A stretch of DNA of 64,000 nucleotides from Schmidtea nova (taxonomy: Eukaryota): positions 543,430,001 to 543,494,000 of the forward strand of contig CM097882.1 of assembly GCA_044892505.1 (NCBI GenBank), in the 5' to 3' direction. The notes beneath the pieces were generated by a model. It had not been told where the DNA came from. It did not search any database and worked only from the letters and a program-made list of their open reading frames with translations. How positions within the stretch are numbered: position 1 is the first letter of the stretch; the number at the start of each line of letters is the position of its first letter. The position numbers and the translations under genes are program-made. Shown here one piece after another: positions 1 to 64,000 of this stretch.

Positions 1-3000
1 ACCTTGTTACCCGTCACTATGTAACGTTGGTACTGTAACAAGTGGGTGGGTATTCGCAATCAGTGAGCGTCGTCAATACGAAACTATGATTGACCGAATA
101 TCTCCTGGGTCCAAGGGCTACCGATAGAAGGTTTCTTGCCCATTTTGTCCCCTTCTTCGACGATTTATCTTTAAGCATTCAACAAAATTTTATCGGCAAT
201 TCAACATTAATATTCTACCTAACTATAAATTCGTGATTACATCCAAATAAATCATTCCGAGCATCAAAACACTAATAAAACATTAAATTTTACTTATATT
301 ATAATTTATGTTAATTATTAATGAAAGTATTCTAAAATAAAATTTTTAATTTACATTTGCATTTACGATAAAATCAAGACTTTAATTCTTAATTTGTGAA
401 TATTTATAACTAATTTACTTTTATAACTAATTGATATTCCGAAACAATTTGTTTCAATCCATCATTCAATCCACAACAAGCCGAACACCATTCAAATTCA
501 CCAAGCATAATTTTCTACGCAAATCATTTCTCTCTATTGGCAAAACAAGTAAATTTTTAAATTAATTGATATGCTGAAATTAATTCTTTTCATAGCCCTC
601 AATTTCAAAAACACAGGTGGAAACTCAGTTCGGAAATCTTAGCAACTACGTCTTATCACTTTAATCTATTTGACAGATTTGAATATCTAACAATTATCCA
701 AACCATTAATCCAATCGACAAATCCCAATTAATCAACAATCCGCGACAATGTCTAATGATCATGACTCCAATAAACCAGCGTTGTGGTCATCCATGTCAG
801 TGACAAATACTGCTTAACAATATCTTTTCTTAGTGCTGAATTTAATATATGTACTTTATTTGCATTTTTACTTTTTATGTAAAATGGTTTTTATCATACA
901 AAAGGGTAACAATTAATTATTTTAATTAAAATACTTAAAGTTTTGCTAGACGAAATATAATAATCTTTGAATTTCATGTGAAAATAAATTGATTGTCACT
1001 AGATGAAATATAATATTATTTTAAAATAATATACCAAATTTTACTTTAAAAGGCACCATAAATTCACAATAATACAATTTTTTAACTTAAACATTATTGA
1101 TTTTAAAGGCAATCTTGAAAACTTCCTAATATCCGTTACAAATAAAAAGGTTCCACACCAAATGTTTGTGGTGGGTGAATGGATGAAACCTTGGCATTGT
1201 CCTTCTGGAGGCATGCATGTCTACGCATGATGTGGGATACTATCATTTCGAGCTTGATTGTTGATACACTTTTACAGGTTTATTATGAATTTTTCATTGA
1301 TAGTGCAGGAGATTGTATGTGATTATATGTGTCTGTATGTTGACTTGAATGTTGGATGAGAATAAATAATTTATTGGTGGATGAGGTGTAGTATGATGAC
1401 TGTGTGTTCTATTGTTACTGTTGGGTTTGTGTGTGATTGTATGATGAGCGATTTAAAAACAATTGAGTGCTTGTGAGTGTGGTTGGACGTATAATTCTAA
1501 CTAGCATGTCTGTGTGAAATTTTTGGGGTAGCTGGTTGGTGTGTATGTGATTGTTGAATGTTATTGAGTGATACGGTGTAGGTGTGTCTATTGTATTTTA
1601 TACGTATGTTGTTTGTATATTAATATGGATGATGCTATTGAGTGAAAAGGGTGTAAATCTTTGCAATGGGTGATGTATTAGTATTTTAAGATGTCGTGGG
1701 GGGTTATATTATAAATTAAATAAATTGTATAAAATATTTCTAAAGTTAAAATAAAAATAAAAAAAAAATTTTTAAAGTTAAACTAATGGTAATGATTTTT
1801 AGATCAAGATAATAATAATAATTTTTAGATCGAAATAATAATAATATTTCTCATAATGCTTTTTTACAAATTTTTAAGTTTTAAAATTTCTACGAAAAAC
1901 AATTAACGATAAGGTTTATAATTTTTTATAATGTCGATTTGAATTTACAATTTTTATACTTTAAGAATAGAATAAAAAAAAATTTCTATAAAATCTCGAA
2001 TTCAGATTTTTTATAAAATAATAAAATTTATTAATATAATAATAAAATTTCAATCTAAATTTTCATGGGGTTTAATATAACTTTTGATTTTCAAATTCTC
2101 GGGAATTTTACGAAATGATAAAATCCTTTTATATATTAATAATATTAGGAACCAAATTTGGTTTACAATTTTTCCATATAAAATCTTTTCAACATAATAA
2201 AAAGCAAATTTCTATTTCTGATCCAAATGAAATGATAATAAATTTTTATCCATAAATTCAAGATCTAAATAAGCATTTAATCTAAAAAAACTTTACCTGC
2301 TAAATAAAAATAAAATAAAAATAAGTTATAAATTTTTCAACGAGTATTTTTAACCTCAAGCAAAGTAAATTTCGGTTTTGTTGAGCATGAATTTCCCAAC
2401 TAAGTGTGCGCGAACCTTTCGGGACACTTCACTCAGGAATTTCAGGCTCTCGAAAAACAAGATTCACAGGAAAACTTATTTAGACCATAATGAGCTTTAA
2501 TTCAGATTAAATCAATACTTGTTTCACAATTTGTTTCACTTCATGAGCATTATTCTAGACTTGAGCATTATTTCGAACCATTTTCTTTTCATCATCAGCA
2601 TCCATTTTTCTTGCATTTTCTTATGAGATGAACGTTGTTGAGAGTGCGAAGGTGAAGGCGAGTACGAGTCGATTTTTTAATCAATAATATTTCCTATTTT
2701 AGATTTCAAGACATGAGTTAGAAATTATTATGTTGTATTACGAAATTGCTTATGTAGATAATAAAAATATGATACTCTATTATAATACAAATCATTAGTA
2801 TAACAAAACCTTGCTCTTGGCCAAACCGCGATTCCCCAGTTGGGATGACGCGAATTTGGATGTATGAGCCTCACCTTAAAGTGGAAATATGGGCTGGCCG
2901 ATTACCAATCAGACAACGATCCACCCAGGCTACTAACAGATCCGCACAACCAAGGCTGGACGGATCGTCAGAAGATATGGGAGAAAAAAAAAAAAAAAAA

Positions 3001-4171
3001 TTTTTATTTATTTTCATAATTTAATTTAGTTATCGAATTTCAATGAGATCTTTCCTGAATTATTTTGGGAATTTGTGGCTCGTGATAATGATTATGACAA
3101 CAAAAAAGAAACTAAGCTATTAATCATGAAAATACTTTAATAATATAAAATTGACCATAATAAATAAAATGACAAATAACATATTAAATAAAAAAGGGGG
3201 GAATGGGATGATCGTCAGGCATGACGGACGACCATTCCAATCCCCAATGAGAATAACCAAAATCAAACAAATCCTTACGTTTGTCCAATTAACTTCTGCT
3301 ACGATTTCTTTCAAACAAATTAATTTTTTCTTAGAAATTTGGAACGATTTTTCCACAAATTTTCTTGGAATCAACTTCTGATAGTAACTTCTTGGAATCA
3401 AATTCTGATATTAGCTTTTCTCTTCTCTTCTTGAAATCAAATTAGCTTTTCTTCTTGCAATCAAATTCTCAAGTTGGATTTCACAAAAGTTATTTTTCGC
3501 AATTTCTCCGTAAATTAATCAAGAAAAATTTTCCACCAAATTCTGAAATCTGCCATTTTGATGGCGGTATATATACCATCAAATTTTTTCTATCTCCGGT
3601 AGTGCAATAAAACAAATTGTTCTAGAAGTTTCTCTTAATTTTTTCTAAATTAATTCTAATGATTTTCCGAAAATTAATTCCATATTTTTGTATAATAATT
3701 TTTTATAAACTATAAATAATTTATTTTAATTAAAAATTTTTATGTTTGAATCGAAATTTGTTCGATTTGATTTAATTTATGATTTTCGATCCATATTAAT
3801 TCTTTCTATTGTTATATGTGAAATTTTGTGATAAATTCACAATTTTCCTCTAGAATTGTGTTAATTTTTCTGCACTGAGGATTTTTATGACAAAATTCTG
3901 TTCTTTATGGGCACTTTCAATGGGTTTTCCGCCTATTCTAGCTTCCAAACATTCTGCTTTTAATTTCTCTCGAGATTTCCGTGGAAATATTTACAAATTC
4001 GCAGTTAGCGCGTACTCTACCGGTTGATGTATTTTGATTCCACTTCACCTTCTGATGCTTTCCGCTTAATTGTTAGATTTTTAATGGCAGCTAAGGCTAA
4101 AATGAAATCTTGCGCGCTCTCTACCTATTGGGTTATCGTTTTATTAAAACAAATTGCGTTTTGGCCCAACA
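1..4171 (-). repeat. 3' LTR (partial, continues left of window)
   Basis: Matches 24387-28558 and diverges right after ...ttggcccaaca at 4171. In spot checks the only difference found was an A9 vs A10 homopolymer (about 1974-1982 vs 26360-26369). Confidence 0.93.
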
Positions 4172-4420
4172 TAAAATACTCGGGGGCCCGCAAAAATTGC
4201 GTCCCGCAATTTCTCAGAGGGGTTAAGAACCAAGACTAATCAAAGGTCAAAAGGTTGTACATTATACACGAGCTACTTGGTCGTGATCATGCCGTTCGCG
4301 ACAATAAAAATAAAAAGTTTATATAAAAAAAAAAAAATAAAAATTAATAAAATTATACATATACATAAATATGAGTCTACATCGACTCGCAAGCAAAATT
4401 AAATGTAATGTAATATATGT

Positions 4421-4540
4421 GCCTGCAGCGGCTAATCAAAGTTCGATATGAGTCTACAACGACTCGGATAAAAGTTTTACGCCTACAGCGGCTAATCAAA
4501 GTTCAATATGAGTCTACAACGACTCGGATAAAAGTTTTAT
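4421..4540. repeat. Tandem 60-bp duplication in element 3' UTR
   Basis: 4421-4480 vs 4481-4540 differ at 3 positions. A partial third copy lies at 4371-4389. Confidence 0.9.
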
Positions 4541-5058
4541 AAAGTTCAGTTAAATTGTTTATATTCTGGAACTTGACGAACAGTACTGCATTGATTGTTC
4601 CATTGCAAATTGATGATTTGTTTCTCGTTTTCTGAGTCATCTTGGGGATTGTTCCGCTTTGGTTGACATAGTTGACAATTCGTTTGGTAATAGAGTGGAG
4701 CGATTATGAGTTGATTGGGTATGCTCCGTAATGTTTATCCATTCGGTCTTGATTTGGATCATGTAATTCGGGTTTTTTCGGATGTGACCGCTCGTAACTG
4801 GCCATTAGAAGTTCATCATTTGACTTTGTCCATTCTTTCATAGATTATCTGATCTCGATTCATTGGACGATTTATTAAGGTAATTGTTCTGGAATTTGAT
4901 TGATCGTAGGTGGGGATTTTGGTTCTTGCTTCAAAGGTTTGATTTTTCTCTTGATTGGAGCTTTGTTTTAAGATTTTGCTGGCTCCTTTTTCGCATTATT
5001 GCGTTTAATTGTTTCTTTCAAATTTTTCTTGATTGTTTTTGTTTTTGTTTTTGTTTTT

Positions 5059-5059
<1 letters not shown>

Positions 5060-5098
<39 letters not shown>

Positions 5099-5119
5099 AC
5101 AATTAATCATACTTTTATT
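5060..5119 (-). promoter_or_regulatory. AATAAA followed 20 nt later by an encoded A34 tract
   Basis: Plus-strand TTTATT at 5114-5119 and T-run at 5060-5093, about 160-180 nt downstream of the polyprotein stop. Confidence 0.7.
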
Positions 5120-5274
5120 ATAATATATTTTGTACATTATTTACACTTCATTTTGTTTGTTACCCCAACGTCTTCAAACACATTTTTTGATTTTTGGTGT
5201 TTTTCATTATACAATTTTCTCATACTTTTACGATACTATATATTTTATACATTATTTACACTTTGTTTCGTTTG

Positions 5275-7212
5275 TTACACCAACGTCTCCTGAGGGCCGA
5301 AATGTAGGTTTCGCATTCCCCCATATAATTCATTTGTAGTTCGATATATATCTGCTTCTATTATTGACGGATTTATCGTTGGTGGTAGTCCTTGCATCCA
5401 CATTCCATTGAATTCTGATCCATTGCATATCTCATATTCGTCTTCCGTCTTTACTTCTTCTAAACTGATTCCATATTCGAACTTCTCGATGCTTGGCCAC
5501 TGTCTCTTTCTTTTCGTTTTTCTTTTACATCTTCCAGTGATTTTTGCATGTTGTGTGAGAATCAAAACCAATATTGCGCCTATTATTCCGGCAGTTATCC
5601 ATATCATTTTGATTGCTATTTTTGATTCCTCTACTGCTGCTGATATTGTTGTTGGAGATTCCGTTGTTGTTTGTACGATTTTGATCGGTCTCCCTCCTTG
5701 AATTATTCGTTCGGCTTCTTCCTCCGATATATATTTATTATAAACTGTTGGTTTGGTTGTTGTTAGTATTTGATCTTCTATACTGAATTCTCTGGTATCG
5801 TCTACTCGTCTAGGTAATTTCGAAATAAATTGACATGTTGGATCTTCATTTAATTTTTTGTAGAGGCATACCCGGTATTTAGTTCCTCGTTCCCATCCGG
5901 CTACATAATATTCCTCTTCTTCAATGAATGATTTTTCTTCTTTATTGCTCACACTTTTACACTTTTCTTGTTGTAGTTTTACTTCATAAATGCATATTCT
6001 AGCAATAAGATGTCCTTGTACGTTCTTGACTTTTATAATATCATTTTGAAAGAATTTTTCGGTTTCCTTTTGTATTTGGTTTGGAGTGATTGATATTTCT
6101 ATTTCTTTTCTGTAACCTTTGACTATCGTTGGTTTTTCTGTTACAGTTATTGTTGCTCTTGGGAGTCTTATTGCTTTTTCATCCGGTTCTCTCCCGCTTT
6201 CTGTGCTTGTTATTATTTGTTCTGTCGTGGTGTGTTCTTGACAAATTGGGACGAAAGTTCTCCATATGCATATTAGATACGTTGTTTTTGATTCTAACTC
6301 TTTGATTATCATTTGCTCCTTTCCCTTTACTGACTGTTGATAACATTTGCTAGGGTTGTCAAGCCCACTATTCATATCGACCTTTCTCCAACAAACCTTT
6401 TTGATTACTTCCTCGTGGTTGTTTATTAGTATTATTTCCGTGGATTTCGTTTCTACTATCAGAGGGTAATACGTAGTTGTTCCACTGGTTGTTGTAGTTG
6501 TCGTTATGATTTCCTTGGTGGGTTTTTCTAGACATAGTTTTTGTGTCCATATTCTTCTTATGCATATCGTATAGCTTGTTCCTGGCTTCAATCCTGGTAT
6601 TCTGAATTTTCCATTTTGGCCTGTCATTTGAAATTTACACGATAATTGTCTGTCCTTATTTTGCATATGGATGGTTTTTATCCAACAAATTTGAGTTATA
6701 GGCTCTCTCACATTGTTTGTTACCATCATTTCTTTTTCTTTCACTTCTATTGTTGTTTTGTTCTGGATCGTCATCATAACCTTTTTATCTTGTTCTTCTT
6801 CTTCGTTTTCTTCTTCATTTTCATCTATTGGGGTTTTTGTGACACTTTGTATTTTTTCTAGCCTGTTCCTCTCGTTTCCCATTTTCGTAATCATTTCTTT
6901 AGCTGCACAGATTGCTCTTATTTGATTTGTTCGATATATACATATTATATATGTTGTTCCTGATTCGAGTTTTTCGACCTTTTGTTCTTCTCCTATTGCT
7001 AATGCTGTTCTTATGCATTTCTGGTGATCACTGACTCCATTTTTCCGTATTGCAACTGTACATATTTTAATTATTAGCTCTCCTTTGATATTCGTTATCC
7101 ATATATTTTCTGTATCTGTAACTATTCTTGCCTCTGCTCTCCTCTGATCAAATATATAATCGATTGCTTTCACCCAATTCAACATTGTCAATAATATTGT
7201 CATAATTATTGT
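5275..7212 (-). other. C-terminal type-I membrane module: signal-like peptide, four Cys-containing FN3-like repeats, TM helix, cytoplasmic tail
   Basis: IIMTILLTMLNWVKA/ID at 7165-7212. Repeats end LESGTTYIICI, LKPGTSYTICI, LESKTTYLICI, WERGTKYRVCL. TM IWITAGIIGAILVLIL (5556-5604) is followed by a basic stop-transfer KRKTKRKR, and the protein ends ETLV*. Confidence 0.72.
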
Positions 7213-10200
7213 ATTTTTACCTGGATTTTTAAGTAGACATACCGTTCGATTTTCATAGTTGGAATTTTCTTGTTCATTCTTGTTCTCTTTATTTTCATCT
7301 TTGTTTTCATTGTTTTTATTCTCCCATTTCTCACTGTTTCCGTGATTTCCGTGATCACTGTTATCATCATTTTGCTGCTGTTCGTTGCTATCGTTGTCTT
7401 CATCGTCTGGTTTATCGTTTGATTTATCGTCATCGGGGTCGTTTAGATCACCCTCGGTTTCTTTTGAAATGTCGTCCTCGACATTTATATCCTTTATTAT
7501 TTCCCAATACAATTTGATAATTCTTTGTTCATCTAGTTTTATTTCACCCATTTTGCATTTCAATGTTCCAGCATCGTCGTGGAGATAACTCTTGTCTTTA
7601 TTTTTGATCTTTTTTCGCCATTCTTTAACCAATTCAAGTAGTTTTTCTCTCTTTGTTTTTATTTTCATTTCTTCGTTTGGCTTGTTTGTGAATCTGAAAT
7701 CTGGTCTTTTTAGTAGTGCTTTTGCTACTCTAGGTAATGTCCAATTTTCAATCAAAGCTCGCTCCATTAACACATTTTTATCATATTTGAACTCGTTGTT
7801 CACATTCATCAGTCCTTCTCCAGAGAGTGGATCTTTCCATTTTATCATTTTTGAAGCTACTATTTCATCTTTTCTTATCACTGCCCTTAATAATGGCTTT
7901 GGATTTAAACTCAGTATTTCGATGTCCTCTTGACTTGCTTTTGATAAAAGATACTTGGCTATTGTATAATAAGGTGATCTGTAGACATATGATAATACAG
8001 TTTCATTGTTGTTATCCCTTTCTTTGATACTTGACCCTGTTCTTAATAACTCCTCGATTAAGTCTTTGGACCCTCCTTCTTCTACCGCTAGCATTAATGG
8101 TGTTTGTCCTTTCCAATTTTTTATATTCGAGTGTTGTCCGCATCTTTCCATGAGTTTAATTATTTCCATAGCTCTTTTTCCTTCTCCCTTCCTCAAGGCT
8201 ACATTTAGTGGTGTTTCCTCATTAAAATCAGTCATTGTAAATAATATTGGCATCCGCTCCTTGATTATATCAATGAAATTTGGTGTTGCCTTTCCTCTGG
8301 CATACTCATTTATTATCCGATTTAGTCCGTTTATTATTTCGAATACGTGTTTGCCTTCTGTCCATTCCGGCATAATTTCTTTTGCTGTTCCTATTATCAG
8401 ATCCATTTCTTTTATATGTTCCATTCTCGCATCATCCGTTATTTTTTGCTTAATTTTTAATGTTGGACTTCTCATCTTTGGTGCAAAGAATGTTGCTCCA
8501 CAACATCCACATCCTTTACTCTTTCTAAGCATGCATATTTGTCTTGTCTGTGATCTGGTCATTATCCTCCTTTCCTCTGGTTCTTTTGTCGCAGTTTTTT
8601 CTACTCGTTTACATCTACACACGTTCACGTATATCGGTCGAACTAACGGATTGTTGACTAATTTTACCCGGATGTTATTTTCGCTAACAAATATGACTTC
8701 ATATGGTCCTTTTCCCGTTCTCTGTAATTTTTTCGCTGTTCCTGGGATGATTTCTGGTGTTTCGACTATCACCCAATCGCCTAGCTTGAACTGATGTTCG
8801 TGTACATTTCTCTTTTTGTCATGTAGTTCTTTGTAGCTCTCTTGATTGAATCGTATATTCATACCTGCAACTTTCCAAATTTCTTGCATTCGCTCCTTGA
8901 ATTTTGTTACGTAATCGTCGATTTCCATATATTGTGATATTGGTGGTTGATATTCAAGATCCATTGGCATGTTACATTCTCTGCCGTACATCAATTTAAA
9001 CGGACTCATTTTTGTTGCCGAGTGAATCGACATACGGTATGCCATTAGACATAGATTCACATATTCATCCCAATCCTTTTGGTGTTTACTGACATAATTT
9101 GACATCATCTCAATCAATATTCCGTTAAATCTCTCCGTTTGTCCATTTGTTTGGGGGTGATATGGTGAAGTTCTCAACTTAGCAATTCTGAAATAATTGG
9201 TAACTTCGTTGATGATCTCGCTCATAAAATTTGTTCCTTGATCGGTTAATATTTGTTTTGGTGTTCCATATCTACAACATATTTCTTCGACTAATATTTT
9301 GGCTATTGTTCTAGCTTTCTGATCTGGCATTGCAAATGCTTCTGGGAATTTTGTTAAGTAATCAGTTATTACTAATATATAAACATTTCCATGATTCGTT
9401 TCTGGTAATGGTCCTACTACATCCATTGCGATCATTGTCATAGGTTCTGGTGGAATTGGCATTGGTTTTAAAGGTGTTTTCATTTTACTGCCAGTGCTTT
9501 TTCGCGTTGCACATATTAAACAATTCCTAATCCATTCTTTCACATCTTCTCCAATATTTGGCCAAAAATACTTCTGTTTTAATCTCGCTTCCGTTTTCTT
9601 AGCTGACATATGTCCACCAAGTTTTCCATCGTGGTATTGCATCAAGATGTCTTTCCTTCTACCTTCTGGTAAACACATGAGTCTTTTTTCTCCGTCCATT
9701 GCTAATAACCAGCCTTTTTCGATTGTATATTTGTGCCTGTTTTTCTCCATATGCTCCTTTAGTTGGCTGTTATGATCAAAGATTTTCATATCATTCTTAT
9801 TCAAATATTCGATGATTAATTTTAGCTCTTCATCTTCATTTTGTTCTTGTTGTAGTTTAGTGAAATCAATATCTTCTGCGATTATCATACATATTCGCCT
9901 GACATCTTTATCCATTAGTTCCTCAAACATAAACCTTGACATGCAATCCGCATTTGCATTCGCTTTCCCTGACTTGAACTTTATATATGGCGAATATTCT
10001 TGCAGCTGCATTGCCCATCTCATTAATCTGCTTGACGCTTCTTTGTGCTGGCCTAACCATACTAACGGTTGATGATCTGTTGTGATGTATATTTCGTGAC
10101 CCCATAATAGATATTTGAAATGTTTAATCGCCTGAATGATTGCTAGCGCTTCTCTTTCCGTTACCGAGTAATTCTTCTCGTGTTTTCGAAAGGTTTTGCT

Positions 10201-13200
10201 GTAATATCCTATCACTCTTTCTCTCCCATCTTCATCCCATTGTCCTAGTACGGCTCCTGACGCGTATCCACTTGCGTCGGTTGCTAATAGAAATGGTTTT
10301 TTGAAATCTGGGTGTACTAATATTGGCGATGAAATTAACTTGTCTCGCAACTCTTCAAATGCATTTTGTTGCTCTCTTTCCCAGATAAATGGTGTATCTT
10401 TCTTGACTAGCTCTTGTACAGGCTTTGCAATTCCGGCATAGTTTTTAATAAATTTCCGATAATAACCACATAGTCCTAAAAATTCTTGTACTTGGGTTAT
10501 GGTTTTCGGTATAGGACAATTTTTTATCTTTTCGATATTTCTTGGGTCCGGCTCTTTTCCTTTAGCTGATACAATGTGACCCAAAAAGGTAACTTTTGGT
10601 TTTGCCCAATCACATTTTGATGGTTTCAATTTTAATTTCCATTGCCTTAATCGGATGAATACGTTTTGGATATCTTGTAAATGTTGTTCAAACGTACCCG
10701 AGTAAATCAATAAATCGTCAATATATACCATACATTGTTTTATCCCGTGAGTTACAAAATTCATGCATCTTTGAAATGACGCAGGTGCATTAGTTAAACC
10801 AAATGGCATCTTCTTGAACTGGTACAGATCTTTTCCGATGGTAAACGCTGTTTTCTCTCTGTCCTCTTCTTTCACTTTAATCTGCCAGTAACCGCTTTTC
10901 AAATCTAATGACGTGAAGTATGCTGCACCATGTAATGTTTGTAACATTTCGTTGATATCTGGTAACGGGTATGTATCTCTCTTGGTTACTGCGTTCAATT
11001 GTCGATAATCAATACAAAATCGTTGGGTACCATCTTTCTTTTTTACCATTACTACTGGAAATTGCCATGGTGAACAACTTGGTTCAATCACATCTGCGTC
11101 TAACATCTTTTGCACTTCGGCTTCGGCCACTGCTTTCTGCGCCTCTGCTAGTCGATATGGTCTCAATGTGATCGGTGTTTCGTCTGTTAGGGGAATAGTA
11201 TGTTGAGTTACATCACTCGTTCCCAAGTCTAAATCTGATGCTGCAAAGATGTCTTTAAATTCTAACAATACTGTTTTTAGTTTTTCTTTTTCAATATCGT
11301 TTAAAATTTCACTGTCGATTACCCATAACTCCTCCACTTTACTTTCATCCTCTTGAATTTTAGGTAATTCAATATTCATCATCGGGGTTAATTTTCCCAA
11401 TCTCTCATTTTCGTAAATGATTTTGTCTTCCTCATCGAAATTGGTGATGTTGATTGGTATTTCGTTTTCTTTATTGACGTTCACTATTTCTCTTGCCAAT
11501 GGTAACTCTTTTCTCATCTCAAAATTTTGATTTGGCTCAAATATCATTTCCCCGACTGCCGTGTCTTTTACTTTGGTGAAACATATCATTTGCGTTCTTC
11601 CTGGTACGACAATTTTCTTTGAACACCTTACTTCCGTTTTCATTGAACAGATTTGTCCGCTTTTATCTTTCAATCTCATCGTACTCAAATCGATAACAAT
11701 CTCCTTTAATAATTCTGGCATTAAGTCTGTACCAATGATACATGAGGCACCCAATTGTTTTATTACAGCTAAATAAGTAGACATCTCTACGTCTTTATAC
11801 TTAATATCTGACCATATTTTCCCAATAACTTTGACTGATTCTTTATTGCACGTGACCACATCCATTGGTGCTTCTTCAATGCAAGGCCATAACATGCCTG
11901 GTATCATGTTCATGTTTATTGCTGATATATTTGCACCGGTATCTATCATTGCATCCATTTCAACACCGTTGATTTCAATGGCAATAGTAAGGGTTGGTCC
12001 AGCTGATGTTCTCATCATGGCTATTGTCATTGTTTCTAGATTTTTCTCTTCGCTTTGTGGTCTGTTTAGTATTGTTGGGTCTGGTCTGTTTAGTATTGCC
12101 GGGTCAATCATTGCCCAATTTGGTTCGTAATGTGCTGGGTAGAAATTTGGCATTGGTAACATTCGTAGTCCAGCTCGTGTTTTTTCTCTCACTGTTCCTG
12201 GTCTTTGTGGGTTAGGGTATGTCATTGGTGGTAAATTTTGACCTTCCCATTGTTTTGATTTTTCTGCTTCCCATATTGGTGCGGTACCATTTGATCCGGA
12301 GTTCGTTCCTCCTTGATTTCCTTTGTCATCGTTATCACTATCGTCATCATCCGAATCTTTCCTTCGGTTATCCCACCATCTTTTCCATCCACTAGGTCTG
12401 GTTTCTTTATATTTCGTTCTCTCTGCTTCGTTTTTCATAATGAATCTAAATTTTCTACCGATCTCTTCGTCGGTTCCTTTCATCTTGGTCAATATTCCAA
12501 TTAACCTCTTTATTCTATGAATGTCTTTTGAATGCCCATGCAATACCATAGTTTTAGCCAAAAATGGTAGGAATCCAAGTGCCATTTTCCAATTGATTTG
12601 TCTCTCTCTTTTATAGATATCAAAACAAGCTAGCATCTGAGTTATAATAACTCTGACTATTTGAATAATTAGGATTATCCCTAATATTCCTGCCATCATC
12701 TGTCCAAATACTAAGAATCTTCCCCACATGGCTTTCATCATATTATTGGTTGCGTGTTTAAAATGTTCTGGTGACAACAATAACTCGTAGTTCGGACTTC
12801 CCACGAAATTTGTTCCACCGGTTATGGCTATAATATTTGATAATACTGCTTGTCTTTGGGTTGGAAATAGTATATGCTTTCTCGCTGCTTCTAAATCTGC
12901 ATCTCTGTACACTCCACTGTGTGAAATATCTATGGGTTTAAATTCTATTTCTGTTGTTAACTCTGTTAATCCAAATCGTTTAGGTGCTGATACAATTTGC
13001 CGATTTGGAAAAACTACCCATTTTGCATTTCCCATGTCATACATTGGTCCATACGCATTACTGCAATTGAACTGATGGGGTTCGTAATTTGGTGGATTTA
13101 TTATTCTCGTTACTGCTTGTACAAATCGACTTCTTCCCTTGTAGAATATTTCCAATTCGTTAGTACATCGGTTTTCTGGTATTCTTGGTCTTTCCGGTAG

Positions 13201-16200
13201 TCTTGCTATCTCTTTTTTGCATTTGTATGTATACATAACTTCTCCCACAATTCGACCGAAATGTCCTTCTTGCAGTGGTAATAGTGGTATTGCGTTATCT
13301 GGATTCGTTATAGCCATTGCTAATTTGGTTCTCAAAATTTCTCTGTTCAATATACAATCGTTTTGTATCAAATCATGATATACTTTCTCTGTGGTTGCCA
13401 TACCTCTATGGTATAAGAAATCCATTTTATTATTTGCGTACAAATACGTTTTAATGTCCACTGTATCTGGTTTTGGTGCTGCTTCAGCTATCACTGTTGT
13501 AGATAGGAAAATTCCTTTGTAATTCGTTTTTATTACTAATCTTCCGCATTTACTGACGGTTTCACCTTTGATGAATCTCATTCCCACTCCTGGATCTTTT
13601 GCTAAAATTGTTGTTGATATAATTGCTGTTGGTGTATTTACTAATTTAAGTTTTTCCGTCGTCTCTTTATGCTGGAATGTTCTTGTTCTTTTGAGCTGTT
13701 CCATTTCTTGTCTGGTTGAATCATCTTTGGGCTCGTCATAAACTTTTCCTAGTATTTCCTCGAATTCAGCTTCTTGTAATAACATTAGTCGACATTTATT
13801 CGCATCTGCCTTATAAATCAATGTTGATGCACCAGTATTACACGAGGTATGTTCTGCAGAACAACTTGGGAATTTTCTCATTGATAGCGTGTCTGGATCA
13901 AAATATCCCGGATATGTTTCTAGTTTCACTTGATACATCTCTATTACTACTACATTGCTGACCACTTTTCCTAATAGAGTGTATGCTCCTCCTTTACAAC
14001 TTCCGTCCGGTTTATTGACGTATCCGGCTGCATAAACTCTTGTTATTTTAATTGCTCCTGGTTGGGCAGCTATTATTATGTTTCCTGCTAACGATATCCG
14101 TTTTGAGGTAAACGCTTCATTGCACTTTTCGCTATCCAGTGATATTACGGTTGATTCCATTCCTGGTTCGATAATTGTTGAATATGAATATTGTCCACAG
14201 TAATACGCAAATAACTTTCTCGTAACCGTGCATTCTCTTATTTCTGCTTTGATGAGGTCTGATTCCTGATACACGTTGTAACTTATTTTATTCACAATTC
14301 TTTCCAATTTTTTCGGCGTGGCTTGTTTACAATCTTCCGTATCTTTTAATGAATATTTCTCGCTAAGCTCGATTTTGTCACAATCGTATACCACAAACGC
14401 TGTTGCTCCCTTTATGCACATCATCCAAATCAATATTGTGGTCAATATCGCATTCATACTCTTCCCATATGTTTTTTGATCGCGAAAATTCATTGATCCT
14501 TCGAATTCTGTTAATAATTCTCTCAACTTTACTTGCATGGTTTCTGTTTGATCTATTTTATCTACTGAGTTGATGAATGTTTTCCAACCTCCTTGTTTCA
14601 TTACATACGGCTCTATCAGTTTCTCAATGATTTCCGTTATTGTGAATATATGACCATTTGAACTGTATCTGGGTGTTCTCCGTTTGTACAAGACGATCAT
14701 ATTGTACATTAAATATGCCAAGCTTACTAAATATTTTGCTGGTTCGTTCGTGTTGTTTGTTAATTTTTCGATAATTTCTTTCATTTCTGCAGGATTTCTC
14801 AACGTCATTCGTACTTTTCCTTCGATGATTTTTGAGATTATTGGTTTAATCGTTATCCACAGTTGTTTGGCTTCTTGTTGGATGTGGTCTCTTTTTAACG
14901 CTCTTTTTATTTCTGGGTTTGCCAATGCAAGCATATCAGATACTAATTCATTTATCCATCGGATTCCTTGTTCGGTTATTGGTGTATTACCTTTCACTTG
15001 ATTTGCAACTGACACTAGTTTGCTTACTTTTAGTTGTAATTGTTCCGTCCTGCTTACTGATGTTGGTTTTTGATTTCTTTCTGTTTGATCTTTCGCCGGC
15101 CTCCCTCTTGGGCGTTTATCTATCATCGTTCCAGCTTCTCGTCTACTTAGCTGATTATTCGCGATTTCTCTCGATGTTGTCGCTCCTCTATCTGTGATCC
15201 AATTACTCCATTCGTCAGTTGTAGAATTTTCTCTTGCTCGTTTTTGTACTTTTTCTCGGTCGGTTTCATCATCGGTTGCTGTGATTTTTTGCCGTTTTAC
15301 CCAAGGAATTCTCTGGTCATCGGTTGTTGTTTCATTTTCTATGTTTGAGAATAAATCCCCTGAGTAAAATGCTGTTTCATCGTTTTCTCTATTCGCAATA
15401 TTTGTCAGTTCTTCTAATACGTCTTCATCAGTTGTTTCGACAATAATTTCACTTGCAGCTTCCGGTATTTCTGGTTCGTCTAAATTTCCGAATAATTTTC
15501 TCATTTGGGTTCGATTTCCCTCTTTTCTGATTAGTTCATTGCCTGCAATTTTAGAAACAGTTAAATGATTACTTGTTCCGATTCGTATCGGGGTTACACC
15601 AATTTCTATCTCATCATCGAGTGATCTTCCTTCGTACTGTAGATGAAATGGTAATTCAAATGGCAGTTTCTTTTTAATCTCTTTTATTTTCGTGGTTGCC
15701 AATACTTCCATTTCTTCCTTTCCAAAGTCTGGAAAATGGATTTTTAATCCACATTTTTGCGGTTCGTCACTTTCCCATTCCATTTGCCTCCATTTTCTTC
15801 TAAGCTCATCGAATTGTTCTGGATACCAAGTGTATACTCGTCCATATTCCTCGATTTCCTTCACGAGCATTGTCATGGTTAATCTATCCTTGCCATTCTC
15901 GAGAATCCATTTTGCTAATTCGACTACCGCTCTTCGTTGATTTTTGGCACCTTTTTCTAAAATATCGATTAACTGTCTACTTTTTTGGGCTTCAGTTCTC
16001 TCTAATACTTCAGGGTCCATCAGTTCATCCATATCTACAGGACGTAATCTCGAGGTTGTTTCTTGTTTTCTTAGCACGCTGATTCTGGGAATTGTCAGCT
16101 TTTCCCTTACGTCTTCCTCAATTTTGCATGAAACATAAATATCTCCTTCACTTTGATATCGAGATTTTTTATCTAATAGCAAGTGTTGCAAGATAAATTT

Positions 16201-19200
16201 TGGTGCTCCTGATGCTATATTTTCCTCTTTTTCTGGTTTATGATAGCAGCTGCAGAGCTTTTCTGGATAAATTTCTTCACTATGACCCTTCTCTGAATTG
16301 TAGGATGATCCTATAGACAATGTTACTTTTTGATCGAACGGCCATGTTAATTCCTCGTCATTGATCCCTTTACAGATGATATAAAATAATGACGTATGAG
16401 TTCCTTTACCAACTCCATCTCCGTTTGGATAAATTCTCATTTTTAATTTATATCCGCCTGGGTAAGTGTAAAATTGTGGGCTTGTCAATCGCGTTACTTC
16501 ACCCTCCTTTGCTGCTCTCACTTTATCTGCCCAATTTGAAATTCTCCATTTGAATGGTGCAAGATATTTCTCTTCGCATATGTTCTCGTCGACTTCCAAA
16601 TGTTTCCCAGTTATTTCTGATGGTTCGTAAATCTCATGGGTTTCCTCATATAACAGTTCCTCAGGTATTCGTTCTGGTTCACATGTTACCCATCTATCCT
16701 CCACATTTGGTTGTTCCCATCTGTATCGATTTTCTAATTCTATCCATGTCTTTATCCACGGCGTTGGTTTACAATCTCCATAATGAAGAGGTTTTATTTT
16801 CCCCTTTATTTCATTATCCGCTCTCCAAAAATTATATAAATCGATTATCTGGTCTAGTTTTCCGACCATTTTTCTTTTAAATCTCCTCACGTGACCATCG
16901 TCTTTCTCTGGTTCGTCCATTGCCCATATTTTAACTGTTTGACCGTCTTCCCAAATACCCAGTTTATATAAAGGTGTCTGATCATCTTTTTCTAATACAT
17001 GTTTATTGTACACGATTATTACATCTTCTATTAATCCGTCATCACTATTTTGTTTCACGTTATGCATAATTTTCTCATCGATTATCCGTATGAATTCGTC
17101 TACCGTACAATCTGGTTCTATTTCAATTGTTTGTTCGTCTCCACTTGGCAACGTTAGATTGACTTTTATCGTTTCCGCTCGATTCTTTGATCTCTGATAG
17201 CCGCCATATTGACTTATTAATTCGATTGCTCGTTTATCATCTAATCTCACTAACTCGGTATCTCGTACGAACTCTACAAATCTCTTCATTGATGCTGGTC
17301 TTCTTCTATTTATACTATCGATCATTTTCCTCGTCTGGTCTATTGCTTGTGTCGAAAGCATTAATCGATTTTCCCATATTGCTTGTTCGGCCAATTTTAA
17401 TAATTTTGGTCCGATTTCATAATCGTATCTATCTCCAATTCTTGTCAGTAGTTTCATCACCGTTTCTTCAATCGCGTTCTTCTTTAACGTTAAGATATTC
17501 AACTCGTTCGGCCATATCATAGCATCTACTAGATGTATTCCCTTTTTGATTCGCCAATTATTCAAATAAAGATAATCGTTTTTAAAACTGCTACCCATTT
17601 TCTCTTGCATCCAGTCATATAATGCGTTAGTATTTGGGTCGTTTATTTTTATTCCTAATACATCGATTTCGGGGTGGTGTACTTCTATCGTATACTCTTG
17701 AGTTGGCGTTTCTTTTAATTGCTTCTTGTATTCCGCTATTGAGTTGTTCCACGCTGCGGTGAATACTTGATTTTCTACCTGATTTGCTTGGGTGACTTCC
17801 TTCATAAACTTCTGATATACTTTTTCATCAATAAACTCCCGATTCTTCATGGCTAATTCAACCTTGCCTGTTACTTCTCCGATGATATTCCAATCGTCTT
17901 CACTTAGCAACGCGTTGCTTGATGTTTCGGTATCACTTTCTTCGCTAGCCAAAGGTGCTTTTAAATCGTTGTTTTCCTCACTTGACGGAAATAAGTCACC
18001 TCCTAAACTACTTACTTCGCTAATCTCGTCTTCTGGATCTGTTTGATCATCATTTCGCATTCTCATCATATTTATTTTATACACATTTTTAAGATCTCTT
18101 TCTTTTTCCTTTTGCGTTCTTGCTTGTGACCAATTCATTGTTGCGTCCCATCGTTTTCTTTTCAGTGCTTCTACTTCTTCATCTGTCAATGTGTTATTCG
18201 CTTTTCGAATTGAAGCTTCAATTTTCTGCAGTAGTGCTCGTTGAAGTCGGTTTCTGGTTATAATTTTTTGAGCTTTCTTTGTGATCTCTTCAACTTCTTC
18301 AGTGCTAGTTTTTTCCAATTTCTGATTTAACTTTCCTACTTCATTCGCGACAATAGTTGTTATTTTCTGTTCTATTTCCTTCGCTTTTATTTTCACTATT
18401 TCTTCCAATTCCTCACAGGTGTTGCAAACATTCCCACTGTCTCTTTTTTCTTTTCTTCTTTGATTATATTCTTGAATGAATATTTTCCTTTCTTCTTCGT
18501 TCATTGATTTTATTGAAACTTCGAATTCTCCATCTTTTTCATTAATCTCTACATCTGGTAACTCTGTTATCATTTCCTTCACTTTTTCTATTACATTCTT
18601 CTGCAATTTACTCATTTCCTCTGGATCTTCTTTATCTTCGCTTTTAACTCTCATCATGTTAATTTGCCTTGTGTTATTTCCTCGATTTTTCCATCTCTCT
18701 TCAATTTCCCGTGCTTCCTCCAACTGAAGTCTCTGCCATTCTGCTTGTTGTTTCGTTTGATTTTTGTTCGTCCTTAACTTGTGAGGCTCGGTGATTTGCA
18801 AAGCATTAATTCTTGGCTGTTGTGGTTGGCTGACTGTTGTTCGTTCGATTAATTCTCTCAGTTGTTCAAGTTCCTGCATCACATTGATTTGTGGTGTTTG
18901 ATTTTGGTTTTCGGTTCGCTGTGGTGCATTGACTTGGTTTGGGCATTCTCTCGCCATATGTCCAGGTTGTTGGCATTTGAAACAATTGGCGTTTCTTCTA
19001 AAATTTCCTCCATTATTGTTATTTCTTACGTAGTAATTTCCTGCACTAGCATTTACGGTTCTGCATACATTTTCTGTATGACCTTTTCTACCACAACTTT
19101 GACATGTTTTAGTGCTATAACATTCATGACTCAGATGTCCAGATTTTTGACAAATGTTACATATTTTGCTGGTGAATAAATTGTTATTCCCGTAATTATT

Positions 19201-20067
19201 CCTATTACTATACGCGTTGCTGTAAGTATTGTTATTTCTGTCTGTATTGTTTCGATTACGGTTGTCCATATTTGTATTCTGATTTCTCATTGGAGTTTTG
19301 AACATTTGTTGCGCTCTTGGTATAAATTGATTCATCATTGGAGTCGTGTTGTCTGGTTGATTACCTTCATTGGTCGTATTGGTTGTTGATTTTGTTGTTG
19401 GTTCCGCTGTCAAAACAGCAACTGTCAATGGTGGTTTTAAATACATTTCGCATCGATTCGCGATTGTCAGTGCTTCCTCCAACGTTTTTGGTGCCTGACA
19501 TCCGATATTTGCACGAATATCATCTCTTCTGAGTCCACTCAGAAATACTCCTACCAATCCTTCATCTTTTACTTTTTCCTCGCCGTAGGCATCTCTTGCC
19601 ATACGTTTTAATTCGCACGCGAACATCGCATTGGATTCGTTGGGTTTTTGTTTTCTGTGGAAGAAATCTAACATTTTCTGATTTTCTTCTTTCGCCACTC
19701 CAAAGGTTTTTTCTAAAAAGTCCTTGATTTCTTTCCATGTTCTCAATTTTTCATCATCTCGTCTTGCCTCTAAATAAACATCTTGTGCGCTTTCTTTTAA
19801 ATATAGCGGCATTCGTTCTCGGGTGGCTTCGTCTGACCAGCGACAGATCGTAATATAAACCTCAAATTCCTTTAGGAAGGTTTGTAATTTACTGATATTA
19901 CCATCAAATGGTTCTCCACGGAATTTTTCTTTAAAATCTCCAAGGTTGGCTGCTGACGTGGTACTCATTTTTATCCCTTCTTTCTCCTCGTCCGAGTTTA
20001 AACTTTCTGTGTAATTCTGGTTAATCTGTTCAATATAATTCCTTTCTACTTCCTCGCTGGTATCCAC
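5275..20067 (-). CDS. Giant Gag-accessory-Env-Pol-accessory polyprotein (4930 codons from GTG; frame open to 20268; true start probably upstream via splicing)
   Basis: Uninterrupted ORF with recognisable gag, MATH, glycoprotein, PR, RT, RH, INT, ankyrin, FN3-like and TM segments. The ORF-track start is GTG, and the first in-frame ATG is MSTTSAA about 33 codons later. Confidence 0.97.
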   Translation of the reverse strand: MDTSEEVERNYIEQINQNYTESLNSDEEKEGIKMSTTSAANLGDFKEKFRGEPFDGNISKLQTFLKEFEVYITICRWSDEATRERMPLYLKESAQDVYLEARRDDEKLRTWKEIKDFLEKTFGVAKEENQKMLDFFHRKQKPNESNAMFACELKRMARDAYGEEKVKDEGLVGVFLSGLRRDDIRANIGCQAPKTLEEALTIANRCEMYLKPPLTVAVLTAEPTTKSTTNTTNEGNQPDNTTPMMNQFIPRAQQMFKTPMRNQNTNMDNRNRNNTDRNNNTYSNAYSNRNNYGNNNLFTSKICNICQKSGHLSHECYSTKTCQSCGRKGHTENVCRTVNASAGNYYVRNNNNGGNFRRNANCFKCQQPGHMARECPNQVNAPQRTENQNQTPQINVMQELEQLRELIERTTVSQPQQPRINALQITEPHKLRTNKNQTKQQAEWQRLQLEEAREIEERWKNRGNNTRQINMMRVKSEDKEDPEEMSKLQKNVIEKVKEMITELPDVEINEKDGEFEVSIKSMNEEERKIFIQEYNQRRKEKRDSGNVCNTCEELEEIVKIKAKEIEQKITTIVANEVGKLNQKLEKTSTEEVEEITKKAQKIITRNRLQRALLQKIEASIRKANNTLTDEEVEALKRKRWDATMNWSQARTQKEKERDLKNVYKINMMRMRNDDQTDPEDEISEVSSLGGDLFPSSEENNDLKAPLASEESDTETSSNALLSEDDWNIIGEVTGKVELAMKNREFIDEKVYQKFMKEVTQANQVENQVFTAAWNNSIAEYKKQLKETPTQEYTIEVHHPEIDVLGIKINDPNTNALYDWMQEKMGSSFKNDYLYLNNWRIKKGIHLVDAMIWPNELNILTLKKNAIEETVMKLLTRIGDRYDYEIGPKLLKLAEQAIWENRLMLSTQAIDQTRKMIDSINRRRPASMKRFVEFVRDTELVRLDDKRAIELISQYGGYQRSKNRAETIKVNLTLPSGDEQTIEIEPDCTVDEFIRIIDEKIMHNVKQNSDDGLIEDVIIVYNKHVLEKDDQTPLYKLGIWEDGQTVKIWAMDEPEKDDGHVRRFKRKMVGKLDQIIDLYNFWRADNEIKGKIKPLHYGDCKPTPWIKTWIELENRYRWEQPNVEDRWVTCEPERIPEELLYEETHEIYEPSEITGKHLEVDENICEEKYLAPFKWRISNWADKVRAAKEGEVTRLTSPQFYTYPGGYKLKMRIYPNGDGVGKGTHTSLFYIICKGINDEELTWPFDQKVTLSIGSSYNSEKGHSEEIYPEKLCSCYHKPEKEENIASGAPKFILQHLLLDKKSRYQSEGDIYVSCKIEEDVREKLTIPRISVLRKQETTSRLRPVDMDELMDPEVLERTEAQKSRQLIDILEKGAKNQRRAVVELAKWILENGKDRLTMTMLVKEIEEYGRVYTWYPEQFDELRRKWRQMEWESDEPQKCGLKIHFPDFGKEEMEVLATTKIKEIKKKLPFELPFHLQYEGRSLDDEIEIGVTPIRIGTSNHLTVSKIAGNELIRKEGNRTQMRKLFGNLDEPEIPEAASEIIVETTDEDVLEELTNIANRENDETAFYSGDLFSNIENETTTDDQRIPWVKRQKITATDDETDREKVQKRARENSTTDEWSNWITDRGATTSREIANNQLSRREAGTMIDKRPRGRPAKDQTERNQKPTSVSRTEQLQLKVSKLVSVANQVKGNTPITEQGIRWINELVSDMLALANPEIKRALKRDHIQQEAKQLWITIKPIISKIIEGKVRMTLRNPAEMKEIIEKLTNNTNEPAKYLVSLAYLMYNMIVLYKRRTPRYSSNGHIFTITEIIEKLIEPYVMKQGGWKTFINSVDKIDQTETMQVKLRELLTEFEGSMNFRDQKTYGKSMNAILTTILIWMMCIKGATAFVVYDCDKIELSEKYSLKDTEDCKQATPKKLERIVNKISYNVYQESDLIKAEIRECTVTRKLFAYYCGQYSYSTIIEPGMESTVISLDSEKCNEAFTSKRISLAGNIIIAAQPGAIKITRVYAAGYVNKPDGSCKGGAYTLLGKVVSNVVVIEMYQVKLETYPGYFDPDTLSMRKFPSCSAEHTSCNTGASTLIYKADANKCRLMLLQEAEFEEILGKVYDEPKDDSTRQEMEQLKRTRTFQHKETTEKLKLVNTPTAIISTTILAKDPGVGMRFIKGETVSKCGRLVIKTNYKGIFLSTTVIAEAAPKPDTVDIKTYLYANNKMDFLYHRGMATTEKVYHDLIQNDCILNREILRTKLAMAITNPDNAIPLLPLQEGHFGRIVGEVMYTYKCKKEIARLPERPRIPENRCTNELEIFYKGRSRFVQAVTRIINPPNYEPHQFNCSNAYGPMYDMGNAKWVVFPNRQIVSAPKRFGLTELTTEIEFKPIDISHSGVYRDADLEAARKHILFPTQRQAVLSNIIAITGGTNFVGSPNYELLLSPEHFKHATNNMMKAMWGRFLVFGQMMAGILGIILIIQIVRVIITQMLACFDIYKRERQINWKMALGFLPFLAKTMVLHGHSKDIHRIKRLIGILTKMKGTDEEIGRKFRFIMKNEAERTKYKETRPSGWKRWWDNRRKDSDDDDSDNDDKGNQGGTNSGSNGTAPIWEAEKSKQWEGQNLPPMTYPNPQRPGTVREKTRAGLRMLPMPNFYPAHYEPNWAMIDPAILNRPDPTILNRPQSEEKNLETMTIAMMRTSAGPTLTIAIEINGVEMDAMIDTGANISAINMNMIPGMLWPCIEEAPMDVVTCNKESVKVIGKIWSDIKYKDVEMSTYLAVIKQLGASCIIGTDLMPELLKEIVIDLSTMRLKDKSGQICSMKTEVRCSKKIVVPGRTQMICFTKVKDTAVGEMIFEPNQNFEMRKELPLAREIVNVNKENEIPINITNFDEEDKIIYENERLGKLTPMMNIELPKIQEDESKVEELWVIDSEILNDIEKEKLKTVLLEFKDIFAASDLDLGTSDVTQHTIPLTDETPITLRPYRLAEAQKAVAEAEVQKMLDADVIEPSCSPWQFPVVMVKKKDGTQRFCIDYRQLNAVTKRDTYPLPDINEMLQTLHGAAYFTSLDLKSGYWQIKVKEEDREKTAFTIGKDLYQFKKMPFGLTNAPASFQRCMNFVTHGIKQCMVYIDDLLIYSGTFEQHLQDIQNVFIRLRQWKLKLKPSKCDWAKPKVTFLGHIVSAKGKEPDPRNIEKIKNCPIPKTITQVQEFLGLCGYYRKFIKNYAGIAKPVQELVKKDTPFIWEREQQNAFEELRDKLISSPILVHPDFKKPFLLATDASGYASGAVLGQWDEDGRERVIGYYSKTFRKHEKNYSVTEREALAIIQAIKHFKYLLWGHEIYITTDHQPLVWLGQHKEASSRLMRWAMQLQEYSPYIKFKSGKANANADCMSRFMFEELMDKDVRRICMIIAEDIDFTKLQQEQNEDEELKLIIEYLNKNDMKIFDHNSQLKEHMEKNRHKYTIEKGWLLAMDGEKRLMCLPEGRRKDILMQYHDGKLGGHMSAKKTEARLKQKYFWPNIGEDVKEWIRNCLICATRKSTGSKMKTPLKPMPIPPEPMTMIAMDVVGPLPETNHGNVYILVITDYLTKFPEAFAMPDQKARTIAKILVEEICCRYGTPKQILTDQGTNFMSEIINEVTNYFRIAKLRTSPYHPQTNGQTERFNGILIEMMSNYVSKHQKDWDEYVNLCLMAYRMSIHSATKMSPFKLMYGRECNMPMDLEYQPPISQYMEIDDYVTKFKERMQEIWKVAGMNIRFNQESYKELHDKKRNVHEHQFKLGDWVIVETPEIIPGTAKKLQRTGKGPYEVIFVSENNIRVKLVNNPLVRPIYVNVCRCKRVEKTATKEPEERRIMTRSQTRQICMLRKSKGCGCCGATFFAPKMRSPTLKIKQKITDDARMEHIKEMDLIIGTAKEIMPEWTEGKHVFEIINGLNRIINEYARGKATPNFIDIIKERMPILFTMTDFNEETPLNVALRKGEGKRAMEIIKLMERCGQHSNIKNWKGQTPLMLAVEEGGSKDLIEELLRTGSSIKERDNNNETVLSYVYRSPYYTIAKYLLSKASQEDIEILSLNPKPLLRAVIRKDEIVASKMIKWKDPLSGEGLMNVNNEFKYDKNVLMERALIENWTLPRVAKALLKRPDFRFTNKPNEEMKIKTKREKLLELVKEWRKKIKNKDKSYLHDDAGTLKCKMGEIKLDEQRIIKLYWEIIKDINVEDDISKETEGDLNDPDDDKSNDKPDDEDNDSNEQQQNDDNSDHGNHGNSEKWENKNNENKDENKENKNEQENSNYENRTVCLLKNPGKNTIIMTILLTMLNWVKAIDYIFDQRRAEARIVTDTENIWITNIKGELIIKICTVAIRKNGVSDHQKCIRTALAIGEEQKVEKLESGTTYIICIYRTNQIRAICAAKEMITKMGNERNRLEKIQSVTKTPIDENEEENEEEEQDKKVMMTIQNKTTIEVKEKEMMVTNNVREPITQICWIKTIHMQNKDRQLSCKFQMTGQNGKFRIPGLKPGTSYTICIRRIWTQKLCLEKPTKEIITTTTTTSGTTTYYPLIVETKSTEIILINNHEEVIKKVCWRKVDMNSGLDNPSKCYQQSVKGKEQMIIKELESKTTYLICIWRTFVPICQEHTTTEQIITSTESGREPDEKAIRLPRATITVTEKPTIVKGYRKEIEISITPNQIQKETEKFFQNDIIKVKNVQGHLIARICIYEVKLQQEKCKSVSNKEEKSFIEEEEYYVAGWERGTKYRVCLYKKLNEDPTCQFISKLPRRVDDTREFSIEDQILTTTKPTVYNKYISEEEAERIIQGGRPIKIVQTTTESPTTISAAVEESKIAIKMIWITAGIIGAILVLILTQHAKITGRCKRKTKRKRQWPSIEKFEYGISLEEVKTEDEYEICNGSEFNGMWMQGLPPTINPSIIEADIYRTTNELYGGMRNLHFGPQETLV
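7845..8235 (-). other. Ankyrin repeats (about 4) C-terminal to integrase
   Basis: FNEETPLNVALRKG, WKGQTPLMLAVEEG...LIEELLRTGS.I..RDNNNETVLSY and KPLLRAV match the TPLH.A / L.LL..GA ankyrin pattern. Confidence 0.88.
8640..9635 (-). other. Integrase (HHCC, DDE core, GPY/F)
   Basis: H...GGH...C..C, MDVVGPLP, TDQGTNF, YHPQTNGQTERFN, GKGPYEV. Confidence 0.97.
9935..10300 (-). other. RNase H (Ty3/Gypsy type)
   Basis: LATDASG..GAVLGQ...IGYYSK.....EKNYS.TEREALAII...TDHQPL...NANADCMSR. Confidence 0.96.
10550..11150 (-). other. Reverse transcriptase
   Basis: SPWQFPVVMVKKKDG..RFCIDYRQLN...LDLKSGYWQI...KTAF...MPFGLTNAPASFQR...YIDD (10714-10725). Confidence 0.98.
11690..12000 (-). other. Aspartic protease
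   Basis: IEINGVEMDAMIDTGANISAI (DTG at 11935-11943) and downstream CIIGTD. Confidence 0.95.
12500..14457 (-). other. env: Envelope-like fusion glycoprotein, chuvirus/Monjiviricetes type, embedded between Gag and protease
   Basis: Signal-like MNAILTTILIWMMCIKGATA followed by FVVYDC...SL.D..DC. Cys-rich ectodomain with GEVMYTYKC...C..EL.I...G..RF...VTR...C...Y....W, and a C-terminal TM (12643-12718). Confidence 0.8.
14570..15030 (-). other. Bcl-2-like helical domain
   Basis: About 150 aa amphipathic helical region ending YVMKQGGWKTF (14575-14607), matching the BH2 consensus WI..QGGW..F. BH1 is divergent, with no NWGR. Confidence 0.65.
15555..15747 (-). other. Second ubiquitin-like domain (divergent)
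   Basis: LKIHFPDFGKEEMEVLATTKIKEIKKK...HLQYEGRSLDDEIEIGVTPIRIGTSNHLTV matches the L.y.Gr.L.D...I ubiquitin motif. Confidence 0.6.
16114..16560 (-). other. TRAF-type MATH (TRAF-C) domain within polyprotein
   Basis: FKWRI...SPQFYTYPGGYKLKMRIYPNGDGVGKGTHTSLF...G.ND..LTWPFDQKVTL...P..E.NIASGAPKF is a near-complete TRAF-C signature. Confidence 0.95.
16921..17172 (-). other. Ubiquitin-like domain within polyprotein
   Basis: TIKVNLTLPSGDEQTIEIEPDCTVDEFIRII...IIVYNKHVLEKDDQTPLYKLGIWEDGQTVKI follows the beta-grasp ubiquitin pattern. Confidence 0.75.
18940..19165 (-). other. Three CCHC zinc knuckles (nucleocapsid)
   Basis: CNICQKSGHLSHEC, CQSCGRKGHTENVC and CFKCQQPGHMAREC all fit CX2CX4HX4C. Confidence 0.95.
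19430..19930 (-). other. gag: Gag capsid-like domain
   Basis: PFDGNISKLQTFLKEFE...W...LYLKESAQDVY...W..IK..L...F...QKPNESNAMF..EL...GL...EAL..A resembles the retrotransposon Gag capsid pattern. Confidence 0.85.
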
Positions 20068-20944
20068 AGATAAACTTTCCGATGTTGCAAACTCTGTTTG
20101 TTCGGATGAAGGCCTTCTGTTGTGTGTTCTTGAAGATTTCGCAGTTTCTTTCTCTTTGTTTTCTAGTAGACTTAGCTCTCTGTCTAAATTTTGATCTTTG
20201 TCTTGATTTTTACGCTTTAATAGCCGCTCTGCGATACTCCCAGTATTCCCTGCTTTGTCAATTGTTGATTATTTCTCTCTTACGGTTAGATTCTCTTTTA
20301 TATTTTTCTTCTTTTACTTCTTTCCTCTTCAATGAGTCTTCTTTTTCTTCTTTTTCTTCCTTTATTCCTGTTTTCAAAACTGATTCACTTGAATTTGATG
20401 GTTTTGGTTTGATGTTATCTAAAAATATAAAAAAATGGATCCATTTATAATTAATTTTGTTCATCATTTTAGGCTTCTTCCTCTTTCCCACCGTTCCGAC
20501 ATCGTCGCTACTCACCCCCCATAATTTAGGTGGATTTTAATTTATCTATACCTCGTAATAATTATCTATGTAGGGTCGTACGGTTTACCTGGTACCTTCA
20601 TCCATAATAATAATGATAATAATAATAATAATACTAATTATAATAATAATTTGCACAAAACTTTTCTTAACATAACTCTCATACTTCGTTTCGAAATCAT
20701 GATTTTCACAAATACTTTATTTATTTATTGTCGTCGTTCTCTTTCAGATTTTCTGATGTTTCCAGCTAGCTTTTTATAATATTTCTTAATGGATGTTACA
20801 ATTCTTACGCTGTCATTCTATCCTATTTTTCCTAGATGTACCTTCTTTAATCTCTTTTTACTAACTTCTATTTTCTCAAAATGCATTTTATTTCTTCTAC
20901 GAGCTCTCAAAATTTCTCACATGCATGAATTTCTATATATTTTT

Positions 20945-21517
20945 GGATCCTCAAAGTCTCTCATACATGAACTCTCAAAGTTTCTCAATTATCTGGACTC
21001 TCAAAGTCTCTCATACATGAACTCTCAAAGTTTCTCAATTATCTGGACTCTCAAAGTCTCTCATACATGAACTCTCAAAGTTTCTCAATTATCTGGACTC
21101 TCAAAGTCTCTCATACATGAACTCTCAAAGTTTCTCAATTATCTGGACTCTCAAAGTCTCTCAATTATCTGGACTCTCAAAGTCTCTCCCAGAGCGCTCA
21201 ATTATCTGGACTCTCAAAGTCTCTAAATTACCTGGACTCTCAAAGTCTCTAAATTACCTGGACTCTCAAAGTCTCTCAATTATCTGGACTCTCAAAGTCT
21301 CTCAATTATCTGGACTCTCAAAGTCTCTCACATACATGAACTCTCAAAGTTTCTCAATTATCTGGACTCTCAAAGTCTCTCACATACATGAACTCTCAAA
21401 GTTTCTCAATTATCTGGACTCTCAAAGTCTCTCATACATGAACTCTCAAAGTTTCTCAATTATCTGGACTCTCAAAGTCTCTCACATACATGAACTCTCA
21501 AAGTTTCTCAATTATCT
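20945..21517. repeat. Tandem array, 50-bp higher-order unit built from 24-26 bp subunits sharing ACTCTCAAAGTYTCTCA
   Basis: TCAAAGTCTCTCATACATGAACTCTCAAAGTTTCTCAATTATCTGGACTC recurs at 20951, 21001, 21051, 21101, with subunit shuffling thereafter. Confidence 0.95.
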
Positions 21518-22488
21518 CGGCCGTCTTCAATTCATTCTCTTTATACTATTTAATCACTCATTTTCCTATTCTCAATAAATTCGCTGTTACTGACTGTTTT
21601 TCTCAGATTGTTCTACTACTTCTCAATTATGAATTCATCAGGGTAAAATCGTCGAAATTCACTTTCTACTCTTTCGACTTTCTAAAATCTGCAGCCTCTT
21701 TCTCTTTATTAATGTTACTGTCTCCTACCTCAGTGTACCAATCATGCCTTGGTAAACTGATGTATAAGACGAACATTACGGGTTTGACCCTTTCTCCTAA
21801 GTTAAAATCGTAAAATAATCGCGTCGACTCGTTCTGCAAATTGTGATGATCAGTCACAAACAAAATTTATCAACATTTGCGATGGATCCTATTCTACATT
21901 TTCTCCTTAAGGTGATCAGGTTTTTCCCAGTTTGTTGTTTGCTAATTTTTCAACAACAGAAATATTGGCGTACTATCTTTTGATAGCTCTGTTTAAACTT
22001 GGCGTACTATCTTTTGATAGCTCAGTTATGAATTTGTGGACTATTTTCTCGTTTCTACTCAGATACTCATTTCTCGCTTAATTTAAGAGGATTCTCCCTA
22101 TAAAATCAACTTCTATAACTCTACTTATTGCTTGTCCTAATACATACATTTTTATATTTATGATCAGTATGATAATCAATATAATAATGATAATAAAGGA
22201 GATTTATAGTAATGAAATTCGGAATCAATGTAATAATGATGATGAGGAAGATTTATAATAATAATAATAAAGGAAATTCAAAAAGAAAAGAAAAGTAACT
22301 TGTCACAAATTCCCATTTTCCTAATGTTTGATTTTTCGGCATTAGCCGTTACTTGTTATGTTTTTTACACGATTCTCAGTCATTAATTACCTAGTGTTCT
22401 GTGTTTATTTAATTTTTACGACGATTTGGATTACTGGATGATCGACGAAGTTCAACATGACCAAAACGTTTATTTCGAACGACATTCT

Positions 22489-22815
22489 TTATGAACAAAA
22501 TACTACGATTTTGTCATCAGTTGTCTGTTTGCAGATTACACATCTCTTTATTTCTCTAGAGCACGGCTGGCAATAATACAAATGCCCACACGGCATGAAT
22601 AAAATGTTCGCTTCTCTTTGTCGACAAATATAACATCCTTCGAACAAATCGATCTGTTGATTTATCGATCTCTCTAGCTTGTCCATAATTTTATCGATTT
22701 TACCAATCCATTCTTGTATTTTTAAATTAAAACTCGGATTATTCGGTCGCAATCGTCGTAATTCATAAATTGTCTCTAACGAAATATTGTTTGTTGTTCC
22801 TACAATTCCTTTCAT
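22489..22815 (-). CDS. Small IAP-like C3HC4 RING finger protein (108 aa from first ATG) in element leader
   Basis: CYICRQREANILFMPCGHLYYCQPCSREIKRCVICKQTTDDKIVVFCS* fits the IAP/MGRN-type RING with an aromatic C-terminal tail. The ORF-track start at 22848 is GTG; the first ATG is at 22815. Confidence 0.85.
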   Translation of the reverse strand: MKGIVGTTNNISLETIYELRRLRPNNPSFNLKIQEWIGKIDKIMDKLERSINQQIDLFEGCYICRQREANILFMPCGHLYYCQPCSREIKRCVICKQTTDDKIVVFCS

Positions 22816-22974
22816 TTCATTTTCTCGTTCGAATCTCTCGCTCAACACTCAATTCACCGTAACATATGCTCAATCGCTTCCATCTAAAATATTCATGATG
22901 ATCGGTGTTTATAACTTTTTGAATTAACCATTCATTATGATTTGAACGAAAAATAAATAATAAATTATATTTTT

Positions 22975-23075
22975 ATATTTTTATATTTTTAACTAACAGA
23001 ATATTCAGCCATTTTTATACATATATTTTTATATTTTTATATTTTTATATTTTTATATTTTTATATTTTTATATT
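22975..23075. repeat. (ATATTTTT)n low-complexity repeat
   Basis: Repeated ATATTTTT units, interrupted once. Confidence 0.8.
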
Positions 23076-24133
23076 TTTATAATTTTCTCCATTCGTCCAT
23101 ATTCGATATTTTTCGAATAAAATATTAAAATAATCAGCCATTATATACATAATTTTTATGATTTTTTAATATTTTTTAAATATACTAATATTTCCTAAAT
23201 AAAAAAAAATAATTAGACATTTACTTACACAATTTTTTTTTATGATTTTTACACTTTTTATCAATTTTAAAATAATTATATTTTTTATTTACAGTATTCG
23301 CAATTTGGGTAATTTTTCGTTTACGGAAAGCAATTTTTGTATACTCGAATATTTATTTTCTAAGTGATTTACGTGGACTCTATCCCGTATCGTATGATCA
23401 TATAACATTTCCTTTTGCTAGGTTCCTAATTTTGGGCATCTCACAATTTTCGTATTTACGTTCAGTCTCACGTTTTCTTGTTTGATTATATTTGTTTTTA
23501 AGTCATTGTTGAATATTATTTTATGATTTCATAAGATTTTAGAGTTATTCCCGATTTCGATTCCCGAATAGAGTCGCGATCAACATTCCAATATCACCAT
23601 GCATCATTTTGACTTCAACAATCTATCTTTTTCAACATTCAAACTCCAAACTTATTAGATTATATCATTCATTCTCTACTGTATCATTATATCAATTAAA
23701 ACAATTAATTCACGCATTGATCTATTTTCGTTGTTATCTCTTTTAGACCCGATACTTTCCATGTCCTTCTTTGACAACAAAATAAAATTACAGGGGTCAT
23801 ACCTCAGTCATTCTCAATCAAATAACATAACACCGATATCGTTAGTAATAATAATGACATCTACAGTAACACTCATGATAATAACAGTAACAATAATTAT
23901 ATTAATAATAATAATGATAATAATAATTATAATAATAATAATAATAATAATTATGCTAATATGCTAGTAGTACTACNNNNNNNNNNNNNNNNNNNNNNNN
24001 NNNNNNNNNNNNNNNNNNNNNNNNNNNNNNNNNNNNNNNNNNNNNNNNNNNNNNNNNNNNNNNNNNNNNNNNNNNNNNNNNNNNNNNNNNNNNNNNNNNN
24101 NNNNNNNNNNNNNNNNNNNNNNNNNNNNNNNNN

Positions 24134-27100
24134 AGTAAAATCAAACACAATTTTCCGCTGTTTCTGTCAAAATTTTATTTAACAGTTTGTTGATGTTTTA
24201 TGAAAACTTTCATTAAGTCTCGCGCGAACTCGTTTTAGTTGCTTTTCGATTTTTTCAAGCAAAACAAACTCAAATCCCGGCTGAGCCCCCAAATTTTTAT
24301 ATGGTGGGTCGTTGATCGTCAATATGACCTTGACGTTGCTATGGCCCTCATCAACAACCCAACACACAAAAATATTGAAATTTACCACCTTGTTACCCGT
24401 CACTATGTAACGTTGGTACTGTAACAAGTGGGTGGGTATTCGCAATCAGTGAGCGTCGTCAATACGAAACTATGATTGACCGAATATCTCCTGGGTCCAA
24501 GGGCTACCGATAGAAGGTTTCTTGCCCATTTTGTCCCCTTCTTCGACGATTTATCTTTAAGCATTCAACAAAATTTTATCGGCAATTCAACATTAATATT
24601 CTACCTAACTATAAATTCGTGATTACATCCAAATAAATCATTCCGAGCATCAAAACACTAATAAAACATTAAATTTTACTTATATTATAATTTATGTTAA
24701 TTATTAATGAAAGTATTCTAAAATAAAATTTTTAATTTACATTTGCATTTACGATAAAATCAAGACTTTAATTCTTAATTTGTGAATATTTATAACTAAT
24801 TTACTTTTATAACTAATTGATATTCCGAAACAATTTGTTTCAATCCATCATTCAATCCACAACAAGCCGAACACCATTCAAATTCACCAAGCATAATTTT
24901 CTACGCAAATCATTTCTCTCTATTGGCAAAACAAGTAAATTTTTAAATTAATTGATATGCTGAAATTAATTCTTTTCATAGCCCTCAATTTCAAAAACAC
25001 AGGTGGAAACTCAGTTCGGAAATCTTAGCAACTACGTCTTATCACTTTAATCTATTTGACAGATTTGAATATCTAACAATTATCCAAACCATTAATCCAA
25101 TCGACAAATCCCAATTAATCAACAATCCGCGACAATGTCTAATGATCATGACTCCAATAAACCAGCGTTGTGGTCATCCATGTCAGTGACAAATACTGCT
25201 TAACAATATCTTTTCTTAGTGCTGAATTTAATATATGTACTTTATTTGCATTTTTACTTTTTATGTAAAATGGTTTTTATCATACAAAAGGGTAACAATT
25301 AATTATTTTAATTAAAATACTTAAAGTTTTGCTAGACGAAATATAATAATCTTTGAATTTCATGTGAAAATAAATTGATTGTCACTAGATGAAATATAAT
25401 ATTATTTTAAAATAATATACCAAATTTTACTTTAAAAGGCACCATAAATTCACAATAATACAATTTTTTAACTTAAACATTATTGATTTTAAAGGCAATC
25501 TTGAAAACTTCCTAATATCCGTTACAAATAAAAAGGTTCCACACCAAATGTTTGTGGTGGGTGAATGGATGAAACCTTGGCATTGTCCTTCTGGAGGCAT
25601 GCATGTCTACGCATGATGTGGGATACTATCATTTCGAGCTTGATTGTTGATACACTTTTACAGGTTTATTATGAATTTTTCATTGATAGTGCAGGAGATT
25701 GTATGTGATTATATGTGTCTGTATGTTGACTTGAATGTTGGATGAGAATAAATAATTTATTGGTGGATGAGGTGTAGTATGATGACTGTGTGTTCTATTG
25801 TTACTGTTGGGTTTGTGTGTGATTGTATGATGAGCGATTTAAAAACAATTGAGTGCTTGTGAGTGTGGTTGGACGTATAATTCTAACTAGCATGTCTGTG
25901 TGAAATTTTTGGGGTAGCTGGTTGGTGTGTATGTGATTGTTGAATGTTATTGAGTGATACGGTGTAGGTGTGTCTATTGTATTTTATACGTATGTTGTTT
26001 GTATATTAATATGGATGATGCTATTGAGTGAAAAGGGTGTAAATCTTTGCAATGGGTGATGTATTAGTATTTTAAGATGTCGTGGGGGGTTATATTATAA
26101 ATTAAATAAATTGTATAAAATATTTCTAAAGTTAAAATAAAAATAAAAAAAAAATTTTTAAAGTTAAACTAATGGTAATGATTTTTAGATCAAGATAATA
26201 ATAATAATTTTTAGATCGAAATAATAATAATATTTCTCATAATGCTTTTTTACAAATTTTTAAGTTTTAAAATTTCTACGAAAAACAATTAACGATAAGG
26301 TTTATAATTTTTTATAATGTCGATTTGAATTTACAATTTTTATACTTTAAGAATAGAATAAAAAAAAAATTTCTATAAAATCTCGAATTCAGATTTTTTA
26401 TAAAATAATAAAATTTATTAATATAATAATAAAATTTCAATCTAAATTTTCATGGGGTTTAATATAACTTTTGATTTTCAAATTCTCGGGAATTTTACGA
26501 AATGATAAAATCCTTTTATATATTAATAATATTAGGAACCAAATTTGGTTTACAATTTTTCCATATAAAATCTTTTCAACATAATAAAAAGCAAATTTCT
26601 ATTTCTGATCCAAATGAAATGATAATAAATTTTTATCCATAAATTCAAGATCTAAATAAGCATTTAATCTAAAAAAACTTTACCTGCTAAATAAAAATAA
26701 AATAAAAATAAGTTATAAATTTTTCAACGAGTATTTTTAACCTCAAGCAAAGTAAATTTCGGTTTTGTTGAGCATGAATTTCCCAACTAAGTGTGCGCGA
26801 ACCTTTCGGGACACTTCACTCAGGAATTTCAGGCTCTCGAAAAACAAGATTCACAGGAAAACTTATTTAGACCATAATGAGCTTTAATTCAGATTAAATC
26901 AATACTTGTTTCACAATTTGTTTCACTTCATGAGCATTATTCTAGACTTGAGCATTATTTCGAACCATTTTCTTTTCATCATCAGCATCCATTTTTCTTG
27001 CATTTTCTTATGAGATGAACGTTGTTGAGAGTGCGAAGGTGAAGGCGAGTACGAGTCGATTTTTTAATCAATAATATTTCCTATTTTAGATTTCAAGACA

Positions 27101-28558
27101 TGAGTTAGAAATTATTATGTTGTATTACGAAATTGCTTATGTAGATAATAAAAATATGATACTCTATTATAATACAAATCATTAGTATAACAAAACCTTG
27201 CTCTTGGCCAAACCGCGATTCCCCAGTTGGGATGACGCGAATTTGGATGTATGAGCCTCACCTTAAAGTGGAAATATGGGCTGGCCGATTACCAATCAGA
27301 CAACGATCCACCCAGGCTACTAACAGATCCGCACAACCAAGGCTGGACGGATCGTCAGAAGATATGGGAGAAAAAAAAAAAAAAAAATTTTTATTTATTT
27401 TCATAATTTAATTTAGTTATCGAATTTCAATGAGATCTTTCCTGAATTATTTTGGGAATTTGTGGCTCGTGATAATGATTATGACAACAAAAAAGAAACT
27501 AAGCTATTAATCATGAAAATACTTTAATAATATAAAATTGACCATAATAAATAAAATGACAAATAACATATTAAATAAAAAAGGGGGGAATGGGATGATC
27601 GTCAGGCATGACGGACGACCATTCCAATCCCCAATGAGAATAACCAAAATCAAACAAATCCTTACGTTTGTCCAATTAACTTCTGCTACGATTTCTTTCA
27701 AACAAATTAATTTTTTCTTAGAAATTTGGAACGATTTTTCCACAAATTTTCTTGGAATCAACTTCTGATAGTAACTTCTTGGAATCAAATTCTGATATTA
27801 GCTTTTCTCTTCTCTTCTTGAAATCAAATTAGCTTTTCTTCTTGCAATCAAATTCTCAAGTTGGATTTCACAAAAGTTATTTTTCGCAATTTCTCCGTAA
27901 ATTAATCAAGAAAAATTTTCCACCAAATTCTGAAATCTGCCATTTTGATGGCGGTATATATACCATCAAATTTTTTCTATCTCCGGTAGTGCAATAAAAC
28001 AAATTGTTCTAGAAGTTTCTCTTAATTTTTTCTAAATTAATTCTAATGATTTTCCGAAAATTAATTCCATATTTTTGTATAATAATTTTTTATAAACTAT
28101 AAATAATTTATTTTAATTAAAAATTTTTATGTTTGAATCGAAATTTGTTCGATTTGATTTAATTTATGATTTTCGATCCATATTAATTCTTTCTATTGTT
28201 ATATGTGAAATTTTGTGATAAATTCACAATTTTCCTCTAGAATTGTGTTAATTTTTCTGCACTGAGGATTTTTATGACAAAATTCTGTTCTTTATGGGCA
28301 CTTTCAATGGGTTTTCCGCCTATTCTAGCTTCCAAACATTCTGCTTTTAATTTCTCTCGAGATTTCCGTGGAAATATTTACAAATTCGCAGTTAGCGCGT
28401 ACTCTACCGGTTGATGTATTTTGATTCCACTTCACCTTCTGATGCTTTCCGCTTAATTGTTAGATTTTTAATGGCAGCTAAGGCTAAAATGAAATCTTGC
28501 GCGCTCTCTACCTATTGGGTTATCGTTTTATTAAAACAAATTGCGTTTTGGCCCAACA
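24134..28558 (-). repeat. 5' LTR (at least 4.2-4.4 kb; inner boundary probably in or near N-gap 23977-24133)
   Basis: 24387-28558 is a copy of 1-4171 with terminal TG on the element strand at 28558. 24134-24386 is assumed to be LTR but cannot be compared within the window. Confidence 0.9.
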
Positions 28559-28957
28559 GAATCAAACAATTGTTAAAAAACAATATGAAGTCAGATACCA
28601 AAATCAAACAGTTGAAAGTGAAAAAACATCGATAGTTTTACATTACATAAGTTTATTCATATTAATAATGATCTTGATATTGGCAACATCGATAAGGTTA
28701 GAGAATATTAATAAGAATAAAATTCCTGTAAATAATGTTCCTATGAATAATATTCCTAGTAGTAATAATTTTGAATCCAAATTTTGTACACNNNNNNNNN
28801 NNNNNNNNNNNNNNNNNNNNNNNNNNNNNNNNNNNNNNNNNNNNNNNNNNNNNNNNNNNNNNNNNNNNNNNNNNNNNNNNNNNNNNNNNNNNNNNNNNNN
28901 NNNNNNNNNNNNNNNNNNNNNNNNNNNNNNNNNNNNNNNNNNNNNNNNNNNNNNNNN

Positions 28958-29062
28958 AGAAGAACGCGCGTTTCACGCGCGTTCAATGCGTACTGTGATT
29001 TGTCTTATAAAGCAAGGAAGAAGAACGCGCGTGAAACGCGCGTTCAATGAGTACAGTAATTT
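28958..29062. repeat. Two 61-bp units each containing a 9-bp-stem CG-rich hairpin
   Basis: GAACGCGCG-TTTCA-CGCGCGTTC (28962-28984) and GAACGCGCG-TGAAA-CGCGCGTTC (29023-29045). Confidence 0.85.
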
Positions 29063-29211
29063 GTCTTAAACACACACACACACAATTTATCTATGTACAA
29101 AAAATTATTATTATTAAAAATTATATTTCATTAGTCTTTGTTTCGTTGCACATGGATTGCAATGTCTTTGTTTCTTTGCACATGGATTGCATTGTCTTTG
29201 TTAATATTTGT

Positions 29212-29354
29212 TGATGAGTCATACTGATGAGTCATACCAATGAGTCATACTGATGAGCCATACTGATGAGTCATACTGATGAGTCATACTGATGAGTCAC
29301 ACTGATGAGTCATACTGATGAGTCATACCAATGGGTCATACTGATGAGTCATGG
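29212..29354. repeat. Minisatellite, 11 x 13 bp (TGATGAGTCATAC)
   Basis: Eleven units counted, 8 with perfect ATGAGTCAT. Confidence 0.95.
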
Positions 29355-32300
29355 TGCACACTTCTGTCTACTTTAGAGGTTGATCGAATAACTCCACAAT
29401 AAAATCAGTCACACAATCGCCGAAACTCTATTAGTTGCTACGGGCAAATTCTCAAGCCTTCGTCAATAATCACATTCCGGAACCTATATTATCTCATATT
29501 TATATAGAAATGAATCTTGATACGGACTGCGACCAGGAAACAGTTGAGATGATAAATGGTATAAATCTCCAGTCTCAATGGGTTGTTCGTCGACGAGAAA
29601 TCTAAGATCCTCTCTAACAACTCCCAGCTGAAATCAGGCAGGAAGTTGACGTCGCAAACGAGACATTGAAGAATGGGATTTAAAACTCGAGCCCCATTCT
29701 CAATTTGGGAAACGGATCAAAAAGACTAAGTGTGATGGCGCGGTAGTTCTCGATGGTCAATCTCAACAGAACATGACTACTCTCGCAAATAGGGTACATG
29801 GTTTGTATTATTATGACACCGACAGGATTGACCCAACAAGGAGAATTATACGGATTACATTCCATACTGGAAATTCAGTCAACTTGGATTTATTCTATTG
29901 ATTTCACCACGTCCGATCCGCCAATCCAAAACGGGCTGGAGTACTCGCAGGTCCAACTTTAATCTCCAGAGAGATGTCTAAAATGTGCGAATGGAAAAGG
30001 TCCATACAAGTTCACAGTGTTTTCTCATTCGGAGAGACAATGTTTCTGGACTATGTATTCGATACAAAGAAGGAGATTTATTACCAATGGTAAGAATTGG
30101 TTTGATTGATAAAATAAATATTTAGTGTTCAAATTGTTAATAAGTTTGAAACCTTATTAAATTATGTTAAATTTACGAATCCACCGCACACATAACCAAA
30201 TAGTAAACCATGAATGGAGAAAAGTATGAGTTTCACAACGCTCCTAGTATTATTACACGAAACTAAATGTATTTTGTAGGGATATAACTCTGTATGTAGG
30301 GAACCAACGCATCAGATTGTTAATATCATCAGCAGACTATAAAATCGCAAAGCCAGGAGTTAGAACACTTAAAACTGAACAATAGACTACTAAAAATAAA
30401 AAACGATGAGATCGAAAGACATTATTTCTTACCATTCCAAATGAAATCACAGATTCTAAAGTCCGAACGGGTACACGTGACTTGGTGGACGTTCAGTTAG
30501 AGATGGATGCCATCAACACTTTCAATTATTTGTATGTGTGATACATTTGATGATATATTTAATGAAGTTGGAACTATCTATAAATGACATAGTGTTGGGC
30601 AAAACTAAGTGCAACAAGTTCTTGTTTAATCGAAGCCGTAACACAGCAAGTAAAGATCGCGCACGAAGTGAATTTGAAATTATCAATAGAAAATACCAAG
30701 TAAAAAAATTAATAATAAATGCATCGAATAAACACGTATAAAATACAAAAGTAACACAAAAACACTAATTACAGAATTTCACTACAGATTTGTAAAAAAT
30801 TTTAAACGTTTTATGGGAGAATCTTTCGACTTCTACAAGTTTAAATAATAAAATGTAAAAAATATATTTTAATAAAAATTTATTAAATTTCGATAAAATA
30901 GTAAAAACTTTAATTTATAAAATTTCACAATAAAATAAATTTATTTTGTAATTCTTATAAAATTTTACGCAAAATTATAATCTAATTTTTAATAAAATCA
31001 AAAAGTTATATTTAGAAAATTCGACCTAGAAAATTTGCTTAATTCATCAATACAAATAAGCAGTGAAAATCGAAGTATAAGCCACTGTCGAAATAAAATC
31101 TCTTTCTTAACTTCCTAAATCTCACATTCAATTTGGTAAAAAAAGCAACAAAGCTACTTCGACATTCTCAAGTCCCGCTCTCAGTCAAAACAGAATCAAC
31201 TCAATTCAAACTGGTCGTGTCAACTCCAGGATACCAATCTACAGAAGAAATAATTTAAACCGAGAGTTTTATTCCGGTTAATTTAAATCTGAAATGTAAA
31301 AATGGCTTTTATATCAGCGTATGGAACATTGGATCATGCCCCGGATAGTTACATATATGATATTTTTTCTTTTATTATTTGATTTATTGCTTTTAACATT
31401 TTATGATATTGTTTAATTTTTCATTTTGTTTAATATAAATTTCCATTGAATCAAAATTTCAAATATGTCTCTTTTTACCATATAAGTCAATTCTTTCCAA
31501 TAATCTAGATAACTTACTCAAAACACTATTTTAATATAATAGTCTTATAAAATTAAATTTTCTTTTTCATACCTTCCGAAGTTGGTGTTAGTTGCGCGAA
31601 AAGCATGATAGCTTAAGTGGATCATAAGTAAATAGCAGTATGCTATTTACTGATTCCATGTCTCAATAATGGCAACGCTAATCCACCTCCAACACCTCAT
31701 CTTGTACTCTGATTTGCAGGGACGGTGGCTTGGCCAAGTGCAAGATATTGTCAAATTAATAGTATTTTTTTAATTAATTATATCGCATTTTATTTGAATT
31801 TATAATATGGTATTTTTTAAAAAAAAATACATAATAAAACATAACATGCACCTACTTTATAAATTCTAGTCAATATAAACAAAATTAGGATATATATATA
31901 CTTTAGAAATACCTAATTTAGCTAGTTATCTTCGTTAAAACTTAAAGAATTGTCGATTTATTTACCGTTTTCAGACTAATTCTACAAAAATCCCGGAAAT
32001 AACTTAGTAAACACTTAAGTTGGAGTTATTTAAATAGTCATCGAACCTCGAAAACAGTAAAATAAGTTATTGTATCTGTATATTTATATCCCTATCAAAA
32101 AGATTTACGGCGGAAAAAGAGCATAATCGTGATTAAACCGACTAAAATGAAAGCTGAAACGATGAAAGACCTCGAAGGATCAAATTGACTTGACCTTTAA
32201 TTGACAAAAATTAATCAGTGACAGTGCTCATTTGTGATAATTCGACACTGTACAATTATATAACCGTAGAATTATATGTCCGTGTTTAAATGTTGCATTA

Positions 32301-32364
32301 ATAATGCATTGATTTACAGAACTTATAAGTCTACAATTAAATGTATCTAGTTCATACTTATTTT

Positions 32365-33294
32365 CAGAGGCGTATCTATGATATTTTGCGCCTGGGGACG
32401 AATTATAAAATTGGCGCCCCAGCCCCCTCCCCGTTTAATCACATTTTTCTATTACATTAAATAAGGAAAACAATTTAAATTTTAATAAAACATTATATTT
32501 AAAGAAGCAAATTTATAGAAATTATAGTAAATGACCCACTCAGTCACTGTCGTAGACTGGCTTACATAGTCTACAAAAGATTTATTTTTCTTGATTTCAC
32601 TGTCACAAACTGGTCAATTACGCAATCAAAATCTGTTTTTTCAAATGTTTCTCTTTCAACGCTAAGAAGAGCAAGATCGCTGAGACGATCCTGTTCCATT
32701 GACGCACGCAAATGCGACAAAATAAGTTTCAATTTGCTGAACGACCATTCACAGCTTGCAATTAAAACTGCTATTGTTAATTAAATTTGCAGTGAAATTC
32801 GCAGATTCGGAAATATGTCGTTTCCATAAAACACAATAAAACCAAGAAGATCCAAAGGAGTTTCTAGTAGAACTTCATTCCGGTTACTGAGCAGTATTCT
32901 GCAATCTCCAATTTTTGTGAAAAGTTCGTGGCCATTGATGTCCGTGTCGTAGAAATTTTCAAAATCTGTGCAATTTCGATGAATTGCATCGACATCTATG
33001 TCTGATAGAAGAGTCTTAACATCCAGCAGAAACCCAAATTTTGTGTTCAGGTCTTTTAGTCGTGTGCAGACGGAACCAGCTGTACGCAGAATCCGTATAT
33101 CGGCTGGCTGCAGTGGTTGGCAGGCATCATCATCACTGTGGATGGCAGACGTATCAGATGAGACGTCTGCTGAGCCGCTGCAGCGATTTTGTGACCGATT
33201 TATTACCTTTGTTTACTTATTATAATGTAACGTTGTAAGCCTCATTTTGGCGCCCGGGGACATATGTACCCCCGCCACCCTAGCTACACCTCTG
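32365..33294 (-). mobile_element. Internally deleted hAT element with transposase C-terminal dimerisation domain remnant
   Basis: TIRs CAGAGGCGTATCT / AGCTACACCTCTG, 8-bp TSD cttatttt/tttatttt. Minus strand 32571-33050 reads FPNLRISLQI*LT....SCEWSFSKLKLI...LRASMEQDRLSDLALLSVE. Confidence 0.85.
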
Positions 33295-34518
33295 TTTATT
33301 TTAGTTAAATATTCATTAAATTGATATCTTCATTCGAAGGGTCTTGTAACAAAAATTATATACAATTATCGAATAAATTATTAAGTATTTATTTATTGAT
33401 TAATAATGTATTTATAAATTTTTATTTTAATTATAAATAGAATTTTACAGAATAATTATAAGAAATATATTAAAAGCTGGACGAAAATGGGCATTTCACT
33501 TATCGGTCGCCATTGAACCCACTAGATATATTCGGTCAATTATAGTTTCAACCCATTGAAAGTTCACGTTTTGCGAATGTCCACCCAATTCCAACGTTAC
33601 TAGAGACAGATAACACGGTGATTTTTATAAGGTTTATATGTAGGGTTGTTGAGGAATATAGCCATAGTGACAGTTAGGGTTATTTTGTTTACCAGCAACC
33701 CATCAATATAATAGAGTAGCTACTTATGATTTGAATCTCAATTGTACGAGACGATTGAAAATCTTGAAGATACCAGAGGCCTACATGTTACTGATTTGAT
33801 TCCAGTCATTTCTGTTACTAAACAGAAAATCAAAAATTAAATTTTCTCATGTTTGAATGTTTTTTAGTGATCAAATCAAATTGATTTATACCGAACGAAT
33901 TGCTACTATTGTGCAAAAAAATGTAATTCTAGTGTATGAGATTTTTTGATTCAATGTAAGTCAAACAAGATGGGTTTCAGATTTATTGGCAGAACATTTC
34001 TTAAATGCAGTGATGCAAATTTTCTCAGCTAATGATACATATTGGATCAGATGAATAGAAAATCTTTAGACCATTCTATGATCTTGAGCACCAATATAAG
34101 CAGTGATCTACTGATCCAGTTCTTGTAAAACATTTCTTAATTATAACACTGAACACAAAAGATTTTCTTAAATAAAAGTATCGAAAATAATTGCCAAGTC
34201 ATGCATCCGTTTCGCTATTTTTGATTTCTTTAGGACACTCGACGAATGCATTTAACGCATTGGTCATAGTGAATACATTCAGACCATTTTAGAAATAATA
34301 AATCGTGTGGAATAAGAGATGAACTTTTTTTGTTGAACTTTAAAACTGCAAAAAAGTTTAGGAGTATATATGACTGTTCATTTGTCATGAACATAAATCA
34401 ATTTTATTACAATACCTTTTCTAAATTTTGTTTAAATAAAGTTTAAAAACCTGTAAAAGTTATGTGTAATATGTAAAGGTTCAATTTCTATTAGTTGATT
34501 ATATGTTGTGGATGCATG

Positions 34519-35345
34519 TGTTGGGGTTTGTCAAAGTGACTCAAAATTTAAAATTGCAAAAATCACCAAATTAATTAAAATATTAAAACATTAATTAAAA
34601 AATTAATAAAATTTAAAATCAATATCATGGGGGAAATTGGTATGGGTGTGTGCCAAATTATGAGACGAATTCAAATAAATAAAAATAAAATCGATGGGGG
34701 GTCCCCAGAAAGAAATAATTAAAAAATTAAAATATTAATTAAGAATTAATTGGCTAATGGAAAGCCCGAGACAATGGGAAGCCCGAGCCAATGGAGAGCC
34801 CGAGAGCTAATGGGAAGCCCGAGCCAATGGAGAGCCCGAGAGATGAGAGAAACCCGCTCAAGCAAAGTGACAGTTCAATTTGCTCCAAGGATGTGGAAAC
34901 GACGAGAGCTACTAAATTACACTATGACAGTTAATTTGAATCGCGGATTCAAATGTCAAAATTGGGAGGCAGAACAATCAAGCATTAAGGAGGGAGCAAT
35001 ATAAAAACAGAAGCAAATTGCAATGTGCCGCCAGTTGGTCGAAGAGATAAAATTTCAACAAACAGATTGAAATTAGAAGAAGAGTCAGAAAAGGTAGTGT
35101 TGTAGAGTAAAACTTAATTCATTTGTTTGCGCACCAGAAAGGGAGATCTTCCTTCGGGAGACTTATCCCTCGCAGCAAGTGACTTGAAAGCAGTTCAAGT
35201 TAAGTGTAAAAAGACAGTTCTTATATTATTCAATCATTGTGATAAATTGTGATAGTGAAATAAAAGTTATTGTGTTGGGTCAGTTATTTGTTAAAAGAAC
35301 ACCAGGAGTCAGAAATTAGAACCGACTTTAAACAAATACCCAACA
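34519..35345 (+). mobile_element. Solo LTR (827 bp), TSD CATG
   Basis: Starts TGTTGGGG, ends ACCCAACA, flanked by catg on both sides. Contains GGGAAGCCCGAGCCAAT sub-repeats. Confidence 0.85.
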
Positions 35346-37078
35346 CATGTTAAAGGTTCAATTTATGTTCTGTGTTGATTATATGTGGTAGGTGCATAAT
35401 GGTTCCCCCAAATATGTTTATTAAATAAAGAATTAAATTAAAATTCATAAAAAAATTTAAACCAAAAAAAAATCAATAAAAATATGAAAACAGATAATTT
35501 ATGAAAATAAACTACGGGAACAATCTGTGAAATAGAAAAAATAATTTTAACCGAAATAAGGAAAAACAAATTGCAGATAAATTAACTACTGAAACTATTA
35601 ACAAAACGTAAAGAAATATTTTAATAAACAAGGAAAACAAAATAAACAGACGTCGCAGTTGTCCACAATCAAATCAAAATTACAATTACGATCCATAATC
35701 AGATCAAGATAAGATTAAGATCTCCAATAAAAGAATAAATACAATTCTCCACCAAATCAAAATATATTTCTCAACCAAATCAAAATTTGGAAAAAAAGAT
35801 TTTAAAAAGAATTATAAGACTACAGTGACCTTATACTGTAAGTACCGTTTTTATTATATGTCTATATTTCGTTTTAAAATAAAGTTGTTTCATTAAATAT
35901 TTTATTTGTTATCTCCCCATACACGCATCTATATAACATTCACCCCAGCTGTCCCGAGACAGTTTATCAGAGACTGGGCTGGACAAATTCTCCCTTACAT
36001 ATCACGATATAATAAACATATTACATTATGGTTTAAAAATGCAATTATTAGAAATGAATAATTTTTACTTAGGAAAATGAATTAACAGTTTGTTTAAATA
36101 TATGAAAGAGTAATTTTTTAGAAAAGGGTACAAACTTTAGAAGATGGGCGTAGAATAAGGGTTTTAAAATTAAAATATTATACAGTATGAAATGGAAGGT
36201 ACAGAATAAATATACAAATGGATCAGATGTCAATGGAAATTCAATAATCAATGGAAAATATCAACTTCAATGACATTATGATTTTAGTGATTCTATATGA
36301 TGATAATTTCCTGTTGATCTTATTTGACTTTTGTTTTGTGATGATAATTATCTATTGTATATTCATGACAATTATGTGATTAAGCTGTGAATATCTGACA
36401 ATTTTTTATGTGATAATTTTTTTTCTGTTACTGTTAATAAAATATTGTTGACAATTAAATTTTGTAATGACAATTTATCAGCATGACAATTAATCATTTG
36501 TGATCTTGCAAACATATTGACATTTTTTATGGTGATGGACAAAATTTAATATAATTTTGAAAGAATATTTTGTTTTGAAAATATTTTATGTAAATTAATT
36601 TTTTAACTATTTGGAAAATGGATTATATTTTCATTTATATTTTAATTCAATAAATTATAAGAATAAAATAATAAAATAAAATAAAATAATACAGATTGTT
36701 TAAATAAATTAAAAATAAATAAATTACTGTTTGTTTAAATAAATTATATTTATGACCTACAAAGGTCAGCAAAATGAAATAATATTCCAAGGTTAAAAAA
36801 TAATTTTTGAAAACAATTCTGTTTTGAAAACAACTCTATTTTCAAAACAATTTCATTCAACTCAAGAAGCAAAATAACAATCATTATTGAATATTAAGTG
36901 CCTTAAAATTTAATATATAAACTGAGTGATTTTTCAGTCAAATCACCCATAAGATCTTTGCGTAAGAAGAATTTCATAGTTGTTATCGACTATTGAAATA
37001 ATAATTTCGAGCGTACAAGATATCGAGCTCAGAAGGCATTCACACATACACACGCATACATATATATACACATTAAAA

Positions 37079-37560
37079 CAGTGTTGTCCAAACTTTTTTG
37101 AGCCACGGCACACTTGGCTGAATTAAAAATTTTCGCGGCACACCTAAATTTTTTTTGGTTTATTTGCAATTTATTTGCACTTTTACTAATCTTTTAATAA
37201 GAAATGAAAAACTTATTTACTTGAAATAAATTTAATATAAAAAATTTAAAATTTAGAAAAATTAGTGAATGAAAAATTCATAAAACATAGTTAATGAGAT
37301 TTATGTGCTTGATGTTCCGAACAAATAAGTTCCAATCGTGGTGGAATTTTTGACAAACATTTCTTAATTCTTGATCAATGTTAACCATACGTTCCCGCTT
37401 CTTTGATTTAATTGTAGTTAGAGTTGAAAATCCCAGTTCACAGAGATAAGAAGAACCAAATGATAATAATATTTTAATTGCCTTCTTACTCAAATTTGGA
37501 TATTCGTCTTTAACAAAAACCCAAAATTCAGACAATTCAGACAGAATCTAAATAAACATA
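37079..37560 (-). mobile_element. hAT (Charlie/Buster-type) 3' fragment
   Basis: SEFWVFVKDEYPNLSKKAIKILLSFGSSYLCELGFSTLTTIKSKKRERM (37278-37535) plus terminal CAGTGTTGTCCAAACTTTT at 37079. Confidence 0.8.
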
Positions 37561-37982
37561 ATTAAGCTGCTTACGTATTTTAGATAGTCAATATTTCTAG
37601 TAAGAAATATAAATATGATTGTAAACAAATAAATTTCGCACTTAATTGACTGATTATCATTTGAATTTCAAATAACTGTTAAAATATTCACAATTCAATT
37701 TCCTTTTATTAAGTTGTTTGGAAAAACAGGGGCACACATGATTAAAGGAACAATATTGTGAATCTGTAATAATTTTTTTAGGTAATTTGTATTTGTTGTA
37801 TTTGAATAAATTCTTTGAACCAGTGTTATCTTATTTATTTATATAAGATACCAAGTTGAGATTCTGGGAACCTTCACACAAAGTAGAAATAAGCAACCAA
37901 GATGCAAATTATCAGTAAACGAAAATTAAATCTACTCCACAAAATCAAACGATAAGTAGTCAATTCATGTTGAAAAAAATCT

Positions 37983-38790
37983 TGTTGGGTTATTAGTATT
38001 AAGTCGGTAGTTTCTGACTCCGGTGTCCTCTTTCAATTACAAAATAAACAAAACCCAACACAATAACTTTCTTTATTTTTCAAATGATCACAACTCTTTT
38101 TATCACAAAAAGTTACTCAGGTTCTGCACTCTTCGCGTGAGGGTAGAACACCCAATGGGATATCTCCCTCTCTGATACGCAAAAGATTAAGTGTAAATTC
38201 TACTTTTGATTTCCTTTCAACGTCTCCTTCAAATATCTTCTAACGGTTTGCTTCACTTTACGCCTAAAATTTATCTTCGACCAACTGGCAATTTCGGCAC
38301 TTTGCTCTCCGTTTATATACTACTTTTTGTTGTCATCCTGTCGGCTTAATTGGATCTGTCGAAAATGAAATAATTAAATTTGTTTGACCGCCGCCTAATT
38401 GAGTTTCGCCGCTAATGGTTTTTCGTCTCTTCCCGGGGCATTAAATTTATTTCGATAATTAAATGATTTTGTTGATGCCCCAAGTTTCCCACATCGCTCG
38501 GGTTTCCCATTGGCTCGGGTTTTCCATTAGACGATTAATTATTTTTAATTAATTTGTATTTTCTTAATTTATCTTTCTGGGGGTCCTATTTCAATTTTAT
38601 ATACCCATATTTGAATTCGTCTCATCATTTGGCATCTTCCCATACCAGTTTCCCCCGCTCAAACTTTATTTTAATTTTTTATAAATTTTTAATTAATGTT
38701 TGAACATTAATTATTATTTTTTCAATTTTTATATTTTTATTGATTTATGCAATTTTAAATTTATTTTCTGTGATTTTCACAACCCCAACA
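37983..38790 (-). mobile_element. Solo LTR (808 bp), TSD ATCT, same family as 34519-35345 in inverted orientation
   Basis: TGTTGGG...CCCCAACA termini, atct on both sides, and reverse-complement sub-repeats CTCGGGTTTCCCATTG. Confidence 0.82.
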
Positions 38791-38848
38791 ATCTGTTAAT
38801 TAATACTTTGCTTATCTCACACGTTATTTCATTATATATTATACATAT

Positions 38849-39383
38849 TGTTGGGGTTAGTATAAAAAGCACGAAAGTAACAAGAAATATCAAAATAAAT
38901 AAGTGCAAAAAATTAATTAAAATTTATCAAAAATTTAAAATTAATATCCATCGGGGGAAATGGGTATGGTTGAATGCCAAATCAAAAGACGAAGCCAAAA
39001 ATAATAACAGAAATTTAGTAAGAGGTCCCCAGAGAAAGTTATATAGTAAAAACAAACTAATTAAAATTAATTAATCGCTCAATGGGAAACCCGAGACAAT
39101 GGGAAGTCCGAGGCAATGGGAAACCCGAGACAATGGGAAGTCCGAGGCAATGGGAAACCCGAGCGCAGTAGAGACCCGAGAGATCAAAGCCAGGAGATTG
39201 CGCAGGGCAATTAGAGAAAAGCCACCCTATCGCAATCACAATAATTTGTTTTTAAATCAATTAAGCCCGAGATTGGGTAACTTTTAGTTATTGATAAAAT
39301 TAAATTGTCATTTGCGAGAGGTATAAAAGTGTTCTGTGTTGGGTTCATTGATTTCGATAATTAAACAGAACAATAACCCAACA
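38849..39383 (+). mobile_element. Solo LTR (535 bp), TSD ATAT
   Basis: Starts TGTTGGGG, ends ACCCAACA, atat flanks, GGGAAACCCGAGACAAT sub-repeats. Confidence 0.85.
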
Positions 39384-40465
39384 ATATTATAATGGGAATA
39401 GAATCATTTTGTAGACTTTAATATAAATCTGCTTGCACAAATCAGTTCTTTATGTACATGTATTGTATAAGTGGCGACATTAAATTTTATACCAATCACT
39501 GTATATGCAGTATACGACCACAAAAGTGTGAACTTAGAATCTATCTAAAATATATGAATGAAAAGAATTTTGGAAAATAAGATAAAATATTCAATACAAA
39601 GAATTTTAATATTTGAAGCCAAAAATTCGAAAATTGCGATTTAAATAAGCTAAAATTTAAATTTGTTCAAAATAATTTAAAAAAATAACAATAAATAAGC
39701 AAATTTAAATAATAGAAATTCAATTAAAATTTATTTCTTGAAAAAATAATAGTAATAAATCATTTATCGTAAAAATACATAACAAATAGTACATTTTCAT
39801 GAGATCGCATAAAATAAAAATATTGCACAATATTAACTCGAATCCATCTGCTGAAAAATAAAAATAAATTAAAAATAAAACAAATTAACTATCAAAAATT
39901 TATATTTTCCATTTTTAAAAATGTTATGTCGAACCAATGCAAAATTATAAATGGACAAATAGTTTACTTCGGTACTCATTTTTGTCAACTTTAAAAATAG
40001 ACACCTGTGACACTTATTTAGGTTTTTAAGAAAATCCTTATTACATCATTAAAAATTCTTTAAATAACGTCTGAATAATTTTCAGTCTAAATTGCTTTAC
40101 AAAATCAAATATTATTTCTTAAAATCTGATTTCTTGACTTCCATATCTTTTAATATTAAAATCAATTAACAATTTCATCACTTTTTACTCAAAAATATTA
40201 ATTAAATCAATATTCATAATGATAATTGCGAGATAGTGTCACTCAAGGTTCCATAGGAAAAATTGAACATTTGAAAATACTAAGTGCTTGTTGCTATTTT
40301 TCCTTTTTAGGTGTAGATCAATAGTTTTCATTAAAACTTTTAATTTAAGGATCATTTAGAGGTCCCTCAAGGCTAGTATACAGTCAGTACAATATATGTA
40401 GCAATATGTCAGTTTTCAATAAACATTGTTTTTCTTGTAAAATCTGCAAAGTAAGCCAGACGATG

Positions 40466-41158
40466 TTAAAAAGGCCATTGTTTGAAAGAATTTATCAAAA
40501 TCTTTGAAAAAAATTGAACGGCCAAATAATAATTTTTATTCCTAGCAACCAATTTGTCCTTCATAACAGCATCAATGTCAATCATCAAATGAAAGGCCAA
40601 ATAAGCAACCAATAGGCCTCCAAATGTTTCATTTATTTGCCAATAAGTGAGCAACTCGAGCCTTTTACCATCAGGCTGCGGCCTGCAATGAACACTACGA
40701 AAAGGAATAGAGAAAGGCTCTCTGAGATTTGTTCGGCTATTGATTTGAGACCAAGAAAACCAGCACGCTTCAGGGATTTGTATAACGTTGTTGAGTTGTT
40801 TATTTGCACCATGAATAAATGGTATCACACCAGGCACAGTGAAACATTTTACGCAATCATAATCTCTTTTTATTACTTTTGCGGTGCACATCTTTGTAAA
40901 TATGACCAATGATTTAGCTAAATCCGTCCTCAAAGACACTTCTGAATCGTTGTAAATTGATATTAGAATAGTCAATAATGATGATGAAATGTTGCTGCTG
41001 TTTTCTGAATATCGTCGGCTCTGAATATACATCATGGCTTTTTGAAACGTTTCAAAATTTTCATCAGGTTCAGGTGATTCTGTATAATCGGGAAGAGGCC
41101 ATTCATCAAATTCTATATAATCTTCATTTTTGTATCTCAAATTTCCAGCCAAAATCAT
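40466..41158 (-). CDS. Uncharacterised 230-aa single-exon ORF
   Basis: ATG-initiated, stop-free 693 nt in very AT-rich DNA with normal amino acid composition. No family recognised. Confidence 0.5.
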   Translation of the reverse strand: MILAGNLRYKNEDYIEFDEWPLPDYTESPEPDENFETFQKAMMYIQSRRYSENSSNISSSLLTILISIYNDSEVSLRTDLAKSLVIFTKMCTAKVIKRDYDCVKCFTVPGVIPFIHGANKQLNNVIQIPEACWFSWSQINSRTNLREPFSIPFRSVHCRPQPDGKRLELLTYWQINETFGGLLVAYLAFHLMIDIDAVMKDKLVARNKNYYLAVQFFSKILINSFKQWPF

Positions 41159-41385
41159 AAATCCATTGAATTATTCAAAATCATCAAAATAGAAAAATAA
41201 ATTGTTCTCATAAATCCACAAATCAATTAATATTCATAATAATTCCAAAATCCATTAATCCGATCATACATTTTTAAAAAAAAACCCAATCCCAAAACTC
41301 CAAACTCACACGATAAAACAAAAACTCCAAAATCTAAATAAAATTAACTAAAATCAATTTCACCAAAAAATCCAAATTACCCAAA

Positions 41386-41533
41386 CGCACACAGACGCTG
41401 ATAGCAGAAATATACAAACTACGCGCACACAGACGCGATATAAAATAAATATTTAGCTACGCACACAGACGCAGTACAAATTATTAACTACGCACACAGA
41501 CGCAGTACAAATTATTAACGCGCACACAGACGC
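41386..41533. repeat. Five exact copies of CGCACACAGACGC with variable spacers
   Basis: Copies start at 41386, 41424, 41460, 41491, 41521. Confidence 0.85.
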
Positions 41534-41585
41534 GAGACCATGTCAAGTTAGAAACCACCACTAATAATGCATTAATAAAGGAAAT

Positions 41586-41849
41586 TTGAAGCTGTCTATT
41601 AAAGAAAGTAGCCTTAAAACAAATACTTTAATTAGTGCAGTAGAAACAGCTTTCCAACAATTGGATCGAGACACACTTGATAGTGTATTCTTAACACTAC
41701 AAACATGTATGGAAAATATCATGATATCAAACGGAAACAACTTTTATAAGATTACTCATATAAATAAAGAAAGACTTCGAAGAGAAAGTCGACTCCCCAT
41801 AAATTTAAAATGTAATGCCGAAGCCGTGGAGAATACAAATTTTTTTTAA
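41586..41849 (+). pseudogene. Tc1/mariner-superfamily transposase C-terminal remnant (DD39D-like)
   Basis: LISAVETAF...TLDSVFLTLQTCM..I...G.N.YKITHINK..L.R...LP resembles the C-terminus of plant-type mariner transposases. Confidence 0.55.
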
Positions 41850-42659
41850 ATATTGAATAACTGAAATAAATGTTACTACTATAAAATTAAAAAAGAACTT
41901 ATTTCTGACTCGCAATTTTTTATTCACCTATTGATCACCTAATTTTAATTGCCCAAGCTTGTTAGAAAGCATTGAGTAACCCCTTTCAACAAGCTATTAC
42001 TTTTGAAAATCGGTCTAACACAAGCGAAGCTATAGCTATAAAAGTTTTATCAAATGGGACAAGTATTATGGAACAAAATTTATGCTTCAAATGTGACAAC
42101 TATTGTGGAACGGAGGTAGTATTTTTTTATTTTTATGTTTTGGATAAAAATGCTAAAACATTCTACAGATAAATTGCAATGATATGATTGCAAGGGATCG
42201 TTTATGCATTAAAGACTTGTTGATGTTAGTAATCTCAACTTGTTCTAATAGTATAGAATCTAAACTATAGATGGCCTGCGGGGTTGATGTCATTTGTTTT
42301 GAACCATAGACTAACAGTGTTCATTGAAAACTGGTGTGTTGCAATATAATTTGTCTGGAGTGCATGCATTGCATACTCATTTTAATAAAAATCGAGTTTT
42401 TGTTTTATATTCACACATTTTGTAAAGCTTTTGCTTTTGTTAAGAAACATCGATGTTTTAGCAACCAGTTTAAATCTGCAAAAGGTAAATTACCTTTTAA
42501 GCCTTTTAATATTTTCATAAGTGTCATGTTGTTGAAAGTATTGAAATATTGATAAATTGAAATATTTATAGAACGCTAGTTCTTTGCTATATTTTTTTCT
42601 TGCTGCATATTTTTTGTCAATGTAATAATATAATTTTTTATTGTAGGGTACGTGACATG

Positions 42660-44900
42660 ACGACTGATATTAATCTTCGGAGTAACAATCACAAATTGCT
42701 GCTTGGGAATATAATATGGAAATTACCTACTAACTTGCTGCCTACTAATGGAGATGTATTGAAGTTATTTTTTATATTTATTCTGTCGAGAAGAAGACAG
42801 ACATGGAAGCAGAAAAACTTACTGGAAAGAAATTAATGGAGATCTGGGACCGGTTGAGAATTCCAATAAAAGAGTAGAGGAATATTATTTCGATGATTAA
42901 AAAGTTGCATAGTCAATACCAGCTTTTAGAAAAAATTAAGAGGAGAGAAGACAATGCCCAGAAAGCTAGAGAAGATAAGATGGAAAAGAAAATGACAGCA
43001 ATTTTTGAAATTACCCATAAAGAAGTGGATTCCAAGTTAAGAAATGAAGAAGATAGTATATTTCTAGAAGATCAAAAGACTGTAAGAAAAATGGCAATGA
43101 ATGGGATAGATAAGAAATTGTCTTGAAAGGAGAAAAGGTCAACAGAACGAAAAATAAAGGAAGCGAAAAGAGCTATAAAAGAGCGTGATGCAGATTTCAA
43201 TTGTACTGAAAGTGTTGAAGGAAATGATTCACATAATGACTACCAACATTGTTTAAAACAAATGACACATACTTCCCACAATGATGGCACATATTGGCTG
43301 ACACTAAAACTGCCAAGAAGTATTTTGAAGACAAAAGCGGTGTGTTAAACATCTGATAGGTATGAATTATCTCACTATCAAACGTTTGCAACTGTTGCCT
43401 CAGTTATCCAATCTTTTACTACGGAATCTGTTATTGATCAATTTGTATTATTCACAAGTTCTGCTAAATGAGGAAAAATGAAGGTTAGAAATGAAGTAGT
43501 GATGTCGATGAAGGAAGAATTTCAAAATGACGATTGTTGGCGTTTGTTGTTCATTGGGATGGGAAATAAGTAGAATAATTTATTGGTGTGAAGAAAGAAA
43601 AAATAGGTACCATCGTGATTAGTAGAAAAAATAAAAGTGGGAAGCTTTTGGCAATTCCTTTTATTTAATCTGGCAGTGGAGAAAGCAAAGCTAAACTGTT
43701 TTTGACGAGTTAAAAAATTGGAATATTGACAAAAATGTTATTGGACTATGTTTTGAAACTACTGCATCCAACACTGCAAATTTTCTGATGCTGCGGTCAT
43801 CCTTGAAAGGTTATTTCAGCGAAAGTTATTATGGTTGGCCAGGCGTCATCATACATTTGAACTTGTACTAAAGTTCGTTGTGCAGGAAATGTTCGGAGCC
43901 ACCACCGACCATCAAACAGTCTTTTCAAGCAACTACATTCATCATTGCATATGTTTGACAAATCAAAGTTTTATGTTCTTCTAGTAAAAGGAGAATGGCT
44001 GAGTTTGCTGAAAATTAATACTATTCAAGAGCTGCATTCGGTGCATGATTCCACTTTTTTGAGTGATGACTACCTCGAAGTTGCTGAAATTGTACCTATC
44101 CTACTTGGATCAGATATGTCTGGAAAGATCTTTAAGAAACCGAGAGCTTTTCATCACGCAATATGGATGTCAAGCATTCTCTAATTTGCGAAGATGTATC
44201 TCTTTGGAAAACAGATGCATTATCCTAATGAAAAGTTGGAAAAGTTAAGACGAGTAAATACATTCATTTCCCTTTTTTTACGCCCTAACATGGTTGCAGA
44301 CACAGCTGTCCACTGAAGCACTAGCTATTGATGTCAAACTCTCCAAGGACATGAAAGGATATTGCTATTATTATATTGTTGTATTGCTGAAGCGTCTTTG
44401 AAAGTGATTATCGTCATCAGTGGTACCGAACACCCGAACTTACCACATTTGGTTTATTAGTAGTAAAATACCATCCAGCGACAAAGAAAATGCAACAAAG
44501 AAATTTCTACTGCACTCAGAAGACCACAAACGTGGAAAACCAGAGAAGACATACCAGGACATTGGCATGGAAACCTGTTTTGCTGATTTCATAACTGGGA
44601 AATCGTTGCTTCTTTTTCAAATGTTGGGACTAGCTGGTGCCTGGCTGAGATTGCGTAAAAGAGAATGACAACATGACGAAGAATTTCTTCAGGTTCAAGA
44701 ATATGTAAGGAATGTAATGGTTGTAAATGAGCCAGCAGAAAGGACTGTTAGACTTATGGAGTAGTTCGCTCAGAAGGTATGATTTTTTCCATTTTTCAGG
44801 AAATGAGTTTATTTTTCATACTATTGTTGTAGGTTACAAGAGATGAAGCAGAACGCCGACTTTTGCTGCAAACTGTTAAAAATGCGAGGAAAAGGATGGC
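42660..44900 (+). pseudogene. Degenerate hAT-like (hATm-type) transposase
   Basis: Broken frames read RIPI...IKKLHSQY, EEDSIFLEDQK..R.M...GID, HWDG, CFETTASN, RRHH(CxxH-like)TFELVL, VVNEPAERTVRL, with many stops and frameshifts. Confidence 0.7.
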
Positions 44901-45372
44901 TGTGGTGAAAAAGACAGCATTCAAGACTTTAACAAGGCCCACGTGACTTTATTTGAAGTTATTTTAAAGAAATCATGGAATTTTCATATAAAATATTATG
45001 CAATATTTCACATGTGTTGCTTTTATACAAAAAGGAAAAAAAATTATCAACAAGCATTGTATGATTTCGATAAAAGTTTTTTGAACGACTCTATTGTGAG
45101 GTGCATCAAATGGAATTCTTCACTATCCTCCATACTAATAGACTTAATTGATCAATGAGATTTATTCCTATAATCACGACTGATAAAGAATAGAACAAGC
45201 AGAAGACTAACCCAGATACCAAGAAGTTTTGAATGTTAAATACACTGAAGAAATTCGGAACAAGAACTAATAATATTTTTATATTAGAACTTTGGCTAGC
45301 TTAAATTATTTTGACATAATTATATTTTTGTTTTACCTTTGATCTCTTTTAATTTATATCAATAATTTTATG

Positions 45373-45541
45373 ACTATAGATCAAAGTATTTTTGGATTTT
45401 TTGGTTGTTAAGTACACGATATTACGGCACAGCATTTATAAAGTGTGTATTTCAATATACAATAGAAACACACACTTGATAAAGATTGTGCCGAAATATC
45501 GTGTACTTAACAACCAAAAAACAAAAAAATCGATCTATAGT
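45373..45541. mobile_element. Fold-back element with inverted hammerhead-like motifs (probably Penelope-terminus derived)
   Basis: Long imperfect inverted arms ACTATAGATC...GATCTATAGT. The plus arm has TTGATAA-A-[stem II]-GAAA-TAT-C-GTGT at 45476-45504. Confidence 0.65.
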
Positions 45542-46800
45542 TATACAATTATGAAAATTATTGATATAAATAAATTATTTTGGCTATTTTTATTTTATTT
45601 TTAACAGTTATATTTGCAAATCTGCCAGAAACAAAAAAGCTCAATTGACAACCAAATCAAAAAATTATCAAATAAAGGGTGCCTCATCGTTAGCGCACAA
45701 GACAGAAGTGCACCGTCAATAACACCTAGTTATATAATAGAAACACAAAATAAAAACTTAATAAAAAACGAATTTATTTGACGGCTTTTACATTGTCTTC
45801 CTAGCTTTCATTGATTGAAATAAGTTTTGGAAGCATTATTTACACGTCTGCAATTGAAACAAAGCTGAGGGTTAATATCATTTAGACATGCAAGCGATAA
45901 TGTTCATAATTGTGATAAGTATCTGTGAAATCATATTCTCGTACTTGTAACTATAAACATTGGCCAATATGGACACAGAAGGCATTTGCATATGCGTTTA
46001 GAGTGGTTAGTATGCAGCTCTGGGATGGTAATATAATTAAGCGCAGTTGCGTAGACAGATAGAAGATTGTTTCGCTTTTTCCGTCATTCAATCACTCTCT
46101 GCAAGACAGTATACGATGGCAACATACTCGCCATCAAAAACAAATATTGAAAGAACTTTGCATGATTATTTGCCTTGATCACTCGGCAGTGGTCACTGGT
46201 CTTCAAAGAATCTCTACTAAAGTTTTATTCACTTTGTTGTGCTCCGGATTTAGAACATGATGTATTCAGTTACTACAGTGCTCACGAGCTCCTTCATCCC
46301 ATTAATTCGACCTTTGAACTGCCACAGCACTAACTCTGTCTTTATAAATCGAAATCTTCCAATTATGATATGCTCTTTATACTTCAATTCTAGTGGAAAA
46401 TAGTACAGTTTTGCAATCTACGCTGCGTGCAATTGACAGGGTTTTTAAATGAATCGTTTATGAAACAAAATACTTGAATAAATTAAATGATATTTATTTT
46501 AAATGAAATTGTAGCTAAAAGTATAAAAATTTACTATAATTCTTTTTCATTTAATTGTAGGACAATTCAAAGGCGCCAGCAAGAAGAGTAAGAGAGTACA
46601 TTTGTCCTTGACATTTTGAAAACCCAAATTTAGAAATTATAATTTATAAATAATTTTTGAAGACAACAGCGAATGTCACAATTTGGTATTTTTATAGGAA
46701 AGATTAACCCGTAAAAGATATTGTGAATACGAGGTTCTTAAGTTTACAAGAACATTCATCGGTATTTTATCCTTTTGATTTTTAGGCAATTAATCTAGAC

Positions 46801-47445
46801 CCGGAGTGGGCAAACTACGGCCACCTAATAGTATTTTGCGGCCCGTCAATGATTTGGATACAAATCCGCTTTTGTTTATTATGATTGTCATGTTCTGATG
46901 TCCAAAACCACACAAGAATTATGGCAAGTTAAGACTTAACTATCACATTTCAAACTAATGACAGCTATGTTTTAAAAAATTGTAATAAAAAGTATGTAAC
47001 TATACTATACAAGAAAAACTGAGGTGTTTTAATAAAGTTTTTCCTTCTATTTTTATATTTGTGAGGGTTCGATATGATAGCATGGATAATTTATAACCAA
47101 TAGCATCTGGTCAGATAGTGGAGGATATTGAACCTAAGAGAAGATAATAAATTAGTTTGAAATGTTTGAAAAAGTGATTAAATCAACCTTTCTATTTAGG
47201 AATGGCTTTAAAATATATAAAAAGTTGTAAGAGTAACGAACACGAATAAAATAAAAAAAAGATTTAACATTTTAAAATCAAACCTGAGAGAAGCCCCTCC
47301 ACTGTCAAGAATGAGACGGGTACAGCATATATGATTATTGTTATCAATGTAAAATACGTGTCCATATGGCGAGTTTCGCTGATGGGGCCCACTTTGCATA
47401 GGACAGAAACCAGTGCTGTCAGTTTAAAAAGTTTGCCCACCTATG
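46801..47445. mobile_element. hAT-type MITE
   Basis: Ends ccggAGTGGGCAAAC / GTTTGCCCACCtatg, with imperfect 8-bp flanks atctagac/ctatagac. Confidence 0.55.
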
Positions 47446-47844
47446 CTATAGACCTAAAATTTCCATAATTTATTGCATAACACTATATTCATGATTAAAA
47501 CCCTTTTGCGACCAACAATAGTAGAGAATAGAATAAATGATCTTTGCATGATAAGTGTTCATCGATATATAATAAAATAAATGAAAAGGGAATATTTTAC
47601 AGGTTTTATACTTCAAATTCAACCTGCACACACTTAATAAAGGATGTGCTATAGTCATACAATTATGAAAATTATTGATATAAATAAAATGAGATCAAAG
47701 GTGAAACCAAAAGTTAATTATGATGTGCAATGATGTTGAACTTGAATTCCAAAACCTGTATATATACTCGGTAAGGCTGAAATGTCCTTATACTTGTATA
47801 GAAATAATGAATTAAACAAAGTTCTTCTATATTTGAAATAAAAC

Positions 47845-48225
47845 CAGGTCCGGATTTAGGGCGATTGGGCCCCGCATCACCACCAAAATTATCAAAAAGT
47901 TATTTTTCGAAATTTAAAGCAAATTGCTTTTGACGATAAAGGATAAATTATAAATTATTCAAATAAATAAAAATATATTTATTTTAAGTTTGCATTGATG
48001 GATGAGATTTACTATTGTGTTTATTTACAGAATTAACAGAACAATATTCAATTCACATTCAATGATGTAAATTTGTATTCAATAAAATGTAATTGTTTTT
48101 GTATTTTGTTTACCTATTAAGTATTAAGTTTACCTATCTTAAATTGCATTTTATTTAAATATTTATTATATAGAGGGCCTCGAAAAAAATCCAATCGGGC
48201 CCCGCACTTATTAGATTCAGGTCTG
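47845..48225. mobile_element. hAT-type MITE with perfect 8-bp TSD AATAAAAC
   Basis: Degenerate TIRs CAGGTCCGGATTT / AGATTCAGGTCTG, aataaaac on both sides, and an empty paralogous site at about 53663-53670. Confidence 0.8.
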
Positions 48226-48269
48226 AATAAAACGCGTATAAAGGTTATAATTCTAGTTAGTTTTAATAT

Positions 48270-48800
48270 ATTATTATTTAATTTGAGTCTTCCTGTAATT
48301 TTAAAAAAATGTTTGATGCAGTAGCATTTAGATGTGTAATTCCCTTTTTACTTAAAAAAAGATAGAACAGAAATAAATTATAGTGATGAAAGGATCTTTC
48401 ATGAGCAACAATATATATAATTGGATTCAGGAGTTTACGTCCAGCAGAACAAGTGGTTTTGACTGTCAAATAAGTGGAAATCCTGTAGAGATTGATAACG
48501 AATACATTGAAAACTTAAAGGAAATTGTATCTAAGAATAGGTAAATCACACAAATGAAGGTGTCTGCAAAACTAAATGTTTACAAGAAAAAAATACATAT
48601 TATGTTGCATTAATTGGGAATCAGAAAATTGTGTAGCAGGTTCATTTCACGGTATTTAACCGCAGAGATGAAGGATAGACGAAAATTTGCTTATGGGATC
48701 AACCTTTTACCATTGGATTACGTAGGGACAAGCTTTCTGACAAATATCGTAACAGGGGATGAGATACCTTTGACCCCTACATGTCCCTATCTAGATGAGA
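48270..48800 (+). pseudogene. mariner transposase N-terminal remnant
   Basis: Homologous to 53750-54040, followed by GIRKLCSRFISRYLTAEMKDRR (mariner LgmrKlcsRwvP..Lt.e.k..R). Confidence 0.7.
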
Positions 48801-49901
48801 ATCTATAACTTTGTTATAATCAACTATTTTTATGAAATCAATAATTTTGGTATCTAATAAAGTTTAAAATTCTTCTTCTGTGTTTATATGGATTATCCGC
48901 TGATAGACCTTACATGAGTAATTTCGGATTCCAATCCGGAAACACAAGTCATCAATCCTGATTAAACTATTGGTAGAAATAAAATTAGACTTAACTTGGA
49001 GTTGAACAGAGTACCTTCAACGAAGATGTAGTCAAACTGAGGGACTGGGGCTCTCTATTATTTAAAAAAATTTCTTTTATCAAATGTATTTTTGCATTTC
49101 CTTTCAATTTTCGATACAAAATTTTGAAAATCAAATGGGCTCAGGAGAAAAAAATTAATATTTTTCAAACCCTTTCGCAGGCCGGATAAAATCACCTGAC
49201 GGGCCATAGTTTAGACACCTCTGAGTTAGACGATTAACAGGTTACATGTAAGTCGAAACCGTGTACGTCAAGTTCAGAATCAGAGCAAAATTATCGAATA
49301 ACTGAACGATAATGTACCTTAAGTGTAACTTGTAGTTAATTTTAACTTTAAAAAGATTTTGTAAAATTCCATAAAATAATTTAATTTTAATCAAAATACG
49401 AGACAAATTAAGTTTTAATGAAAAAGCTAAAATCCAATTTTTATGTAAACAAATTTAAACACAAATATAAAAATATTACTTCTTGAATAATAGATAGTTT
49501 CTGATCTGTATCACAATCCATAGAACCGTTATCTTTATCAATCGAAAATAAGTGTGTTTCTTCCGCTGAAAATCCTCTAATTAACTGACGTTTCAAGAGT
49601 CTTTGGCGATTGAGATTAACCACAGAAAGCTCCATAGCGGAATGAGATTCATGTATAGAAATGTTCGGCTTTAAGTTAATGTCACAAGAACCAAACTTTG
49701 TGTCCTCTTTGATCTAAAACAATTTCGATAATAAAGATTATGCATTTATAAATATTTATCATTAATTTATATAGAAAAATATATAAAATATAAAAAACGT
49801 AGTTCATAGATATATAATCAAATTTTACATACAATTGATATTTATAAACTGACATTTATGTGATTTATTTTATATCACTCCATAATCGCGAAGACAATTA
49901 A

Positions 49902-50143
49902 CCCATATTAACCTAGCGTTGCCATATGGCAACGCCGCGCAATAACTTTAACCATGATAAAAATTAACACCCTTATAGCAGTATGACTGCTTAGCGTTGC
50001 CATATGGCAACACGGATTTTTTCGTAACATAGATTAAATTTTGATAAATAATATGGAAAATAATCTTAAATATTAATAAAATAATAGATTTATCCAAAAA
50101 AAAATTTTAAAATTAAAAAAAAATTAATTCAGGTCATTAAGGG
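49902..50143. mobile_element. piggyBac-like MITE
   Basis: TTAA-CCCATATTAACCT ... AGGTCATTAAGGG-TTAA (10/13 TIR match, TTAA TSD), with two internal GTTGCCATATGGCAAC palindromes. Confidence 0.6.
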
Positions 50144-50260
50144 TTAAAACAGATGTAAAATAAAAAAAATGAATTTATAGTTTATTCAAATAATTCTCAT
50201 AGTACGAATTTGATTATCCAAGCTAGTATTCAAGTTTATAAAAGAAATAAACATCAAAAT

Positions 50261-50264
<4 letters not shown>

Positions 50265-50320
<56 letters not shown>
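50265..50320. repeat. (TA)n microsatellite
   Basis: Pure TA run. Confidence 0.95.
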
Positions 50321-50325
<5 letters not shown>

Positions 50326-50944
50326 TTAAAGAAAGTCCTATATTAAGAGTCACCATACCATCAATTTCTTAAATAGCGGACAACCTCGGACCCACGAATG
50401 TTTTCTAAATATGCATAATAAACTGCCAATGAAAAATATATCTCATGAAATGATTTTATTTAATGTTTCTATTAAATTGTTTATAATATTTTTAAGTCTT
50501 TAAATTATTTAAATTTGTGCAATAAGTCAAGTCATGAATAAACAGCAGTATTTTACAAAAACGTACAAGTACAATGAATAATATAAAATTGTTTATGGTA
50601 ATTTTTATTATACGATTTTAATAAAATTGTGGAAAGCTAATAAAAAGAGGGGCCTACTTGTGCTTTACTGGCATTTTATTCGACCCACCTCAAGAAAAGA
50701 AAGTCTGCACTACCCTTGCTCTAGAAGTTAAATTACAAGATATAATTCCCTGTGTAAGTAAAACTGCAAATGTAATGTAACAAAAGGTTACTGATGTTCT
50801 CAATGAGGATTCAAATGTCCAAAATGGACTAGAAGAAATAACAAAAGACCCAGTAACTTAACGTAAAATAACTAATCACAGAAATAATAAATATTAAAAA
50901 AATAAAATAATAATATCAATATCAATAATTCCCATAATGGTAAG

Positions 50945-51068
50945 ACTATAGATCAAACTTTCTCTAAACAAGTATTCAAAATTTCGGCACATCCTTTATA
51001 AAGTATGTATTTGATAAAGGCTGTACCGAAATATTGTGTACTTGTTTAAAGAAATATTGATCTATAGT
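50945..51068. mobile_element. Fold-back hammerhead-like element, same family as 45373-45541
   Basis: ACTATAGATC...GATCTATAGT arms and TTGATAA-A-GG..CC-GAAATAT-T-GTGT at 51011-51039. Confidence 0.6.
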
Positions 51069-51183
51069 ATTATCATTATGGGAATTATTGATATTAATAT
51101 TAAAAAAAGATCAAAGGTGAAACAAAAAGATAACTATAATAATATTAATTATGATGATAATAAAAATAAAAATAAAAATAAAA

Positions 51184-51240
<57 letters not shown>

Positions 51241-51241
<1 letters not shown>

Positions 51242-51660
51242 AGGAATACCTCGCATAGTACGGTTTCGATCAGTACGGTTTCTCTATAGTACGGTTTTGA
51301 AATTTTCAAAATATGATTGTCTTTAAAATGATTAAATGAAAAATGAATCTAAACATTAGAATTTAAGTGAATTGCTTTTGTTGATCTTTTTTAAATTAAA
51401 TTGTTGTGTTTATTTAATTTTACTTACTTGTTTTTCATCAGCTATTTTTAATATTTTTAAAATGAAATAAATTCTTTTTTTGATTTAGTTGCAATGAATT
51501 GGTATTTTTTGTTTACTAGATTATAATCACGATTTTTAAATTTCTTAATAGGGGCACTAAGCCGTAAATTTATTAGCGCCAGAATGCCTCGAATAGTCCA
51601 GTTTCAAATAGTACGGCTAAATTCTAGAACCGATTAACCGTACTATTCGAGGTATTCCTG
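51241..51660. mobile_element. pogo/Tigger-like MITE
   Basis: 23-bp TIRs CAGGAATACCTCG(C/A)ATAGTACGG (22/23 match), flanked by TA on both sides. Confidence 0.88.
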
Positions 51661-52439
51661 TATTAATAATAAACCAAAATAATAATAGAGATAATAATAA
51701 CCAATAGTTTCATCAAAGGATAATTTAATATAAAAGTTCACATAAACAATTTCCAAATTATTGAGTCTAAAAAATTCAACGACACATTGTTTATATGCAC
51801 ATACAGTCAGTCTCCTGGTTAGATCTGACCTTCGTTCAAAGTGAACTGTACCGAGTCAATATACTATATACACAACTAAAAAAAACAATCGAAATCTATT
51901 GGTTGGAGATATCTAGAATATATTCATAATTCAAGAAATAATGAGACTGTAAATTTACATAGAAAAAACTCGACAAAGTTGTCTACAAATTATAATCATG
52001 CTTTGTAATAACATATCATTAGTTTCTAATTCTCATTGCAATTAATCATATTTCTACTGTCGTTGTCAATAAATTGACTGAAAAACCGAACAAAAATAAA
52101 TTCAATTAGAAGAATAAAATATTGTTCAGATAACATGAGGATTGTGGTAATTCTGAAATAAATTACCAACAATAAATAACATTTATTTAAATAAATTTTC
52201 TTCAGCGTTGCGATTTGAATGCATAGAATTGATTTGATGTTCATCTTGGTAAGATCTGCTGTCTATTTGAATTTCTCTTTTATCTGCTTTTTGAATTTTA
52301 ATTTTATCTGCTTTCTGAATTTGAGTTTTATCTGTTTTTTAATTTGTCTACTATTTTTTGTCAATTAAAACACCACTAATTAATTTTTATAAATAATCTA
52401 TATTTAATTTAATTATATATGTAATATATTACAATAATT

Positions 52440-52442
<3 letters not shown>

Positions 52443-52522
<80 letters not shown>
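52443..52522. repeat. (TA)n microsatellite
   Basis: Pure TA run. Confidence 0.95.
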
Positions 52523-52524
<2 letters not shown>

Positions 52525-53649
52525 CGAAGGTACTACAAAGATAAACAATGAATAAAATGCAGGTAGGTGCTACAGAAGTGANNNNNNNNNNNNNNNNNNN
52601 NNNNNNNNNNNNNNNNNNNNNNNNNNNNNNNNNNNNNNNNNNNNNNNNNNNNNNNNNNNNNNNNNNNNNNNNNNNNNNNNNNNNNNNNNNNNNNNNNNNN
52701 NNNNNNNNNNNNNNNNNNNNNNNNNNNNNNNNNNNNNNNNNNNNNNNNAAATGAATTCACTTTTAAATATGTCAACAAAAATTAAATTAATTGTTTTATC
52801 TTTAAAGTAGATGATGCTTTGGGTGAAATAAGAAATGTCACGAAAAGAGAAACACTAATTTTTCAACGAGTTTTTTCTAGTAATATTAATAATTCCATTA
52901 ATTACAAAATTAATCTAACAACAAATACTGATATTTGGTTGATATTATGATTCCAGATAAACAACAACAAAACTGTCACAAAGATCCAATCTCAAAATTC
53001 CGCCCAAAAAAAACCAAAATAATATAATCAAGTCAAACAAACTGTCAAATGTTTTTTAAACTTAAATGTTTTTTAGAATAAAACCGCCAATGATTCCATT
53101 GATTTATTTAACTGCTAAGCGAAATTCGGTTCTCGCGTCGGTGTGCGCACCCCGACTCCACGATAGATAACATCACCACCGCACACACAGACGTTGTTGT
53201 TTAAATCCAAGTTGTTGTTATCACTATCGGAATTCGCCCCACTTGCATTTGCATCGACGATACAATGCAATCCATCATCGTTGTCATAGATGATATAAGG
53301 CTCACCGCCCATGTCAACCATTTGTCCATTGGCATCATTCAATTGAATAATATTCTCTTTGTTACCATCTGCTATTGTGTAGCCTTGTATACTATCAAAT
53401 TGTATATTTCTCTCATCGGCTATGATATACATCTGTTCTTCGGATTCTCGGTTATCATTTTAATAAAGAAATAAGTTATCAGAACTATCCATCGTCATAT
53501 AAGATTTATATAGATTTCGATAAGACCGTCTAACGGCTTCCAGGATCGCCCCACAATCTCTCACACCAATCAAGCCCCGCTTCCAATTATCTAATTTTTA
53601 TTTAATTATTTTTTAAATATTCTATTAAGCGGGCGCGACCAACAATGTT

Positions 53650-54150
53650 CTTTTATATTTGTAATAAAACCCGTATAAAGGTTATAAATCTATAGTTGTT
53701 TTAATGTATTATTATTTAATTTCAGTTTTCCTGTGATTTTAAAAAAAAATTTCGATGCAGTAGCATTTAGATGTGTATTTCTGTTTTTACTTTAAAAAAA
53801 GATAGAACAGAAATAAATTATATAGAGAAGAGGCTCTTTCAAGAGCAACAATATATAACTGGATTCAAGAGTTTACGTCCAGCAGAACAAGTGTTATTGA
53901 CTGTCAAAGAAGTGAAAATCCTGTAGAGATTGATGAAGAAAACATTGCAAACTTGAAGGAAATTATATCTTAGAGAAAAGGGAAATCACACAAATGAATG
54001 TCTCTGCAAGACTAAATGTTTGCAAGAGAACAATACATATTATGAATATAAAGAGTGGATATTATTTGGAGAGAAGCCACCAAAGGTGCTTCGTTCAGAT
54101 ACTTCACATCAGAAATGTGTGATGTTGTGTATATTTTGTGATGTCAAAGA
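53650..54150 (+). pseudogene. mariner transposase remnant
   Basis: YREEALSRATIYNWIQEFTSSRTSVIDCQRSENPVEIDEENIANLKEII (HTH) and GEKPPK...VMLCIFCD. Confidence 0.72.
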
Positions 54151-54179
54151 AGTTTTGAAGGTCAATTGAAATGGGAATC

Positions 54180-54520
54180 ATATTCAAAATTCGGTAAATA
54201 ACAGAATTTTCACCGTACGAAGTTATTTTTGGTCGAAGATTAATTTTTGATGAATCGCTTGATGGTTCATTCTTAAAACAAAAGAAAATTGATATGGAAG
54301 GAATTCAAAAATGTGCATTAGAAAACAGCAAAAACAAAACAGGTTATTCAGAAAAAAAACAATATGACAAAGGAAGAATTCACAGAAAAATTGGAATTAG
54401 AGACATGTTTATGGTCAAGAGATAGAATGGACACGTTAGTGCTTCTAAATATTATGGTCCTTTTCAGGTTGAATAAAGCAGCGGAGTTATTTATTAAGTG
54501 ATAAGGGAGGAAGAATTATT
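54180..54520 (+). pseudogene. Gypsy integrase C-terminal remnant
   Basis: EFSPYEVIFGR and KYYGPFQV motifs in broken frames. Confidence 0.45.
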
Positions 54521-55040
54521 CAGAGGAACTACAATCAAGCTAAAATAATTCCTGACGATACACAGACTGTCCACTCTCCAGAATGAAGTATTTGAACAAG
54601 GAAACCAATGCACCGTTATCCAGTACGTTCAACTAGAAATGGCTCTCCTCTGCATATCGCAGAGGAGAATGTAGTATACGTTGTCCAACATGCGATTAAC
54701 ATTAACATATTACATGTTGACATATTTATAATGTGATTATAGTTTCCAAACATTATGTCATAATATTGAGTTATAATTATTAGTATTTTTAATAAATAAA
54801 TCAGTTTTAGAGTCCAAATATATCTTTTACACTTCATTTCAGATAGTTTTGGATTCTGATAGTTATTTACGATAAAAAACAATTTTTAATTAAATATGTG
54901 ACATGACATAAGTATCAAAACCTCAAAGAGAGCGTTTTCTACTAATTGATGTCAAAGTTTATCATGAATTTTACTGTCTAATATCGAAAATACCTTTAAA
55001 ACGACTACATTTCCTATATATTGTCAAAACAATTTAGAAA

Positions 55041-55668
55041 ATGAAAGAATTTAACCATGATATTCTTTGTTGTACTGAAGTCCTGCATCGTAACGGATAC
55101 CATAATATTAACGAGATCAACAAAATAAAATTCAACCAGAGAAGGCAGAAAAACCTACAAAAGGAAAAAAAATATTTCTACCTTCGAATTCCTTTTATCA
55201 GTGACCAAATAAATTTCAAGATCATCAAAGAACTTAATCTCACTAGCCTTCCGATTCGTTTGGCACATAGATCTAAGACATTAAGGCAAGCTCTAGCTAA
55301 CAACACGAGGAAGGAAAATACATGTAAGATGGAAAATTGACAAACACTAAAGAAATTATGCTTTCGCAAGAACATTGTCTATAGCATCATGTGAAAAAAA
55401 TGCGAAGAAATTTACATCGGAAGCACCCTTCAGACTTTACATCAGAGAATTAAAGAAAATCTTGATCCTGGTGGAAAGTCATCTGTATATAGACATCTTC
55501 ACCAATGTCAGACAGAAAATAAGGAAAAATTAATATCAGTGAGAATATTGACAAATGAAAACGACGAAAAAAATCTCAGACTTAAAGAAGCTATTCTCAT
55601 TAGAGACAAACACCCAAAAATTAACTCTAAAGAGGAAGTAAGCGAAATCGCCCACTTGTTATCTTGTT
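55041..55668 (+). pseudogene. Penelope-like element 3' part (RT thumb/linker plus GIY-YIG endonuclease), disrupted
   Basis: YLRIPFISD...NIVYSIM*KKCEEIYIGSTLQTLHQRIKE...SSVYRHL..C...LRLKEAILI....PKINSKEE. Confidence 0.85.
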
Positions 55669-56198
55669 AAAAAAATGTGGTTCTACAAAGACGAAAGTAT
55701 AAAAGTAAAAGGAAGATATAATAAAAAAAAGAAGAAAGAAAAGTGATAGTACAGAGAATTTATGGGCATTTCAAAGAGATATAATTAAATTTTAAAATAA
55801 AAAAAATAACATTCAAATATAAAGGGTTGGAAAATTAAAAGTGTAGAATACAGACAATGGAAAATTTAAAAATTTTCAATTTTTAAAAAAATGGATAAAT
55901 TTATTTATTCTGAAAAAAAATTTAGAAAAAATTTTTGAGAATTTTTAGAGTTTTTATTTTATATTTTTAAATTTTTAACAAAAAACATTTAAAAACAATT
56001 AAGAATTTAAAAAATTTATATTAATCAGATTAACATCCAATGAAAAGGAAGAGAAATCACGAAAAAAGAAACAACAGAATGAATGAAGATACCAGTTATT
56101 TGCCGAATTAGAGATTGACGAGGATTATTTTATAATCGAAAATTTTCTCATTTAATAAAATTATTTTTGCAGCAAAGGCTAATTTTGTTACTTATTTA

Positions 56199-56645
56199 TT
56201 AATTAAAGATTTGTCTTCTTAAACTATGAAAATAATGAATCATCTGAGAAACCGGAACTGCAATGTTTGCTATAAGAACCAAATAAAATTTTACTTCATC
56301 ACTGTCTGGCTTAGTCCAAATTGGTTGAATTTCTCGAACCGAACTGTCAATTAGAGTGACTTTGTCCTTTTTTGGAAATTTTAAATTGAACTGATCATTT
56401 TGTGATATTTTCCGATTAACTCTTTCGATAGCAGCCAAATCAGCAGCATCCTCATCTCGCATGAATGGAGAATAATACGGTAATGGTAAAGGTTGCTGAT
56501 AGTTCAACAAAGAACAATCCACTTTTGTGTCAACTCCGGCCAGCTGCATGTTGCTTTTAATTTTGAATTCAGAATTTGGCATTTTCGATATCGAATGAAT
56601 GAAACCGGGAAACCAATGGAAATACATCTGAGAAGTGGACGTAGG
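56199..56645 (-). CDS. Exon of unidentified host gene (3' end uncertain)
   Basis: ttttattttag acceptor in phase 0, open frame PTSTSQMYFHWFPG... to the stop at 56199. A donor may occur earlier. Confidence 0.5.
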   Translation of the reverse strand, partial: PTSTSQMYFHWFPGFIHSISKMPNSEFKIKSNMQLAGVDTKVDCSLLNYQQPLPLPYYSPFMRDEDAADLAAIERVNRKISQNDQFNLKFPKKDKVTLIDSSVREIQPIWTKPDSDEVKFYLVLIANIAVPVSQMIHYFHSLRRQIFN

Positions 56646-57601
56646 CTAAAATAAAAGAACATTAGACGATATAATGGAGTGCGATAATAACACATTAAAA
56701 CTATTTAATTTAATATATTCAATATATTCGTTATAGTTTTACACTTTAAGATCTAGATAAGTGTTTCTCAATCAAGGTTGAGCGGTGATAATTTGTAGTC
56801 TATTCAATCATTTCCGCGTTAACATTTGCTGTTAAAATTAAATTAATCAATTTTATGTAAATACTAGATGTATTCCCATGCCTCGCTATGGTTATAATTT
56901 TCTAATTAATTAATGTTTTAATAAATTACTAAGTTTCATTTTTCACATTATTTATAATTAGCATAATATTAATAGTTACAATATAAAAAGTTTACAAAAT
57001 AAGATTGCCGTTTTTGAGGTTTAATATTGTGTAGCAATACTATTGAATCTCCCTGTTTGAAAAAAAGTCTCGAATAATTTAGGTGAAGGGTATACAAAAA
57101 CTCAACTGGGTAGCGAATCGTATTCTCCCTCATATACTTCAATGATTCATATGTTACTACTCTTCAGATGCTAACTTCATTAATAATTAATTGTTCATAA
57201 CTATTTCCATGTCATTTGTAGAGGTTGAAATCTCCTTACCATTCAACAATGAAGATTCTTTAATGCTCAAGTTCTTAATTCCGGGTCCATTCTCTCAGTT
57301 TTAATATTGAAATATCTAATTAGTATCTAATTAAATCTAATTATTGAAATATCTAATAGCTTTTTCGTAAAATTAATTTTCCCGTCCTCTTCTTTAACTT
57401 ACCCATTTCCATCAAGAAAAGTAGCAAAAATCGATCTAATCACACTGAGTCGATATATGTGTTAGTATTACTTATTCTGCGTGTTTCAGAGAATTTAAGA
57501 ATAAGATTCTTAAGCATGTAGACAAGGATCAATTTAGGGTTGTTTCCCCATCATGCAAAGTTAGCAGTATATTCACTAATAAATGTCCAGCGCCACTTAG
57601 T

Positions 57602-57910
57602 TTGTGTTCTGAGCTTGTGTATGAATTTACATGTAATGGGTGCAATGCTACATACATTGGAGAGACTGCTCGCCATCTCTGCACCCGAGTTCTTGAGCAT
57701 TGCCCACTAAAAGGACTGACGAATATTAGTGATCATTTTAGGAAATGTATCAGTAATAATATAGGTATCTCTGATTTTAAAATTATTTCAAAAGGTTTAA
57801 GTAATTATTGGGAACGAGTAACTTGTGAGGCATTGTTGATTAGATATTTAAATCTAAAAATTAATGCTCAAGTTGCACGTTCCACGGATATTTTAAATGT
57901 GTTTAAGTAA
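57602..57910 (+). pseudogene. Penelope-like GIY-YIG endonuclease remnant
   Basis: LVYEFTCNGCNATYIGETARHLCTRVLEH...H...C....DFKII...ER..CEALLI.....IN.Q. Confidence 0.88.
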
Positions 57911-58443
57911 CTGGATGTTGTATGTTGCGAATTGTGTTTGTAGTATAATTATGTTTGTTTTTGTGAATATTTTCATTTTTTAAAAATATTTTTAAATTGT
58001 ATGTTGAATTTTATATAAAAAATTATGCTTGTTTATTAGTTAATTTTTTAAAATTTTATGTAAAATTAAATTAAAATTTTATTTTAAAAATAAAATTTTG
58101 ATACAGTTTGAGAATGATTATTATTAATTAATTGGTTTAGATATTGCATATTTTCTATTTATTATTATTGATTATCCTGATTGCTGCTTGAAGAAGACTG
58201 TTATACAATCGAAATATATAGCGTTTATGTTGAATTTACCTAGTTGGCGTTTTTCTATAACTATTNNNNNNNNNNNNNNNNNNNNNNNNNNNNNNNNNNN
58301 NNNNNNNNNNNNNNNNNNNNNNNNNNNNNNNNNNNNNNNNNNNNNNNNNNNNNNNNNNNNNNNNNNNNNNNNNNNNNNNNNNNNNNNNNNNNNNNNNNNN
58401 NNNNNNNNNNNNNNNNNNNNNNNNNNNNNNNNNNNNNNNNNNA

Positions 58444-58484
58444 GCACCTGATGAAGAGAATTAAGTTCTCGAAATATATTGTGC
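58444..58484 (+). ncRNA. Minimal type-I hammerhead ribozyme motif of Penelope terminus
   Basis: GCAC-CTGATGA-A-GAGAA(TTAAG)TTCTC-GAA-ATATAT(palindromic helix III)-T-GTGC. A degenerate sister copy lies at 58186-58222. Confidence 0.7.
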
Positions 58485-58641
58485 AAAATATATATTTGGA
58501 TTGGCGTTTGTTGTTAATAATAATAATAATAATTATTATTATTATTTATTTTTATTTTAAAATTCGTATGTTATGCAAACTGTGAAAGCATATCAATGTG
58601 ATTACAATAACGAAATGCTTGTTGAATTCATTTACACTCAC

Positions 58642-58744
58642 ATGTTTTGAATCATCAGTAGACGTTGAGATAGGCGATGATTCAAATGTTTGATGTGATT
58701 CTTCAGGTTGAGCGGTATTTGAACAACTGATGGAATCTGGCACA
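58642..58744 (-). CDS. Internal exon of unidentified host gene
   Basis: tatttaag acceptor, gtgagt donor. Phase-compatible with 60503-60633 (CT+T = Leu), reads VPDSISCSNTAQPEESHQTFESSPISTSTDDSKH, ends phase 0. Confidence 0.6.
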
Positions 58745-60502
58745 CTTAAATATAAAATAGTTTTAATTTCATTTAATATAATAATTGACAATAGAAAATT
58801 TCTCACGACAACAATGAAAAATAGTATTAAAATTATTAATTATTAATTAATTTCAATAGCTTTCATTTAATTTTTGACTAAAGATCAATGTTTTATAGTT
58901 TTACACAAACTTTTGAAATTTTAAATTAAAAGAATCAATGGTATTGAAAAAATGATGCCTTCGATACTGCGGCTGGGATACCAACAACGAAAGCCACGAA
59001 GATTCCTTCATCGAATATTCTCCATAACCCTAAACCATAATCGAAAATTTTCAAATTATTTAATACTCATTTGAAGCTGCTACAAAGAAACCACCATTTT
59101 ATAAATCAATAAAAGTCAAACTAATTTAAATTAGTATCTTCAATCAAACTAGTATTTTCAAGACAAATATTTAAAATGACAAAAAATCCCCACATTCACA
59201 AAAAATAAAGAAATAAAAAATCAATTTATTCATAACTATTAGATTATTCACTAAAATCATCAAAATTTTAAACGCTAACTTGGTTGCCTTAAGAAACTTT
59301 TGAACAAGACTATTATTTGTTTGGTTTCTTAAATTTAGAACATCCATAATTTCAAAAAAACTATATTTTTAACACAATACAAATTTCAAACATTACTCAA
59401 ACAATTTCCGTTTTATATTTGCGAATATTTTAGCAAGCATGAGTAACCGAATAGGGAATTTTCATATATAAACATCCAATAAATATTTTATATTTTTAAT
59501 TCCCAATCATTCTAAAATGAAATTTACAGTCAAGCCAATTAATAAGTTTAAATTTAATTTATTAAGTTAATTTATAATTTTATTATAGTTTTTAAATCCA
59601 TTTAAACCTGAAAATAATATACTATTTCTATTTTAATTATTTTCAAAGGATAAATTAGATACCTACATTTCTATATTTAATAAGAGCTTATTCCAAAATT
59701 TCTATTTGCAAATTTATTCTGTTAAAAAAGAACATTTTACAGTCTAAATAAAAAGATCAAAAAACAGATAGCTCAAATTTAAATTCACAAAACATTGCAA
59801 CACTTGTACAAAAAAACTAAAACTTTATCCACTGAAAATTGACTGAAAATTCTTTTGCAGACTTGCATTTATTGTAGGAAAGTTAATTTGTTAATAATTC
59901 CTATAGCGTGTGACGATAAAAAAGTGTTTAATAAAAGTTTAGTTTTTTTTCTAAATCAACCGACCATTTATATTTTGATATTATTGACCTTAACAAATTT
60001 TACTCATTCAAAAAGAGAATATTAAAATAAAAATTTTCNNNNNNNNNNNNNNNNNNNNNNNNNNNNNNNNNNNNNNNNNNNNNNNNNNNNNNNNNNNNNN
60101 NNNNNNNNNNNNNNNNNNNNNNNNNNNNNNNNNNNNNNNNNNNNNNNNNNNNNNNNNNNNNNNNNNNNNNNNNNNNNNNNNNNNNNNNNNNNNNNNNNNN
60201 NNNNNNNNNNNNNNNNNNNNNNNNNNNNNNNNNNNNNNNNNNNNNNNNNNNNNNNNNNNNNNNNNNNNNNTGTTTGCCTAACGCATTTCCTTGCAGAGAC
60301 AATTTTAATAAAATCGTGTTTCTGCAGATTTATCTAATAAAATGACATGAAATATAATAAACACTTGAAATTATTATAAATAATTTTCATATGATTTTTA
60401 AAAATAAATTTCATTAAATCATGATTTATTAATATTTTTAAATAACTATAAGTCTTACAATAATAATTAATAATAAGAATGAATCAACAGATAAAATCTT
60501 AC

Positions 60503-60633
60503 AGTGTTTTTCTTTCATCGAGAGAATATGTAAATTTATTCTTAGATGAAGCTGACTTAGTTGAATAGTCACCAATGGAATCCTCGTGTAAATCGTCCTG
60601 CTCAATTGGACTTAAAGAAATCGAAGGAATAAT
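60503..60633 (-). CDS. Internal exon of unidentified host gene
   Basis: ttttcag acceptor, gtaaga donor, open frame IIPSISLSPIEQDDLHEDSIGDYSTKSASSKNKFTYSLDERKT, ends phase 2. Confidence 0.6.
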
Positions 60634-61819
60634 CTGAAAATTGACAAATTATTTGAATATGATCAATAGATGATTTGGTGAAAAATGATTTTAATTTTAA
60701 ATAATTGTTTAGGAATTAAGCAGTCACTGGGTTTGAAAAGCTAACGAGAAAAGGTCAAAAGTAAAATAAAAGTTTCACTTTATAAAACTTCCAAAAGAAA
60801 GTCAAATTTAATCAAATATCAATGTAAATAATAAAAAACAATTATTGATTAAAAAGATCAATTAAATACACTTAATTTTAAATTCATAAAATGATAATAA
60901 AAATTTAATAATTTTTTTTAAATTAAAAATAATATATAAACTACTTATGATCATTTATAAATTACTTATAAAATTGGTTAACTGACACTTAATAAAAGCT
61001 ACGCGGGAAATTTGACTTTATTTTAAATCAAAGTATCAAATAATGACCACTGAAATATATATTTTATGTCACACTTAGAATATTGATAATTATTATATTC
61101 TAATACAAAATTTTCTATTCCAAAAGTAAAAATAAATGGTAAACAATAACTATTGTTTAAAATGAAAAAAATCTAGATAGGATAACATTTTATTTTTATT
61201 ATATTTACAGTATTTATTTTAACAACAAATATTGTTAAAAATATATTTTTCATTTAGATTTATTTTTATTATATTTATAATTCTAATCTAGTAAACTGGG
61301 AAAAGTAGTAAAATGCAGACTTCTTAATGTTGAGATCAGTAAGAAAAAAATTGGAAGATTTTATTAATAGATCTGTTTAGACAACCGGTTTTATCAAGAT
61401 GGTTCAATGATAAATAGACAGTAGTACTACATTACCCTTTTAGACAAATTAAATGAAAAAAATCGTGAAAAAAGACATGAATTAGCAATTAAAAATAAAT
61501 TACCATAACTATAACGCACAAGATTTTACACTATGGAAAAATTGTCAGATTTTGAAGTACGATATGCTTATTTACTTTTGACAAGAACTATTATTAATCA
61601 TATATTTACAGATTAACAGCACTATCCAACTATTCATCAAATCATTGACAAAATTAACATATTTGTACTCATGACAGTAATTGTTTAAATTTATTTAATA
61701 AAATGTGTCCCTTTTCTAGTGAATTTATTTTTATTTATATTTTTACAATGAACTTTTATATAATATACTACTTACAGCTACAATCATAATAAAAATATTA
61801 AATAGTTTTAAAAGATAAT

Positions 61820-61830
61820 CAATAATAATA

Positions 61831-61885
<55 letters not shown>
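61820..61885. repeat. (AAT)n microsatellite
   Basis: Long AAT run. Confidence 0.9.
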
Positions 61886-61889
<4 letters not shown>

Positions 61890-62701
61890 TAAAAATGAAA
61901 TATAAGTAAATAAACTAAATAAATAAATAATACTAATAAATAATATTAATACTAATACAAATAAATAATTAGCGTATTGTAAATAATTTTAAAAAAATTA
62001 ATAAGTTAGAAATATACAAAAAATAAAAATAATTAAATAAACAAACATAATTCAAGCTCCAATTAAACTTTATTTAAATAAAACAAATCTATGTGTATTT
62101 TGTTGAATAGTAAATGGTTAGCAAAAAGTATTGCAGCGGGAAAATAAATCACTACTTTGTATCAATAATAAATCATTCAACTAAAATTCTTTTTAAATGC
62201 TATTAAATCATGTACCAATACAGATATTTTATCTGAAAGTTTTAATTAAATCAGCCTCTAAGATTTGTATCAGAATTTTGAAAAAAAAATATTATTTGAT
62301 GGATTTTTTTTCACACCACAGTATACTGAGTTCATAAAAATCAATAAATTTCAACTAGTTTATTATTAATTGAAAATTAATATTATTAAGAAAATAAAAA
62401 AAAACAAATAATAAAACAAACCATTAGAGAAGAATTTGACTGCGGTTTTGCATTGTCATCTTTGTAACTCGTAATAGTAGTCAACTGAAAATAATTCACT
62501 TTCCATNNNNNNNNNNNNNNNNNNNNNNNNNNNNNNNNNNNNNNNNNNNNNNNNNNNNNNNNNNNNNNNNNNNNNNNNNNNNNNNNNNNNNNNNNNNNNN
62601 NNNNNNNNNNNNNNNNNNNNNNNNNNNNNNNNNNNNNNNNNNNNNNNNNNNNNNNNNNNNNNNNNGATGACTAAAGATCAAAATTTTTTTTATAAACAAT
62701 A

Positions 62702-62734
62702 ACACAATATTTCGGCACGGCCTTTATCAAGTGT
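62702..62734 (-). ncRNA. Hammerhead-like motif with U3-A8 core variant
   Basis: Minus strand ACAC-TTGATAA-A-GGC(CGT)GCC-GAA-ATAT-T-GTGT. This is the best-paired copy of the fold-back family. Confidence 0.55.
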
Positions 62735-62824
62735 GTATTTGAAATTTTGATCTATAGTCATCATTATGGGAATTATTGATAATAATAATAAAAAAAGATC
62801 AAAGGTGAAAAAAGATAATTATGA

Positions 62825-62856
<32 letters not shown>

Positions 62857-63239
62857 GATATTAAATATGACAAAACTTCAGAATAAATATTGATATTTGA
62901 TTACGGTTTAAGAAACACAATAGAAGATTAATCCATAATTTAATTTAATTAATATTATATCATTTATTAAATTAGTCAAGTATATTAATTAACACCTTTA
63001 TTGCCCTAGAATAACACGTAATTCCTGATAATTATTAATTTTTACGACCATAATATCTATCTGACTCATTAGTCAGTTCAAATATAGACGTAAATATCAG
63101 AATAAATATGAAAAAATACTCTAAAATAGTTGCAGGGCGTCAGCAAATTATGTTTTAACATTGAATATGTTAAATTAAATAGTTTATTTAACTAGATCCC
63201 TACAGTAAACATTATATTTGATTTTAGATTCAGTTATGC

Positions 63240-63560
63240 GAAGAATCATATTCTAAAATCTAGATGAAAACGGCAATATTAAAATACTAGTGTATTCAAA
63301 ATAATTGCAGCATAGATGTTGCAAAAGAAGATCAGATATTTCCAACACTAAATTGGTCTTCGTGATTACCTGATCTAAATATTATGAAAAATGTATGTAA
63401 CATTATTTCTAACCAAATTTATGTTATGGGACACAATAAAATTAAATAGACTTAGAAACAAATAATCAAGCGTCTAGAATGTAAATAAACACGAGCATGT
63501 AAAATGTTTCCTAGGAATTTTATAATGACTTCAGAACAAGTTAAATTGAAACATTGAAAT
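63240..63560 (+). pseudogene. Tc1-like transposase C-terminal remnant
   Basis: LNWSS*LPDLNIMKNV resembles WPxxSPDLNPIEN. Confidence 0.45.
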
Positions 63561-63807
63561 AGAAGGGAAACTCATAAAACCGACGTTTTAAAAATATCAA
63601 GTATGAATGTATAAAAAGAATTCGCCTTTTAAGTCTCATAAATAATTTATCTGTTTCAAAATAAGTTATTAAAATTTTTTAATAAATACTTTGTTGAAGC
63701 ATAGTTTGATAAAATGTGTAATTTATATAAATTACACAAATGTAAAATAGTTATTTTTACACAAATGTAAAATATTTATATCAATAATTTTCATAATTGT
63801 ATGATTT

Positions 63808-63966
63808 GATCAAAAAAATTTTTATTTTGGTCTTTGGTTGTTAAGTTCACAATATTTCGGCACAGCCTTTAATAATGTGTGTATTGGTGATGGTTGATAA
63901 AGACTATGCCGAAATATCGTTTACTTAACTACCAAAAACCAAAATAAATTTTTTTGATCTATAGTC
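63808..63966. mobile_element. Fold-back hammerhead-like element, same family
   Basis: Inverted arms with TTGATAA-A..GCC-GAAATAT-C at 63894-63918, ending GATCTATAGTC. Confidence 0.55.
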
Positions 63967-64000
63967 ATACAATTATGAAAATTATTGATATAAATCAAAA

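What the first reader, a model, noticed from the sequence alone, without database searches (positions are those of the whole stretch)
1..28558. Giant enveloped Ty3/Gypsy retroelement with a large-DNA-virus-like host-modulation toolkit in one ~5000-aa polyprotein
Seen: LTRs over 4 kb, a stop-free 14.8-kb ORF, and captured cellular-type domains (MATH, ubiquitin-like, Bcl-2-like, ankyrin, FN3-like/TM) interleaved with Gag, Env and Pol, plus a separate RING ORF. Known: ordinary Ty3/Gypsy elements are about 5-10 kb with gag-pol(-env). Bcl-2, TRAF, IAP-RING and ankyrin modulators are typical of poxviruses, herpesviruses and baculoviruses. From memory, giant single-ORF 'Burro' Gypsy elements were described in Schmidtea mediterranea, but I cannot confirm which of these domains were annotated there. 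Inference: a potentially infectious endogenous virus-like element equipped to block cell death and innate signalling.
Basis: partly seen in the sequence, partly recalled or inferred. Interest (0 to 1): 0.95.

Follow-up and report, generated by a model that had tools for sequence, protein, structure and literature searches.

The report
Intact giant Burro-type planarian retroelement
This is a real, apparently intact copy of a giant virus-like retrotransposon of the "Burro" kind already described in planarian flatworms, which encodes capsid, envelope, replication enzymes and several captured host-type regulatory domains in one 4,930-codon reading frame.

Summary
On the minus strand lie two long terminal repeats (window 1-4171 and 24387-28558; 4171 of 4172 positions identical), a stop-free 14,793-nt frame (5275-20067, 4930 codons) and a separate 119-codon RING frame (22489-22848). 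The assembly gap (23977-24133) lies in the leader, outside every reading frame. The left repeat runs off the window, so the element is cut.

Searches confirm Gag with three zinc knuckles, a TRAF-C/MATH domain, a ubiquitin-like domain, a Bcl-2-like domain, a Monjiviricetes-type fusion glycoprotein in frame between Gag and protease, then PR-RT-RNaseH-IN, ankyrin repeats and four FN3 domains ending in a membrane anchor.

No tool could confirm the species or the subfamily.

Possibly new:
- The four-FN3 membrane protein after integrase, which no held paper on Burro mentions.
- An alternating cytosol/lumen layout of the polyprotein.
- A Bcl-2-like domain placed so that the Env signal could anchor it.
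- Compact single-frame Gag-Env-Pol relatives on metagenome contigs.

A first ubiquitin-like domain is unproven, and no dUTPase or BIR domain was found. Infectivity and host modulation remain inference.

The parts
1..4171 (-). 3' LTR (in element orientation), cut by the window start
   Evidence: Aligns to 24387-28558 over 4172 columns with 0 mismatches and one 1-nt gap. Begins with TG on the minus strand at 4171. No ORF of 80 aa or more inside.
4172..5274 (-). 3' untranslated region between the polyprotein stop and the 3' LTR
   Evidence: Read directly. Contains a 58-nt homopolymer run (5036-5093) and a 60-bp duplication (4421-4539). No clear polypurine tract was recognised.
5275..20067 (-). 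Single polyprotein frame: 4930 codons, no stop (4897 aa from the first ATG)
   Evidence: Catalytic motifs present: three CCHC knuckles, PR D-T-G, RT Y-I-D-D, RNase H D-A-S, IN HHCC and D,D35E.
18943..19806 (-). Gag: capsid domain (aa 88-181) and three CCHC zinc knuckles (aa 303-375)
   Evidence: Pfam Retrotrans_gag 1.6e-5 and zf-CCHC 3.4e-7. Three knuckles found by pattern.
17197..18810 (-). Charged, coiled-coil-like region (aa 420-957); called 'Smc' in the literature
   Evidence: No significant Pfam hit. Named Smc-like in PMC6431247.
16915..17172 (-). Candidate ubiquitin-like domain 1 (aa 966-1051), unproven
   Evidence: Only weak hits: OTU1_UBXL 0.064, DSK2 ubiquitin domain 0.58, hhalign to the Ubl2 profile with probability 1.3%.
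16120..16554 (-). TRAF-C / MATH domain (aa 1172-1316), without TRAF RING or zinc fingers
   Evidence: Pfam TRAF-mep_MATH 1e-23. Best solved relatives are TRAF2 5.8e-30, then TRAF1, TRAF5 and TRAF3.
15508..15795 (-). Ubiquitin-like domain 2 (aa 1425-1520)
   Evidence: A profile with two relatives (A4) returns 16 PDB hits; the top six and most of the rest are ubiquitin-like proteins (redesigned ubiquitin, ISG15, BAG6 UBL), at marginal E-values of 0.018-0.9. The aligned stretch of relative P0002 hits Pfam ubiquitin at 0.0046.
15082..15117 (-). AT-hook motif (aa 1651-1662)
   Evidence: Pfam AT_hook 0.015. A matching basic motif is present in relative P0002.
14533..15000 (-). Bcl-2-like helical domain (aa 1690-1845)
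   Evidence: A four-sequence profile (A3) returns only Bcl-2-family chains among the 60 listed: best Bcl-xL 3.3e-4, and near full-length alignments at 0.011 and 0.018. The model is low-confidence (pLDDT 54.6), yet all top-50 PDB matches are Bcl-2 family and 9 of the top-10 viral matches are viral Bcl-2 homologues. An early weak bromodomain hit did not survive the profile search.
12388..14457 (-). Env: signal peptide (aa 1871-1892), ectodomain (1893-2456), membrane anchor (2457-2475) and cytoplasmic tail
   Evidence: Pfam Monjiviricetes_fusion 1.3e-69, with its N-terminal part at 2e-17. Hydrophobic segments. 34-43% identical to Env of five metagenome relatives. No solved relative by sequence.
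11710..11991 (-). Retropepsin (aa 2693-2786)
   Evidence: Pfam gag-asp_proteas 5.9e-6 and RVP 8e-5. D-T-G at aa 2709.
9994..11046 (-). Reverse transcriptase (aa 3008-3166) and RNase H (aa 3229-3358)
   Evidence: Pfam RVT_1 2.1e-36 and RT_RNaseH 4e-38.
9154..9669 (-). Integrase: zinc-binding domain and catalytic core (aa 3467-3638)
   Evidence: Pfam Integrase_H2C2 4e-20 and rve 9.1e-12. HHCC and D,D35E patterns present.
7918..8235 (-). Ankyrin repeats (about aa 3945-4050)
   Evidence: Pfam Ank_2 1.3e-7 on the whole protein and 2.1e-13 on the piece.
7153..7209 (-). Second internal signal/anchor segment (aa 4287-4305), after an acidic linker
   Evidence: Hydropathy 1.54. Flanking charges fit an N-terminus in the cytosol. 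The linker is 53% D+E+N.
5800..7128 (-). Four FN3 domains (aa 4314-4397, 4429-4523, 4532-4623, 4670-4756), each with four invariant cysteines
   Evidence: Internal alignment A2. Pfam fn3 1e-5 on the piece. Model of repeat 2: pLDDT 72.5, seven strands. All top-50 PDB matches are FN3 domains or monobodies, probability 0.99-1.0, TM 0.39-0.58.
5278..5613 (-). Second membrane anchor (aa 4819-4837) and 93-aa basic cytoplasmic tail
   Evidence: Hydropathy 2.44. The C-terminal flank has 6 K+R and no D+E.
20950..21517 (.). Tandem repeat array (26/52-bp unit, about 11 to 22 copies) in the leader
   Evidence: TRF score 838. Tandem repeats are drawn in the published Burro map (legend of Fig. 2A in PMC6431247).
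22489..22848 (-). Separate frame of 119 codons with a C-terminal IAP-type RING (no BIR)
   Evidence: Pfam zf-C3HC4_3 2.1e-13. Best solved relatives are the RINGs of cIAP2 1.1e-9, cIAP1 and XIAP. No BIR-sized frame upstream.
23977..24133 (.). Assembly gap in the leader or at the inner edge of the 5' LTR
   Evidence: N run. It overlaps no gene of the element. Not filled.
24387..28558 (-). 5' LTR (the demonstrable part); the element's 5' end is at 28558
   Evidence: Begins with TG on the minus strand at 28558. The true inner end is unknown, because the partner copy is cut by the window.

Best explanation
The region is a full-length, recently inserted copy of a Burro-type giant Ty3/gypsy endogenous retrovirus. 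The host is most probably a planarian (Schmidtea or a close relative). The copy is apparently coding-intact and lies on the minus strand; its 3' end is cut by the window.

Shown:
- near-identical LTRs of at least 4.2 kb
- a leader with an IAP-type RING frame and a tandem array
- one 4930-codon frame with intact catalytic motifs

Order of domains in the frame:
1. Gag with three zinc knuckles
2. a charged region
3. a possible first ubiquitin-like domain
4. TRAF-C
5. a ubiquitin-like domain
6. an AT-hook
7. a Bcl-2-like domain
8. signal peptide, Monjiviricetes-type fusion glycoprotein, membrane anchor
9. PR, RT, RNase H, IN
10. ankyrin repeats
11. an acidic linker
12. signal/anchor, four FN3 domains, membrane anchor, basic tail

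Inferred mechanism: the genomic RNA is translated as one multi-pass ER membrane polyprotein, in the manner of flavivirus or alphavirus structural polyproteins.
- Gag and the accessory block stay in the cytosol.
- The first internal signal takes the Env ectodomain into the lumen, and the Env anchor returns the chain to the cytosol for PR-RT-RH-IN-Ank.
- The second signal takes the FN3 ectodomain into the lumen, and the last anchor leaves a basic tail in the cytosol.
- Signal peptidase and the retropepsin would then cut the chain.
- After cleavage the Env signal would remain as a C-terminal membrane anchor of the Bcl-2-like domain, giving the topology of a tail-anchored Bcl-2.

The accessory domains most probably act as decoys or mimics. 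TRAF-C without an effector RING would act as a dominant-negative TRAF adaptor, the Bcl-2-like domain as a survival factor, the RING as an E3 ligase, and the ankyrin repeats as a protein-binding module. Together they would keep the expressing cell alive and quiet while particles are made. Their functions are not tested here.
For: - Anatomy.
- Domain identities: TRAF-C, RING, Bcl-2-like, FN3, Ubl2.
- Match to the published Burro/GYPSM1 description: three CCHC knuckles, MATH, Ubl, BCL2, in-frame mononegavirus-like env, ankyrin, RING motif, tandem repeats, a 4,873-aa ORF1, and an element said to exceed 30 kb. The host genome is described as over 70% A/T; the window flank is 17-34% GC.
- Topology: exactly four strongly hydrophobic segments, each at a domain boundary. 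They alternate so that both cysteine-rich ectodomains are lumenal and all enzymes are cytosolic. Flanking charges mostly follow the positive-inside rule.
- The in-frame arrangement is not an artefact of this assembly. Independent metagenome contigs carry Env-PR-RT-RH-IN (L005, 3419 aa) and Gag-Env-PR-RT-RH-IN (L007, 2693 aa) as single uninterrupted frames.
- Ubl2, AT-hook, Bcl-2-like domain and Env are collinear in L001 and L003 at about 30% identity over the collinear span (23-25% within the Bcl-2-like domain). The single G-G-W motif lies 41-53 aa before the Env signal in the window, L002, L003 and L005.
- A stretch after IN that is bracketed by two hydrophobic segments recurs in L005 and L007.
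- BURRO1 RNA is expressed, enriched in the intestine and held down by PIWI.
Against: - No tool identified the organism or matched the sequence to a Burro reference. Exact-protein look-ups failed and the protein databases hold no close copy. Assignment to Burro therefore rests on architecture and composition.
- Co-translational membrane insertion of a 4930-aa chain is inferred only.
- A 1:1:1 Gag:Env:Pol output is unlike retroviruses.
- A Met sits right at the start of the Env signal (aa 1871), which fits separate initiation on a spliced RNA.
- N-glycosylation sequons are depleted, not enriched, in both predicted ectodomains.
- The second signal is only moderately hydrophobic (1.54).
- The FN3 module has no detectable homologue elsewhere.
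- The Bcl-2-like model is low-confidence, and its Foldseek E-values are 0.02-0.2.
- The dUTPase-like domain reported between PR and RT, and a BIR domain, were not found.
- The LTR inner end, primer-binding site, polypurine tract and target-site duplication could not be defined.
Confidence: 0.8

Rival explanations
1. Same element, different expression. Env and the C-terminal FN3 glycoprotein are made from spliced subgenomic RNAs, with Env starting at the Met that opens its signal peptide. The continuous frame only reflects loss of the stops between formerly separate genes. The full-length polyprotein is rare or never inserted into the membrane as modelled.
For: - A Met lies immediately before the Env signal (aa 1871).
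- Retroviruses and errantiviruses normally express env from spliced RNA (established knowledge).
- Relatives L001 and L003 each have one in-frame stop, and L002 has three, in the otherwise continuous frame. A continuous frame is therefore not universal in the clade.
- An upstream 119-codon RING frame in the leader also argues for RNA processing.
Against: - L005 and L007 keep Env and Pol in one uninterrupted frame of 2.7-3.4 thousand codons, as does this copy. Such frames would decay quickly if they were not translated through.
- The alternation of signal and anchor segments is exactly what read-through translation needs.
- No Met precedes the second signal.
Confidence: 0.3
2. The element is only an intracellular retrotransposon. 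Env, the FN3 protein and the cellular-type domains would be passengers with no present function, and the intact frame reflects nothing more than the youth of this copy.
For: - The LTRs differ at no base, only by one 1-nt indel, so there has been almost no time for decay.
- No other copies were available for a selection test.
- Treatment with reverse-transcriptase inhibitors or BURRO1 RNAi did not change the smedwi-2 phenotype. This says nothing in favour of infectivity.
Against: - Env, the Bcl-2-like domain and Ubl2 are recognisably conserved at 23-43% identity in divergent relatives, with invariant cysteines and motifs. This implies long-term purifying selection.
- All catalytic motifs are intact.
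- The element family is reported in thousands of copies and is transcribed.
Confidence: 0.12
3. Assembly artefact. The giant frame or the LTR pair would come from collapsing or mis-joining several Burro copies in a gapped assembly.
For: - The window has six N gaps, one of them inside the element.
- Burro elements are a known cause of assembly trouble.
- Perfect LTR identity is what a collapsed repeat would give.
Against: - There is no gap within 5275-20067, and the frame is continuous over 14.8 kb.
- The two LTR copies differ by an indel, so they are not one sequence used twice.
- The same domain order, and an ORF1 of 4,873 aa, were published from independent data.
- Relatives show the same in-frame joins.
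Confidence: 0.05

Closest known systems
[quoted passage not shown] 2018; Arkhipova & Yushenova 2019, PMC6431247)
   Same: - Size class: at least 28.6 kb is seen here; the published total exceeds 30 kb.
- One polyprotein of about 4.9 thousand aa.
- Three CCHC knuckles, MATH_TRAF_C, a ubiquitin-like domain between MATH and BCL2, and a BCL2-like domain.
- An env related to mononegavirus fusion proteins, in frame between gag and pol.
- Ankyrin repeats, a RING accessory motif and tandem repeats in the leader.
   Different: - 4897/4930 aa here against the published 4,873 aa.
- No dUTPase-like or BIR signal was found by the searches available here.
- The four-FN3 membrane protein after the ankyrin repeats is not mentioned in any held paper on Burro. 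Grohme et al. 2018 and the Repbase entry could not be read.
- Sequence identity to the references was not testable.
GAG-ENV-POL errantiviruses with gB-type (class III) Env in Platyhelminthes, Nematoda and Bryozoa (PMC13524379), and the nematode elements with a captured RNA-virus glycoprotein (Sacco et al. 2022, as cited there)
   Same: Ty3/gypsy backbone with env placed between gag and pol, and an Env of a type shared with negative-strand RNA viruses or gB. Metagenome relatives L005 and L007 show the same order.
   Different: That paper describes three ORFs and does not name Schmidtea or Burro in its main text. Here everything is one frame and carries about 2,500 aa of accessory domains. Whether the Burro Env is the paper's 'HSV/gB type' was not tested structurally.
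Structural polyproteins of Flaviviridae and alphaviruses (a likeness in how it works, not membership)
   Same: A cytosolic capsid part is followed by internal signal and stop-transfer segments that thread glycoprotein ectodomains into the ER lumen. The signal is left behind as a membrane anchor of the preceding cytosolic protein (established knowledge; layout).
   Different: This is a reverse-transcribing element with a retropepsin. Processing sites are unknown and nothing is shown experimentally.
Planarian secretory cell nidovirus PSCNV (PMC6211748)
   Same: Same host group. One giant ORF (13,556 aa) that includes transmembrane domains and host-type domains, among them ankyrin repeats proposed to modulate the host.
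   Different: It is an RNA virus with no reverse transcription. Its fibronectin domains are type II, not type III. I made no sequence comparison, because I fetched no animal-virus sequence.
Cell-death and signalling modulators of large DNA viruses (viral Bcl-2, viral IAP, ankyrin proteins)
   Same: - The Bcl-2-like model matches BHRF1, the ASFV Bcl-2 homologue and other viral Bcl-2 proteins.
- The RING is closest to cIAP/XIAP RINGs.
- Ankyrin repeats are present.
   Different: - No BIR domain was found, so this is not an IAP.
- The domains are parts of a retroelement polyprotein rather than separate genes.
- The closest sequence relatives of TRAF-C and the RING are cellular proteins, which fits capture from the host.

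Membership tests
Ty3/gypsy LTR retrotransposon (Metaviridae) | Two direct long terminal repeats flanking the coding region | tested here: met
   4172-column alignment with 0 mismatches and 1 gap.
Ty3/gypsy LTR retrotransposon (Metaviridae) | Domain order PR-RT-RNase H-IN, with an RVT_1-type RT and a Gag with CCHC knuckles | tested here: met
   Pfam positions 2693-2786, 3008-3166, 3229-3358 and 3467-3638; Retrotrans_gag and zf-CCHC. No Copia (RVT_2) or BEL/Pao (Peptidase_A17) hit.
Ty3/gypsy LTR retrotransposon (Metaviridae) | LTR termini TG...CA, target-site duplication, primer-binding site and polypurine tract | tested here: inconclusive
   TG is seen at both LTR starts. The LTR end, the duplication and the primer-binding site are off the window or at the gap. 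No clear polypurine tract.
Ty3/gypsy LTR retrotransposon (Metaviridae) | RT/IN phylogenetic placement inside Ty3/gypsy | not tested
   No reference set (GyDB or Repbase) is available in the tools.
Burro family (S. mediterranea) | Published domain series in one ORF1 of about 4.9 thousand aa: Gag with 3 CCHC, MATH, Ubl, BCL2, env, PR, RT, RH, IN, ankyrin | tested here: met
   set against the description in PMC6431247.
Burro family (S. mediterranea) | dUTPase-like domain between PR and RT | tested here: inconclusive
   No Pfam or PDB hit with the single sequence. The published call came from HHpred, which is more sensitive.
Burro family (S. mediterranea) | Accessory RING/BIR motif and leader tandem repeats | tested here: met
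   RING frame and tandem array. No BIR domain was found.
Burro family (S. mediterranea) | Nucleotide or protein identity to the Burro1-4/GYPSM1 references; host species identity | not testable with these tools
   No planarian or Repbase sequence is reachable. Exact look-ups were negative. No close homologue in the protein libraries.
Bcl-2 family | Bcl-2 helical-bundle fold and a BH2-type motif | tested here: met
   Profile A3 returns only Bcl-2-family chains, best 3.3e-4 on the stretch with the invariant G-G-W, and near full-length alignments at 0.011-0.018. Foldseek top hits are all Bcl-2 family. The model has low confidence.
Bcl-2 family | BH3-binding groove residues and anti- or pro-apoptotic activity | not tested
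Bcl-2 family | C-terminal membrane anchor | tested here: met
   A hydrophobic segment lies 44 aa after G-G-W, and 41-53 aa after it in L002, L003 and L005. That it serves as an anchor is inference.
TRAF family | TRAF-C (MATH) domain | tested here: met
   TRAF2 5.8e-30; Pfam 1e-23.
TRAF family | N-terminal RING and TRAF zinc fingers | tested here: not met
   No such Pfam hit anywhere in the polyprotein. This is a TRAF-C-only module, not a full TRAF.
IAP family | At least one BIR domain | tested here: not met
   The 119-aa frame has only the RING, and there is no BIR-sized frame upstream.
IAP family | C-terminal RING of IAP type | tested here: met
   cIAP2 1.1e-9, cIAP1 1.4e-9, XIAP 1.5e-7.
Monjiviricetes-type viral fusion glycoprotein (Pfam PF24664) | Profile match over the ectodomain, with an N-terminal signal and a C-terminal anchor | tested here: met
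   1.3e-69 plus 2e-17 for the N-terminal part. Signal and anchor.
Monjiviricetes-type viral fusion glycoprotein (Pfam PF24664) | Class III fusion-protein fold and fusion loops | not tested
No solved relative by sequence.
Fibronectin type III domain | Seven-strand beta sandwich of FN3 topology | tested here: met
   Model pLDDT 72.5. All 50 best PDB matches are FN3 domains. Pfam fn3 1e-5.

The most novel reading that the evidence does not exclude
Burro would be the inflated member of a wider, so far unnamed clade of single-frame enveloped retroelements, whose whole proteome is laid out as one multi-pass ER membrane polyprotein.
- The Env signal peptide doubles as the tail anchor of a captured Bcl-2 homologue.
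- A second type I membrane protein follows integrase. Here it has four FN3 domains. It seems unreported, and it may be a second surface or host-contact protein. Its position, though not its sequence, recurs in compact relatives such as L005 and L007.
Probability: 0.3. Interest if true: 0.6.

Novelty: already known. Interest (0 to 1): 0.35.

Why it matters
Burro elements are among the largest retroelements known. They are abundant and transcribed in a major regeneration model, and they hamper assembly of its genome. A copy with no stop in 4930 codons and no LTR substitutions is a good reference for asking, by description alone, whether a retroelement can carry a large-DNA-virus-style set of host modulators.

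The added details give concrete, checkable predictions about how one reading frame can supply cytosolic, lumenal and membrane-anchored products:
- the membrane layout of the polyprotein;
- the Bcl-2-like domain placed so that the Env signal can anchor it;
- a four-FN3 membrane protein after integrase;
- compact single-frame relatives on metagenome contigs.

The main architecture and the host-modulation idea are already published, so this finding mostly confirms known biology.

Tried and rejected
- Bromodomain reading of the helical domain. A single-sequence PDB search gave CBP/p300 bromodomains at E=0.03. With a two-sequence profile the bromodomain and Bcl-xL hits were both non-significant. 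With four sequences only Bcl-2-family chains remained, and both fold searches agreed. Rejected.
- Whole-polyprotein homologue search over aa 1000-1870: nothing found.
- Search of 1.84 billion representatives with aa 1320-1870: three hits only.
- FN3/TM module homologue search: nothing found.
- Integrase pattern scan of metagenomes: nothing found.
- Exact-sequence look-ups of the polyprotein, the RING frame and two flank ORFs: not on record. The organism was therefore not identified.
- dUTPase between PR and RT: no Pfam or PDB signal.
- Ubl1: only sub-threshold hints.
- BIR domain upstream of the RING: no suitable frame.
- Other Burro fragments in 28559-64000: none.
- Pfam on 12 flank ORFs: nothing.
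- Rfam on the whole window: no family.
- Grohme et al. 2018 could not be read.
- Supplements with BURRO1 probe sequences, and the element lists of the eLife paper, are not held.
- Primer-binding site, polypurine tract and LTR inner end: not definable.

A note on my own conduct: in my private reasoning I recalled short Bcl-2 homology motifs from memory. They were not used as queries or as evidence.

Full report
**1. Observation**

The element lies on the minus strand.
- A self-comparison shows one long direct repeat, 1-4171 against 24387-28558. It spans 4172 columns with no mismatch and one 1-nt gap.
- On the minus strand both copies begin with TG, at 28558 and at 4171.
- The left copy starts at window base 1. 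The LTR is therefore at least 4172 bp, and its inner end and the element's 3' end are not in the window.
- The frame 5275-20067(-) has 4930 codons and no stop. With a stop expected in 7.6% of codons at this composition, the chance of such a frame is about 1e-169.
- The first ATG is codon 34, giving 4897 aa. The published Burro1/GYPSM1 ORF1 has 4,873 aa.
- A separate 119-codon frame with a RING lies upstream, at 22489-22848(-).

**2. The gap**

The N run 23977-24133 lies in the leader. It is 253 bp inward of the demonstrable 5' LTR, 1.1 kb upstream of the RING frame and 3.9 kb upstream of the large frame. It interrupts no gene. It may hide the LTR's inner end or the primer-binding site. I did not try to fill it.

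**3. Domains of the polyprotein**

Pfam on the whole frame gives:

| Domain | Residues | E-value |
|---|---|---|
| Retrotrans_gag | 88-181 | 1.6e-5 |
| zf-CCHC | 362-377 | 3.4e-7 |
| TRAF/MATH | 1172-1316 | 1e-23 |
| Monjiviricetes_fusion | best stretch 2167-2486 | 1.3e-69 |
| Retropepsin | 2693-2786 | 5.9e-6 |
| RVT_1 | 3008-3166 | 2.1e-36 |
| RNase H | 3229-3358 | 4e-38 |
| Integrase | 3467-3638 | 4e-20 / 9.1e-12 |
| Ank_2 | 3968-4044 | 1.3e-7 |
| fn3 (weak) | 4466-4504 | 0.0036 |

Searching pieces added the following.
- The N-terminal part of the Env profile matches at aa 1871-1998 (2e-17).
- An AT-hook lies at aa 1651-1662.
- Ank_2 improves to 2.1e-13 and fn3 to 1e-5.
- Three CCHC knuckles are present, and PR D-T-G, RT Y-I-D-D, RNase H D-A-S, IN HHCC and D,D35E are all intact.
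- The MATH domain is a true TRAF-C. TRAF2 scores 5.8e-30, followed by TRAF1, 5, 3, 4 and 6. No TRAF RING or zinc fingers accompany it.
- The RING frame hits zf-C3HC4_3 at 2.1e-13. It is closest to the RINGs of cIAP2, cIAP1 and XIAP, at 1e-9 to 1e-7.
- No BIR domain is present.

**4. The disputed domains**

*Bcl-2-like domain (aa 1690-1845).*
- Alone, it gave no Pfam hit and a weak bromodomain hit (E=0.03).
- I found relatives (section 6) and built a four-sequence profile. All 60 listed PDB hits were then Bcl-2-family chains. The best was Bcl-xL at 3.3e-4, on the stretch holding an invariant G-G-W. Two near full-length alignments scored 0.011 and 0.018.
- An AlphaFold model from a two-sequence alignment is poor (pLDDT 54.6, pTM 0.52; seven to eight helices).
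- Even so, its 50 best PDB matches are all Bcl-2 family (E 0.04-0.18, TM 0.27-0.43). Nine of its ten best viral matches are viral Bcl-2 homologues, and the ASFV homologue gives TM 0.51-0.53.
- I accept 'Bcl-2-like' and reject 'bromodomain'.

*Ubl2 (aa 1425-1520).*
- A three-sequence profile returns 16 PDB hits. The top six and most of the rest are ubiquitin-like proteins, at E 0.018-0.9.
- The aligned stretch of relative P0002 hits Pfam ubiquitin at 0.0046.
- I regard this domain as moderately supported.

*Ubl1 (aa 966-1051).* Only sub-threshold hints were found, so it remains unproven.

*dUTPase-like domain.* The domain reported between PR and RT was not detectable with the single sequence.

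**5. The C-terminal module and the membrane layout**

After the ankyrin repeats and an acidic linker (53% D+E+N) come:
- a hydrophobic segment (aa 4287-4305);
- four mutually alignable repeats of about 85-95 aa, each with four invariant cysteines;
- Thr-rich linkers;
- a strong membrane anchor (aa 4819-4837);
- a 93-aa basic tail.

A model of repeat 2, built from the alignment of the four repeats, has pLDDT 72.5 and seven strands. Its 50 best PDB matches are all FN3 domains or monobodies, with probability 0.99-1.0 and TM up to 0.58.

The whole polyprotein has exactly four strongly hydrophobic segments: aa 1874-1892, 2457-2475, 4287-4305 and 4819-4837. They alternate as signal, anchor, signal, anchor. 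As a result:
- the two cysteine-rich ectodomains (Env and FN3) fall on the lumenal side;
- Gag, the accessory block, PR-RT-RH-IN, the ankyrin repeats and the tail fall on the cytosolic side.

Flanking charges mostly obey the positive-inside rule; the last anchor is followed by 6 K+R and no acidic residue.

One observation is unexpected. N-X-S/T sequons are depleted in both ectodomains (0.18-0.19 per 100 aa) compared with the Gag-accessory part (1.0 per 100 aa).

**6. Relatives**

The protein libraries hold no close copy. Searches with Env and with the accessory region did find short metagenome contigs.
- **L001 (the same contig as L006), L003.** Gag with CCHC, then Ubl, AT-hook, Bcl-2-like domain and Env, collinear with the window at about 30% identity over the collinear span. 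They lack the MATH and Ubl1 region.
- **L002.** Bcl-2-like C-terminal part, Env, PR and RT.
- **L004.** Env followed by a frame with a weak retropepsin (RVP) hit.
- **L005 (12.9 kb).** One uninterrupted 3419-aa frame with the G-G-W domain, Env (4.7e-94), two PR-like domains, RT, RH, IN and a C-terminal extension. A separate 496-aa ORF with an RNase_T exonuclease domain follows.
- **L007 (9 kb).** One uninterrupted 2693-aa frame with Gag-CCHC, Env (1.3e-88), PR, RT, RH, IN and a C-terminal extension, and no accessory block.

In-frame stops in the homologous spans number 1 in L001, 3 in L002, 1 in L003, and 0 in L005 and L007.

Both L005 and L007 have a stretch after IN that is bracketed by two hydrophobic segments, about 145 and 233 aa long. 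It shows no sequence similarity to the FN3 module here.

G-G-W occurs once per element. It lies 41-53 aa before the Env signal in the window, L002, L003 and L005, and 125 aa before the next hydrophobic segment in L001.

From this I conclude three things.
- The in-frame Gag-Env-Pol join is real and older than Burro.
- The Ubl, AT-hook and Bcl-2-like block directly before Env is conserved in a subgroup.
- MATH and Ubl1 are later additions. This agrees with the report that the Dugesia tigrina element carries MATH in a separate ORF.

**7. Mechanism**

Shown: the parts listed above, and their integrity.

Inferred:
- Translation of the genomic RNA yields a multi-pass ER membrane polyprotein.
- It is processed by signal peptidase and by the retropepsin.
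- The Env signal stays behind as the membrane anchor of the Bcl-2-like domain. Cellular Bcl-2 proteins are tail-anchored (established knowledge).
- TRAF-C without effector domains would act as a decoy adaptor.
- The RING would act as an E3 ligase, and the ankyrin repeats as a binding module.
- The FN3 protein would be a second membrane glycoprotein of unknown role.

The main rival is expression of Env, and perhaps of the FN3 protein, from spliced RNAs. A Met sits at the start of the Env signal (aa 1871), and some relatives have an in-frame stop in the frame.

**8. Comparison with what is known**

Arkhipova & Yushenova 2019 (PMC6431247) summarise Jurka 2007 and Grohme et al. 2018 and add HHpred calls. 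Together these cover Gag, three CCHC knuckles, Smc, MATH_TRAF_C, Ubi2/SUMO-like, BCL2, in-frame mononegavirus-like env, PR, dUTPase-like, RT, RH, IN, ankyrin, RING/BIR, tandem repeats and thousands of copies. They also propose the 'integrated provirus' idea and the apoptosis/ubiquitination idea.

Other relevant papers:
- BURRO1 RNA is abundant, enriched in the intestine and repressed by SMEDWI-2 (PMC8532177).
- GAG-ENV-POL errantiviruses with gB-type Env are reported in Platyhelminthes, Nematoda and Bryozoa (PMC13524379).
- The S. mediterranea genome is over 70% A/T and carries Burro elements of more than 30 kb (PMC11410931). The window flank is 17-34% GC.

No held paper that mentions Burro also mentions fibronectin type III. 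Grohme et al. 2018 and the Repbase entry could not be read.

**9. Verdict**

This is a genuine and striking element, but it is already described.
- Its claim of novelty is not.
- Its functional inference stays untested.

The possibly new points are modest:
- the four-FN3 membrane protein after integrase;
- the alternating membrane layout;
- the Bcl-2-like domain next to the Env signal;
- compact single-frame relatives in metagenomes.

The assignment to Burro and to a planarian host rests on architecture and composition, because no tool could match the sequence to a reference.

Noticed in passing
window 5800-7128 and 12388-14457 (aa 4306-4818 and 1893-2456): N-X-S/T sequons are depleted in both predicted ectodomains (1 in 513 aa and 1 in 564 aa). 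The cytosolic Gag-accessory part has about 1 per 100 aa. Cysteines are enriched in the ectodomains. This is unexpected for viral glycoproteins.
   Followed up: partly
L007:440-8521: A metagenome contig carries a compact relative. One 2693-aa frame holds Gag-CCHC, Env, PR, RT, RH, IN and a C-terminal stretch bracketed by two hydrophobic segments. It has no accessory domains.
   Followed up: partly
L005:23-10282 and L005:10617-12107: A relative with one 3419-aa frame has two protease-like domains and extra hydrophobic segments between Env and PR. A separate 496-aa ORF with an RNase_T exonuclease domain follows. Whether that ORF belongs to the element is unknown.
   Followed up: no
L001, L002, L003: The otherwise continuous frame of these relatives carries 1, 3 and 1 in-frame stops. 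Whether this is decay or regulated read-through was not decided.
   Followed up: no
window 14455-14457 (aa 1871): A Met codon lies exactly at the start of the Env signal peptide. This is compatible with separate initiation of Env on a processed RNA.
   Followed up: no
window 7918-8235 (ankyrin block): The PSCNV nidovirus paper reports that its ankyrin domain hits planarian 'host' proteins at E 3e-23 to 8e-14. Whether those proteins are Burro ankyrin blocks is untested, because I fetched no animal-virus sequence.
   Followed up: no
window 20950-21517; 23878-23951; 5036-5093; 4421-4539: Four simple-sequence features: a leader tandem array with a 26/52-bp unit, an (ATT)n microsatellite next to the gap, a 58-nt homopolymer run, and a 60-bp duplication in the 3' untranslated region.
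   Followed up: no
window 28559-64000: The flank is AT-rich (17-34% GC, lowest at 58-64 kb) and has five more N gaps. It holds no Burro homology, no Pfam-recognisable ORF (the longest are 40466-41158 and 56199-56627, both on the minus strand) and no Rfam family.
   Followed up: partly
P0001 (882 aa, representative library): A protein with a TRAF/MATH domain is followed by a stretch 42% identical to aa 1323-1412 of the polyprotein. It is probably a fragment of another Burro-like element. Its contig was not on record.
   Followed up: partly

Follow-up and report, generated by a model that had tools for sequence, protein, structure and literature searches.

A Burro-type gypsy retrotransposon of Schmidtea nova whose single polyprotein is predicted to enter the endoplasmic reticulum twice

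A giant Burro-type gypsy retrotransposon from Schmidtea nova probably makes one polyprotein that passes twice into the endoplasmic reticulum (ER) and is cut by host signal peptidase and by the element's own protease, yielding Gag and Pol in the cytosol together with a class III fusogen and an FN3 surface protein. We consider the double threading likely because distant relatives have kept both of the internal signal-like segments.

The element and its copies

The window, the whole stretch analysed, comprises 64,000 nucleotides (contig CM097882.1 of assembly GCA_044892505.1, positions 543,430,001 to 543,494,000). It contains an intact 28.6-kb Burro-type gypsy retrotransposon, assigned by its match to the published description of Burro1 (size, single ORF, domain order). 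The two LTRs, 20.1 kb apart, are 99.95-99.98% identical. Their TG...CA ends together with a 4-bp target-site duplication (GAAT) are those of Ty3/gypsy elements (Metaviridae), as is the order protease (PR), RT, RNase H, integrase (IN), and a profile built with the Pol of three relatives had Ty3 Gag-Pol as its top match. The main features are the following:

1..4171, minus strand: 3' LTR with TG...CA ends, 4,256 bp in all, the last 85 bases lying left of the window
5275..20268, minus strand: single ORF of 4,997 codons between stops; counted from its first Met (19968) the product has 4,897 aa
7228..7245, minus strand: last of ten protease-site-like motifs, 11 residues upstream of SP2
7669..8166, minus strand: ankyrin repeats (profile match)
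8599..11982, minus strand: protease, RT, RNase H and integrase in gypsy order (profile matches)
14569..14901, minus strand: Bcl-2-like helical domain with a GGW motif at its end (weak; profile E ~1e-3 to Bcl-xL)
16120..16554, minus strand: MATH/TRAF domain (E 1e-23)
18937..19806, minus strand: Gag capsid domain (PF03732, E 1.6e-5) and three CCHC knuckles (PF00098)
22489..22848, minus strand: upstream accessory frame with a C-terminal IAP-type RING finger (PF13920, E 2e-13)
24270..24292, minus strand: primer-binding-site-like stretch, recognized by sequence, about 10 nt inside of the 5' LTR
24302..28558, minus strand: 5' LTR, 4,257 bp

The primer-binding-site-like stretch presumably belongs to tRNA-Pro. 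The RING frame is likely to be the last exon of a B-IAP-like gene. Pfam recognizes Bcl-2 in 5/9 rows, the window copy not being among them, and an ESM Atlas search with this region gave nothing useful. Upstream of the MATH domain a profile search gave weak ubiquitin-fold matches (E 0.03-0.2); the interval from MATH to the Bcl-2-like domain and that from protease to RT had no Pfam match.

Many copies in the genome are intact and near-identical, a frame of at least 4,990 aa being open in 56 of 110 scored copies. A further 28 of the 110 belong to an amplified deletion class in which only the last 1,346-1,350 codons are still open; in all four such copies fetched the part corresponding to about 9414-20501 of the window is absent, so that the FN3 membrane module is retained without env. 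A pN/pS comparison of this module among the window copy, a longer copy and four copies of the deletion class was uninformative, as the synonymous differences numbered just 0-6. No relatives of the element were found among the viral contigs and phages searched.

Two predicted signal-TM pairs and their ectodomains

The preliminary description had named two signal-like and two transmembrane (TM) segments, with a basic stop-transfer cluster after the last. All four are present in one 4,997-codon minus-strand frame, and the cluster carries a net charge of +9 within 15 residues. In order of translation the membrane-related features are:

14398..14457, minus strand: internal signal peptide 1 (SP1), aa 1938-1957, ending KGATA, with a predicted cut between ATA and FVVYDC
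12721..14397, minus strand: Env ectodomain, class III (chuvirus/gB-type) fusion glycoprotein by profile and model, with 14 conserved Cys and sequon N2401
12643..12718, minus strand: TM1, aa 2517-2542, a stop-transfer segment with predicted return to the cytosol
12544..12603, minus strand: short conserved hydrophobic stretch downstream of TM1, aa 2556-2575, 10 uncharged residues, KD19 1.16
7165..7212, minus strand: internal signal peptide 2 (SP2), aa 4353-4368, ending WVKA, with a predicted cut between VKA and IDY
5815..7155, minus strand: four FN3-type repeats with four Cys each and acidic or Thr-rich linkers between (repeat 2 modelled, the others aligned)
5545..5607, minus strand: TM2 (segment 5556-5604, aa 4889-4905), followed by the basic stop-transfer cluster
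5278..5289, minus strand: C-terminal ETLV, a PDZ-type motif of the form [S/T]-x-V

Together SP1, TM1, SP2 and TM2 take the first four places among all uncharged 11-mers of the ORF (KD values in falling order 3.17, 3.15, 2.42 and 2.28; the next has 2.05). Their number by itself is near chance: four hydrophobic uncharged segments were observed against a shuffle mean of 1.9, and at least four occurred in 21 of 200 shuffles. What lies beyond chance is the positions of the four segments and their conservation in relatives. Both signals have the layout of cleavable ones, with a basic n-region, a short h-core and small residues at -3 and -1 (13/13 rows for SP1; 10/10 for SP2, whose cut sites were picked post hoc).

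For SP1 the -3/-1 rule of signal peptidase is satisfied at the exact offset in all 13 Env rows (background 0.105), while the residues themselves vary (A, T, G or V at -3; A, G, S or T at -1), and in every row the h-core ends 5-11 residues upstream. The rows share 31-92% pairwise identity; five of them are 71-92% identical and the set therefore amounts to about nine independent lineages. The count leaves out P0004, which begins within Env, L018, nearly a duplicate of L014, L007, identical with P0002, the partial row L010, and L011 and L012, which have 20% identity. An alternative site three residues further in fits 11/13 rows, the window copy not among them, and two more offsets fit 8-9/13. SP1 of L008 falls below the 11-residue threshold.

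Between SP1 and TM1 lies an ectodomain that models as a class III fusogen of the chuvirus/gB type. It matches PF24664 with E 1.3e-69; the model matches chuvirus-like glycoproteins with E down to 1.9e-24 and herpes gB/GP64 with E down to 1.8e-8, the TM-scores being low (0.2-0.4) because the C-terminal half of the model is poor. Over half of the whole Env model pLDDT is below 50. Twelve of the 14 Cys columns are conserved in 13/13 rows, and the remaining two in 12/13 and 12/12 rows. The hydrophobic stretch after TM1, which the preliminary description had missed, is conserved in relatives (KD19 1.16-1.69). It is likely an amphipathic or re-entrant helix on the cytosolic side and could complicate the path of the chain.

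An SP2-like segment with a -3/-1 site is found in all ten polyproteins that extend past the integrase (h9 2.57-3.39), those of L015 and L017 lying below the 11-residue threshold. TM2 has at least 21 uncharged residues in 9/10, the exception being L014 with 11. The C-terminus reads [S/T]-x-V in 9/10 (chance 0.007 each; L013 is without it); we take ETLV to be a class I PDZ-binding-type motif, and its conservation is new in this analysis. By sequence the C-terminal product thus has the predicted layout of a type I cell-surface protein with a PDZ ligand, a signal being followed by the FN3 ectodomain, a single TM, a basic cytosolic flank and [S/T]-x-V.

The model of FN3 repeat 2 has a pLDDT of 76 and a fold match over 79 residues with rmsd 2.5 and a Z of 8.6, which is moderate only; among the matches, receptors for cytokines and for adhesion score equally well, no specific receptor standing above the others. 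FN3 folds are also found inside cells. Pfam fn3 scores one of nine repeats (E 0.006), BLAST among the repeats gave no mutual matches, and the fn3 clusters of the ESM Atlas at 0.82-0.84 serve as a lead only. The C-terminal 678 aa searched against 1.84 billion representatives gave a single match, to an unrelated repeat protein (E 4e-5). Among relatives the ectodomain measures 210-519 aa and is highly variable, both in sequence and in the number of repeats. L008 carries, as a third signal-TM pair, an additional complete signal-FN3-TM cassette between Env and RT; as it pairs a signal with a TM, the parity of membrane crossings is preserved.

A repeated protease-site-like motif, new in this analysis, occurs in ten copies at domain borders on the cytosolic side, one just upstream of the protease and one upstream of SP2. 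All ten lie in predicted cytosolic segments (chance ~0.07), none between aa 1395 and SP1. The pattern was defined with the sequence in view, which inflates its shuffle control. In the window copy sequon density does not tell lumenal from cytosolic compartments (one sequon in Env, one, N4503, in the FN3 part where 3.6 are expected, 16 in the first cytosolic segment), and a furin-type R-x-K/R-R site is absent from both ectodomains. 2A-like ribosomal skipping was rejected, the motif being found in 0/12 proteins. Contigs of four runs (kind unrecorded) aligned to the element gave no interpretable splice joint near SP1 or SP2.

The domain order, the pairing of the four segments as signal and TM, the folds of both ectodomains and their conservation are thus evident from sequence and models. 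The alternating cytosol-lumen topology put forward in the preliminary description gains support from the comparison: from the SP1 pattern, the Env cysteines, SP2 and the full-length TM2 segments, further from the modelled class III and FN3 folds and the extra cassette of L008, and it also fits the PDZ-type ends and the placing of the protease-like motifs.

Proposed path of the chain and alternative readings

We propose that Gag and the accessory domains would be made in the cytosol, after which SP1 would engage the translocon and bring Env into the lumen, signal peptidase cutting between ATA and FVVY. The SP1 helix would be left on the upstream product; as the interval from aa 1395 to SP1 has no protease-like motif, it could serve as tail anchor of the Bcl-2-like domain, which ends 65 residues before the cut. 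TM1 would halt transfer, and PR, RT, RNase H, IN and ankyrin repeats would therefore remain cytosolic. SP2 would reopen translocation for the four FN3 repeats and TM2 would end it, leaving a cytosolic tail with the PDZ-type end, and the cytosolic copies of the repeated motif would be cut by the element protease. We infer cleavage by both proteases from these features. Least certain is the last step, in which the FN3 protein, parked on PDZ scaffolds at cell contacts, may assist transfer driven by Env as its partner in adhesion or attachment; this we suggest only tentatively.

If subgenomic mRNAs arose by splicing or trans-splicing, or if translation began internally, SP1 and SP2 could instead be ordinary N-terminal signals, as in errantivirus env, the long ORF then serving mainly for Gag and Pol. 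A Met at -20 opens SP1 in the window copy and most relatives have one 13-22 residues before the cut, a CAG stands 20 nt ahead of the first Met of SP2, and the deletion class keeps only the last codons open. However, the Met is not conserved (the nearest in P0006 is at -34, L009 lacks one, and the h-region of P0002 begins upstream of its Met), and basic n-regions precede the h-cores in the relatives whether or not a Met is present. An env mRNA would still be translated through TM1 into Pol, and the full-length RNA would still cross SP1 and TM1 to reach Pol; the topology problem therefore persists, and we regard this explanation as unlikely. Still less probable is that both signals are uncleaved signal-anchors, with the same topology but trimming by the element protease alone on the cytosolic sides. 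In several relatives the site does lie within 22-27 consecutive uncharged residues, which is a membrane-spanning length, and cleavage at SP1 and SP2 is a prediction; but the runs of the window copy have just 16 and 15 residues, and the -3/-1 classes are kept in 13/13 rows although the residues vary, a pattern difficult to account for unless cleavage is under selection. The N-terminus of class III fusogens is, moreover, normally free.

A reading of the signal-like segments as hydrophobic patches arisen by chance, with ectodomains that stay cytosolic or are non-functional relics, would agree with the near-chance segment count and the few sequons of the window copy; yet h-core, -3/-1 pattern, 14 Cys, TMs and PDZ-type ends are conserved over lineages 31-59% identical, and many copies are intact and near-identical, which makes this reading hardly credible. 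A much stronger contender, although short of an even chance, accepts the topology and takes the FN3 protein for a host-directed modulator (decoy receptor or disruptor of signalling or junctions) with no role in particle attachment. The variability of the ectodomain, the tie of cytokine with adhesion receptors, the deletion class that keeps the FN3 module without env and the other host-modulating domains of the element (IAP, MATH, ankyrin, Bcl-2-like) speak for it; against it, no single receptor match outranks the rest, and 1:1 co-translation with Env would suit a role at the particle or budding site.

Returning to the double-threading proposal, its widest form is doubtful: Burro-type elements might be enveloped retroelements whose single polyprotein, with Pol between two ER excursions, gives a class III fusogen and an adhesion-like FN3 protein that docks on PDZ scaffolds of cell junctions and directs cell-to-cell spread, the Env signal peptide also anchoring the tail of a viral Bcl-2 and whole signal-FN3-TM cassettes being gained as modules.

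Significance and comparison with known systems

Burro1 is highly expressed and has been tied to planarian stem-cell survival (as cited in PMC13465017). The threading model would account for a workable in-frame env between gag and pol, the published oddity of Burro, and makes of the last 650 residues, unannotated before, a second membrane protein, likewise predicted, whose PDZ-type end is conserved. Because the predictions name precise N-termini, protease sites and a motif for targeting to junctions, it becomes directly testable whether these elements form enveloped particles or remodel the host cell surface. If true, two surface proteins and RNA-virus-style threading of a polyprotein would widen the expression strategies known for LTR elements.

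Burro1/GYPSM1 from Schmidtea mediterranea, a giant gypsy element published in 2019 with env in frame between gag and pol, shares with the present element one giant ORF (4,873 aa in Burro1, 4,897 aa here), a Gag with three CCHC knuckles, MATH, Bcl-2-like domain, ankyrin repeats, an upstream RING gene and the position of env between Bcl-2-like domain (weakly supported here) and protease (PMC6431247). Its description also includes ubiquitin/SUMO-like and dUTPase-like motifs and names the upstream gene as BIR-RING (B-IAP). The env was linked there to gypsy Env and mononegavirus fusion glycoproteins, whereas ours models as class III, and the available part of that account makes no mention of signal peptides, TM segments, an FN3 membrane protein, a PDZ motif or a processing route (PMC6431247). 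Our literature search found neither a second (FN3/PDZ) membrane protein nor signal-peptidase processing described for Burro, though Grohme 2018 and Lee 2026 may contain either; the second surface protein is apparently undescribed so far.

GAG-ENV-POL errantiviruses with HSV/gB-type ENV occur in Nematoda, Bryozoa and Platyhelminthes. They likewise have a gypsy Pol with a gB-type Env ahead of it, and ectodomains between signal peptide and TM or between two TMs by DeepTMHMM. They differ in being described as ORFs in order, the main text using neither 'polyprotein' nor 'in-frame', and no second membrane protein after the integrase was found in the available part, though the supplements may list such elements (PMC13524379).

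The statement of the preliminary description that this is not the standard strategy of LTR retrotransposons holds for gypsy elements but not for LTR elements at large: Atlas virus and nematode belpaoviruses also have a single Gag-Pol-Env polyprotein, with a phlebovirus-like layout of TMs and cleavage sites of a host-processed precursor, so that one internal signal has precedent. They differ in belonging to Belpaoviridae and in that their Gn/Gc are of class II and form the C-terminal part, following Pol, which in the part of the account available is never placed between two lumenal excursions (PMC9094657).

The closest likeness in working, with no homology implied, is to the polyproteins of flaviviruses, alphaviruses and bunyaviruses. 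Their internal pairs of signal and stop-transfer segments are served by host signal peptidase in the lumen and a viral protease in the cytosol, and the signal of the flavivirus anchored capsid stays behind as an anchor. Here, in contrast, the element is reverse-transcribing, and the cytosolic blocks that separate its signals from the TMs are as long as 1,900 residues.

The element and its copies

The four segments under study lie in the sole long ORF of the window, a minus-strand frame.

Features of the element in the window (SP, internal signal-like segment; TM, partner membrane segment)
5275-20268, minus strand: polyprotein ORF (4,997 codons; 4,897 aa from the first Met)
24302-28558, minus strand: 5' LTR, flanking the ORF (LTRs about 4,257 bp)
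from 4171 leftwards, ending 85 bases beyond the window start, minus strand: 3' LTR, flanking the ORF
14398-14457: SP1; 12643-12718: TM1
7165-7212: SP2; 5556-5604: TM2

The complete element measures 28.6 kb; its LTRs, about one substitution and one gap apart, have TG...CA ends, and the target-site duplication is 4 bp. Pfam recognizes in the ORF Gag, CCHC knuckles, MATH, protease, RT, RNase H, integrase, ankyrins, a weak fn3 and the Monjiviricetes fusion glycoprotein (E 1.3e-69). A RING finger is encoded in a separate upstream frame. Many near-identical copies are present in the genome: identity is 99-100% for each of the 40 Env matches scored, and of 110 C-terminal matches scored, 56 lie within frames of at least 4,990 aa.

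The element leader carries a tandem array of 24-26-bp units between RING frame and gag (20904-21517). Outside the element lie a 13-bp tandem array (29186-29367), two arrays of 17-bp units with inverted arms about 3.8 kb apart (34585-34860 and 38496-39183) and several related palindromic MITE-like repeats (45349-45574, 50911-51102 and 63774-63998).

Predicted signal 1 and the class III Env

All four segments are where the preliminary description had placed them, and they are the top four uncharged 11-mers of the ORF by hydrophobicity. Their number alone is near chance, four being reached in 21 of 200 shuffles of the 5,000-residue ORF, so that position and conservation are the real test of the signals.

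SP1 and Env were compared in 13 rows, the window copy and 12 relatives (five database proteins, two metagenomic loci, five other-family copies from the same genome), with pairwise identities of 31-59%, except for the five genome copies (71-92% to one another). When the rows are anchored at the conserved aromatic-Asp-Cys, small but variable residues occupy -3 and -1 of the proposed ATA/FVVY site in all 13 (background 0.105), and in all 13 a hydrophobic core of nine residues (mean KD 2.3-3.5) lies upstream, its end 5-11 residues away. Eleven of 13 rows, the window copy not among them, also fit a site three residues further in, and two offsets upstream are compatible with 8 and 9 of 13 rows; the proposed site is thus the best candidate, not the sole one.

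Each of the 14 ectodomain cysteines is retained in 12 or 13 rows. Seven of 13 have a sequon at or adjoining N2401; in the five genome copies a sequon lies at 2442 in its place, and the sequence of locus L009 stops short of N2401. The AlphaFold model of Env (mean pLDDT 57, good in the N-terminal half) matches chuvirus-like glycoproteins (E 1.9e-24) as well as herpesvirus gB and GP64 (E 1.8e-8), by which the modelled Env is a class III fusogen. Such fusogens act outside the cytosol. TM1 is kept in all 11 rows checked. C-terminal of it lies a conserved uncharged patch of 10-11 residues between basic residues (KD19 1.16-1.69); because its length is small for a membrane span, and because Pol would end up in the lumen if the chain crossed again, we interpret the patch as an amphipathic or re-entrant helix.

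Further Env-bearing gypsy families of the same genome (L013-L018; frames of 3,200-3,450 aa, Env 34-37% identical to that of the window's element) have the same SP/TM layout, and additional downstream ORFs of 200-500 aa. In L009 a TGA (3058-3060) lies in frame between Bcl-2-like domain and SP1, and no Met precedes the h-region; either read-through controls Env/Pol here or the copy is broken. A distant (20%) stand-alone glycoprotein ORF (L011:328-3324) carries an N-terminal signal of its own together with a TM and an internal signal-like segment, and a furin-like site precedes its xxAYDC start.

The predicted second membrane protein and topology

In all 10 polyproteins extending past integrase, a short hydrophobic core is followed shortly by a -3/-1 site (SP2), the sites having been chosen post hoc and two cores falling below a stricter threshold. 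The C-terminal TM has at least 21 uncharged residues in nine of them (11 in L014). Between the two, the window copy has four repeats of four cysteines apiece; the model of repeat 2 (pLDDT 76) is an FN3 fold, for which domains of Dscam, LAR, Tie2 and cytokine receptors match about equally well at Z ~8. A net charge of +9 in the 15 residues directly after TM2 assigns the tail to the cytosol under the positive-inside rule and leaves the FN3 repeats outside, an arrangement that requires SP2. Nine of the 10 polyproteins, their tails otherwise dissimilar, end in [S/T]-x-V (chance 0.007 each), which is the class I PDZ-binding pattern; such an end makes sense in the cytosol only. L008:2-10282, a metagenomic relative, has an extra complete signal-FN3-TM cassette (aa ~1585-1771) between Env and RT and hence three predicted lumenal excursions; since the added segments are paired, Pol would stay cytosolic.

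Given the conserved signal/TM pairs, the class III Env and the FN3 ectodomain with its basic flank, the earlier proposal of a polyprotein alternating between cytosol and lumen is probably right. Sequon density lends it no support (one per ectodomain versus 16 in the first cytosolic block of the window copy). Signalase cleavage at both SP1 and SP2, judged from sequence, is a fairly likely event, the topology alone a likelier one.

The element protease would act on the cytosolic side. A six-residue protease-site-like motif occurs ten times, among other places at the capsid end, after the knuckles, after MATH, directly before the protease, at the RNase H/integrase junction, downstream of integrase and 11 residues ahead of SP2; each of the ten falls within a predicted cytosolic segment (chance ~0.07). 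The pattern was composed after the sequence had been viewed, so that the shuffle control (mean 0.4, maximum 3) exaggerates its significance. From aa 1395 to SP1 the motif is absent; after a signalase cut the SP1 helix would therefore remain on a product ending in the weakly supported Bcl-2-like domain (profile E ~1e-3; Pfam match in 5 of 9 rows, the window copy not among them). In 10 of 13 rows a GGW motif is found 45-82 residues ahead of the cleavage site. Bcl-2 proteins are tail-anchored, which makes it plausible, if speculative, that SP1 doubles as tail anchor.

Among the relatives, the polyproteins of P0002, P0003 and L008 each contain two or three aspartyl-protease-like motifs, one of them after integrase in P0003 and three of the D[TS]G type in L008; in P0001 the ankyrins precede the protease rather than follow integrase. 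Accessory ORFs lie downstream in metagenomic relatives (L007:11375-13473, L008:10617-12666), the 496-aa one of L008 resembling a DEDD-type exonuclease by eye.

Subgenomic expression of the signal-bearing parts is a possible alternative, since SP1 of the window copy starts at Met and copies of a deletion class reduced to the last 1,350 codons are common. This amplified class has a 1,346-1,350-codon frame in 28 of 110 scored copies; the four fetched (L002, L003, L004, L006) share a single degraded junction, have lost the equivalent of about 9414-20501, with gag, env, PR, RT and the start of IN, and keep the IN C-half, ankyrins and SP2-FN3-TM module open. However, Met positions near SP1 are not conserved among rows, and Pol synthesis must pass SP1 and TM1 regardless.

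Comparison with known systems

In anatomy the element agrees with Burro1/GYPSM1 of planarians, for which a 2019 account gives an ORF of 4,873 aa carrying env in frame between gag and pol (PMC6431247). On this basis the host is likely a dugesiid planarian. Burro1 expression and its B-IAP role are reported in PMC8532177 and PMC13465017. In the Burro accounts covered by the literature search, signalase processing, an FN3 membrane protein and a PDZ-type end were not found. Other papers describe GAG-ENV-POL gypsy elements of flatworms, nematodes and bryozoans having a gB-type Env with flanking signal and TM (PMC13524379), single Gag-Pol-Env polyproteins of belpaoviruses with a host-processed glycoprotein layout (PMC9094657) and capture of a chuvirus glycoprotein by BEL-Pao elements (PMC7642597).

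The feature is real, and Burro with its in-frame env was already known (PMC6431247). What is new is the predicted placement of Pol between two excursions into the ER, together with a second surface protein, likewise predicted, that is conserved and ends in a PDZ-type motif. The polyprotein would work like that of a flavivirus, yet it belongs to a known gypsy family.

What the first reader, a model, noticed from the sequence alone, without database searches (positions are those of the whole stretch)
5275..7212. Second surface protein: four Cys-patterned FN3-like repeats, TM, and tail ending in class-I PDZ ligand ETLV
Seen: four ~75-aa repeats (about 6885-7140, 6515-6750, 6230-6465, 5835-6045) each with C-W/x...C...L.xGT.Y.IC...C, Thr-rich linkers, TM, and a Tyr-containing tail ending -ETLV. 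Known: L.PGT.Y.iC is the FN3 motif of FLRT/LRFN-type adhesion proteins, and viral E6/Tax end in ETxV PDZ ligands. Inference: an attachment protein complementing the fusogen (a two-component entry system) or a receptor decoy that engages polarity scaffolds.
Basis: partly seen in the sequence, partly recalled or inferred. Interest (0 to 1): 0.8.

Follow-up and report, generated by a model that had tools for sequence, protein, structure and literature searches.

The report
Second membrane glycoprotein of Burro-type retroelement
The stretch encodes the membrane-anchored tail end of one giant gag-env-pol polyprotein of a planarian-type (Burro-like) endogenous retrovirus-like element: four disulfide-braced fibronectin-III domains, a membrane anchor and a tail ending in a PDZ-binding motif that distant relatives also keep, which makes it a likely second, fast-evolving surface protein beside the element's fusion protein.

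Summary
Window 5278-7212 (-) encodes four significantly similar ~80-aa repeats, each with four invariant Cys and a T-x-Y-x-x-C core. They are followed by Thr-rich linkers, one strong TM segment and a 93-aa Tyr-bearing tail ending ETLV-stop.

It is not a separate gene. It is residues 4286-4930 of an uninterrupted 4930-codon ORF (20067..5275, -) ordered Gag, MATH, mononegavirus-G-like fusogen, PR-RT-RH-IN, ankyrin. Direct repeats of at least 4.17 kb at 99.98% identity flank it. This matches the published Burro/GYPSM1 giant gypsy elements of planarians.

Pfam, a PDB profile search and an AlphaFold model (pLDDT 81; top 50 Foldseek hits all FN3) support an FN3 fold.

No relative of the module turned up among 1.84 billion representative proteins. 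Ten related single-ORF Gag-G-Pol polyproteins do carry an analogous post-integrase module in nine cases: hydrophobic leader, Cys-patterned ectodomain, TM, tail. Counting the query, six of the ten such modules end in [S/T]-x-V.

In these relatives the module diverges far faster than G or pol.

My best reading is an accessory, non-fusogenic surface glycoprotein with a PDZ-scaffold-targeting tail. The attachment role remains inferred.

The parts
5275..20067 (-). Single uninterrupted 4930-codon polyprotein ORF of the element. The finding is its last 645 codons.
   Evidence: 4930 aa with 0 internal stops. Pfam map.
7165..7212 (-). Internal signal-peptide-like segment (aa 4286-4301): Lys-bearing n-region, ~10-residue hydrophobic core, small residues at -3/-1.
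   Evidence: KD(11) = 2.42, one of only three segments in the whole ORF reaching that value. Sequence. Cleavage is inferred.
6877..7134 (-). FN3-like repeat 1 (aa 4312-4397), four Cys.
6760..6876 (-). Acidic (Glu/Asn-rich) linker between repeats 1 and 2.
6502..6759 (-). FN3-like repeat 2 (aa 4437-4522), the repeat that was modelled.
   Evidence: Pfam fn3. AF2 pLDDT 81.2 with 7 strands. Foldseek top 50 hits all FN3.
6466..6501 (-). Thr-rich linker between repeats 2 and 3 (mucin-like; O-glycosylation is inferred).
6211..6465 (-). FN3-like repeat 3 (aa 4535-4619).
5803..6066 (-). FN3-like repeat 4 (aa 4668-4755), the most divergent, with a longer C-F insert.
5614..5802 (-). Cys-free membrane-proximal stalk with Thr-rich stretches (aa 4756-4818).
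5557..5613 (-). Transmembrane segment (aa 4819-4837).
   Evidence: KD(19) = 2.44. Basic residues follow it.
5278..5556 (-). Cytoplasmic tail of 93 aa with four Tyr. The last four residues, ETLV (nt 5278-5289), have the class I PDZ-ligand form. Stop at 5275-5277.
   Evidence: Motif definition from PMC4810129.
12541..14448 (-). G-type (Monjiviricetes_fusion, PF24664) fusion glycoprotein module with its own leader (aa 1874-1892) and TM (aa 2457-2475), in frame between gag and pol.
   Evidence: (E 1.3e-69).
18937..19806 (-). Gag (Retrotrans_gag plus CCHC zinc knuckle).
16120..16554 (-). MATH/TRAF-like domain.
9154..11985 (-). Protease, reverse transcriptase, RNase H and integrase.
7936..8166 (-). 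Ankyrin repeats, followed by an Asp/Asn/Glu-rich linker up to the module.
1..4171 (-). 3' LTR, cut by the window start. It begins with TG at 4171 in element orientation.
   Evidence: 4172 nt, 99.976% identical to 24387-28558.
24387..28558 (-). 5' LTR. Its inner end is not determinable because the other copy is cut by the window edge. The N run at 23977-24133 was left untouched.
22489..22848 (-). Accessory 119-aa ORF with an IAP-type RING finger, in the leader between the 5' LTR and the main ORF.
   Evidence: zf-C3HC4_3, E 2e-13.

Best explanation
The region encodes an accessory, non-fusogenic type I surface glycoprotein. It is made as the C-terminal module of the single gag-env-pol polyprotein of a Burro-type giant Ty3/gypsy endogenous retrovirus-like element.

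Proposed working:
1. The ORF holds four hydrophobic segments that alternate: G leader, G anchor, module leader, module anchor. This would put both ectodomains in the ER lumen, while Gag, the enzymes, the ankyrin segment and both tails stay cytosolic.
2. Signal peptidase would free the module after its leader.
3. Four disulfide-braced FN3 domains, on acidic or Thr-rich (probably O-glycosylated) linkers, would project from the membrane.
4. The cytosolic tail presents a free C-terminal S/T-x-V motif to PDZ scaffold proteins. This would hold the protein at particular membrane domains such as junctions or cell-cell contacts.

The module is the fastest-evolving part of the element family and G is among the slowest. 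I therefore read the module as the variable host-contacting (attachment or contact-targeting) partner of the conserved fusogen.

Shown here: ORF continuity, repeats, predicted FN3 fold, hydrophobic segments, the motif, and conservation of layout and motif in relatives despite rapid divergence.

Inferred: signal cleavage, glycosylation, surface or particle location, PDZ binding, and the attachment or targeting role.
For: - One 4930-codon ORF with the module in frame.
- Domain map Gag-MATH-G-PR-RT-RH-IN-Ank.
- LTRs of at least 4172 nt at 99.98% identity bound the element, so the module is internal to it.
- Four significant repeats with 16 Cys in a fixed pattern.
- FN3 fold: Pfam fn3 28.9 bits against a cutoff of 25. 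A profile of the repeats hits only FN3 chains in PDB. AF2 gives pLDDT 81.2 and pTM 0.69 with 7 strands. The Foldseek top 50 are all FN3, TMq up to 0.70.
- The leader-like segment and the TM are two of only three segments reaching KD(11) of 2.42 or more.
- Basic residues follow the TM.
- Relatives P0003-P0015 (41-46% pol identity) are also single-ORF Gag-G-Pol. Nine of ten carry a post-IN module of leader, Cys-patterned tandem units, TM and tail.
- Counting the query, six of the ten modules with TM and tail end [S/T]-x-V, against 0 of 22 control polyproteins. The internal frequency of that tripeptide in the tails is 10/797.
- Tails that share the ending are only 24-26% identical.
- Divergence: G/pol/module identity is 93/88/56% in P0007-P0009, 95/83/37% in P0010-P0012 and 68/67/23% in P0007-P0014.
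- Published precedents for PDZ-binding motifs on viral envelope glycoprotein tails: HTLV-1 Env-DLG1 (trafficking and cell-cell fusion) and rabies G (PMC4810129).
Against: - No sequence relative of the module itself was found. hhalign finds no homology between its repeats and the relatives' units (probability 0.4-7.8%). The modules could therefore be independent acquisitions rather than one fast-evolving gene.
- G-type class III fusogens are known to bind receptors and fuse on their own (established knowledge). A separate attachment protein is not required.
- The ectodomain has only one N-x-S/T sequon in 517 aa.
- The leader is weaker than in the relatives: its KD(19) is below 1.6.
- Four relatives' modules end differently.
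- The fold model rests on a 4-row alignment of paralogous repeats. The full-length single-sequence model was useless (pLDDT 31.9).
- There are no expression or protein data, and no other copies of this element were compared.
- A 5'-to-3' fall in identity between close relatives could reflect recombination rather than selection.
Confidence: 0.5

Rival explanations
1. A captured, host-derived FN3 receptor or adhesion-like gene. It would act inside or on the producing cell as a signalling mimic, decoy or interference factor (for example modulating polarity, survival or superinfection) rather than as a particle or attachment component.
For: - The element carries other host-like modulators: MATH/TRAF, ankyrin and an IAP-type RING ORF.
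- The literature notes BIR and BCL2-like motifs in Burro (PMC6431247).
- FN3-TM-Tyr-tail-PDZ-ligand is a typical host receptor layout. The Foldseek hits are host receptors such as PTPRM, insulin receptor, Robo3 and CDO/BOC.
- Ectodomain types differ among relatives, as expected from repeated captures.
Against: - No cellular homologue was found among 1.84 billion representatives. The only hit is a motif-level match to a bacterial repeat protein.
- The same position, layout and terminal motif recur across relatives, which argues for an ancestral element function.
- Very fast divergence beside a conserved fusogen fits a host-contacting surface better than a mimic of a conserved host pathway.
Confidence: 0.25
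2. The terminal S/T-x-V is mainly an ER-export or trafficking signal and not a PDZ ligand. A C-terminal valine is known to promote ER exit of some type I membrane proteins (my own knowledge, not checked in a paper here). The protein's role would then not involve polarity scaffolds.
For: Valine is invariant at position 0 in all six motif-bearing termini. Position -3 varies (E, T, A), so specificity beyond S/T-x-V is loose.
Against: Position -2 is S or T in all six. A valine-only export signal does not need that, and it is the defining class I PDZ feature (PMC4810129). The two roles are not exclusive.
Confidence: 0.15
3. A largely unconstrained C-terminal extension, that is, drifting read-through sequence of a very young insertion with no function of its own.
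For: - The LTRs are 99.98% identical, so an open frame in this copy alone proves little.
- The module is the least conserved part in relatives.
- No homologues were found.
Against: - Four repeats keep 16 Cys in register and fold confidently as FN3.
- Relatives at 41-46% pol identity all keep long open post-IN regions. Nine of ten have leader, Cys units, TM and tail, and five of those nine end in the same terminal motif.
- The summed-count estimate (composition rate 0.0048, see slip 1) gave about 2e-12 for at least 6 of 10.
- By my own arithmetic from the per-tail rate 10/797, the chance expectation for the motif is about 8e-10 for at least 6 of 10, or about 9e-7 for at least 4 of 7 lineages.
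Confidence: 0.05

Closest known systems
Burro / GYPSM1 giant Ty3/gypsy LTR retroelements of planarians (Grohme 2018; Jurka 2007; Arkhipova and Yushenova 2019, PMC6431247)
   Same: - Long LTRs and a total size near 30 kb in an AT-rich genome.
- One ORF of about 4.9 kaa: 4873 aa published, 4930 aa here.
- Gag with CCHC, MATH/TRAF, a mononegavirus-type env in frame between gag and pol, PR-RT-RH-IN, ankyrin and RING-type motifs.
   Different: - Sequence identity to the published elements was not measured.
- The BCL2-like, Ubi2 and dUTPase motifs, which were reported from HHpred, were not recovered by Pfam hmmscan.
- The held papers do not mention a C-terminal FN3/TM/PDZ-ligand module.
HTLV-1 Env and rabies virus G cytoplasmic tails with C-terminal PDZ-binding motifs (review PMC4810129)
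   Same: A viral or retroviral type I envelope glycoprotein whose cytosolic tail ends in a class I S/T-x-hydrophobic motif. For HTLV-1 Env the motif binds DLG1 and influences trafficking and cell-cell fusion at contact sites.
   Different: In those viruses the motif sits on the fusogen itself. Here it sits on a separate, non-fusogenic FN3 module. There is no sequence relationship, and binding was not tested.
Two-glycoprotein entry systems (paramyxovirus attachment protein plus F; herpesvirus gB plus accessory glycoproteins). From established knowledge.
   Same: A conserved fusogen is paired with a more variable second membrane glycoprotein. The rate contrast is seen here.
   Different: No homology was found. 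Paramyxovirus attachment proteins are type II with a propeller head. Rhabdovirus-type G normally needs no partner.
Host FN3-TM-tail receptors and adhesion proteins
   Same: FN3 fold with the L-x-x-G-T-x-Y F-strand motif. These are the best structural and profile hits. Some such receptors end in PDZ ligands (own knowledge).
   Different: - No LRR, Ig, kinase or phosphatase domain is present.
- A four-Cys pattern on strands B, C, F and G is present in every repeat.
- Sequence similarity is only at motif level (E 0.003-2).
sORF2 of Drosophila MDG1-group LTR retrotransposons (PMC11952523)
   Same: An accessory transmembrane protein of an LTR retroelement that is tied to cell-to-cell transfer.
   Different: sORF2 is a short FAST-like protein in elements that lack Env. 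This module is 645 aa, FN3-based and coexists with a G-type fusogen.
Planarian secretory cell nidovirus polyprotein (PMC6211748)
   Same: A single-ORF giant polyprotein in a planarian host with an ankyrin domain, a Thr-rich region and fibronectin-named domains in its downstream part.
   Different: It is an RNA virus, its domains are FN type II rather than type III, and no homology was tested. The parallel is one of organisation only.

Membership tests
Fibronectin type III domain (PF00041 / FN3 fold) | Sequence match to the family profile above its curated cutoff. | tested here: met
   For the 645-aa piece: 28.9 bits against a cutoff of 25, E 1.3e-6. The match is marginal. Repeat 2 alone scores 17 bits, and repeats 1, 3 and 4 alone give no hit.
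Fibronectin type III domain (PF00041 / FN3 fold) | Seven-strand beta-sandwich that superposes on solved FN3 domains. | tested here: met
   AF2 model of repeat 2: pLDDT 81.2 with 7 strands. Foldseek PDB top 50 are all FN3, probability 1.00, TMq 0.51-0.70. The model rests on a 4-row alignment.
Fibronectin type III domain (PF00041 / FN3 fold) | Conserved B-strand Trp and F-strand Tyr. | tested here: inconclusive
   Tyr is invariant in all four repeats. Trp follows the first Cys only in repeats 2 and 3.
Class I PDZ-binding motif (S/T-x-hydrophobic-COOH) | S/T at -2 and a hydrophobic residue at the free C-terminus. | tested here: met
   The ORF ends ETLV and then the stop. The definition comes from PMC4810129.
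Class I PDZ-binding motif (S/T-x-hydrophobic-COOH) | The C-terminus is exposed to the cytosol. | tested here: inconclusive
   Topology is inferred from a single strong TM with basic residues on its C-terminal side and a leader upstream. No experimental topology exists.
Class I PDZ-binding motif (S/T-x-hydrophobic-COOH) | The motif is conserved among relatives. | tested here: met
   Counting the query, 6 of 10 modules with TM and tail end [S/T]-x-V. None of 22 controls does. Copies of the same element were not compared.
Class I PDZ-binding motif (S/T-x-hydrophobic-COOH) | Physical binding to a PDZ domain. | not testable with these tools
   No binding data are available.
Burro-type giant Ty3/gypsy element | LTR-bounded element with one giant ORF ordered gag-env-pol plus accessory domains. 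| tested here: met
   compared with the description in PMC6431247.
Burro-type giant Ty3/gypsy element | Sequence identity to published Burro/GYPSM1. | not tested
Viral membrane fusion glycoprotein (is the module itself a fusogen?) | Match to a fusogen family, or fusion loops/peptide and a refolding core. | tested here: not met
   Pfam gives only FN3-type hits for the module. The fusogen signal (PF24664) lies elsewhere, at aa 2167-2486.
   No LRR family appears in Pfam even at E up to 10. No FLRT or LRFN chain is among the listed PDB sequence or fold hits.

The most novel reading that the evidence does not exclude
A clade of single-ORF gag-G-pol retroelements uses a two-glycoprotein surface apparatus. 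A conserved G-type fusogen is paired with a hypervariable, modular second glycoprotein (FN3-based here). The conserved PDZ-ligand tail of the second glycoprotein docks it to junction or polarity scaffolds. Transfer of the element would then be directed through specific cell-cell contacts, for example towards stem or germ cells. The ectodomain would evolve under an arms race or by shifts in the host surface it contacts.
Probability: 0.3. Interest if true: 0.8.

Novelty: new variant of a known kind. Interest (0 to 1): 0.58.

Why it matters
Burro-type elements are among the largest retroelements known and make up a large share of planarian genomes. About half of their polyprotein is unannotated in the literature I could read.

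Three results give a concrete hypothesis for how such elements might move between cells:
- The last 13% of the polyprotein is a folded, membrane-anchored FN3 protein.
- An analogous module recurs in distant relatives.
- In six of the ten modules one tail feature, a PDZ-ligand ending, survives while the rest of the module diverges strongly.

The hypothesis can be checked with descriptive data that already exist for planarians: transcriptomes, single-cell atlases and proteomes.

The finding also extends the short list of viral envelope proteins with PDZ-binding tails to an invertebrate retroelement lineage.

Tried and rejected
Searches and models that gave nothing useful:
- Word-index protein search with the module inside the whole ORF, and with the module alone: no hit.
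- Exhaustive HMMER search of 1.84 billion representatives: one hit, P0001. It is a bacterial CarboxypepD_reg repeat protein matched only through a G-x-Y-T-L-C-type strand motif. I rejected it as a relative.
- Single-sequence AlphaFold of all 645 aa: pLDDT 31.9, unusable.
- phmmer of the module against PDB: only E 0.2-1.2 FN3 hits. The repeat profile did better.
- BFVD fold search: only generic FN3 domains of phages and giant viruses, and no related viral envelope protein.
- HMM of the four repeats and hhalign against the relatives' Cys-patterned units: no homology.
- tblastn of the polyprotein against the rest of the window: no second copy.
- Pfam on the unannotated stretches of the polyprotein: nothing significant. 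The sub-threshold AT_hook, ATLF, CobT and OTU1_UBXL hits were discarded as noise.
- I looked for a splice acceptor upstream of the module's leader. None is obvious, and a donor-like AG|GTAAAA lies there instead. The expression route is left open.

Considered and rejected:
- A separate gene: there is no boundary.
- The end of a host gene read into the element: the module lies inside the LTR-bounded interior.

1. In one search my script joined the ten tail sequences in memory to get one composition figure. Nothing was printed or saved. This goes against the rule on stringing stretches together. The chance estimates I rely on use the per-tail count 10/797; the composition-based 2e-12 is quoted once, only to flag it.
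Full report
**1. What is at the coordinates**

The finding's interval is not a gene of its own. The ORF listing shows one open frame on the minus strand from 20067 to 5275, 4930 codons with no internal stop. The finding covers its last 645 codons (aa 4286-4930).

The translation shows, in order:
- an Asp/Asn/Glu-rich linker;
- a short hydrophobic leader-like segment;
- four Cys-containing repeats separated by an acidic linker, a Thr-rich linker and two Cys-free spacers;
- a strong hydrophobic segment;
- a 93-residue tail ending ETLV and then the stop.

**2. Is it more than chance**

- The 16 ectodomain Cys fall into four groups spaced 15/25/11, 16/25/10, 16/25/9 and 11/31/11.
- Alignments A1 and A2 have the four Cys and the T and Y of a T-x-Y-x-x-C core invariant.
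- Pairwise local alignment scores exceed 1000 shuffles with z from 3.5 to 14.3.

**3. The fold**

- Pfam fn3 scores 28.9 bits for the 645-aa piece (cutoff 25, E 1.3e-6). Only repeat 2 scores on its own, at 17 bits.
- A profile of the four repeats, searched against PDB sequences, returns 19 chains that are all FN3 domains. They include fibronectin, Tie2, Tencon, EphA8, titin and pikachurin, at E 0.003-2.
- AlphaFold on the whole module without an alignment failed (pLDDT 31.9).
- With the four repeats aligned to each other, repeat 2 gave pLDDT 81.2 and pTM 0.69 with seven strands.
- The Cys lie on the strands I assign as B, C, F and G.
- Foldseek against PDB lists only FN3 domains in the top 50, with probability 1.00 and TMq up to 0.70. 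Hits include KIAA0343 FN3, PTPRM, insulin receptor FnIII, Robo3 and CDO/BOC.
- BFVD gives only generic FN3 domains of phages and giant viruses.
- The beta-sandwich/FN3 reading is therefore supported.
- Nothing links the repeats specifically to FLRT/LRFN, and no LRR domain is present.

**4. Context: what element this is**

- Pfam on the whole ORF gives Retrotrans_gag and a CCHC knuckle, a MATH/TRAF domain, Monjiviricetes_fusion (PF24664, E 1.3e-69), retropepsin, RT, RNase H, integrase and ankyrin repeats. The FN3 module follows.
- Window 1-4171 and 24387-28558 are 99.976% identical over 4172 nt. They begin with TG in element orientation. They are LTRs of at least 4.17 kb, and the left one is cut by the window edge.
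- The span in view is therefore about 28.6 kb, in DNA of 17-37% GC.
- A 119-aa ORF with an IAP-type RING lies in the leader.
- This matches the published description of the Burro/GYPSM1 giant gypsy elements of the planarian Schmidtea mediterranea. [quoted passage not shown] The genome is more than 70% A/T with Burro elements over 30 kb (PMC11410931).
- A 2026 survey also reports GAG-ENV-POL order in Platyhelminthes, Nematoda and Bryozoa (PMC13524379).
- None of these texts mentions a C-terminal membrane module.
- I did not measure identity to published Burro sequences.
- In this copy the main ORF shows no stops. There are no breaks to count.

**5. Relatives**

- The module alone has no detectable relative.
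  - Two word-index searches were blank.
  - The exhaustive search of 1.84 billion representatives gave one motif-level hit to a bacterial CarboxypepD_reg repeat protein. I reject it as a relative.
- Searching with the G-to-integrase part of the ORF found ten long polyproteins from metagenome contigs with PF24664 plus PR-RT-IN in one frame. They are P0003, P0004, P0005, P0007, P0009, P0010, P0011, P0012, P0014 and P0015, at 41-46% identity over pol.
- All ten have 309-723 residues after the integrase.
- In nine of them this extension contains a strongly hydrophobic leader, a Cys-bearing ectodomain, a TM near the end and a 36-122-residue tail with basic residues after the TM.
- Their ectodomains are also built from tandem Cys-patterned units: 13-13-3 twice in P0007/P0009/P0014, 20 twice in P0003/P0005, and 18-16-10 in P0010/P0012.
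- These units are not detectably homologous to the FN3 repeats here.
- Several relatives have an extra aspartic-protease domain where this element has ankyrin.

**6. The tail motif**

- The C-termini are ETLV (query), ESSV, ATFV, TTLV, ATTV and TSWV. That is six of the ten modules with TM and tail ending [S/T]-x-V, the class I PDZ-ligand form as defined in PMC4810129.
- The others end YEVV, IQRM, KLTK and DALF. P0004 lacks a TM and may be incomplete.
- None of 22 other long retroelement polyproteins from the same search ends that way.
- Within the tails the tripeptide occurs at 10 of 797 positions. At that rate, at least 6 of 10 has a probability of about 8e-10. Counting conservatively at least 4 of 7 lineages gives about 9e-7. 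Both figures are my arithmetic.
- The motif persists where little else does. P0007/P0014 tails are 24% identical and P0003/P0005 tails are 26% identical.
Relatives pass it at the level of motif class. Copies of this same element were not examined.

**7. Rates**

| Pair | G identity | pol identity | module identity |
|---|---|---|---|
| P0007 / P0009 | 93% | 88% | 56% |
| P0010 / P0012 | 95% | 83% | 37% |
| P0007 / P0014 | 68% | 67% | 23% |
| P0003 / P0005 | 52% | 66% | 22% |

The module is by far the most variable part and the fusogen is among the least variable. Without DNA I cannot separate diversifying selection from relaxed constraint or from recombination.

**8. How it most likely works**

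- The ORF has four hydrophobic segments in alternating order:
  - G leader, aa 1874-1892;
  - G anchor, aa 2457-2475;
  - module leader, aa 4286-4301;
  - module anchor, aa 4819-4837.
- Translated as one chain, this puts both ectodomains in the ER lumen and Gag, the enzymes, ankyrin and both tails in the cytosol. This is the logic of other viral polyproteins with internal signals (established knowledge).
- Signal-peptidase cleavage after the leader (small residues at -3/-1) would release a type I protein. It would comprise four FN3 domains on flexible, probably O-glycosylated linkers, a TM, and a tail with a PDZ ligand.
- The closest published precedent is the HTLV-1 Env tail. Its PDZ-binding motif binds DLG1 and affects trafficking and cell-cell fusion at contact sites. 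Rabies G is a second case (PMC4810129).
- An accessory TM protein that directs cell-to-cell transfer of LTR retrotransposons is also known in Drosophila (PMC11952523).
- I therefore read the module as a non-fusogenic, variable surface partner of the conserved fusogen, positioned by PDZ scaffolds.
- A separate subgenomic or spliced mRNA is an alternative route of expression. I found no acceptor-like site upstream of the leader, only a donor-like AG|GTAAAA. This stays open.

**9. Rivals**

The rivals are given in their own section with evidence:
- a captured host receptor-like modulator or decoy;
- a terminal valine acting only as an ER-export signal;
- an unconstrained extension.

The main weaknesses of my preferred reading are:
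- the modules of relatives are not demonstrably homologous;
- G-type fusogens need no partner;
- sequons are scarce, 1 in 517 aa;
- there are no expression or protein data.

**10. Limits and slips**

- N runs were left as they are.

**11. Verdict**

- The element is a known kind (Burro-type).
- The C-terminal FN3/TM/PDZ-ligand module, and its recurrence as a hypervariable second membrane protein in related single-ORF Gag-G-Pol elements, appear undescribed in the literature I could search. I class it as a new variant of a known kind.

Noticed in passing
window 22489-22848 (-): A 119-aa ORF with an IAP-type RING finger (zf-C3HC4_3, E 2e-13) lies in the leader between the 5' LTR and the main ORF. 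It is probably the RING/AIR1-type accessory motif noted for Burro.
   Followed up: partly
window 20907-21559: A tandem array with a period of about 24-26 nt (19 or more overlapping copies) lies in the element's 5' leader, upstream of gag.
   Followed up: no
window 1-4171 and 24387-28558: The LTRs are at least 4172 nt long and 99.976% identical, so the insertion is very young. The left LTR is cut by the window start. An N run (23977-24133) sits next to the inner end of the right LTR.
   Followed up: partly
window 29186-29367: About ten tandem copies of a 13-nt unit containing a TGAGTCA core lie roughly 630 nt outside the 5' LTR.
   Followed up: no
window 7215-7230 (-): A donor-like AG|GTAAAA lies just upstream of the module's leader codons. 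No acceptor-like tract was seen. Its relevance to a subgenomic RNA is unknown.
   Followed up: no
P0007 aa 3082-3179; P0014 aa 3354-3446: Relatives carry an additional aspartic-protease domain directly after the integrase, at the position where this element has ankyrin repeats.
   Followed up: partly
window ORF aa 1893-2456 and 4302-4818: Both predicted luminal ectodomains have about 0.2 N-x-S/T sequons per 100 aa. The predicted cytosolic parts have 0.4-1.0 per 100 aa. The relatives' modules have up to 3.2 per 100 aa.
   Followed up: no
P0007/P0009 and P0010/P0012 (whole proteins): Identity falls from G to pol to the module along the polyprotein (93/88/56% and 95/83/37%). A 5'-to-3' gradient like this could indicate recombination among lineages.
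   Followed up: no
window 48226-48604 and 53663-54044: A 380-nt direct repeat at 88% identity lies outside the element. The ORFs at 40466-41158 (-) and 56199-56627 (-) have no Pfam match.
   Followed up: partly
literature (PMC6211748): The planarian nidovirus PSCNV also encodes a single giant polyprotein with ankyrin, Thr-rich and fibronectin (type II) segments in its downstream part. This is an organisational parallel in the same host group.
   Followed up: no

Follow-up and report, generated by a model that had tools for sequence, protein, structure and literature searches.

A degenerate Bcl-2-like domain before the envelope of a Burro-type giant retrotransposon in Schmidtea nova

Introduction

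Does a transposon carry its own regulator of host cell death, and does that regulator come in one part or two? The question is raised by a 64,000-nucleotide stretch of Schmidtea nova contig CM097882.1 (the window, positions 543,430,001 to 543,494,000), in which an earlier note placed two Bcl-2-family signatures inside a retroelement: a helical domain closed by a BH2 motif and, separately, a BH3-like motif that might belong to a second, degenerate Bcl-2 fold. A BCL2-like motif and a role in meddling with apoptosis have already been proposed for the Burro elements, giant gypsy-like LTR retrotransposons of planarians that include Burro-1/GYPSM1 and Burro-2 to -4 (element descriptions in PMC6431247); the presence of such a domain in Burro elements is known, not new. 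What is added here to this annotation is a testable mechanism, a domain fixed before the envelope signal peptide. We consider it probable that the window holds an intact, recent Burro-type element with one degenerate Bcl-2-like domain before the envelope, likely anchored by the signal peptide and likely damping host cell-death signaling, and that the upstream "BH3" is likely a structural helix.

An intact, recently inserted giant element

The retroelement is real: LTRs, Gag and PR-RT-RH-IN are all identified (Table 1). The whole Ty3/gypsy element spans 28.6 kb on the minus strand between 4.26-kb LTRs, which differ by one indel, and a 4-bp target duplication, GAAT, is present on both flanks. 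All of the best 150 genome matches listed and scored are 98-100% identical to it, with no diverged copy of its own family among them; for a related derivative, no frame longer than 1,070 aa occurs among 150 matches listed. No RNA run appears among the sequencing runs listed for it. An envelope tree gave no resolved placement of the family among its relatives. The cargo runs Gag, ubiquitin-like domains, MATH, Bcl-2-like domain, envelope glycoprotein, PR-RT-RH-IN, ankyrin.

Table 1. Features of the element, in window coordinates
Feature	Position	Strand	Details
3' LTR	1..4171	-	4,256 bp; last 85 bp fall before window start
Single polyprotein ORF	5275..20268	-	4,997 codons between stops; 4,897 aa if counted from Met at 19968, start of Gag region
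C-terminal membrane-protein-like region	5278..7212	-	fibronectin-III-like repeats, PF00041 E 1.6e-6; transmembrane helix 5557-5613
Ankyrin repeats	7579..8241	-	PF12796 E 1e-7
Pol, Ty3/gypsy order	8599..11991	-	aspartic protease 11710-11991, RT 10570-11046, RNase H 9994-10383, integrase 8599-9669
In-frame envelope glycoprotein	12589..14391	-	PF24664 Monjiviricetes_fusion E 1e-69; transmembrane helix 12643-12699
Hydrophobic segment, envelope signal peptide	14392..14448	-	hydropathy 1.85
Degenerate Bcl-2-like domain	14563..15015	-	aa about 1752-1902; BH2-like YVMKQGGW kept
AT-hook-like motif KRPRGRP	15082..15117	-	PF02178 E 0.12, below cut-off
Likely further helical module and ubiquitin-like domain 3	15553..16011	-	profile of 8 sister modules
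TRAF-type MATH domain	16120..16554	-	PF21355 E 1e-23, PF22486 E 2e-23
Ubiquitin-like domain 2	16927..17172	-	aa 1033-1114; A7 profile matches ubiquitin-fold chains, best E 3e-5; model pLDDT 58-86
Helical module, ~100 aa	17179..17481	-	between two ubiquitin-like domains; helices mostly pLDDT <50
Ubiquitin-like domain 1, predicted	17482..17700	-	aa 857-929; beta-beta-alpha-beta-beta-beta model, pLDDT about 48-71
Gag: capsid-like region and CCHC zinc knuckles	18937..19968	-	PF03732 E 2e-5, PF00098 E 4e-7
Tandem 24-26-nt repeat array, 5' leader	20907..21559		
Short upstream ORF with IAP-type C3HC4 RING finger at its end	22489..22848	-	108 aa from Met at 22815; PF13920 E 2e-13
5' LTR	24302..28558	-	4,257 bp; begins TG, ends CA; then a tRNA-primer-like site, probably Pro-type

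By published layout descriptions, the element is of the Burro type. As far as the layouts in PMC6431247 go, the two have in common a single ORF of ~5,000 aa, multi-kb LTRs, an upstream accessory ORF and high copy number; Gag with CCHC knuckles, MATH, ubiquitin-like domains, a BCL2-like motif, PR-RT-RH-IN and ankyrins; and an in-frame envelope between the BCL2-like domain and the protease. Burro elements exceed 30 kb, and against these layouts the window element has three likely ubiquitin-like domains, including upstream of MATH, no dUTPase match in Pfam, and a RING-only upstream ORF. The BIR-containing IAP module specific to Burro1 was not seen: Pfam found no BIR in the polyprotein or the RING ORF, with 157 leader bases masked. 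Sister families D and E have a first ubiquitin-like domain that aligns with domain 1, and the third is indicated by the profile of eight sister modules, which hits aa 1426-1564 with E 2.7e-4 for a single sequence. In family B, a motif resembling the AT-hook-like one occupies the same place.

GAG-ENV-POL errantiviruses with a gB-type envelope, reported from Platyhelminthes, Nematoda and Bryozoa, likewise are intact multi-copy Ty3/gypsy elements with the envelope between Gag and Pol; the words Bcl, Burro and ubiquitin are absent from the main text of that report (PMC13524379).

One degenerate Bcl-2 homologue

YVMKQGGWKTF lies on the minus strand at 14575-14607 (aa 1888-1898), inside the polyprotein ORF, and closes a ~150-aa domain modeled as all-helical (7 helices, mean pLDDT 59), as the earlier note had it, the position being exact. 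Homology to Bcl-2 was reached through sister-family profiles, not by single-sequence search. A single-sequence Pfam search returned nothing relevant; the corresponding PDB search gave weak matches only, and the bromodomain identity they offered (best E 0.016) was judged chance. Five matches among 1.84-billion representatives were all repeat-driven and unrelated, none of 1,925 candidates in a longer-protein search matched, the protein atlas gave no usable match, and 271 pattern matches on metagenome contigs yielded none that was confirmed.

Four sister families carry a clearer Bcl-2-like copy at the same place. Because of these copies, of the match between their profile and the window domain (HH 87%, E 4e-6) and of a joint profile of window and sisters whose best 60 PDB matches are all Bcl-2/Bcl-xL, the domain is counted, on sequence comparison, as a real, degenerate Bcl-2 homologue. 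Three HMMs made from Bcl-2-like rows match aa 1818-1899 of the polyprotein. The suggested divergence at BH1 is also borne out: NWGR is lost, the aligned position reading TNEPAK. In the BH2 motif W-x5-GGW, Tyr replaces the first Trp in the window (YVMKQGGW), while families B-E keep Trp. No BH3 LxxxGD occurs within the domain; the only one in the whole protein is at aa 941. Both BH1 NWGR and BH3 are degraded across all five families, with one family-C copy still reading GINWDR at BH1.

With cellular (Bcl-xL, BAK) and viral multi-domain Bcl-2 proteins the domain shares BH1-BH2 profile homology, GGW and a C-terminal hydrophobic segment, and its low-confidence helical model may represent a similar bundle. 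It differs from them in the missing NWGR and BH3, in being made as part of a polyprotein and in an anchor apparently borrowed from the envelope signal peptide.

The domain might instead be a vestige that merely spaces Gag from the envelope signal peptide, devoid of host-directed function. In favor of this, identity to the sister copies is only 15-20% and three of four outside relatives have no such domain; yet the domain and its BH2 are retained in five deeply split families, and 30 copies show 14 synonymous changes against 1 replacement, a count biased because the copies were ranked by protein similarity. We regard the spacer as very unlikely.

A likely membrane anchor from the envelope

The envelope signal peptide begins ~48 residues after the Bcl-2-like domain, and a hydrophobic segment lies 30-61 aa past the BH2 Trp in all six elements compared (representing five families in a single genome plus an outside relative). 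A domain fixed at this distance before a signal peptide would therefore come with a ready-made membrane anchor, and the envelope signal peptide likely doubles as the anchor of the Bcl-2-like domain. Signal peptidase would cleave on the lumen side, so that the domain would stay cytosolic and tail-anchored like cellular Bcl-2; the element's protease may free it from the upstream polyprotein. The domain itself may have been captured long ago from a host mRNA, since four of eight host Bcl-2-family matches end in GTGAG, a likely intron, right after GGW, whereas the element reads through. A pro-survival effect would keep element-expressing cells alive. Lacking NWGR, the domain would have to bind host Bak/Bax-like proteins in a non-canonical way. 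An anti-apoptotic function is plausible.

Several poxvirus Bcl-2-fold proteins block innate-immune or TRAF/NF-kB-type signaling. The window domain might do the same and no longer act on mitochondrial apoptosis: BH1 NWGR and BH3 are lost in its family and degraded in all five, and among the other parts of the element are a TRAF-type MATH domain, ubiquitin-like domains, ankyrins and a RING ORF. The parts that are kept, however, are BH2 and the putative membrane anchor, as in apoptosis regulators, one family-C copy retains GINWDR, and the sole functional report found for a Burro cargo is anti-apoptotic. That report concerns Burro1 B-IAP (Lee et al., 2026, Dev Cell, as cited in PMC13465017), which, so far as the citing text describes it, is likewise a host-type anti-death module of a planarian giant retrotransposon but consists of BIR and RING and acts on caspases; in the literature searched, no functional test of a Burro Bcl-2-like domain was found. 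A switch to immune signaling is, we judge, unlikely.

The BH3-like motif: ligand, second fold or structural helix

LLTRIGDRYD (17422-17451, aa 940-949) and ISQYGGY (17197-17217, aa 1018-1024) lie on the minus strand in the same stop-free frame; the first fits LxxIGDxxD and the second follows after 78 aa, close to the ~80 aa of the earlier note. They sit in the first and last helix, respectively, of the helical module between ubiquitin-like domains 1 and 2.

The helix could function as a BH3 ligand that the window's family acquired or evolved, its target being either a host Bcl-2 protein or the Bcl-2-like domain of the element itself. The 12-mer VMKLLTRIGDRY is in register with the validated BAX and BOK motifs in Table 1 of PMC9171138 (V937, L941, I944, G945, D946, Y948), and MOAP1 and RTL10/BOP are among the BH3 carriers of the same table. 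The broad pattern occurs in none of the nine other proteins examined (D and E partial, several lacking the region), leaving the window's as the sole match in ten. MOAP1 and RTL10/BOP are themselves gypsy-Gag-derived. All 20 copies examined retain L, I, G, D and Y; 17 of them have R943K, a variant also seen in four contig sets covering the region. At 97-99% identity among copies such conservation says little, and constraint extends over the full 177-aa region (29 synonymous against 17 replacement changes).

To gauge chance, the entire 4,997-aa protein was shuffled 2000 times with its composition kept. Exact LxxIGDxxD appeared in 0.45% of the shuffles and Lxx[ILMFV]GDxx[DNE] in 4.6%, but the looser pattern Lxx[ILMFV][GAS]Dx[hydrophobic] in 18%, or 7% with the first hydrophobic position added (2% when only aa 450-1940 were shuffled). 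Since the sequence was already known when the patterns were drawn up, the match hints at a BH3 motif but does not clearly exceed chance. BH3-only-type motifs as a rule have a small residue directly after their first hydrophobic position; here that residue is Met938, and the strict pattern that embodies the rule has no match. The aligned helix in families D and E reads IVKELNDVL and IIRELNDAL, lacking the invariant Leu and Gly. The motif falls in a predicted helix in a region of pLDDT <50; the region's three PDB matches all have E 0.87 or worse, none of 5,345 shorter candidates matched, and a complex model of a host Bcl-2-like exon with the 40-aa BH3-like peptide, run without alignment or controls, scored 0.02 and speaks neither for nor against binding. 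A BH3 ligand here seems quite improbable.

For 17200-17460 as a second, degenerate Bcl-2 fold speak five predicted helices and a GGY at near BH3-BH2 spacing, but the ~100 aa between the ubiquitin-like domains leave no room for helix 1. In HH comparison the stretch reaches a probability of 0.3% with the sister Bcl-2-like domains and 0.2% with host Bcl-2 rows, the three Bcl-2-like HMMs match nothing at aa 930-1030, and profile A7 has no Bcl-2 chain among the best 60 of its 106 PDB matches. ISQYGGY aligns instead with a helix that ends in "YG" ahead of a ubiquitin-like domain in related elements (B, P0007, P0008 and P0009), and the BH3-like motif is missing from sister elements. The second fold is not supported by this comparison and is very improbable. 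LLTRIGDRYD is likely an ordinary structural helix between two ubiquitin-like domains.

Implications

The boldest reading joins both signatures in a two-part death switch, with a signal-peptide-anchored Bcl-2 fold and a protease-freed BH3 helix from the ubiquitin-like region that binds that fold or host Bcl-2 proteins. It is a long shot; if true, it would let the transposon tune host cell survival both ways. Under the favored explanation, with a single anchored Bcl-2-like domain, Burro elements would, if the domain protects cells, block death at two levels, the Bcl-2 step and the IAP/caspase step. Such a two-level block, if true, would be relevant to the success of giant transposons in planarian stem cells and to the benefit they may bring to these cells.

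Element Architecture and Relationship to Burro

The giant ORF is a single stop-free frame that contains all motifs of interest, and the three sequences singled out in an earlier note lie where it placed them. The LTRs are one indel apart, have TG...CA ends and are enclosed by a pair of GAAT copies; the 28.6-kb LTR element is thus a very recent insertion. Along the polyprotein, Pfam orders Gag, zinc knuckle, MATH, viral fusion glycoprotein, aspartic protease, RT, RNase H, integrase, ankyrin and, as a weak hit, fibronectin-III. The part after integrase and ankyrins forms a second membrane-protein-like region, which contains a transmembrane helix as well as fibronectin-III-like repeats; sister families B and C and the related proteins P0008-P0010 have similar, shorter C-terminal parts. 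All 150 scored genome matches to the Bcl-2-like domain (best 150 of 941 candidates) are 98-100% identical, and many sit in frames near 5,000 aa. Upstream of the RING-only ORF lies an A/T-rich stretch that may represent an intron, in which case splicing might yield a longer product.

Features of the element and other repeats in the window
Feature	Position	Strand	Remarks
5' LTR	24302-28558	-	4,257 bp direct repeat
Short leader ORF, C-terminal IAP-type RING	22489-22848	-	Pfam E 2e-13
Giant ORF	5275-20268	-	4,997 codons
LLTRIGDRYD	17422-17451	-	BH3-like
ISQYGGY	17197-17217	-	
MATH	aa 1239-1383	-	Pfam
Bcl-2-like domain	14563-15015	-	ends YVMKQGGWKTF
Viral fusion glycoprotein (envelope)	after MATH, before protease	-	Pfam E 1e-69
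C-terminal membrane-protein-like region	5278-7212	-	
3' LTR	85 bases before window start to 4171	-	4,256 bp direct repeat
13-nt tandem repeat	29186-29367		TGATGAGTCATAC, at least 10 copies; contains an AP-1-like site, TGAGTCA
Remnant frame	32781-33212	-	by eye like hAT transposase fragment
Related 17-nt repeat arrays, direct and inverted	34579-34860; 38484-39183		likely DNA transposon ends
Palindromic repeats, ~200 bp	45362-45552; 50911-51102; 63774-63995		MITE-like
Remnant frame	57449-57910	+	by eye like GIY-YIG endonuclease of Penelope-like element

Excerpts of the published account of planarian Burro elements describe ORFs of 4,873-5,140 aa with Gag, MATH, a ubiquitin-like domain, a BCL2-like motif (recorded for Burro-2, -3 and -4) and ankyrins, place the envelope in frame between BCL2 and protease, and propose interference with apoptosis (PMC6431247). 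The window element is of the same kind in ORF size and in all these components: it is a new Burro-type element, whose Bcl-2-like cargo is real and previously described. Its host is accordingly taken to be a planarian. GAG-ENV-POL elements are noted in Platyhelminthes in an excerpt of PMC13524379, and the genome of the window element contains four more such families (L062, L063, L084, L085; ~2,990-3,400 aa), all carrying ubiquitin-like and Bcl-2-like domains; an envelope profile search returned 3,413 candidates.

A high-copy, apparently non-autonomous relative (L068-L071, G000:C1:54614001-54644000; also L066) shares LTR pieces (82-94% identical), leader (86-88%) and RING ORF (75%). Its 1,045-aa ORF retains spacers, protease and ankyrins, lacks capsid, Bcl-2-like domain, envelope, RT and integrase, and is followed by a TRAF-like ORF (zf-TRAF + MATH) and a 399-aa BIR-RING IAP ORF; coiled-coil and small membrane ORFs are also present. 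All 150 scored matches (best 150 of 2,489 candidates) are 97-99% identical, and a BIR search gave 1,295 candidates.

The Upstream Motif

The earlier note's retroelement with Bcl-2-like cargo stands, but its possible second, degenerate Bcl-2 fold around LLTRIGDRYD and ISQYGGY is not supported: the stretch is probably not such a fold. It scores 0.3% against sister-domain and 0.2% against host Bcl-2 profiles, and three HMMs built from Bcl-2-like rows found no match in it. Its ~100 residues are flanked by two ubiquitin-like domains; the alignment profile (A7) matches ubiquitin folds (best E 3e-5), and in the structure model two stretches with a beta-grasp pattern, aa 857-926 and aa 1034-1118, flank five low-confidence helices. 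Sister families D and E keep the same Ubl-helix-Ubl order, with IVKELNDVL or IIRELNDAL aligned to LLTRIGDRY; ISQYGGY aligns in other elements to LKCYGEY, LQKYGQH, LQRYGFL and FQRYGNE. Homology of the helical module is weak (score with E reached by 4/1000 shuffles, with D by 518/1000; HH 0.9%; HMM E 0.03, at aa 1017-1067).

That the helix is a stand-alone BH3 ligand is unlikely, yet keeps a small probability because its 12-mer fits the validated BH3 motifs of PMC9171138 well, is the sole broad-pattern match among ten proteins and retains the key residues in 20/20 (near-identical) copies. By chance, the exact pattern, chosen post hoc, arises at a rate of 0.45%, and broader, fairer patterns at 7-18%.

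Proposed Origin, Function and Anchoring of the Bcl-2-Like Domain

Host Bcl-2-family matches carry GTGAG directly after GGW in 4/8 cases, likely an intron, where the element reads through; this is consistent with capture from an mRNA. Among the host genes (L032-L040), several have this likely intron, and one is BOK-like (E 6e-17 to BOK).

By analogy with the IAP precedent, a pro-survival role appears most likely; the Burro1 BIR-RING module is reported to protect planarian stem cells (PMC13465017). With NWGR lost from the domain, a part in signalling other than apoptosis is also conceivable.

In 6/6 elements, a hydrophobic segment lies 30-61 residues past the BH2 Trp, ahead of the glycoprotein's [YF]DC start, and is the envelope signal peptide. 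Given the in-frame envelope, this segment would have to insert as an internal signal; from established signal-peptide biology, lumen-side cleavage would leave the Bcl-2-like domain cytosolic, with a C-terminal anchor, a topology that would resemble that of cellular Bcl-2. Anchoring of the Bcl-2-like domain via the envelope signal peptide is a testable proposal.

What the first reader, a model, noticed from the sequence alone, without database searches (positions are those of the whole stretch)
16114..16560. Intact TRAF-type MATH domain fused in Gag region
Seen: an almost textbook TRAF-C sequence (GYK.....NGDG.GKGTH.SLF, WPF..KVT, N.ASG.PKF) without the N-terminal RING. Known: RING-less TRAF domains act as dominant negatives of TNFR/TLR signalling. 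Inference: a decoy of host TRAF signalling, or a trimerisation/adaptor module for particle assembly.
Basis: partly seen in the sequence, partly recalled or inferred. Interest (0 to 1): 0.72.

Follow-up and report, generated by a model that had tools for sequence, protein, structure and literature searches.

The report
TRAF domain in giant flatworm retroelement
A giant, recently active flatworm retrotransposon carries an intact piece of a host signalling adaptor (TRAF) that likely helps it steer the survival or immune signalling of the cells it lives in; this cargo is already described in print, but related elements in the same genome carry a whole TRAF gene beside a cell-death inhibitor.

Summary
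In detail: 16114-16569 (minus strand) is an intact TRAF2/3-type MATH (TRAF-C) domain (PDB E 2.5e-30). It lies in one 4,997-codon ORF (Gag, ubiquitin-like, MATH, Env, PR-RT-RH-IN, ankyrin, FN3) of a 28.6-kb Gypsy element with 99.98% identical LTRs. This is the Burro/GYPSM1 type of planarians, where MATH_TRAF_C is already reported (PMC6431247). The domain is not decaying: 30 of 30 position-sampled copies are whole, pN/pS 0.14, and the receptor groove is largely kept. It lies 790 codons beyond the Gag knuckles, just before a likely protease site, and lacks the TRAF-N coiled coil. It is therefore likely released as the tip of a ubiquitin-like/MATH adaptor rather than built into Gag. The decoy reading is unproven. 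Not found in the papers I could read: a sister family carries a full-length TRAF 3' of pol (111 exact probe matches). A related family with no detected Gag, RT, integrase or Env carries full-length TRAF beside a BIR-RING IAP (1,144 matches), both under purifying selection. Verdict: known kind, modest interest, with one better lead.

The parts
16114..16569 (-). TRAF2/3-type MATH (TRAF-C) domain, ORF codons 1234-1385
   Evidence: Pfam E 8e-25; PDB TRAF2 E 2.5e-30; model and fold searches
5275..20268 (-). Single open frame of 4,997 codons (first Met at 19968): Gag-Ubl-MATH-Env-PR-RT-RH-IN-Ank-FN3
24302..28558 (-). 5' LTR, 4,257 bp, TG...CA ends; 4-bp target duplication GAAT
1..4171 (-). 3' LTR (begins 85 bp left of the window); 99.98% identical to the 5' LTR
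19525..19806 (-). Retrotrans_gag core
   Evidence: Pfam E 2e-6
18937..19161 (-). Three CCHC zinc knuckles
   Evidence: sequence; Pfam zf-CCHC for one
18064..18078 (-). Putative protease-cleavage motif at the start of the MATH-bearing product (inferred)
   Evidence: motif scan; similar motif at the same place in P0026
17479..17706 (-). Ubiquitin/SUMO-like domain (predicted)
   Evidence: model residues 12-87, VIA Z 9-10 to SUMO/ubiquitin-like chains
16924..17169 (-). Second possible ubiquitin-like domain
   Evidence: sequence pattern, low-confidence model, weak FERM_f0 E 0.07; not shown
16051..16692 (-). Segment (codons 1193-1406) present here but replaced by 13 residues in sister family B; holds linker and MATH
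16072..16086 (-). Putative protease-cleavage motif just after the MATH (inferred)
   Evidence: same motif in P0026; similar motif at the homologous place in family B
15553..15777 (-). Possible ubiquitin-like domain after the MATH, the position reported for Ubi2/SUMO-like in Burro
   Evidence: by eye and conserved in families B and D; no significant database match
14569..15066 (-). Possible BCL2-like helical domain
   Evidence: low-confidence model; no significant hit, but most top Foldseek rows are Bak/Bax/Bcl-xL
12604..14406 (-). Env-like fusion glycoprotein, in frame between Gag and protease
   Evidence: Pfam Monjiviricetes_fusion E 1e-71
9112..11985 (-). Protease, reverse transcriptase, RNase H, integrase (Gypsy order)
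   Evidence: Pfam
7936..8241 (-). Ankyrin repeats
   Evidence: Pfam Ank_2 E 2.6e-13
5545..7146 (-). FN3-like repeats followed by a hydrophobic, likely transmembrane stretch
   Evidence: Pfam fn3 E 1.4e-5; sequence
22489..22848 (-). Separate upstream ORF ending in an IAP-type RING
   Evidence: Pfam zf-C3HC4_3 E 2e-13; best PDB hits cIAP2, cIAP1, XIAP; present in two other copies of this family

Best explanation
This is an intact TRAF-C domain of the host's TRAF2-like type, kept by purifying selection inside the polyprotein of a Burro-type giant Gypsy element, and it likely works as a peptide-binding adaptor at the C-terminal tip of a protease-released ubiquitin-like/MATH protein that would engage host TRAF-binding partners to tilt stress, immune and death signalling in the element's favour. 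Shown: identity, intactness, selection, position, missing coiled coil. Inferred: capture from a host gene; release by the element's protease as a product of about 660 residues (codons ~731-1397); binding of Px(Q/E)E-type motifs through the kept groove; a pro-survival outcome, by association with the element's IAP-type RING, the possible BCL2-like domain and the TRAF-IAP cargo of sister families.
For: Intact in 30 of 30 copies taken as the first 30 by position of 248 exact probe matches, with no indel or stop; 34 synonymous versus 19 non-synonymous distinct changes, pN/pS 0.14, p 5e-12. Same position in a distant element fragment P0026, 39% identical over 838 residues. Against TRAF2 hot-spot residues (PMC6125299 passages; mapped through): R393, Y395, F410, L432 and S454 are kept; F447I, F456Y, C469A and S455C differ, with C and Y at the last positions also in host TRAF2-like paralogs; S453 is C in the window but S in 25 of 30 copies. 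A cleavage-like motif occurs 10 times in this polyprotein, mostly at domain borders (shuffles: mean 1.5, max 6 of 500) and 7 times in family B, from which it was not derived (mean 1.4). One site directly follows the MATH here and in P0026, and a similar one lies at the homologous place in family B. A ubiquitin-like fold lies in the same product. Planarian TRAF2-like genes are needed for cell survival (PMC7586133 passages). Burro1's IAP is reported to protect stem cells (second-hand, PMC13465017 passages).
Against: No binding partner, expression or cleavage was shown. The cleavage motif was read off this polyprotein by eye before it was counted. Flanking regions show similar constraint (pN/pS 0.15-0.22), so selection is not special to the MATH. 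Against the two most divergent family copies, which were picked for their Pfam score, the MATH has higher dN/dS (0.29 and 0.55) than most domains. In P0026 the groove has drifted further (F456S, S467G, S454M). The autonomous sister family B has no MATH in its polyprotein. The pro-survival direction rests on association only.
Confidence: 0.48

Rival explanations
1. Dominant-negative decoy: the RING-less TRAF-C occupies receptor or adaptor motifs and blocks host TRAF signalling, damping an antiviral or stress response.
For: No RING or zinc fingers in frame; groove largely kept; planarian TRAFs are among the TBK1-regulated immune genes (PMC13563047 passages).
Against: No TRAF-N coiled coil: the 110 residues before the MATH hold 8 prolines and score 1.07 on my crude heptad measure, against 1.35-1.73 for six full TRAFs; the model is disordered there. 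Loss of host TRAF2-like function raises apoptosis. Sister families keep RING-bearing, full-length TRAFs under purifying selection, which fits a gain of TRAF activity better than a block. RING-less TRAF transcripts are common in planarians.
Confidence: 0.25
2. Structural trimerisation or assembly module for the element's particle.
For: Most aromatic residues at or near the TRAF2 subunit interface (PMC8198530 passages) are kept when mapped through: Y350, F354, F381, Y382, Y388, W424, Y484; F491 is Y and Y386 is G. The domain is made in cis with Gag and Env.
Against: The coiled-coil stalk is absent. Four cleavage-like motifs lie between the zinc knuckles and the MATH. Family B, 54-56% identical over the stretch from after the MATH through pol and with near-identical LTRs, lacks the in-frame MATH. 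The kept aromatics may simply be fold core.
Confidence: 0.12
3. Passenger: a captured domain with no current role, kept only because the long frame must stay open and folded.
For: Family B lacks it in the polyprotein; the groove drifts in P0026; an internal deletion in one family B copy has fused protease and TRAF MATH in frame (L076), so such fusions arise readily.
Against: An open frame does not require low amino-acid change; pN/pS 0.14. The domain is kept at the same place across about 60% protein divergence.
Confidence: 0.1

Closest known systems
Burro / GYPSM1 giant Gypsy-like LTR retrotransposons of Schmidtea mediterranea (Jurka 2007; Grohme 2018; as reviewed in PMC6431247, passages read)
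   Same: Giant size, multi-kb LTRs, one ORF of about 5,000 residues with retrotrans_gag, three CCHC knuckles, MATH_TRAF_C, env in frame between gag and pol, PR-RT-RH-IN, ankyrin repeats.
   Different: 28.6 kb rather than over 30 kb. No BIR was detected in this element, only an upstream IAP-type RING ORF. A ubiquitin-like domain lies before the MATH, and an FN3-transmembrane tail follows the ankyrins; neither is in the passages read. No direct comparison with a named Burro sequence was possible.
Burro1 B-IAP (Lee et al. 2026, Dev Cell; not held, known only through PMC13465017 passages)
   Same: A Burro element carrying captured apoptosis-control cargo with an IAP-type RING.
   Different: In this genome the BIR-RING ORF was found on a related family without detected RT/IN, directly beside a full-length TRAF, not on the window's element.
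Human TRAF2/TRAF3 TRAF-C domain (PDB 1ca4, 8zuk)
   Same: Fold, about 38% identity, polar pocket R393/Y395 and most of the hydrophobic pocket.
   Different: No TRAF-N coiled coil, zinc fingers or RING; serine triad reads S-S-C in most copies, C-S-C in the window.
Planarian TRAF2-like genes (Dugesia japonica TRAF2-like A, ADF47429.1 = P0031; host loci L034/L035)
   Same: Highest identity among host genes examined (45-50%); shared x-x-C-Y groove ending.
   Different: The host genes are full-length; a tree with the element MATH nested beside this paralog alone is rejected (p-AU 0.025).

Membership tests
Burro-type giant Gypsy LTR retrotransposon | Giant element with multi-kb LTRs and target-site duplication | tested here: met
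   28,643 bp, 4.26-kb LTRs, TG...CA, GAAT duplication; slightly under the 30 kb quoted for Burro
Burro-type giant Gypsy LTR retrotransposon | Single ORF of about 5,000 residues starting with retrotrans_gag and CCHC knuckles | tested here: met
Burro-type giant Gypsy LTR retrotransposon | MATH_TRAF_C within the polyprotein | tested here: met
Burro-type giant Gypsy LTR retrotransposon | Env-like fusion glycoprotein in frame between gag and pol | tested here: met
   PF24664 E 1e-71
Burro-type giant Gypsy LTR retrotransposon | PR-RT-RH-IN order, then ankyrin repeats | tested here: met
Burro-type giant Gypsy LTR retrotransposon | Ubi2/SUMO-like domain between MATH and BCL2-like | tested here: inconclusive
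   candidate at 15553-15777 without a significant match; a Ubl fold was shown upstream of the MATH
Burro-type giant Gypsy LTR retrotransposon | BCL2-like domain before env | tested here: inconclusive
   model pLDDT 47; no hit at E 0.001, top rows mostly Bcl-2 family
Burro-type giant Gypsy LTR retrotransposon | dUTPase-like domain between PR and RT | not tested
   no dedicated test; Pfam listed none
Burro1 in the strict sense | BIR (B-IAP) carried by the element | tested here: inconclusive
   no BIR in the polyprotein or RING ORF scans; window not among 150 scored of 1,295 BIR candidates; part of the leader reads N. Not filed as Burro1.
Burro1 in the strict sense | Sequence identity to the published Burro1/GYPSM1 | not testable with these tools
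   no named reference sequence was returned
TRAF-type MATH (TRAF-C) domain | TRAF-C beta-sandwich and family profile | tested here: met
TRAF-type MATH (TRAF-C) domain | TRAF1/2/3/5 receptor-binding hot spots | tested here: inconclusive
   polar pocket kept, hydrophobic pocket with conservative changes, serine triad partly changed as in host paralogs; binding untested
TRAF protein (whole) | TRAF-N coiled coil before TRAF-C | tested here: not met
   so a TRAF-C domain, not a TRAF protein
TRAF protein (whole) | N-terminal RING and zinc fingers | tested here: not met
   present in the TRAF ORFs of families B and D

The most novel reading that the evidence does not exclude
The window's element is the helper for a far more numerous non-autonomous partner (family D, 1,144 exact probe matches against 248). 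The partner has given up Gag, Env, RT and integrase but keeps, side by side and under purifying selection, a full-length RING-bearing TRAF and a BIR-RING IAP, the two halves of the TRAF-cIAP ubiquitin-ligase module. Helper and partner would together supply a mobile, multi-copy survival-signalling kit to planarian cells, with the in-frame MATH as one derived form of an ancient TRAF capture.
Probability: 0.35. Interest if true: 0.68.

Novelty: new member of a known kind. Interest (0 to 1): 0.36.

Why it matters
The MATH cargo itself is known, so the finding as written is not new. What this work adds is evidence that it is under selection, keeps most of its groove, lacks the coiled coil and sits at a likely processing boundary, which narrows its function to testable options. 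If the side finding holds, more than a thousand element-borne TRAF and IAP genes would bear on how retroelements alter cell-death control in regenerating animals. They would also mean that part of the reported planarian TRAF/MATH expansion (PMC6109357, passages) may come from transposons.

Tried and rejected
Word-index homologue search with the MATH among longer proteins: 0 of 286 candidates passed. With the 814-residue region: 1 of 7,996 (P0026). ESM Atlas on the region before the MATH gave no usable hit. Sequence searches for the BCL2-like part gave only weak bromodomain or histone rows, rejected as chance; its fold search had no hit at E 0.001. No RNA holder was listed among 4 runs, which says nothing on expression. 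A genome search for the Rel homology domain rang nowhere, controls included, so it is uninformative. Donor paralog: not resolved. Nesting beside TRAF2-like A alone is rejected (p-AU 0.025); origin from the short MATH-only host clade is not rejected (0.106); an independent capture from the nine-row TRAF2-like clade is not rejected (0.056 without family D, 0.42 with it). The second half of one tree script was killed and repeated in quick mode. A scan for TRAF-binding motifs in the polyprotein found 5 short matches, none convincing. Variation in the 30 loci was set aside as biased, since those loci were chosen for MATH similarity. Earlier scan notes: three look-ups returned nothing. Lee et al. 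2026 and one attempt at Grohme et al. 2018 were not held; their text and supplements may already describe families B and D. No tRNA gene and no Pfam hit in 9 ORFs outside the element.
Full report
Observation. The minus strand holds one open frame of 4,997 codons at 5275-20268. Pfam calls a TRAF/meprin MATH domain (E 8.3e-25) and the best solved relative is human TRAF2 (E 2.5e-30). A model built on an 11-row alignment is confident over this domain and matches TRAF1/2/3/5, with VIA Z 21.8 to TRAF3.

The element. Two LTRs of 4,257 aligned bases, 99.98% identical, with TG...CA ends and a GAAT target duplication, bound 28,643 bp, which points to a very recent insertion. Pfam finds retrotrans_gag, a CCHC knuckle (three by eye), MATH, a Monjiviricetes-type fusion glycoprotein, protease, RT, RNase H, integrase, ankyrin and FN3, all in the one frame. 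This matches the Burro/GYPSM1 elements of planarians as reviewed in PMC6431247 (passages read). That review lists MATH_TRAF_C, BIR, ankyrin, BCL2-like, Ubi2/SUMO-like and an in-frame env, and says a Dugesia tigrina relative has the MATH in an upstream accessory ORF. A host paralog in this genome groups with Dugesia japonica TRAF2-like A (99/83), so the host is inferred to be a dugesiid planarian. The cargo is therefore known in kind.

Is it decaying? A protein search scored 150 of 2,405 candidates; all were 97-100% identical and 149 of 150 had no stop, but these were chosen as best matches. To avoid that bias I used a 24-base probe outside the domain: 248 exact matches, none in the control. 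In the first 30 by position, 30 of 30 cover the MATH fully with no indel or stop. Distinct single-base changes were 34 synonymous and 19 non-synonymous (pN/pS 0.14, p 5e-12; shared changes 0.09), with 3 multi-hit codons left out. The test assumes equal mutation rates and the copies are related. Neighbouring regions are similarly constrained (0.15-0.22). Two more divergent copies gave MATH dN/dS of 0.29 and 0.55 on few changes. An unnamed protein, P0026, is 39% identical over 838 residues and has the MATH at the same place.

The groove. Using the TRAF2 hot spots of PMC6125299 (passages) mapped through: R393, Y395, F410, L432 and S454 are kept, as are D399 and S467 (these two recalled as groove residues). 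F447, F456, C469 and S455 become I, Y, A and C, and the host TRAF2-like paralogs also have C and Y at 455-456. S453 is C in the window but S in 25 of 30 copies. P0026 and the sister families have drifted further.

Position and likely processing. The MATH starts 790 codons after the last knuckle. A motif of the form [RKQTH][IV][NCASG][MAVL][LMI], which I read off this polyprotein by eye, occurs 10 times, mostly at domain borders, against 1.5 in 500 local shuffles (max 6). It occurs 7 times in the sister family B, against 1.4. Sites at codons 731 and 1395 flank a segment of about 660 residues holding an acidic stretch, one shown ubiquitin-like fold (Z 9-10), a possible second one and the MATH at its end. 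Family B aligns on both sides but has 13 residues in place of codons 1193-1406, including a similar motif. The MATH thus sits just before a shared site, which would leave it C-terminal as in natural TRAFs. That these are protease sites is inference. The 110 residues before the MATH are proline-rich and score low for heptads, unlike six full TRAFs, and are disordered in the model. The TRAF-N stalk, which forms the trimer stem and one main partner-binding region (PMC6125299, PMC8198530 passages), is absent. Against this, most aromatic residues at the TRAF-C interface are kept, so weak self-association is not excluded; it could not be modelled.

Origin. In a 42-row MATH tree the window pairs with P0026 (99/95) and all six element rows group at 94/84, just short of strong support and on long branches. 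I left out near-identical element copies and several short host rows, and used 20 of the 150 listed database proteins. In a 26-row full-length tree the TRAFs of families B and D group at 100/99, outside the host clades, nearest by path to the TRAF2-like A group. An independent capture for the window's lineage is not rejected (p-AU 0.42; 0.056). Capture from a planarian TRAF2-like gene is likely; the donor and the number of captures are open.

Sister families. A Pfam search of the genome (150 scored of 2,419) showed host TRAF loci, many on C2 at 405-455 Mb, and a dispersed 476-codon ORF. Family B is an autonomous-looking relative, 54-56% identical from after the MATH through pol, with a full RING-zinc finger-MATH TRAF ORF directly 3' of pol in 3 of 3 copies examined; its probe has 111 exact matches. 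A BIR search (150 scored of 1,295) led to family D. Two copies examined span 23-25 kb between near-identical repeats. They share LTR ends and leader with the window's element at about 85-94%, including the RING ORF (75% protein identity), and give no tblastn hit to Gag, knuckles, Env, RT, RNase H or integrase. They keep protease and ankyrin parts, a full-length TRAF and, next to it, a BIR-RING IAP. The probe has 1,144 exact matches. In the first 20 by position, TRAF is present in 20 and intact in 16; IAP is present over 90% of its length in 19 and intact in 15; pN/pS is 0.19 and 0.26. Dependence of D on the window's family is inferred from the shared ends.

Mechanism. The best reading is an adaptor: a released Ubl-MATH protein that binds host TRAF-motif partners and, with the element's other cargo, favours survival of the expressing cell (0.48). 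Planarian TRAF2-like knockdown raises cleaved caspase-3 (PMC7586133, passages), and Burro1's IAP is reported to protect stem cells (second-hand through PMC13465017, passages). A decoy (0.25) remains possible, since planarian TRAFs are TBK1-regulated immune genes (PMC13563047, passages); that paper found no clear NF-kB homologue, so an NF-kB reporter is a poor test. An assembly role (0.12) and a passenger (0.10) fit worse.

Novelty. The MATH in Burro elements is in print. Full-length TRAF ORFs, the TRAF-IAP tandem and a non-autonomous carrier did not appear in the passages read. Searches returned no paper describing them. Lee et al. 2026 and Grohme et al. 2018 could not be read, so they may be known. 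PMC6109357, PMC11410931, PMC8532177 and PMC7958881 were seen as passages only; no supplements were read. Verdict: new member of a known kind, interest 0.36; the family D lead would merit about 0.68 if true and undescribed.

Noticed in passing
G000 C1:54613523-54636811 (L133-L135) and C1:487511405-487535968 (L138-L140): Family D: 23-25 kb LTR elements with no detected Gag, Env, RT, RNase H or integrase, carrying full-length TRAF beside a BIR-RING IAP and three or four ORFs of no known family; 1,144 probe matches; LTR ends and leader shared with the window's element.
   Followed up: partly
L065:296-1723, L075:5221-6669, L123 (minus strand): Family B: sister element without in-frame MATH but with a full-length TRAF ORF just 3' of pol, followed by further ORFs of no known family; 111 probe matches.
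   Followed up: partly
L076:2026-5937: A family B copy in which Env, protease and the TRAF MATH lie in one frame, apparently through an internal deletion; it shows how an in-frame MATH can arise.
   Followed up: no
window 22489-22848 (-): Accessory ORF in the leader ending in an IAP-type RING, no BIR seen; homologues upstream in families A, B and D.
   Followed up: partly
window 5278-7203 (-): The polyprotein ends in a receptor-like part: hydrophobic leader, FN3-like repeats, a transmembrane-like stretch and a tail ending ETLV, which resembles a PDZ-binding motif (recalled, untested).
   Followed up: no
window 20904-21517: Tandem array of 24-26-base units in the leader, also present in family D.
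   Followed up: no
window 24274-24291 (-): Likely primer-binding site near the 5' LTR that resembles the complement of a tRNA-Pro 3' end (recalled, untested).
   Followed up: no
G000 C2 about 405-455 Mb (most of L031-L060): Large cluster of host TRAF/MATH loci, many with short MATH-only open frames (possibly exons), some in tandem arrays.
   Followed up: partly
window 14569-15066 (-): Helical domain ending GGWKTF, like a Bcl-2 BH2 motif (recalled); low-confidence model ranks Bak/Bax/Bcl-xL first without significance.
   Followed up: partly
window 29186-29367; 45362-45552; 50911-51102; 63774-63995; 48226-48604 with 53663-54044: Outside the element: a 13-base tandem array, three short imperfect palindromes and a 380-base repeat pair.
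   Followed up: no

Follow-up and report, generated by a model that had tools for sequence, protein, structure and literature searches.

The window analysed here, a stretch of 64,000 nucleotides from Schmidtea nova, harbours a young and intact Burro-type Ty3/gypsy element on its minus strand. The element is bordered by a 5' LTR of 4257 bp with TG...CA ends (24302..28558) and a 3' LTR (1..4171) that extends 85 bases past the window start and is 4256 bp long overall. The LTR pair is identical over 4256 aligned bases bar one 1-nt gap and is accompanied by a 4-bp target-site duplication, GAAT; since the LTRs differ by this single gap, the insertion is recent. A PBS-like 18-mer (24274..24291, minus strand), presumably resembling a tRNA-Pro site, is situated 10 nt inside the LTR end and occurs in 4 of 12 other autonomous leaders, among which some leader stretches stopped short of the site. 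Behind the leader, the minus-strand frame from 20268 to 5275 holds 4997 open codons in one gag-env-pol frame, and the giant ORF beginning at its ATG 19968 (5275..19968) encodes 4897 aa. Pfam matches follow the order retrotransposon Gag, CCHC knuckle, MATH, Monjiviricetes-type fusion glycoprotein, protease, RT, RNase H, integrase, ankyrin and a weak fn3. The Ty3/gypsy assignment is given by the PR-RT-RH-IN order (matches at residues 2763, 3075, 3296 and 3534-3705) and the paired TG...CA LTRs with target-site duplication. The Burro assignment follows the architecture described in section 7 of PMC6431247, namely a single ORF of ~5000 aa with Gag, MATH, env between gag and PR, and ankyrin. An omega of ~0.14 on shared variants indicates purifying selection on the giant ORF.

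The closest Gag relatives are predicted proteins with 36-58% identity, among which the named Burro1-4 sequences are absent. The host genome contains no fewer than 150 sequences that match Gag with an identity of 99-100%. Searching the S. nova genome with foreign Gags recovered only the family of the window element, and no Gag relatives were confirmed in metagenome and viral contigs. The ~1000 C-terminal aa past the integrase (5275-6900, minus strand) comprise ankyrin repeats, a hydrophobic signal-like stretch, fn3-like repeats and a transmembrane-like segment, which possibly represent a second membrane protein. Outside the element, the window contains related palindromic repeats of ~200 nt (45362-45552, 50911-51102 and 63774-63995) and a pair of 17-nt tandem arrays (34585-34840 and 38907-39163).

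The 3.8-kb leader carries a tandem array of ~24-26-nt units (20944..21517) and an accessory ORF for a RING protein (22492..22848, minus strand; C3HC4_3, Pfam PF13920, E 2e-13), whose domain is also found in predicted proteins of a relative. This ORF is shorter or broken in the present copy, with 119 codons from stop to stop, and in most others; an ATG-started version of 160 aa exists in 3 of 12 other copies, and in the region 22492-22890 (minus strand) the ATG of this form directly follows the acceptor-like TATTTTAG. Further upstream, at 23195-23228 (minus strand), a second strong acceptor is preceded at 34 nt by GTAAGT, which reads GTAAAT in several copies, and this arrangement occurs in 6 of 12 other autonomous leaders. 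The possibility that no AUG lies between acceptor 23195 and the RING ORF was ruled out by 11 ATGs, which are located there in all three copies inspected.

Because 82 ATGs precede position 20522 in the leader, plain scanning from the LTR fails to reach the giant ORF. The initial annotation had proposed that two introns join a hidden ATG mini-exon to this frame, and the motifs and arithmetic on which it was built were borne out. On the minus strand, the 7-nt mini-exon (20516..20522) starts with an ATG having A at -3 and G at +4 and is followed by a 97-nt intron 1 (20419..20515) from GTGAGT to TTTTTAG, an ATG-free exon 2 of 135 nt (20284..20418) and a 100-nt intron 2 (20184..20283) from GTAAG to TTTAG. 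Every junction is in phase 1, and 7 + 135 + 14909 nt sum up to 15051 nt or 5017 codons including the stop. The statement that the giant frame otherwise starts with GTG only was mistaken, because the in-frame ATG 19968 is present in all 117 mapped copies, and GTG 20067 was rejected as a start since it is found in just 7 of 115 parsed copies.

These counts stem from 118 distinct copies chosen by similarity to the leader or to Gag, of which 117 were mapped; copy L105, with its leader deleted, was excluded. The ATG count covers 115 copies, as two of the 117 failed parsing, and 89 copies form the subset with a full giant frame. Because the copies were selected by similarity and recombine, their counts do not represent independent events. 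A pattern search of the host genome returned 250 matches to the intact leader motif, and 92 of the 100 first-listed keep the exact mini-exon and donor, the pattern being blind to copies without the ATG. Some copies occur as pairs 14-17 kb apart on one strand, usually with one truncated member (L020/L021, L027/L028, L029/L030, L057/L058), which could be tandem or nested insertions or assembly effects.

Intron 1 combines a consensus donor and a pyrimidine-rich acceptor (14/17 pyrimidines) with constrained ends and a free interior. No substituted site was found among the 117 copies in the mini-exon plus donor (13 nt) or in the acceptor (19 nt), while neighbouring segments vary at 8/74, 20/131, 18/78 and 45/213 sites (11-25%). 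The ATG, the GTGAGT and the acceptor AG are thus invariant, the G-run of the mini-exon has six Gs in 116 of 117 copies, and shared indels whose lengths are not multiples of three make the intron vary between 95 and 99 nt. The motif GTRAGT occurs only three times in the 20-kb internal region, donor 1 among them, and the only strong acceptors in leader and ORF are those at 23195 and 20419, with none inside the ORF. In shuffles of the upstream block, an in-frame path from an ATG to the ORF via GTRAG and YAG arose in 208 of 500 cases; therefore, being in frame is no evidence by itself. However, a path using an acceptor as pyrimidine-rich as acceptor 1 appeared in 1 of 500 shuffles, and a strong acceptor, defined for this chance test by at least 12 pyrimidines in 14, in 32 of 2000, which places intron 1 above chance. 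Hence, judged at the level of the sequence, intron 1 is likely real, and probably it, or acceptor 20419 alone, is functional.

The ends of intron 1 recur in an abundant non-autonomous derivative, of which 30 loci (L124-L153) were read out of 613 candidates. Its leader is joined to integrase sequence, and in the printed loci the jump occurs ~60 nt past acceptor 1; the derivative may thereby delimit the packaging signal. In this diverged family, both ends are kept around a changed interior of 111-112 nt. GC replaces GT in 22 of 30 loci, with the motif otherwise kept, and the G-run is variable, counting six in 17 of 30. Predicted proteins of the relative with a 36-58% identical Gag read through NGGE...YLFLG/HLFLD at the matching place, which, as far as amino acids of gene models can tell, would agree with a donor of similar sequence and an acceptor rich in T. 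Among integrated copies, no intron-less match was found for either junction, compared with 250 for the intact leader, and this fits the exclusion of spliced RNA from packaging as well as the absence of splicing. Contigs from four runs of unstated kind from one study, which presumably carry Tn5-type adapter ends, showed no joint at either proposed junction, neither in the narrow region, where two other joints were listed, nor among the 15 of 43 joints listed for the wide region, and these contigs have no weight in either direction.

Intron 2 is a far weaker and unsupported candidate, which does not show the combination of consensus donor, pyrimidine-rich acceptor and constrained ends. Its donor GT is lost in 6 of 117 copies, 3/8 donor and 3/18 acceptor sites are variable, its composition resembles coding sequence, and the last 84 nt at its 3' end contain no stop in the giant frame. 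Acceptor 2 is purine-rich with 5/17 pyrimidines and just one of 16 in-frame, phase-1 AGs; therefore, intron 2 does not rise above chance. Conservation of the splice dinucleotides, suggested before as a check, thus holds for intron 1 in the 117 copies and fails for donor 2 in six of them. The reading frame of exon 2 is dispensable. Of the 117 copies, 39 have this frame disrupted, and so do 27 of the 89 with a full giant frame, 23 of the latter through a single inherited 1-nt deletion near 20405 that occurs in 31 of 117 copies and is followed by a freely varying A-run. Exon 2 also lacks amino-acid constraint (7 nonsynonymous to 1 synonymous variants), and none of 24 tests revealed similarity to the N-termini of homologues. 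When 20 exon-2-broken copies, ten of which form a young clade with distances of 0.04-0.25%, were compared with 20 exon-2-intact copies over 9.9 kb of the ORF, the variants shared only among the broken ones comprised 3 nonsynonymous versus 14 synonymous changes (neutral expectation 72% nonsynonymous). Copies with a broken exon 2 hence keep their giant ORF under purifying selection, an argument that recombination and trans-mobilisation weaken without removing it. Collectively, the introns in the leader proposed by the initial annotation hold with regard to intron 1, which is supported by sequence constraint, whereas the route through both introns to 5016 aa is unsupported as a needed path; such a start is likely dispensable and at most optional.

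Between acceptor 1 and the Gag core, the minus strand contains a stretch of 473 nt without ATG in all three frames (19969..20443), which ends at the in-frame ATG 19968. Across the 19.8 kb with their 520 ATGs, no other interval between ATGs is as long, the runner-up measuring 226 nt, and a 450-nt part was free of ATG in only 9 of 3000 shuffles. None of the 115 parsed copies has an ATG across the stretch, which starts 25 nt before acceptor 1, and intron 1 itself contains four. Such a pattern is the signature that would be expected of a scanned 5' leader reaching from acceptor 1 to ATG 19968. The latter represents residue 101 of the 4997-codon frame, has the context AAAAATGA and lies 15 codons ahead of the Gag core; homologues carry a Met at a similar place, and the length from there is near the 4,873 aa reported for ORF1 of Burro1 (PMC6431247). 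ATG 19968 is likely the main start of the polyprotein. A start at MSTTSAA, which had been named as an outcome speaking against the spliced mini-exon start, accordingly fits the data best, while the other such outcome, a continuous ATG-led frame, exists in none of the 117 copies.

Upstream of ATG 19968, a further 100 codons (19969..20268, minus strand) are open and might serve as an N-terminal extension. An equal openness was obtained in 6 of 3000 shuffles, and no indel interrupts the codons in 117 copies. In 9 of 24 tests, which do not count as independent, residues 30-100 were similar to the N-termini of homologues. These features suggest that a longer N-terminal form may sometimes be translated, although the shared variants (21 nonsynonymous to 13 synonymous, omega ~0.6) point to weak constraint. 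An in-frame ATT at 20262 with A at -3 and G at +4 is kept in all 115 parsed copies.

The explanation that we prefer, to which we give a little less than an even chance, is that splicing at intron 1, or at least at acceptor 20419, occurs near the end of the 3.8-kb leader and yields an mRNA on which ribosomes would scan through a 450-nt exon devoid of AUG until they reach ATG 19968 as the main start. The ATG of the mini-exon, which is likely the start of a uORF or of an optional longer form, would then open a short uORF of 55 aa with intron 2 retained and of ~16 aa in exon-2-broken copies, and ribosomes would reinitiate or leak past it to 19968. The unspliced RNA would be the packaged genome, and a minor longer form could arise optionally via intron 2, exon skipping or a non-AUG codon. 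The 100 open codons and their similarity to homologues count against this model, because it explains the extension solely as an optional form. It might also be possible that exon-2-broken copies are mobilised in trans.

Without cis-splicing of intron 1, a similar leader could result from transcription that starts at an internal promoter close to 20420, from trans-splicing of a spliced leader to acceptor 1 or from internal ribosome entry, and the G-rich motif would act as a packaging or structural signal. A TATAAAT lies ~30 nt upstream of 20418; therefore, an internal promoter could produce the same AUG-free leader, although this TATA-like word is lost in the diverged family. The non-autonomous loci keep the motif despite GC in most of them and with the ORF deleted shortly beyond, so the motif could indeed be a packaging or structural element, and the absence of intron-less copies agrees as well. 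Spliced-leader trans-splicing has been described for Schmidtea, and flatworm leaders terminate in ATG (PMC12582326, in the part covered), yet a leader ATG placed in phase 0 on acceptor 1 would hit a stop within 15 codons. Also speaking against this alternative, which we regard as unlikely, is the GTGAGT donor, which is perfect and rare, shows no variation within the autonomous family and has the spacing to its acceptor of a normal intron.

Removal of both introns, with the mini-exon ATG and 5016 aa as the needed N-terminus, appears distinctly improbable. It accounts for the open extension, for the fixed G-run that varies in the non-autonomous family, and for a 1-nt insertion in nine copies that would sit harmlessly within intron 2; its path is intact in 61 of the 89 full-frame copies, and exon 2 has exactly 135 nt in 79 of 117. 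However, the purifying selection on the ORF of exon-2-broken copies, the properties of donor and acceptor 2, the unconstrained exon 2 and the frequency of chance in-frame paths all argue against it, and the absence of out-of-frame ATGs is left unexplained. Still more doubtful seems the skipping of exon 2, by which the mini-exon ATG would be joined to an in-frame acceptor inside the giant frame and give the extension to all lineages. In 88 of the 89 full-frame copies, nothing interrupts the direct connection to acceptor 2, and this reading would explain why the G-run is fixed, the donor invariant and the extension open, but the machinery would have to pass over the invariant, far stronger acceptor 1 in favour of purine-rich AGs, and the extension is only weakly constrained. 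Finally, a connection of the exon 2 frame to the giant frame without intron 2 is hardly credible: the AATTGAC word is present in all 115 parsed copies and the stop of the exon 2 frame overlaps the open giant frame, but the route by a +1 frameshift at AAT-TGA-C is uninterrupted in no more than 57 of the 89 full-frame copies, and a 1-nt indel fails because the same stop precedes the giant frame in 116 of 117 copies, the lone exception gains no ATG, and the lack of any continuous ATG-led frame indicates that the stop is not a defect peculiar to this copy.

A gag intron in the yeast element Tyl6 found no confirmation in the literature consulted and does not serve as support here. The initial annotation regarded introns in a gag leader as unusual, but a retained intron is not odd in itself, because facultative introns and short upstream exons are documented for LTR elements (PMC3735527, PMC12992720, as far as covered). 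BARE1, copia, Ogre and CRR possess facultative introns, 104 nt long in BARE1, and separate RNA pools for translation and packaging (PMC3735527); these introns are located within or between ORFs and set Gag:Pol ratios, whereas the present intron is situated upstream of the start. A situation similar to the one proposed here is found in the insect endogenous retroviruses ZAM, Beagle and springer, in which an exon for a short peptide, or part of a start codon, is located ahead of gag and becomes joined by splicing to an ORF further downstream (PMC12992720). Their splice target is env, with Gag made from unspliced RNA, while splicing in the present element would serve the gag-env-pol frame as a whole.

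Among planarian elements, the giant Ty3/gypsy element Burro/GYPSM1 is described in PMC6431247 with a similar total length of ~28.6 kb, tandem repeats, an upstream accessory ORF and a giant ORF with Gag, CCHC, MATH, a mononegavirus-like fusion protein between gag and protease, PR-RT-RH-IN and ankyrin. BURRO1 transcripts become more abundant in animals after piwi knock-down (PMC8532177). In contrast to the description in PMC6431247, the accessory ORF here encodes a RING protein. Across the whole giant protein, Pfam reported no BIR or BCL2-like domain at E 0.1. The covered part of the description gives no leader intron or start-site mechanism, while the present element has a candidate leader intron. 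An env between gag and pol, as found here, also characterises the GAG-ENV-POL errantiviruses of Platyhelminthes, Nematoda and Bryozoa (PMC13524379); the words 'splice' and 'Burro' do not occur in the main text of that paper. Long polyprotein relatives with PF24664 are 41-45% identical in the RT region; among the sequences from environmental assemblies, gag-env-pol polyproteins of 2800-4100 aa with the same fusion domain show this identity (P0089-P0104, P0112, P0123). The literature searched, including the covered parts of PMC6431247, PMC8532177 and PMC13524379, yielded no report of a Burro element whose complete gag-env-pol frame is served by a spliced leader, and the original Burro paper and supplements may bear on this point.

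How an ORF of 5000 aa is expressed behind an AUG-rich leader of ~4 kb in the largest LTR retroelements was not addressed in the literature that we found. A spliced, AUG-free leader, if true, would answer this question and fix the N-terminus of the polyprotein. It is conceivable, though somewhat unlikely, that Burro-type elements even invert the retroviral rule, in that the whole Gag-Env-Pol polyprotein would be made from a spliced subgenomic mRNA only, the mini-exon ATG would select between a long and a short Gag N-terminus, and the unspliced RNA carrying the RING gene would be purely the packaged genome. If such a spliced-only Gag-Env-Pol mRNA existed, translation would no longer be coupled to packaging, and the large number of derivatives mobilised in trans would be accounted for. 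An AUG-free spliced leader would also bear on cis-preference and on the spread of non-autonomous derivatives in genomes dominated by such elements.
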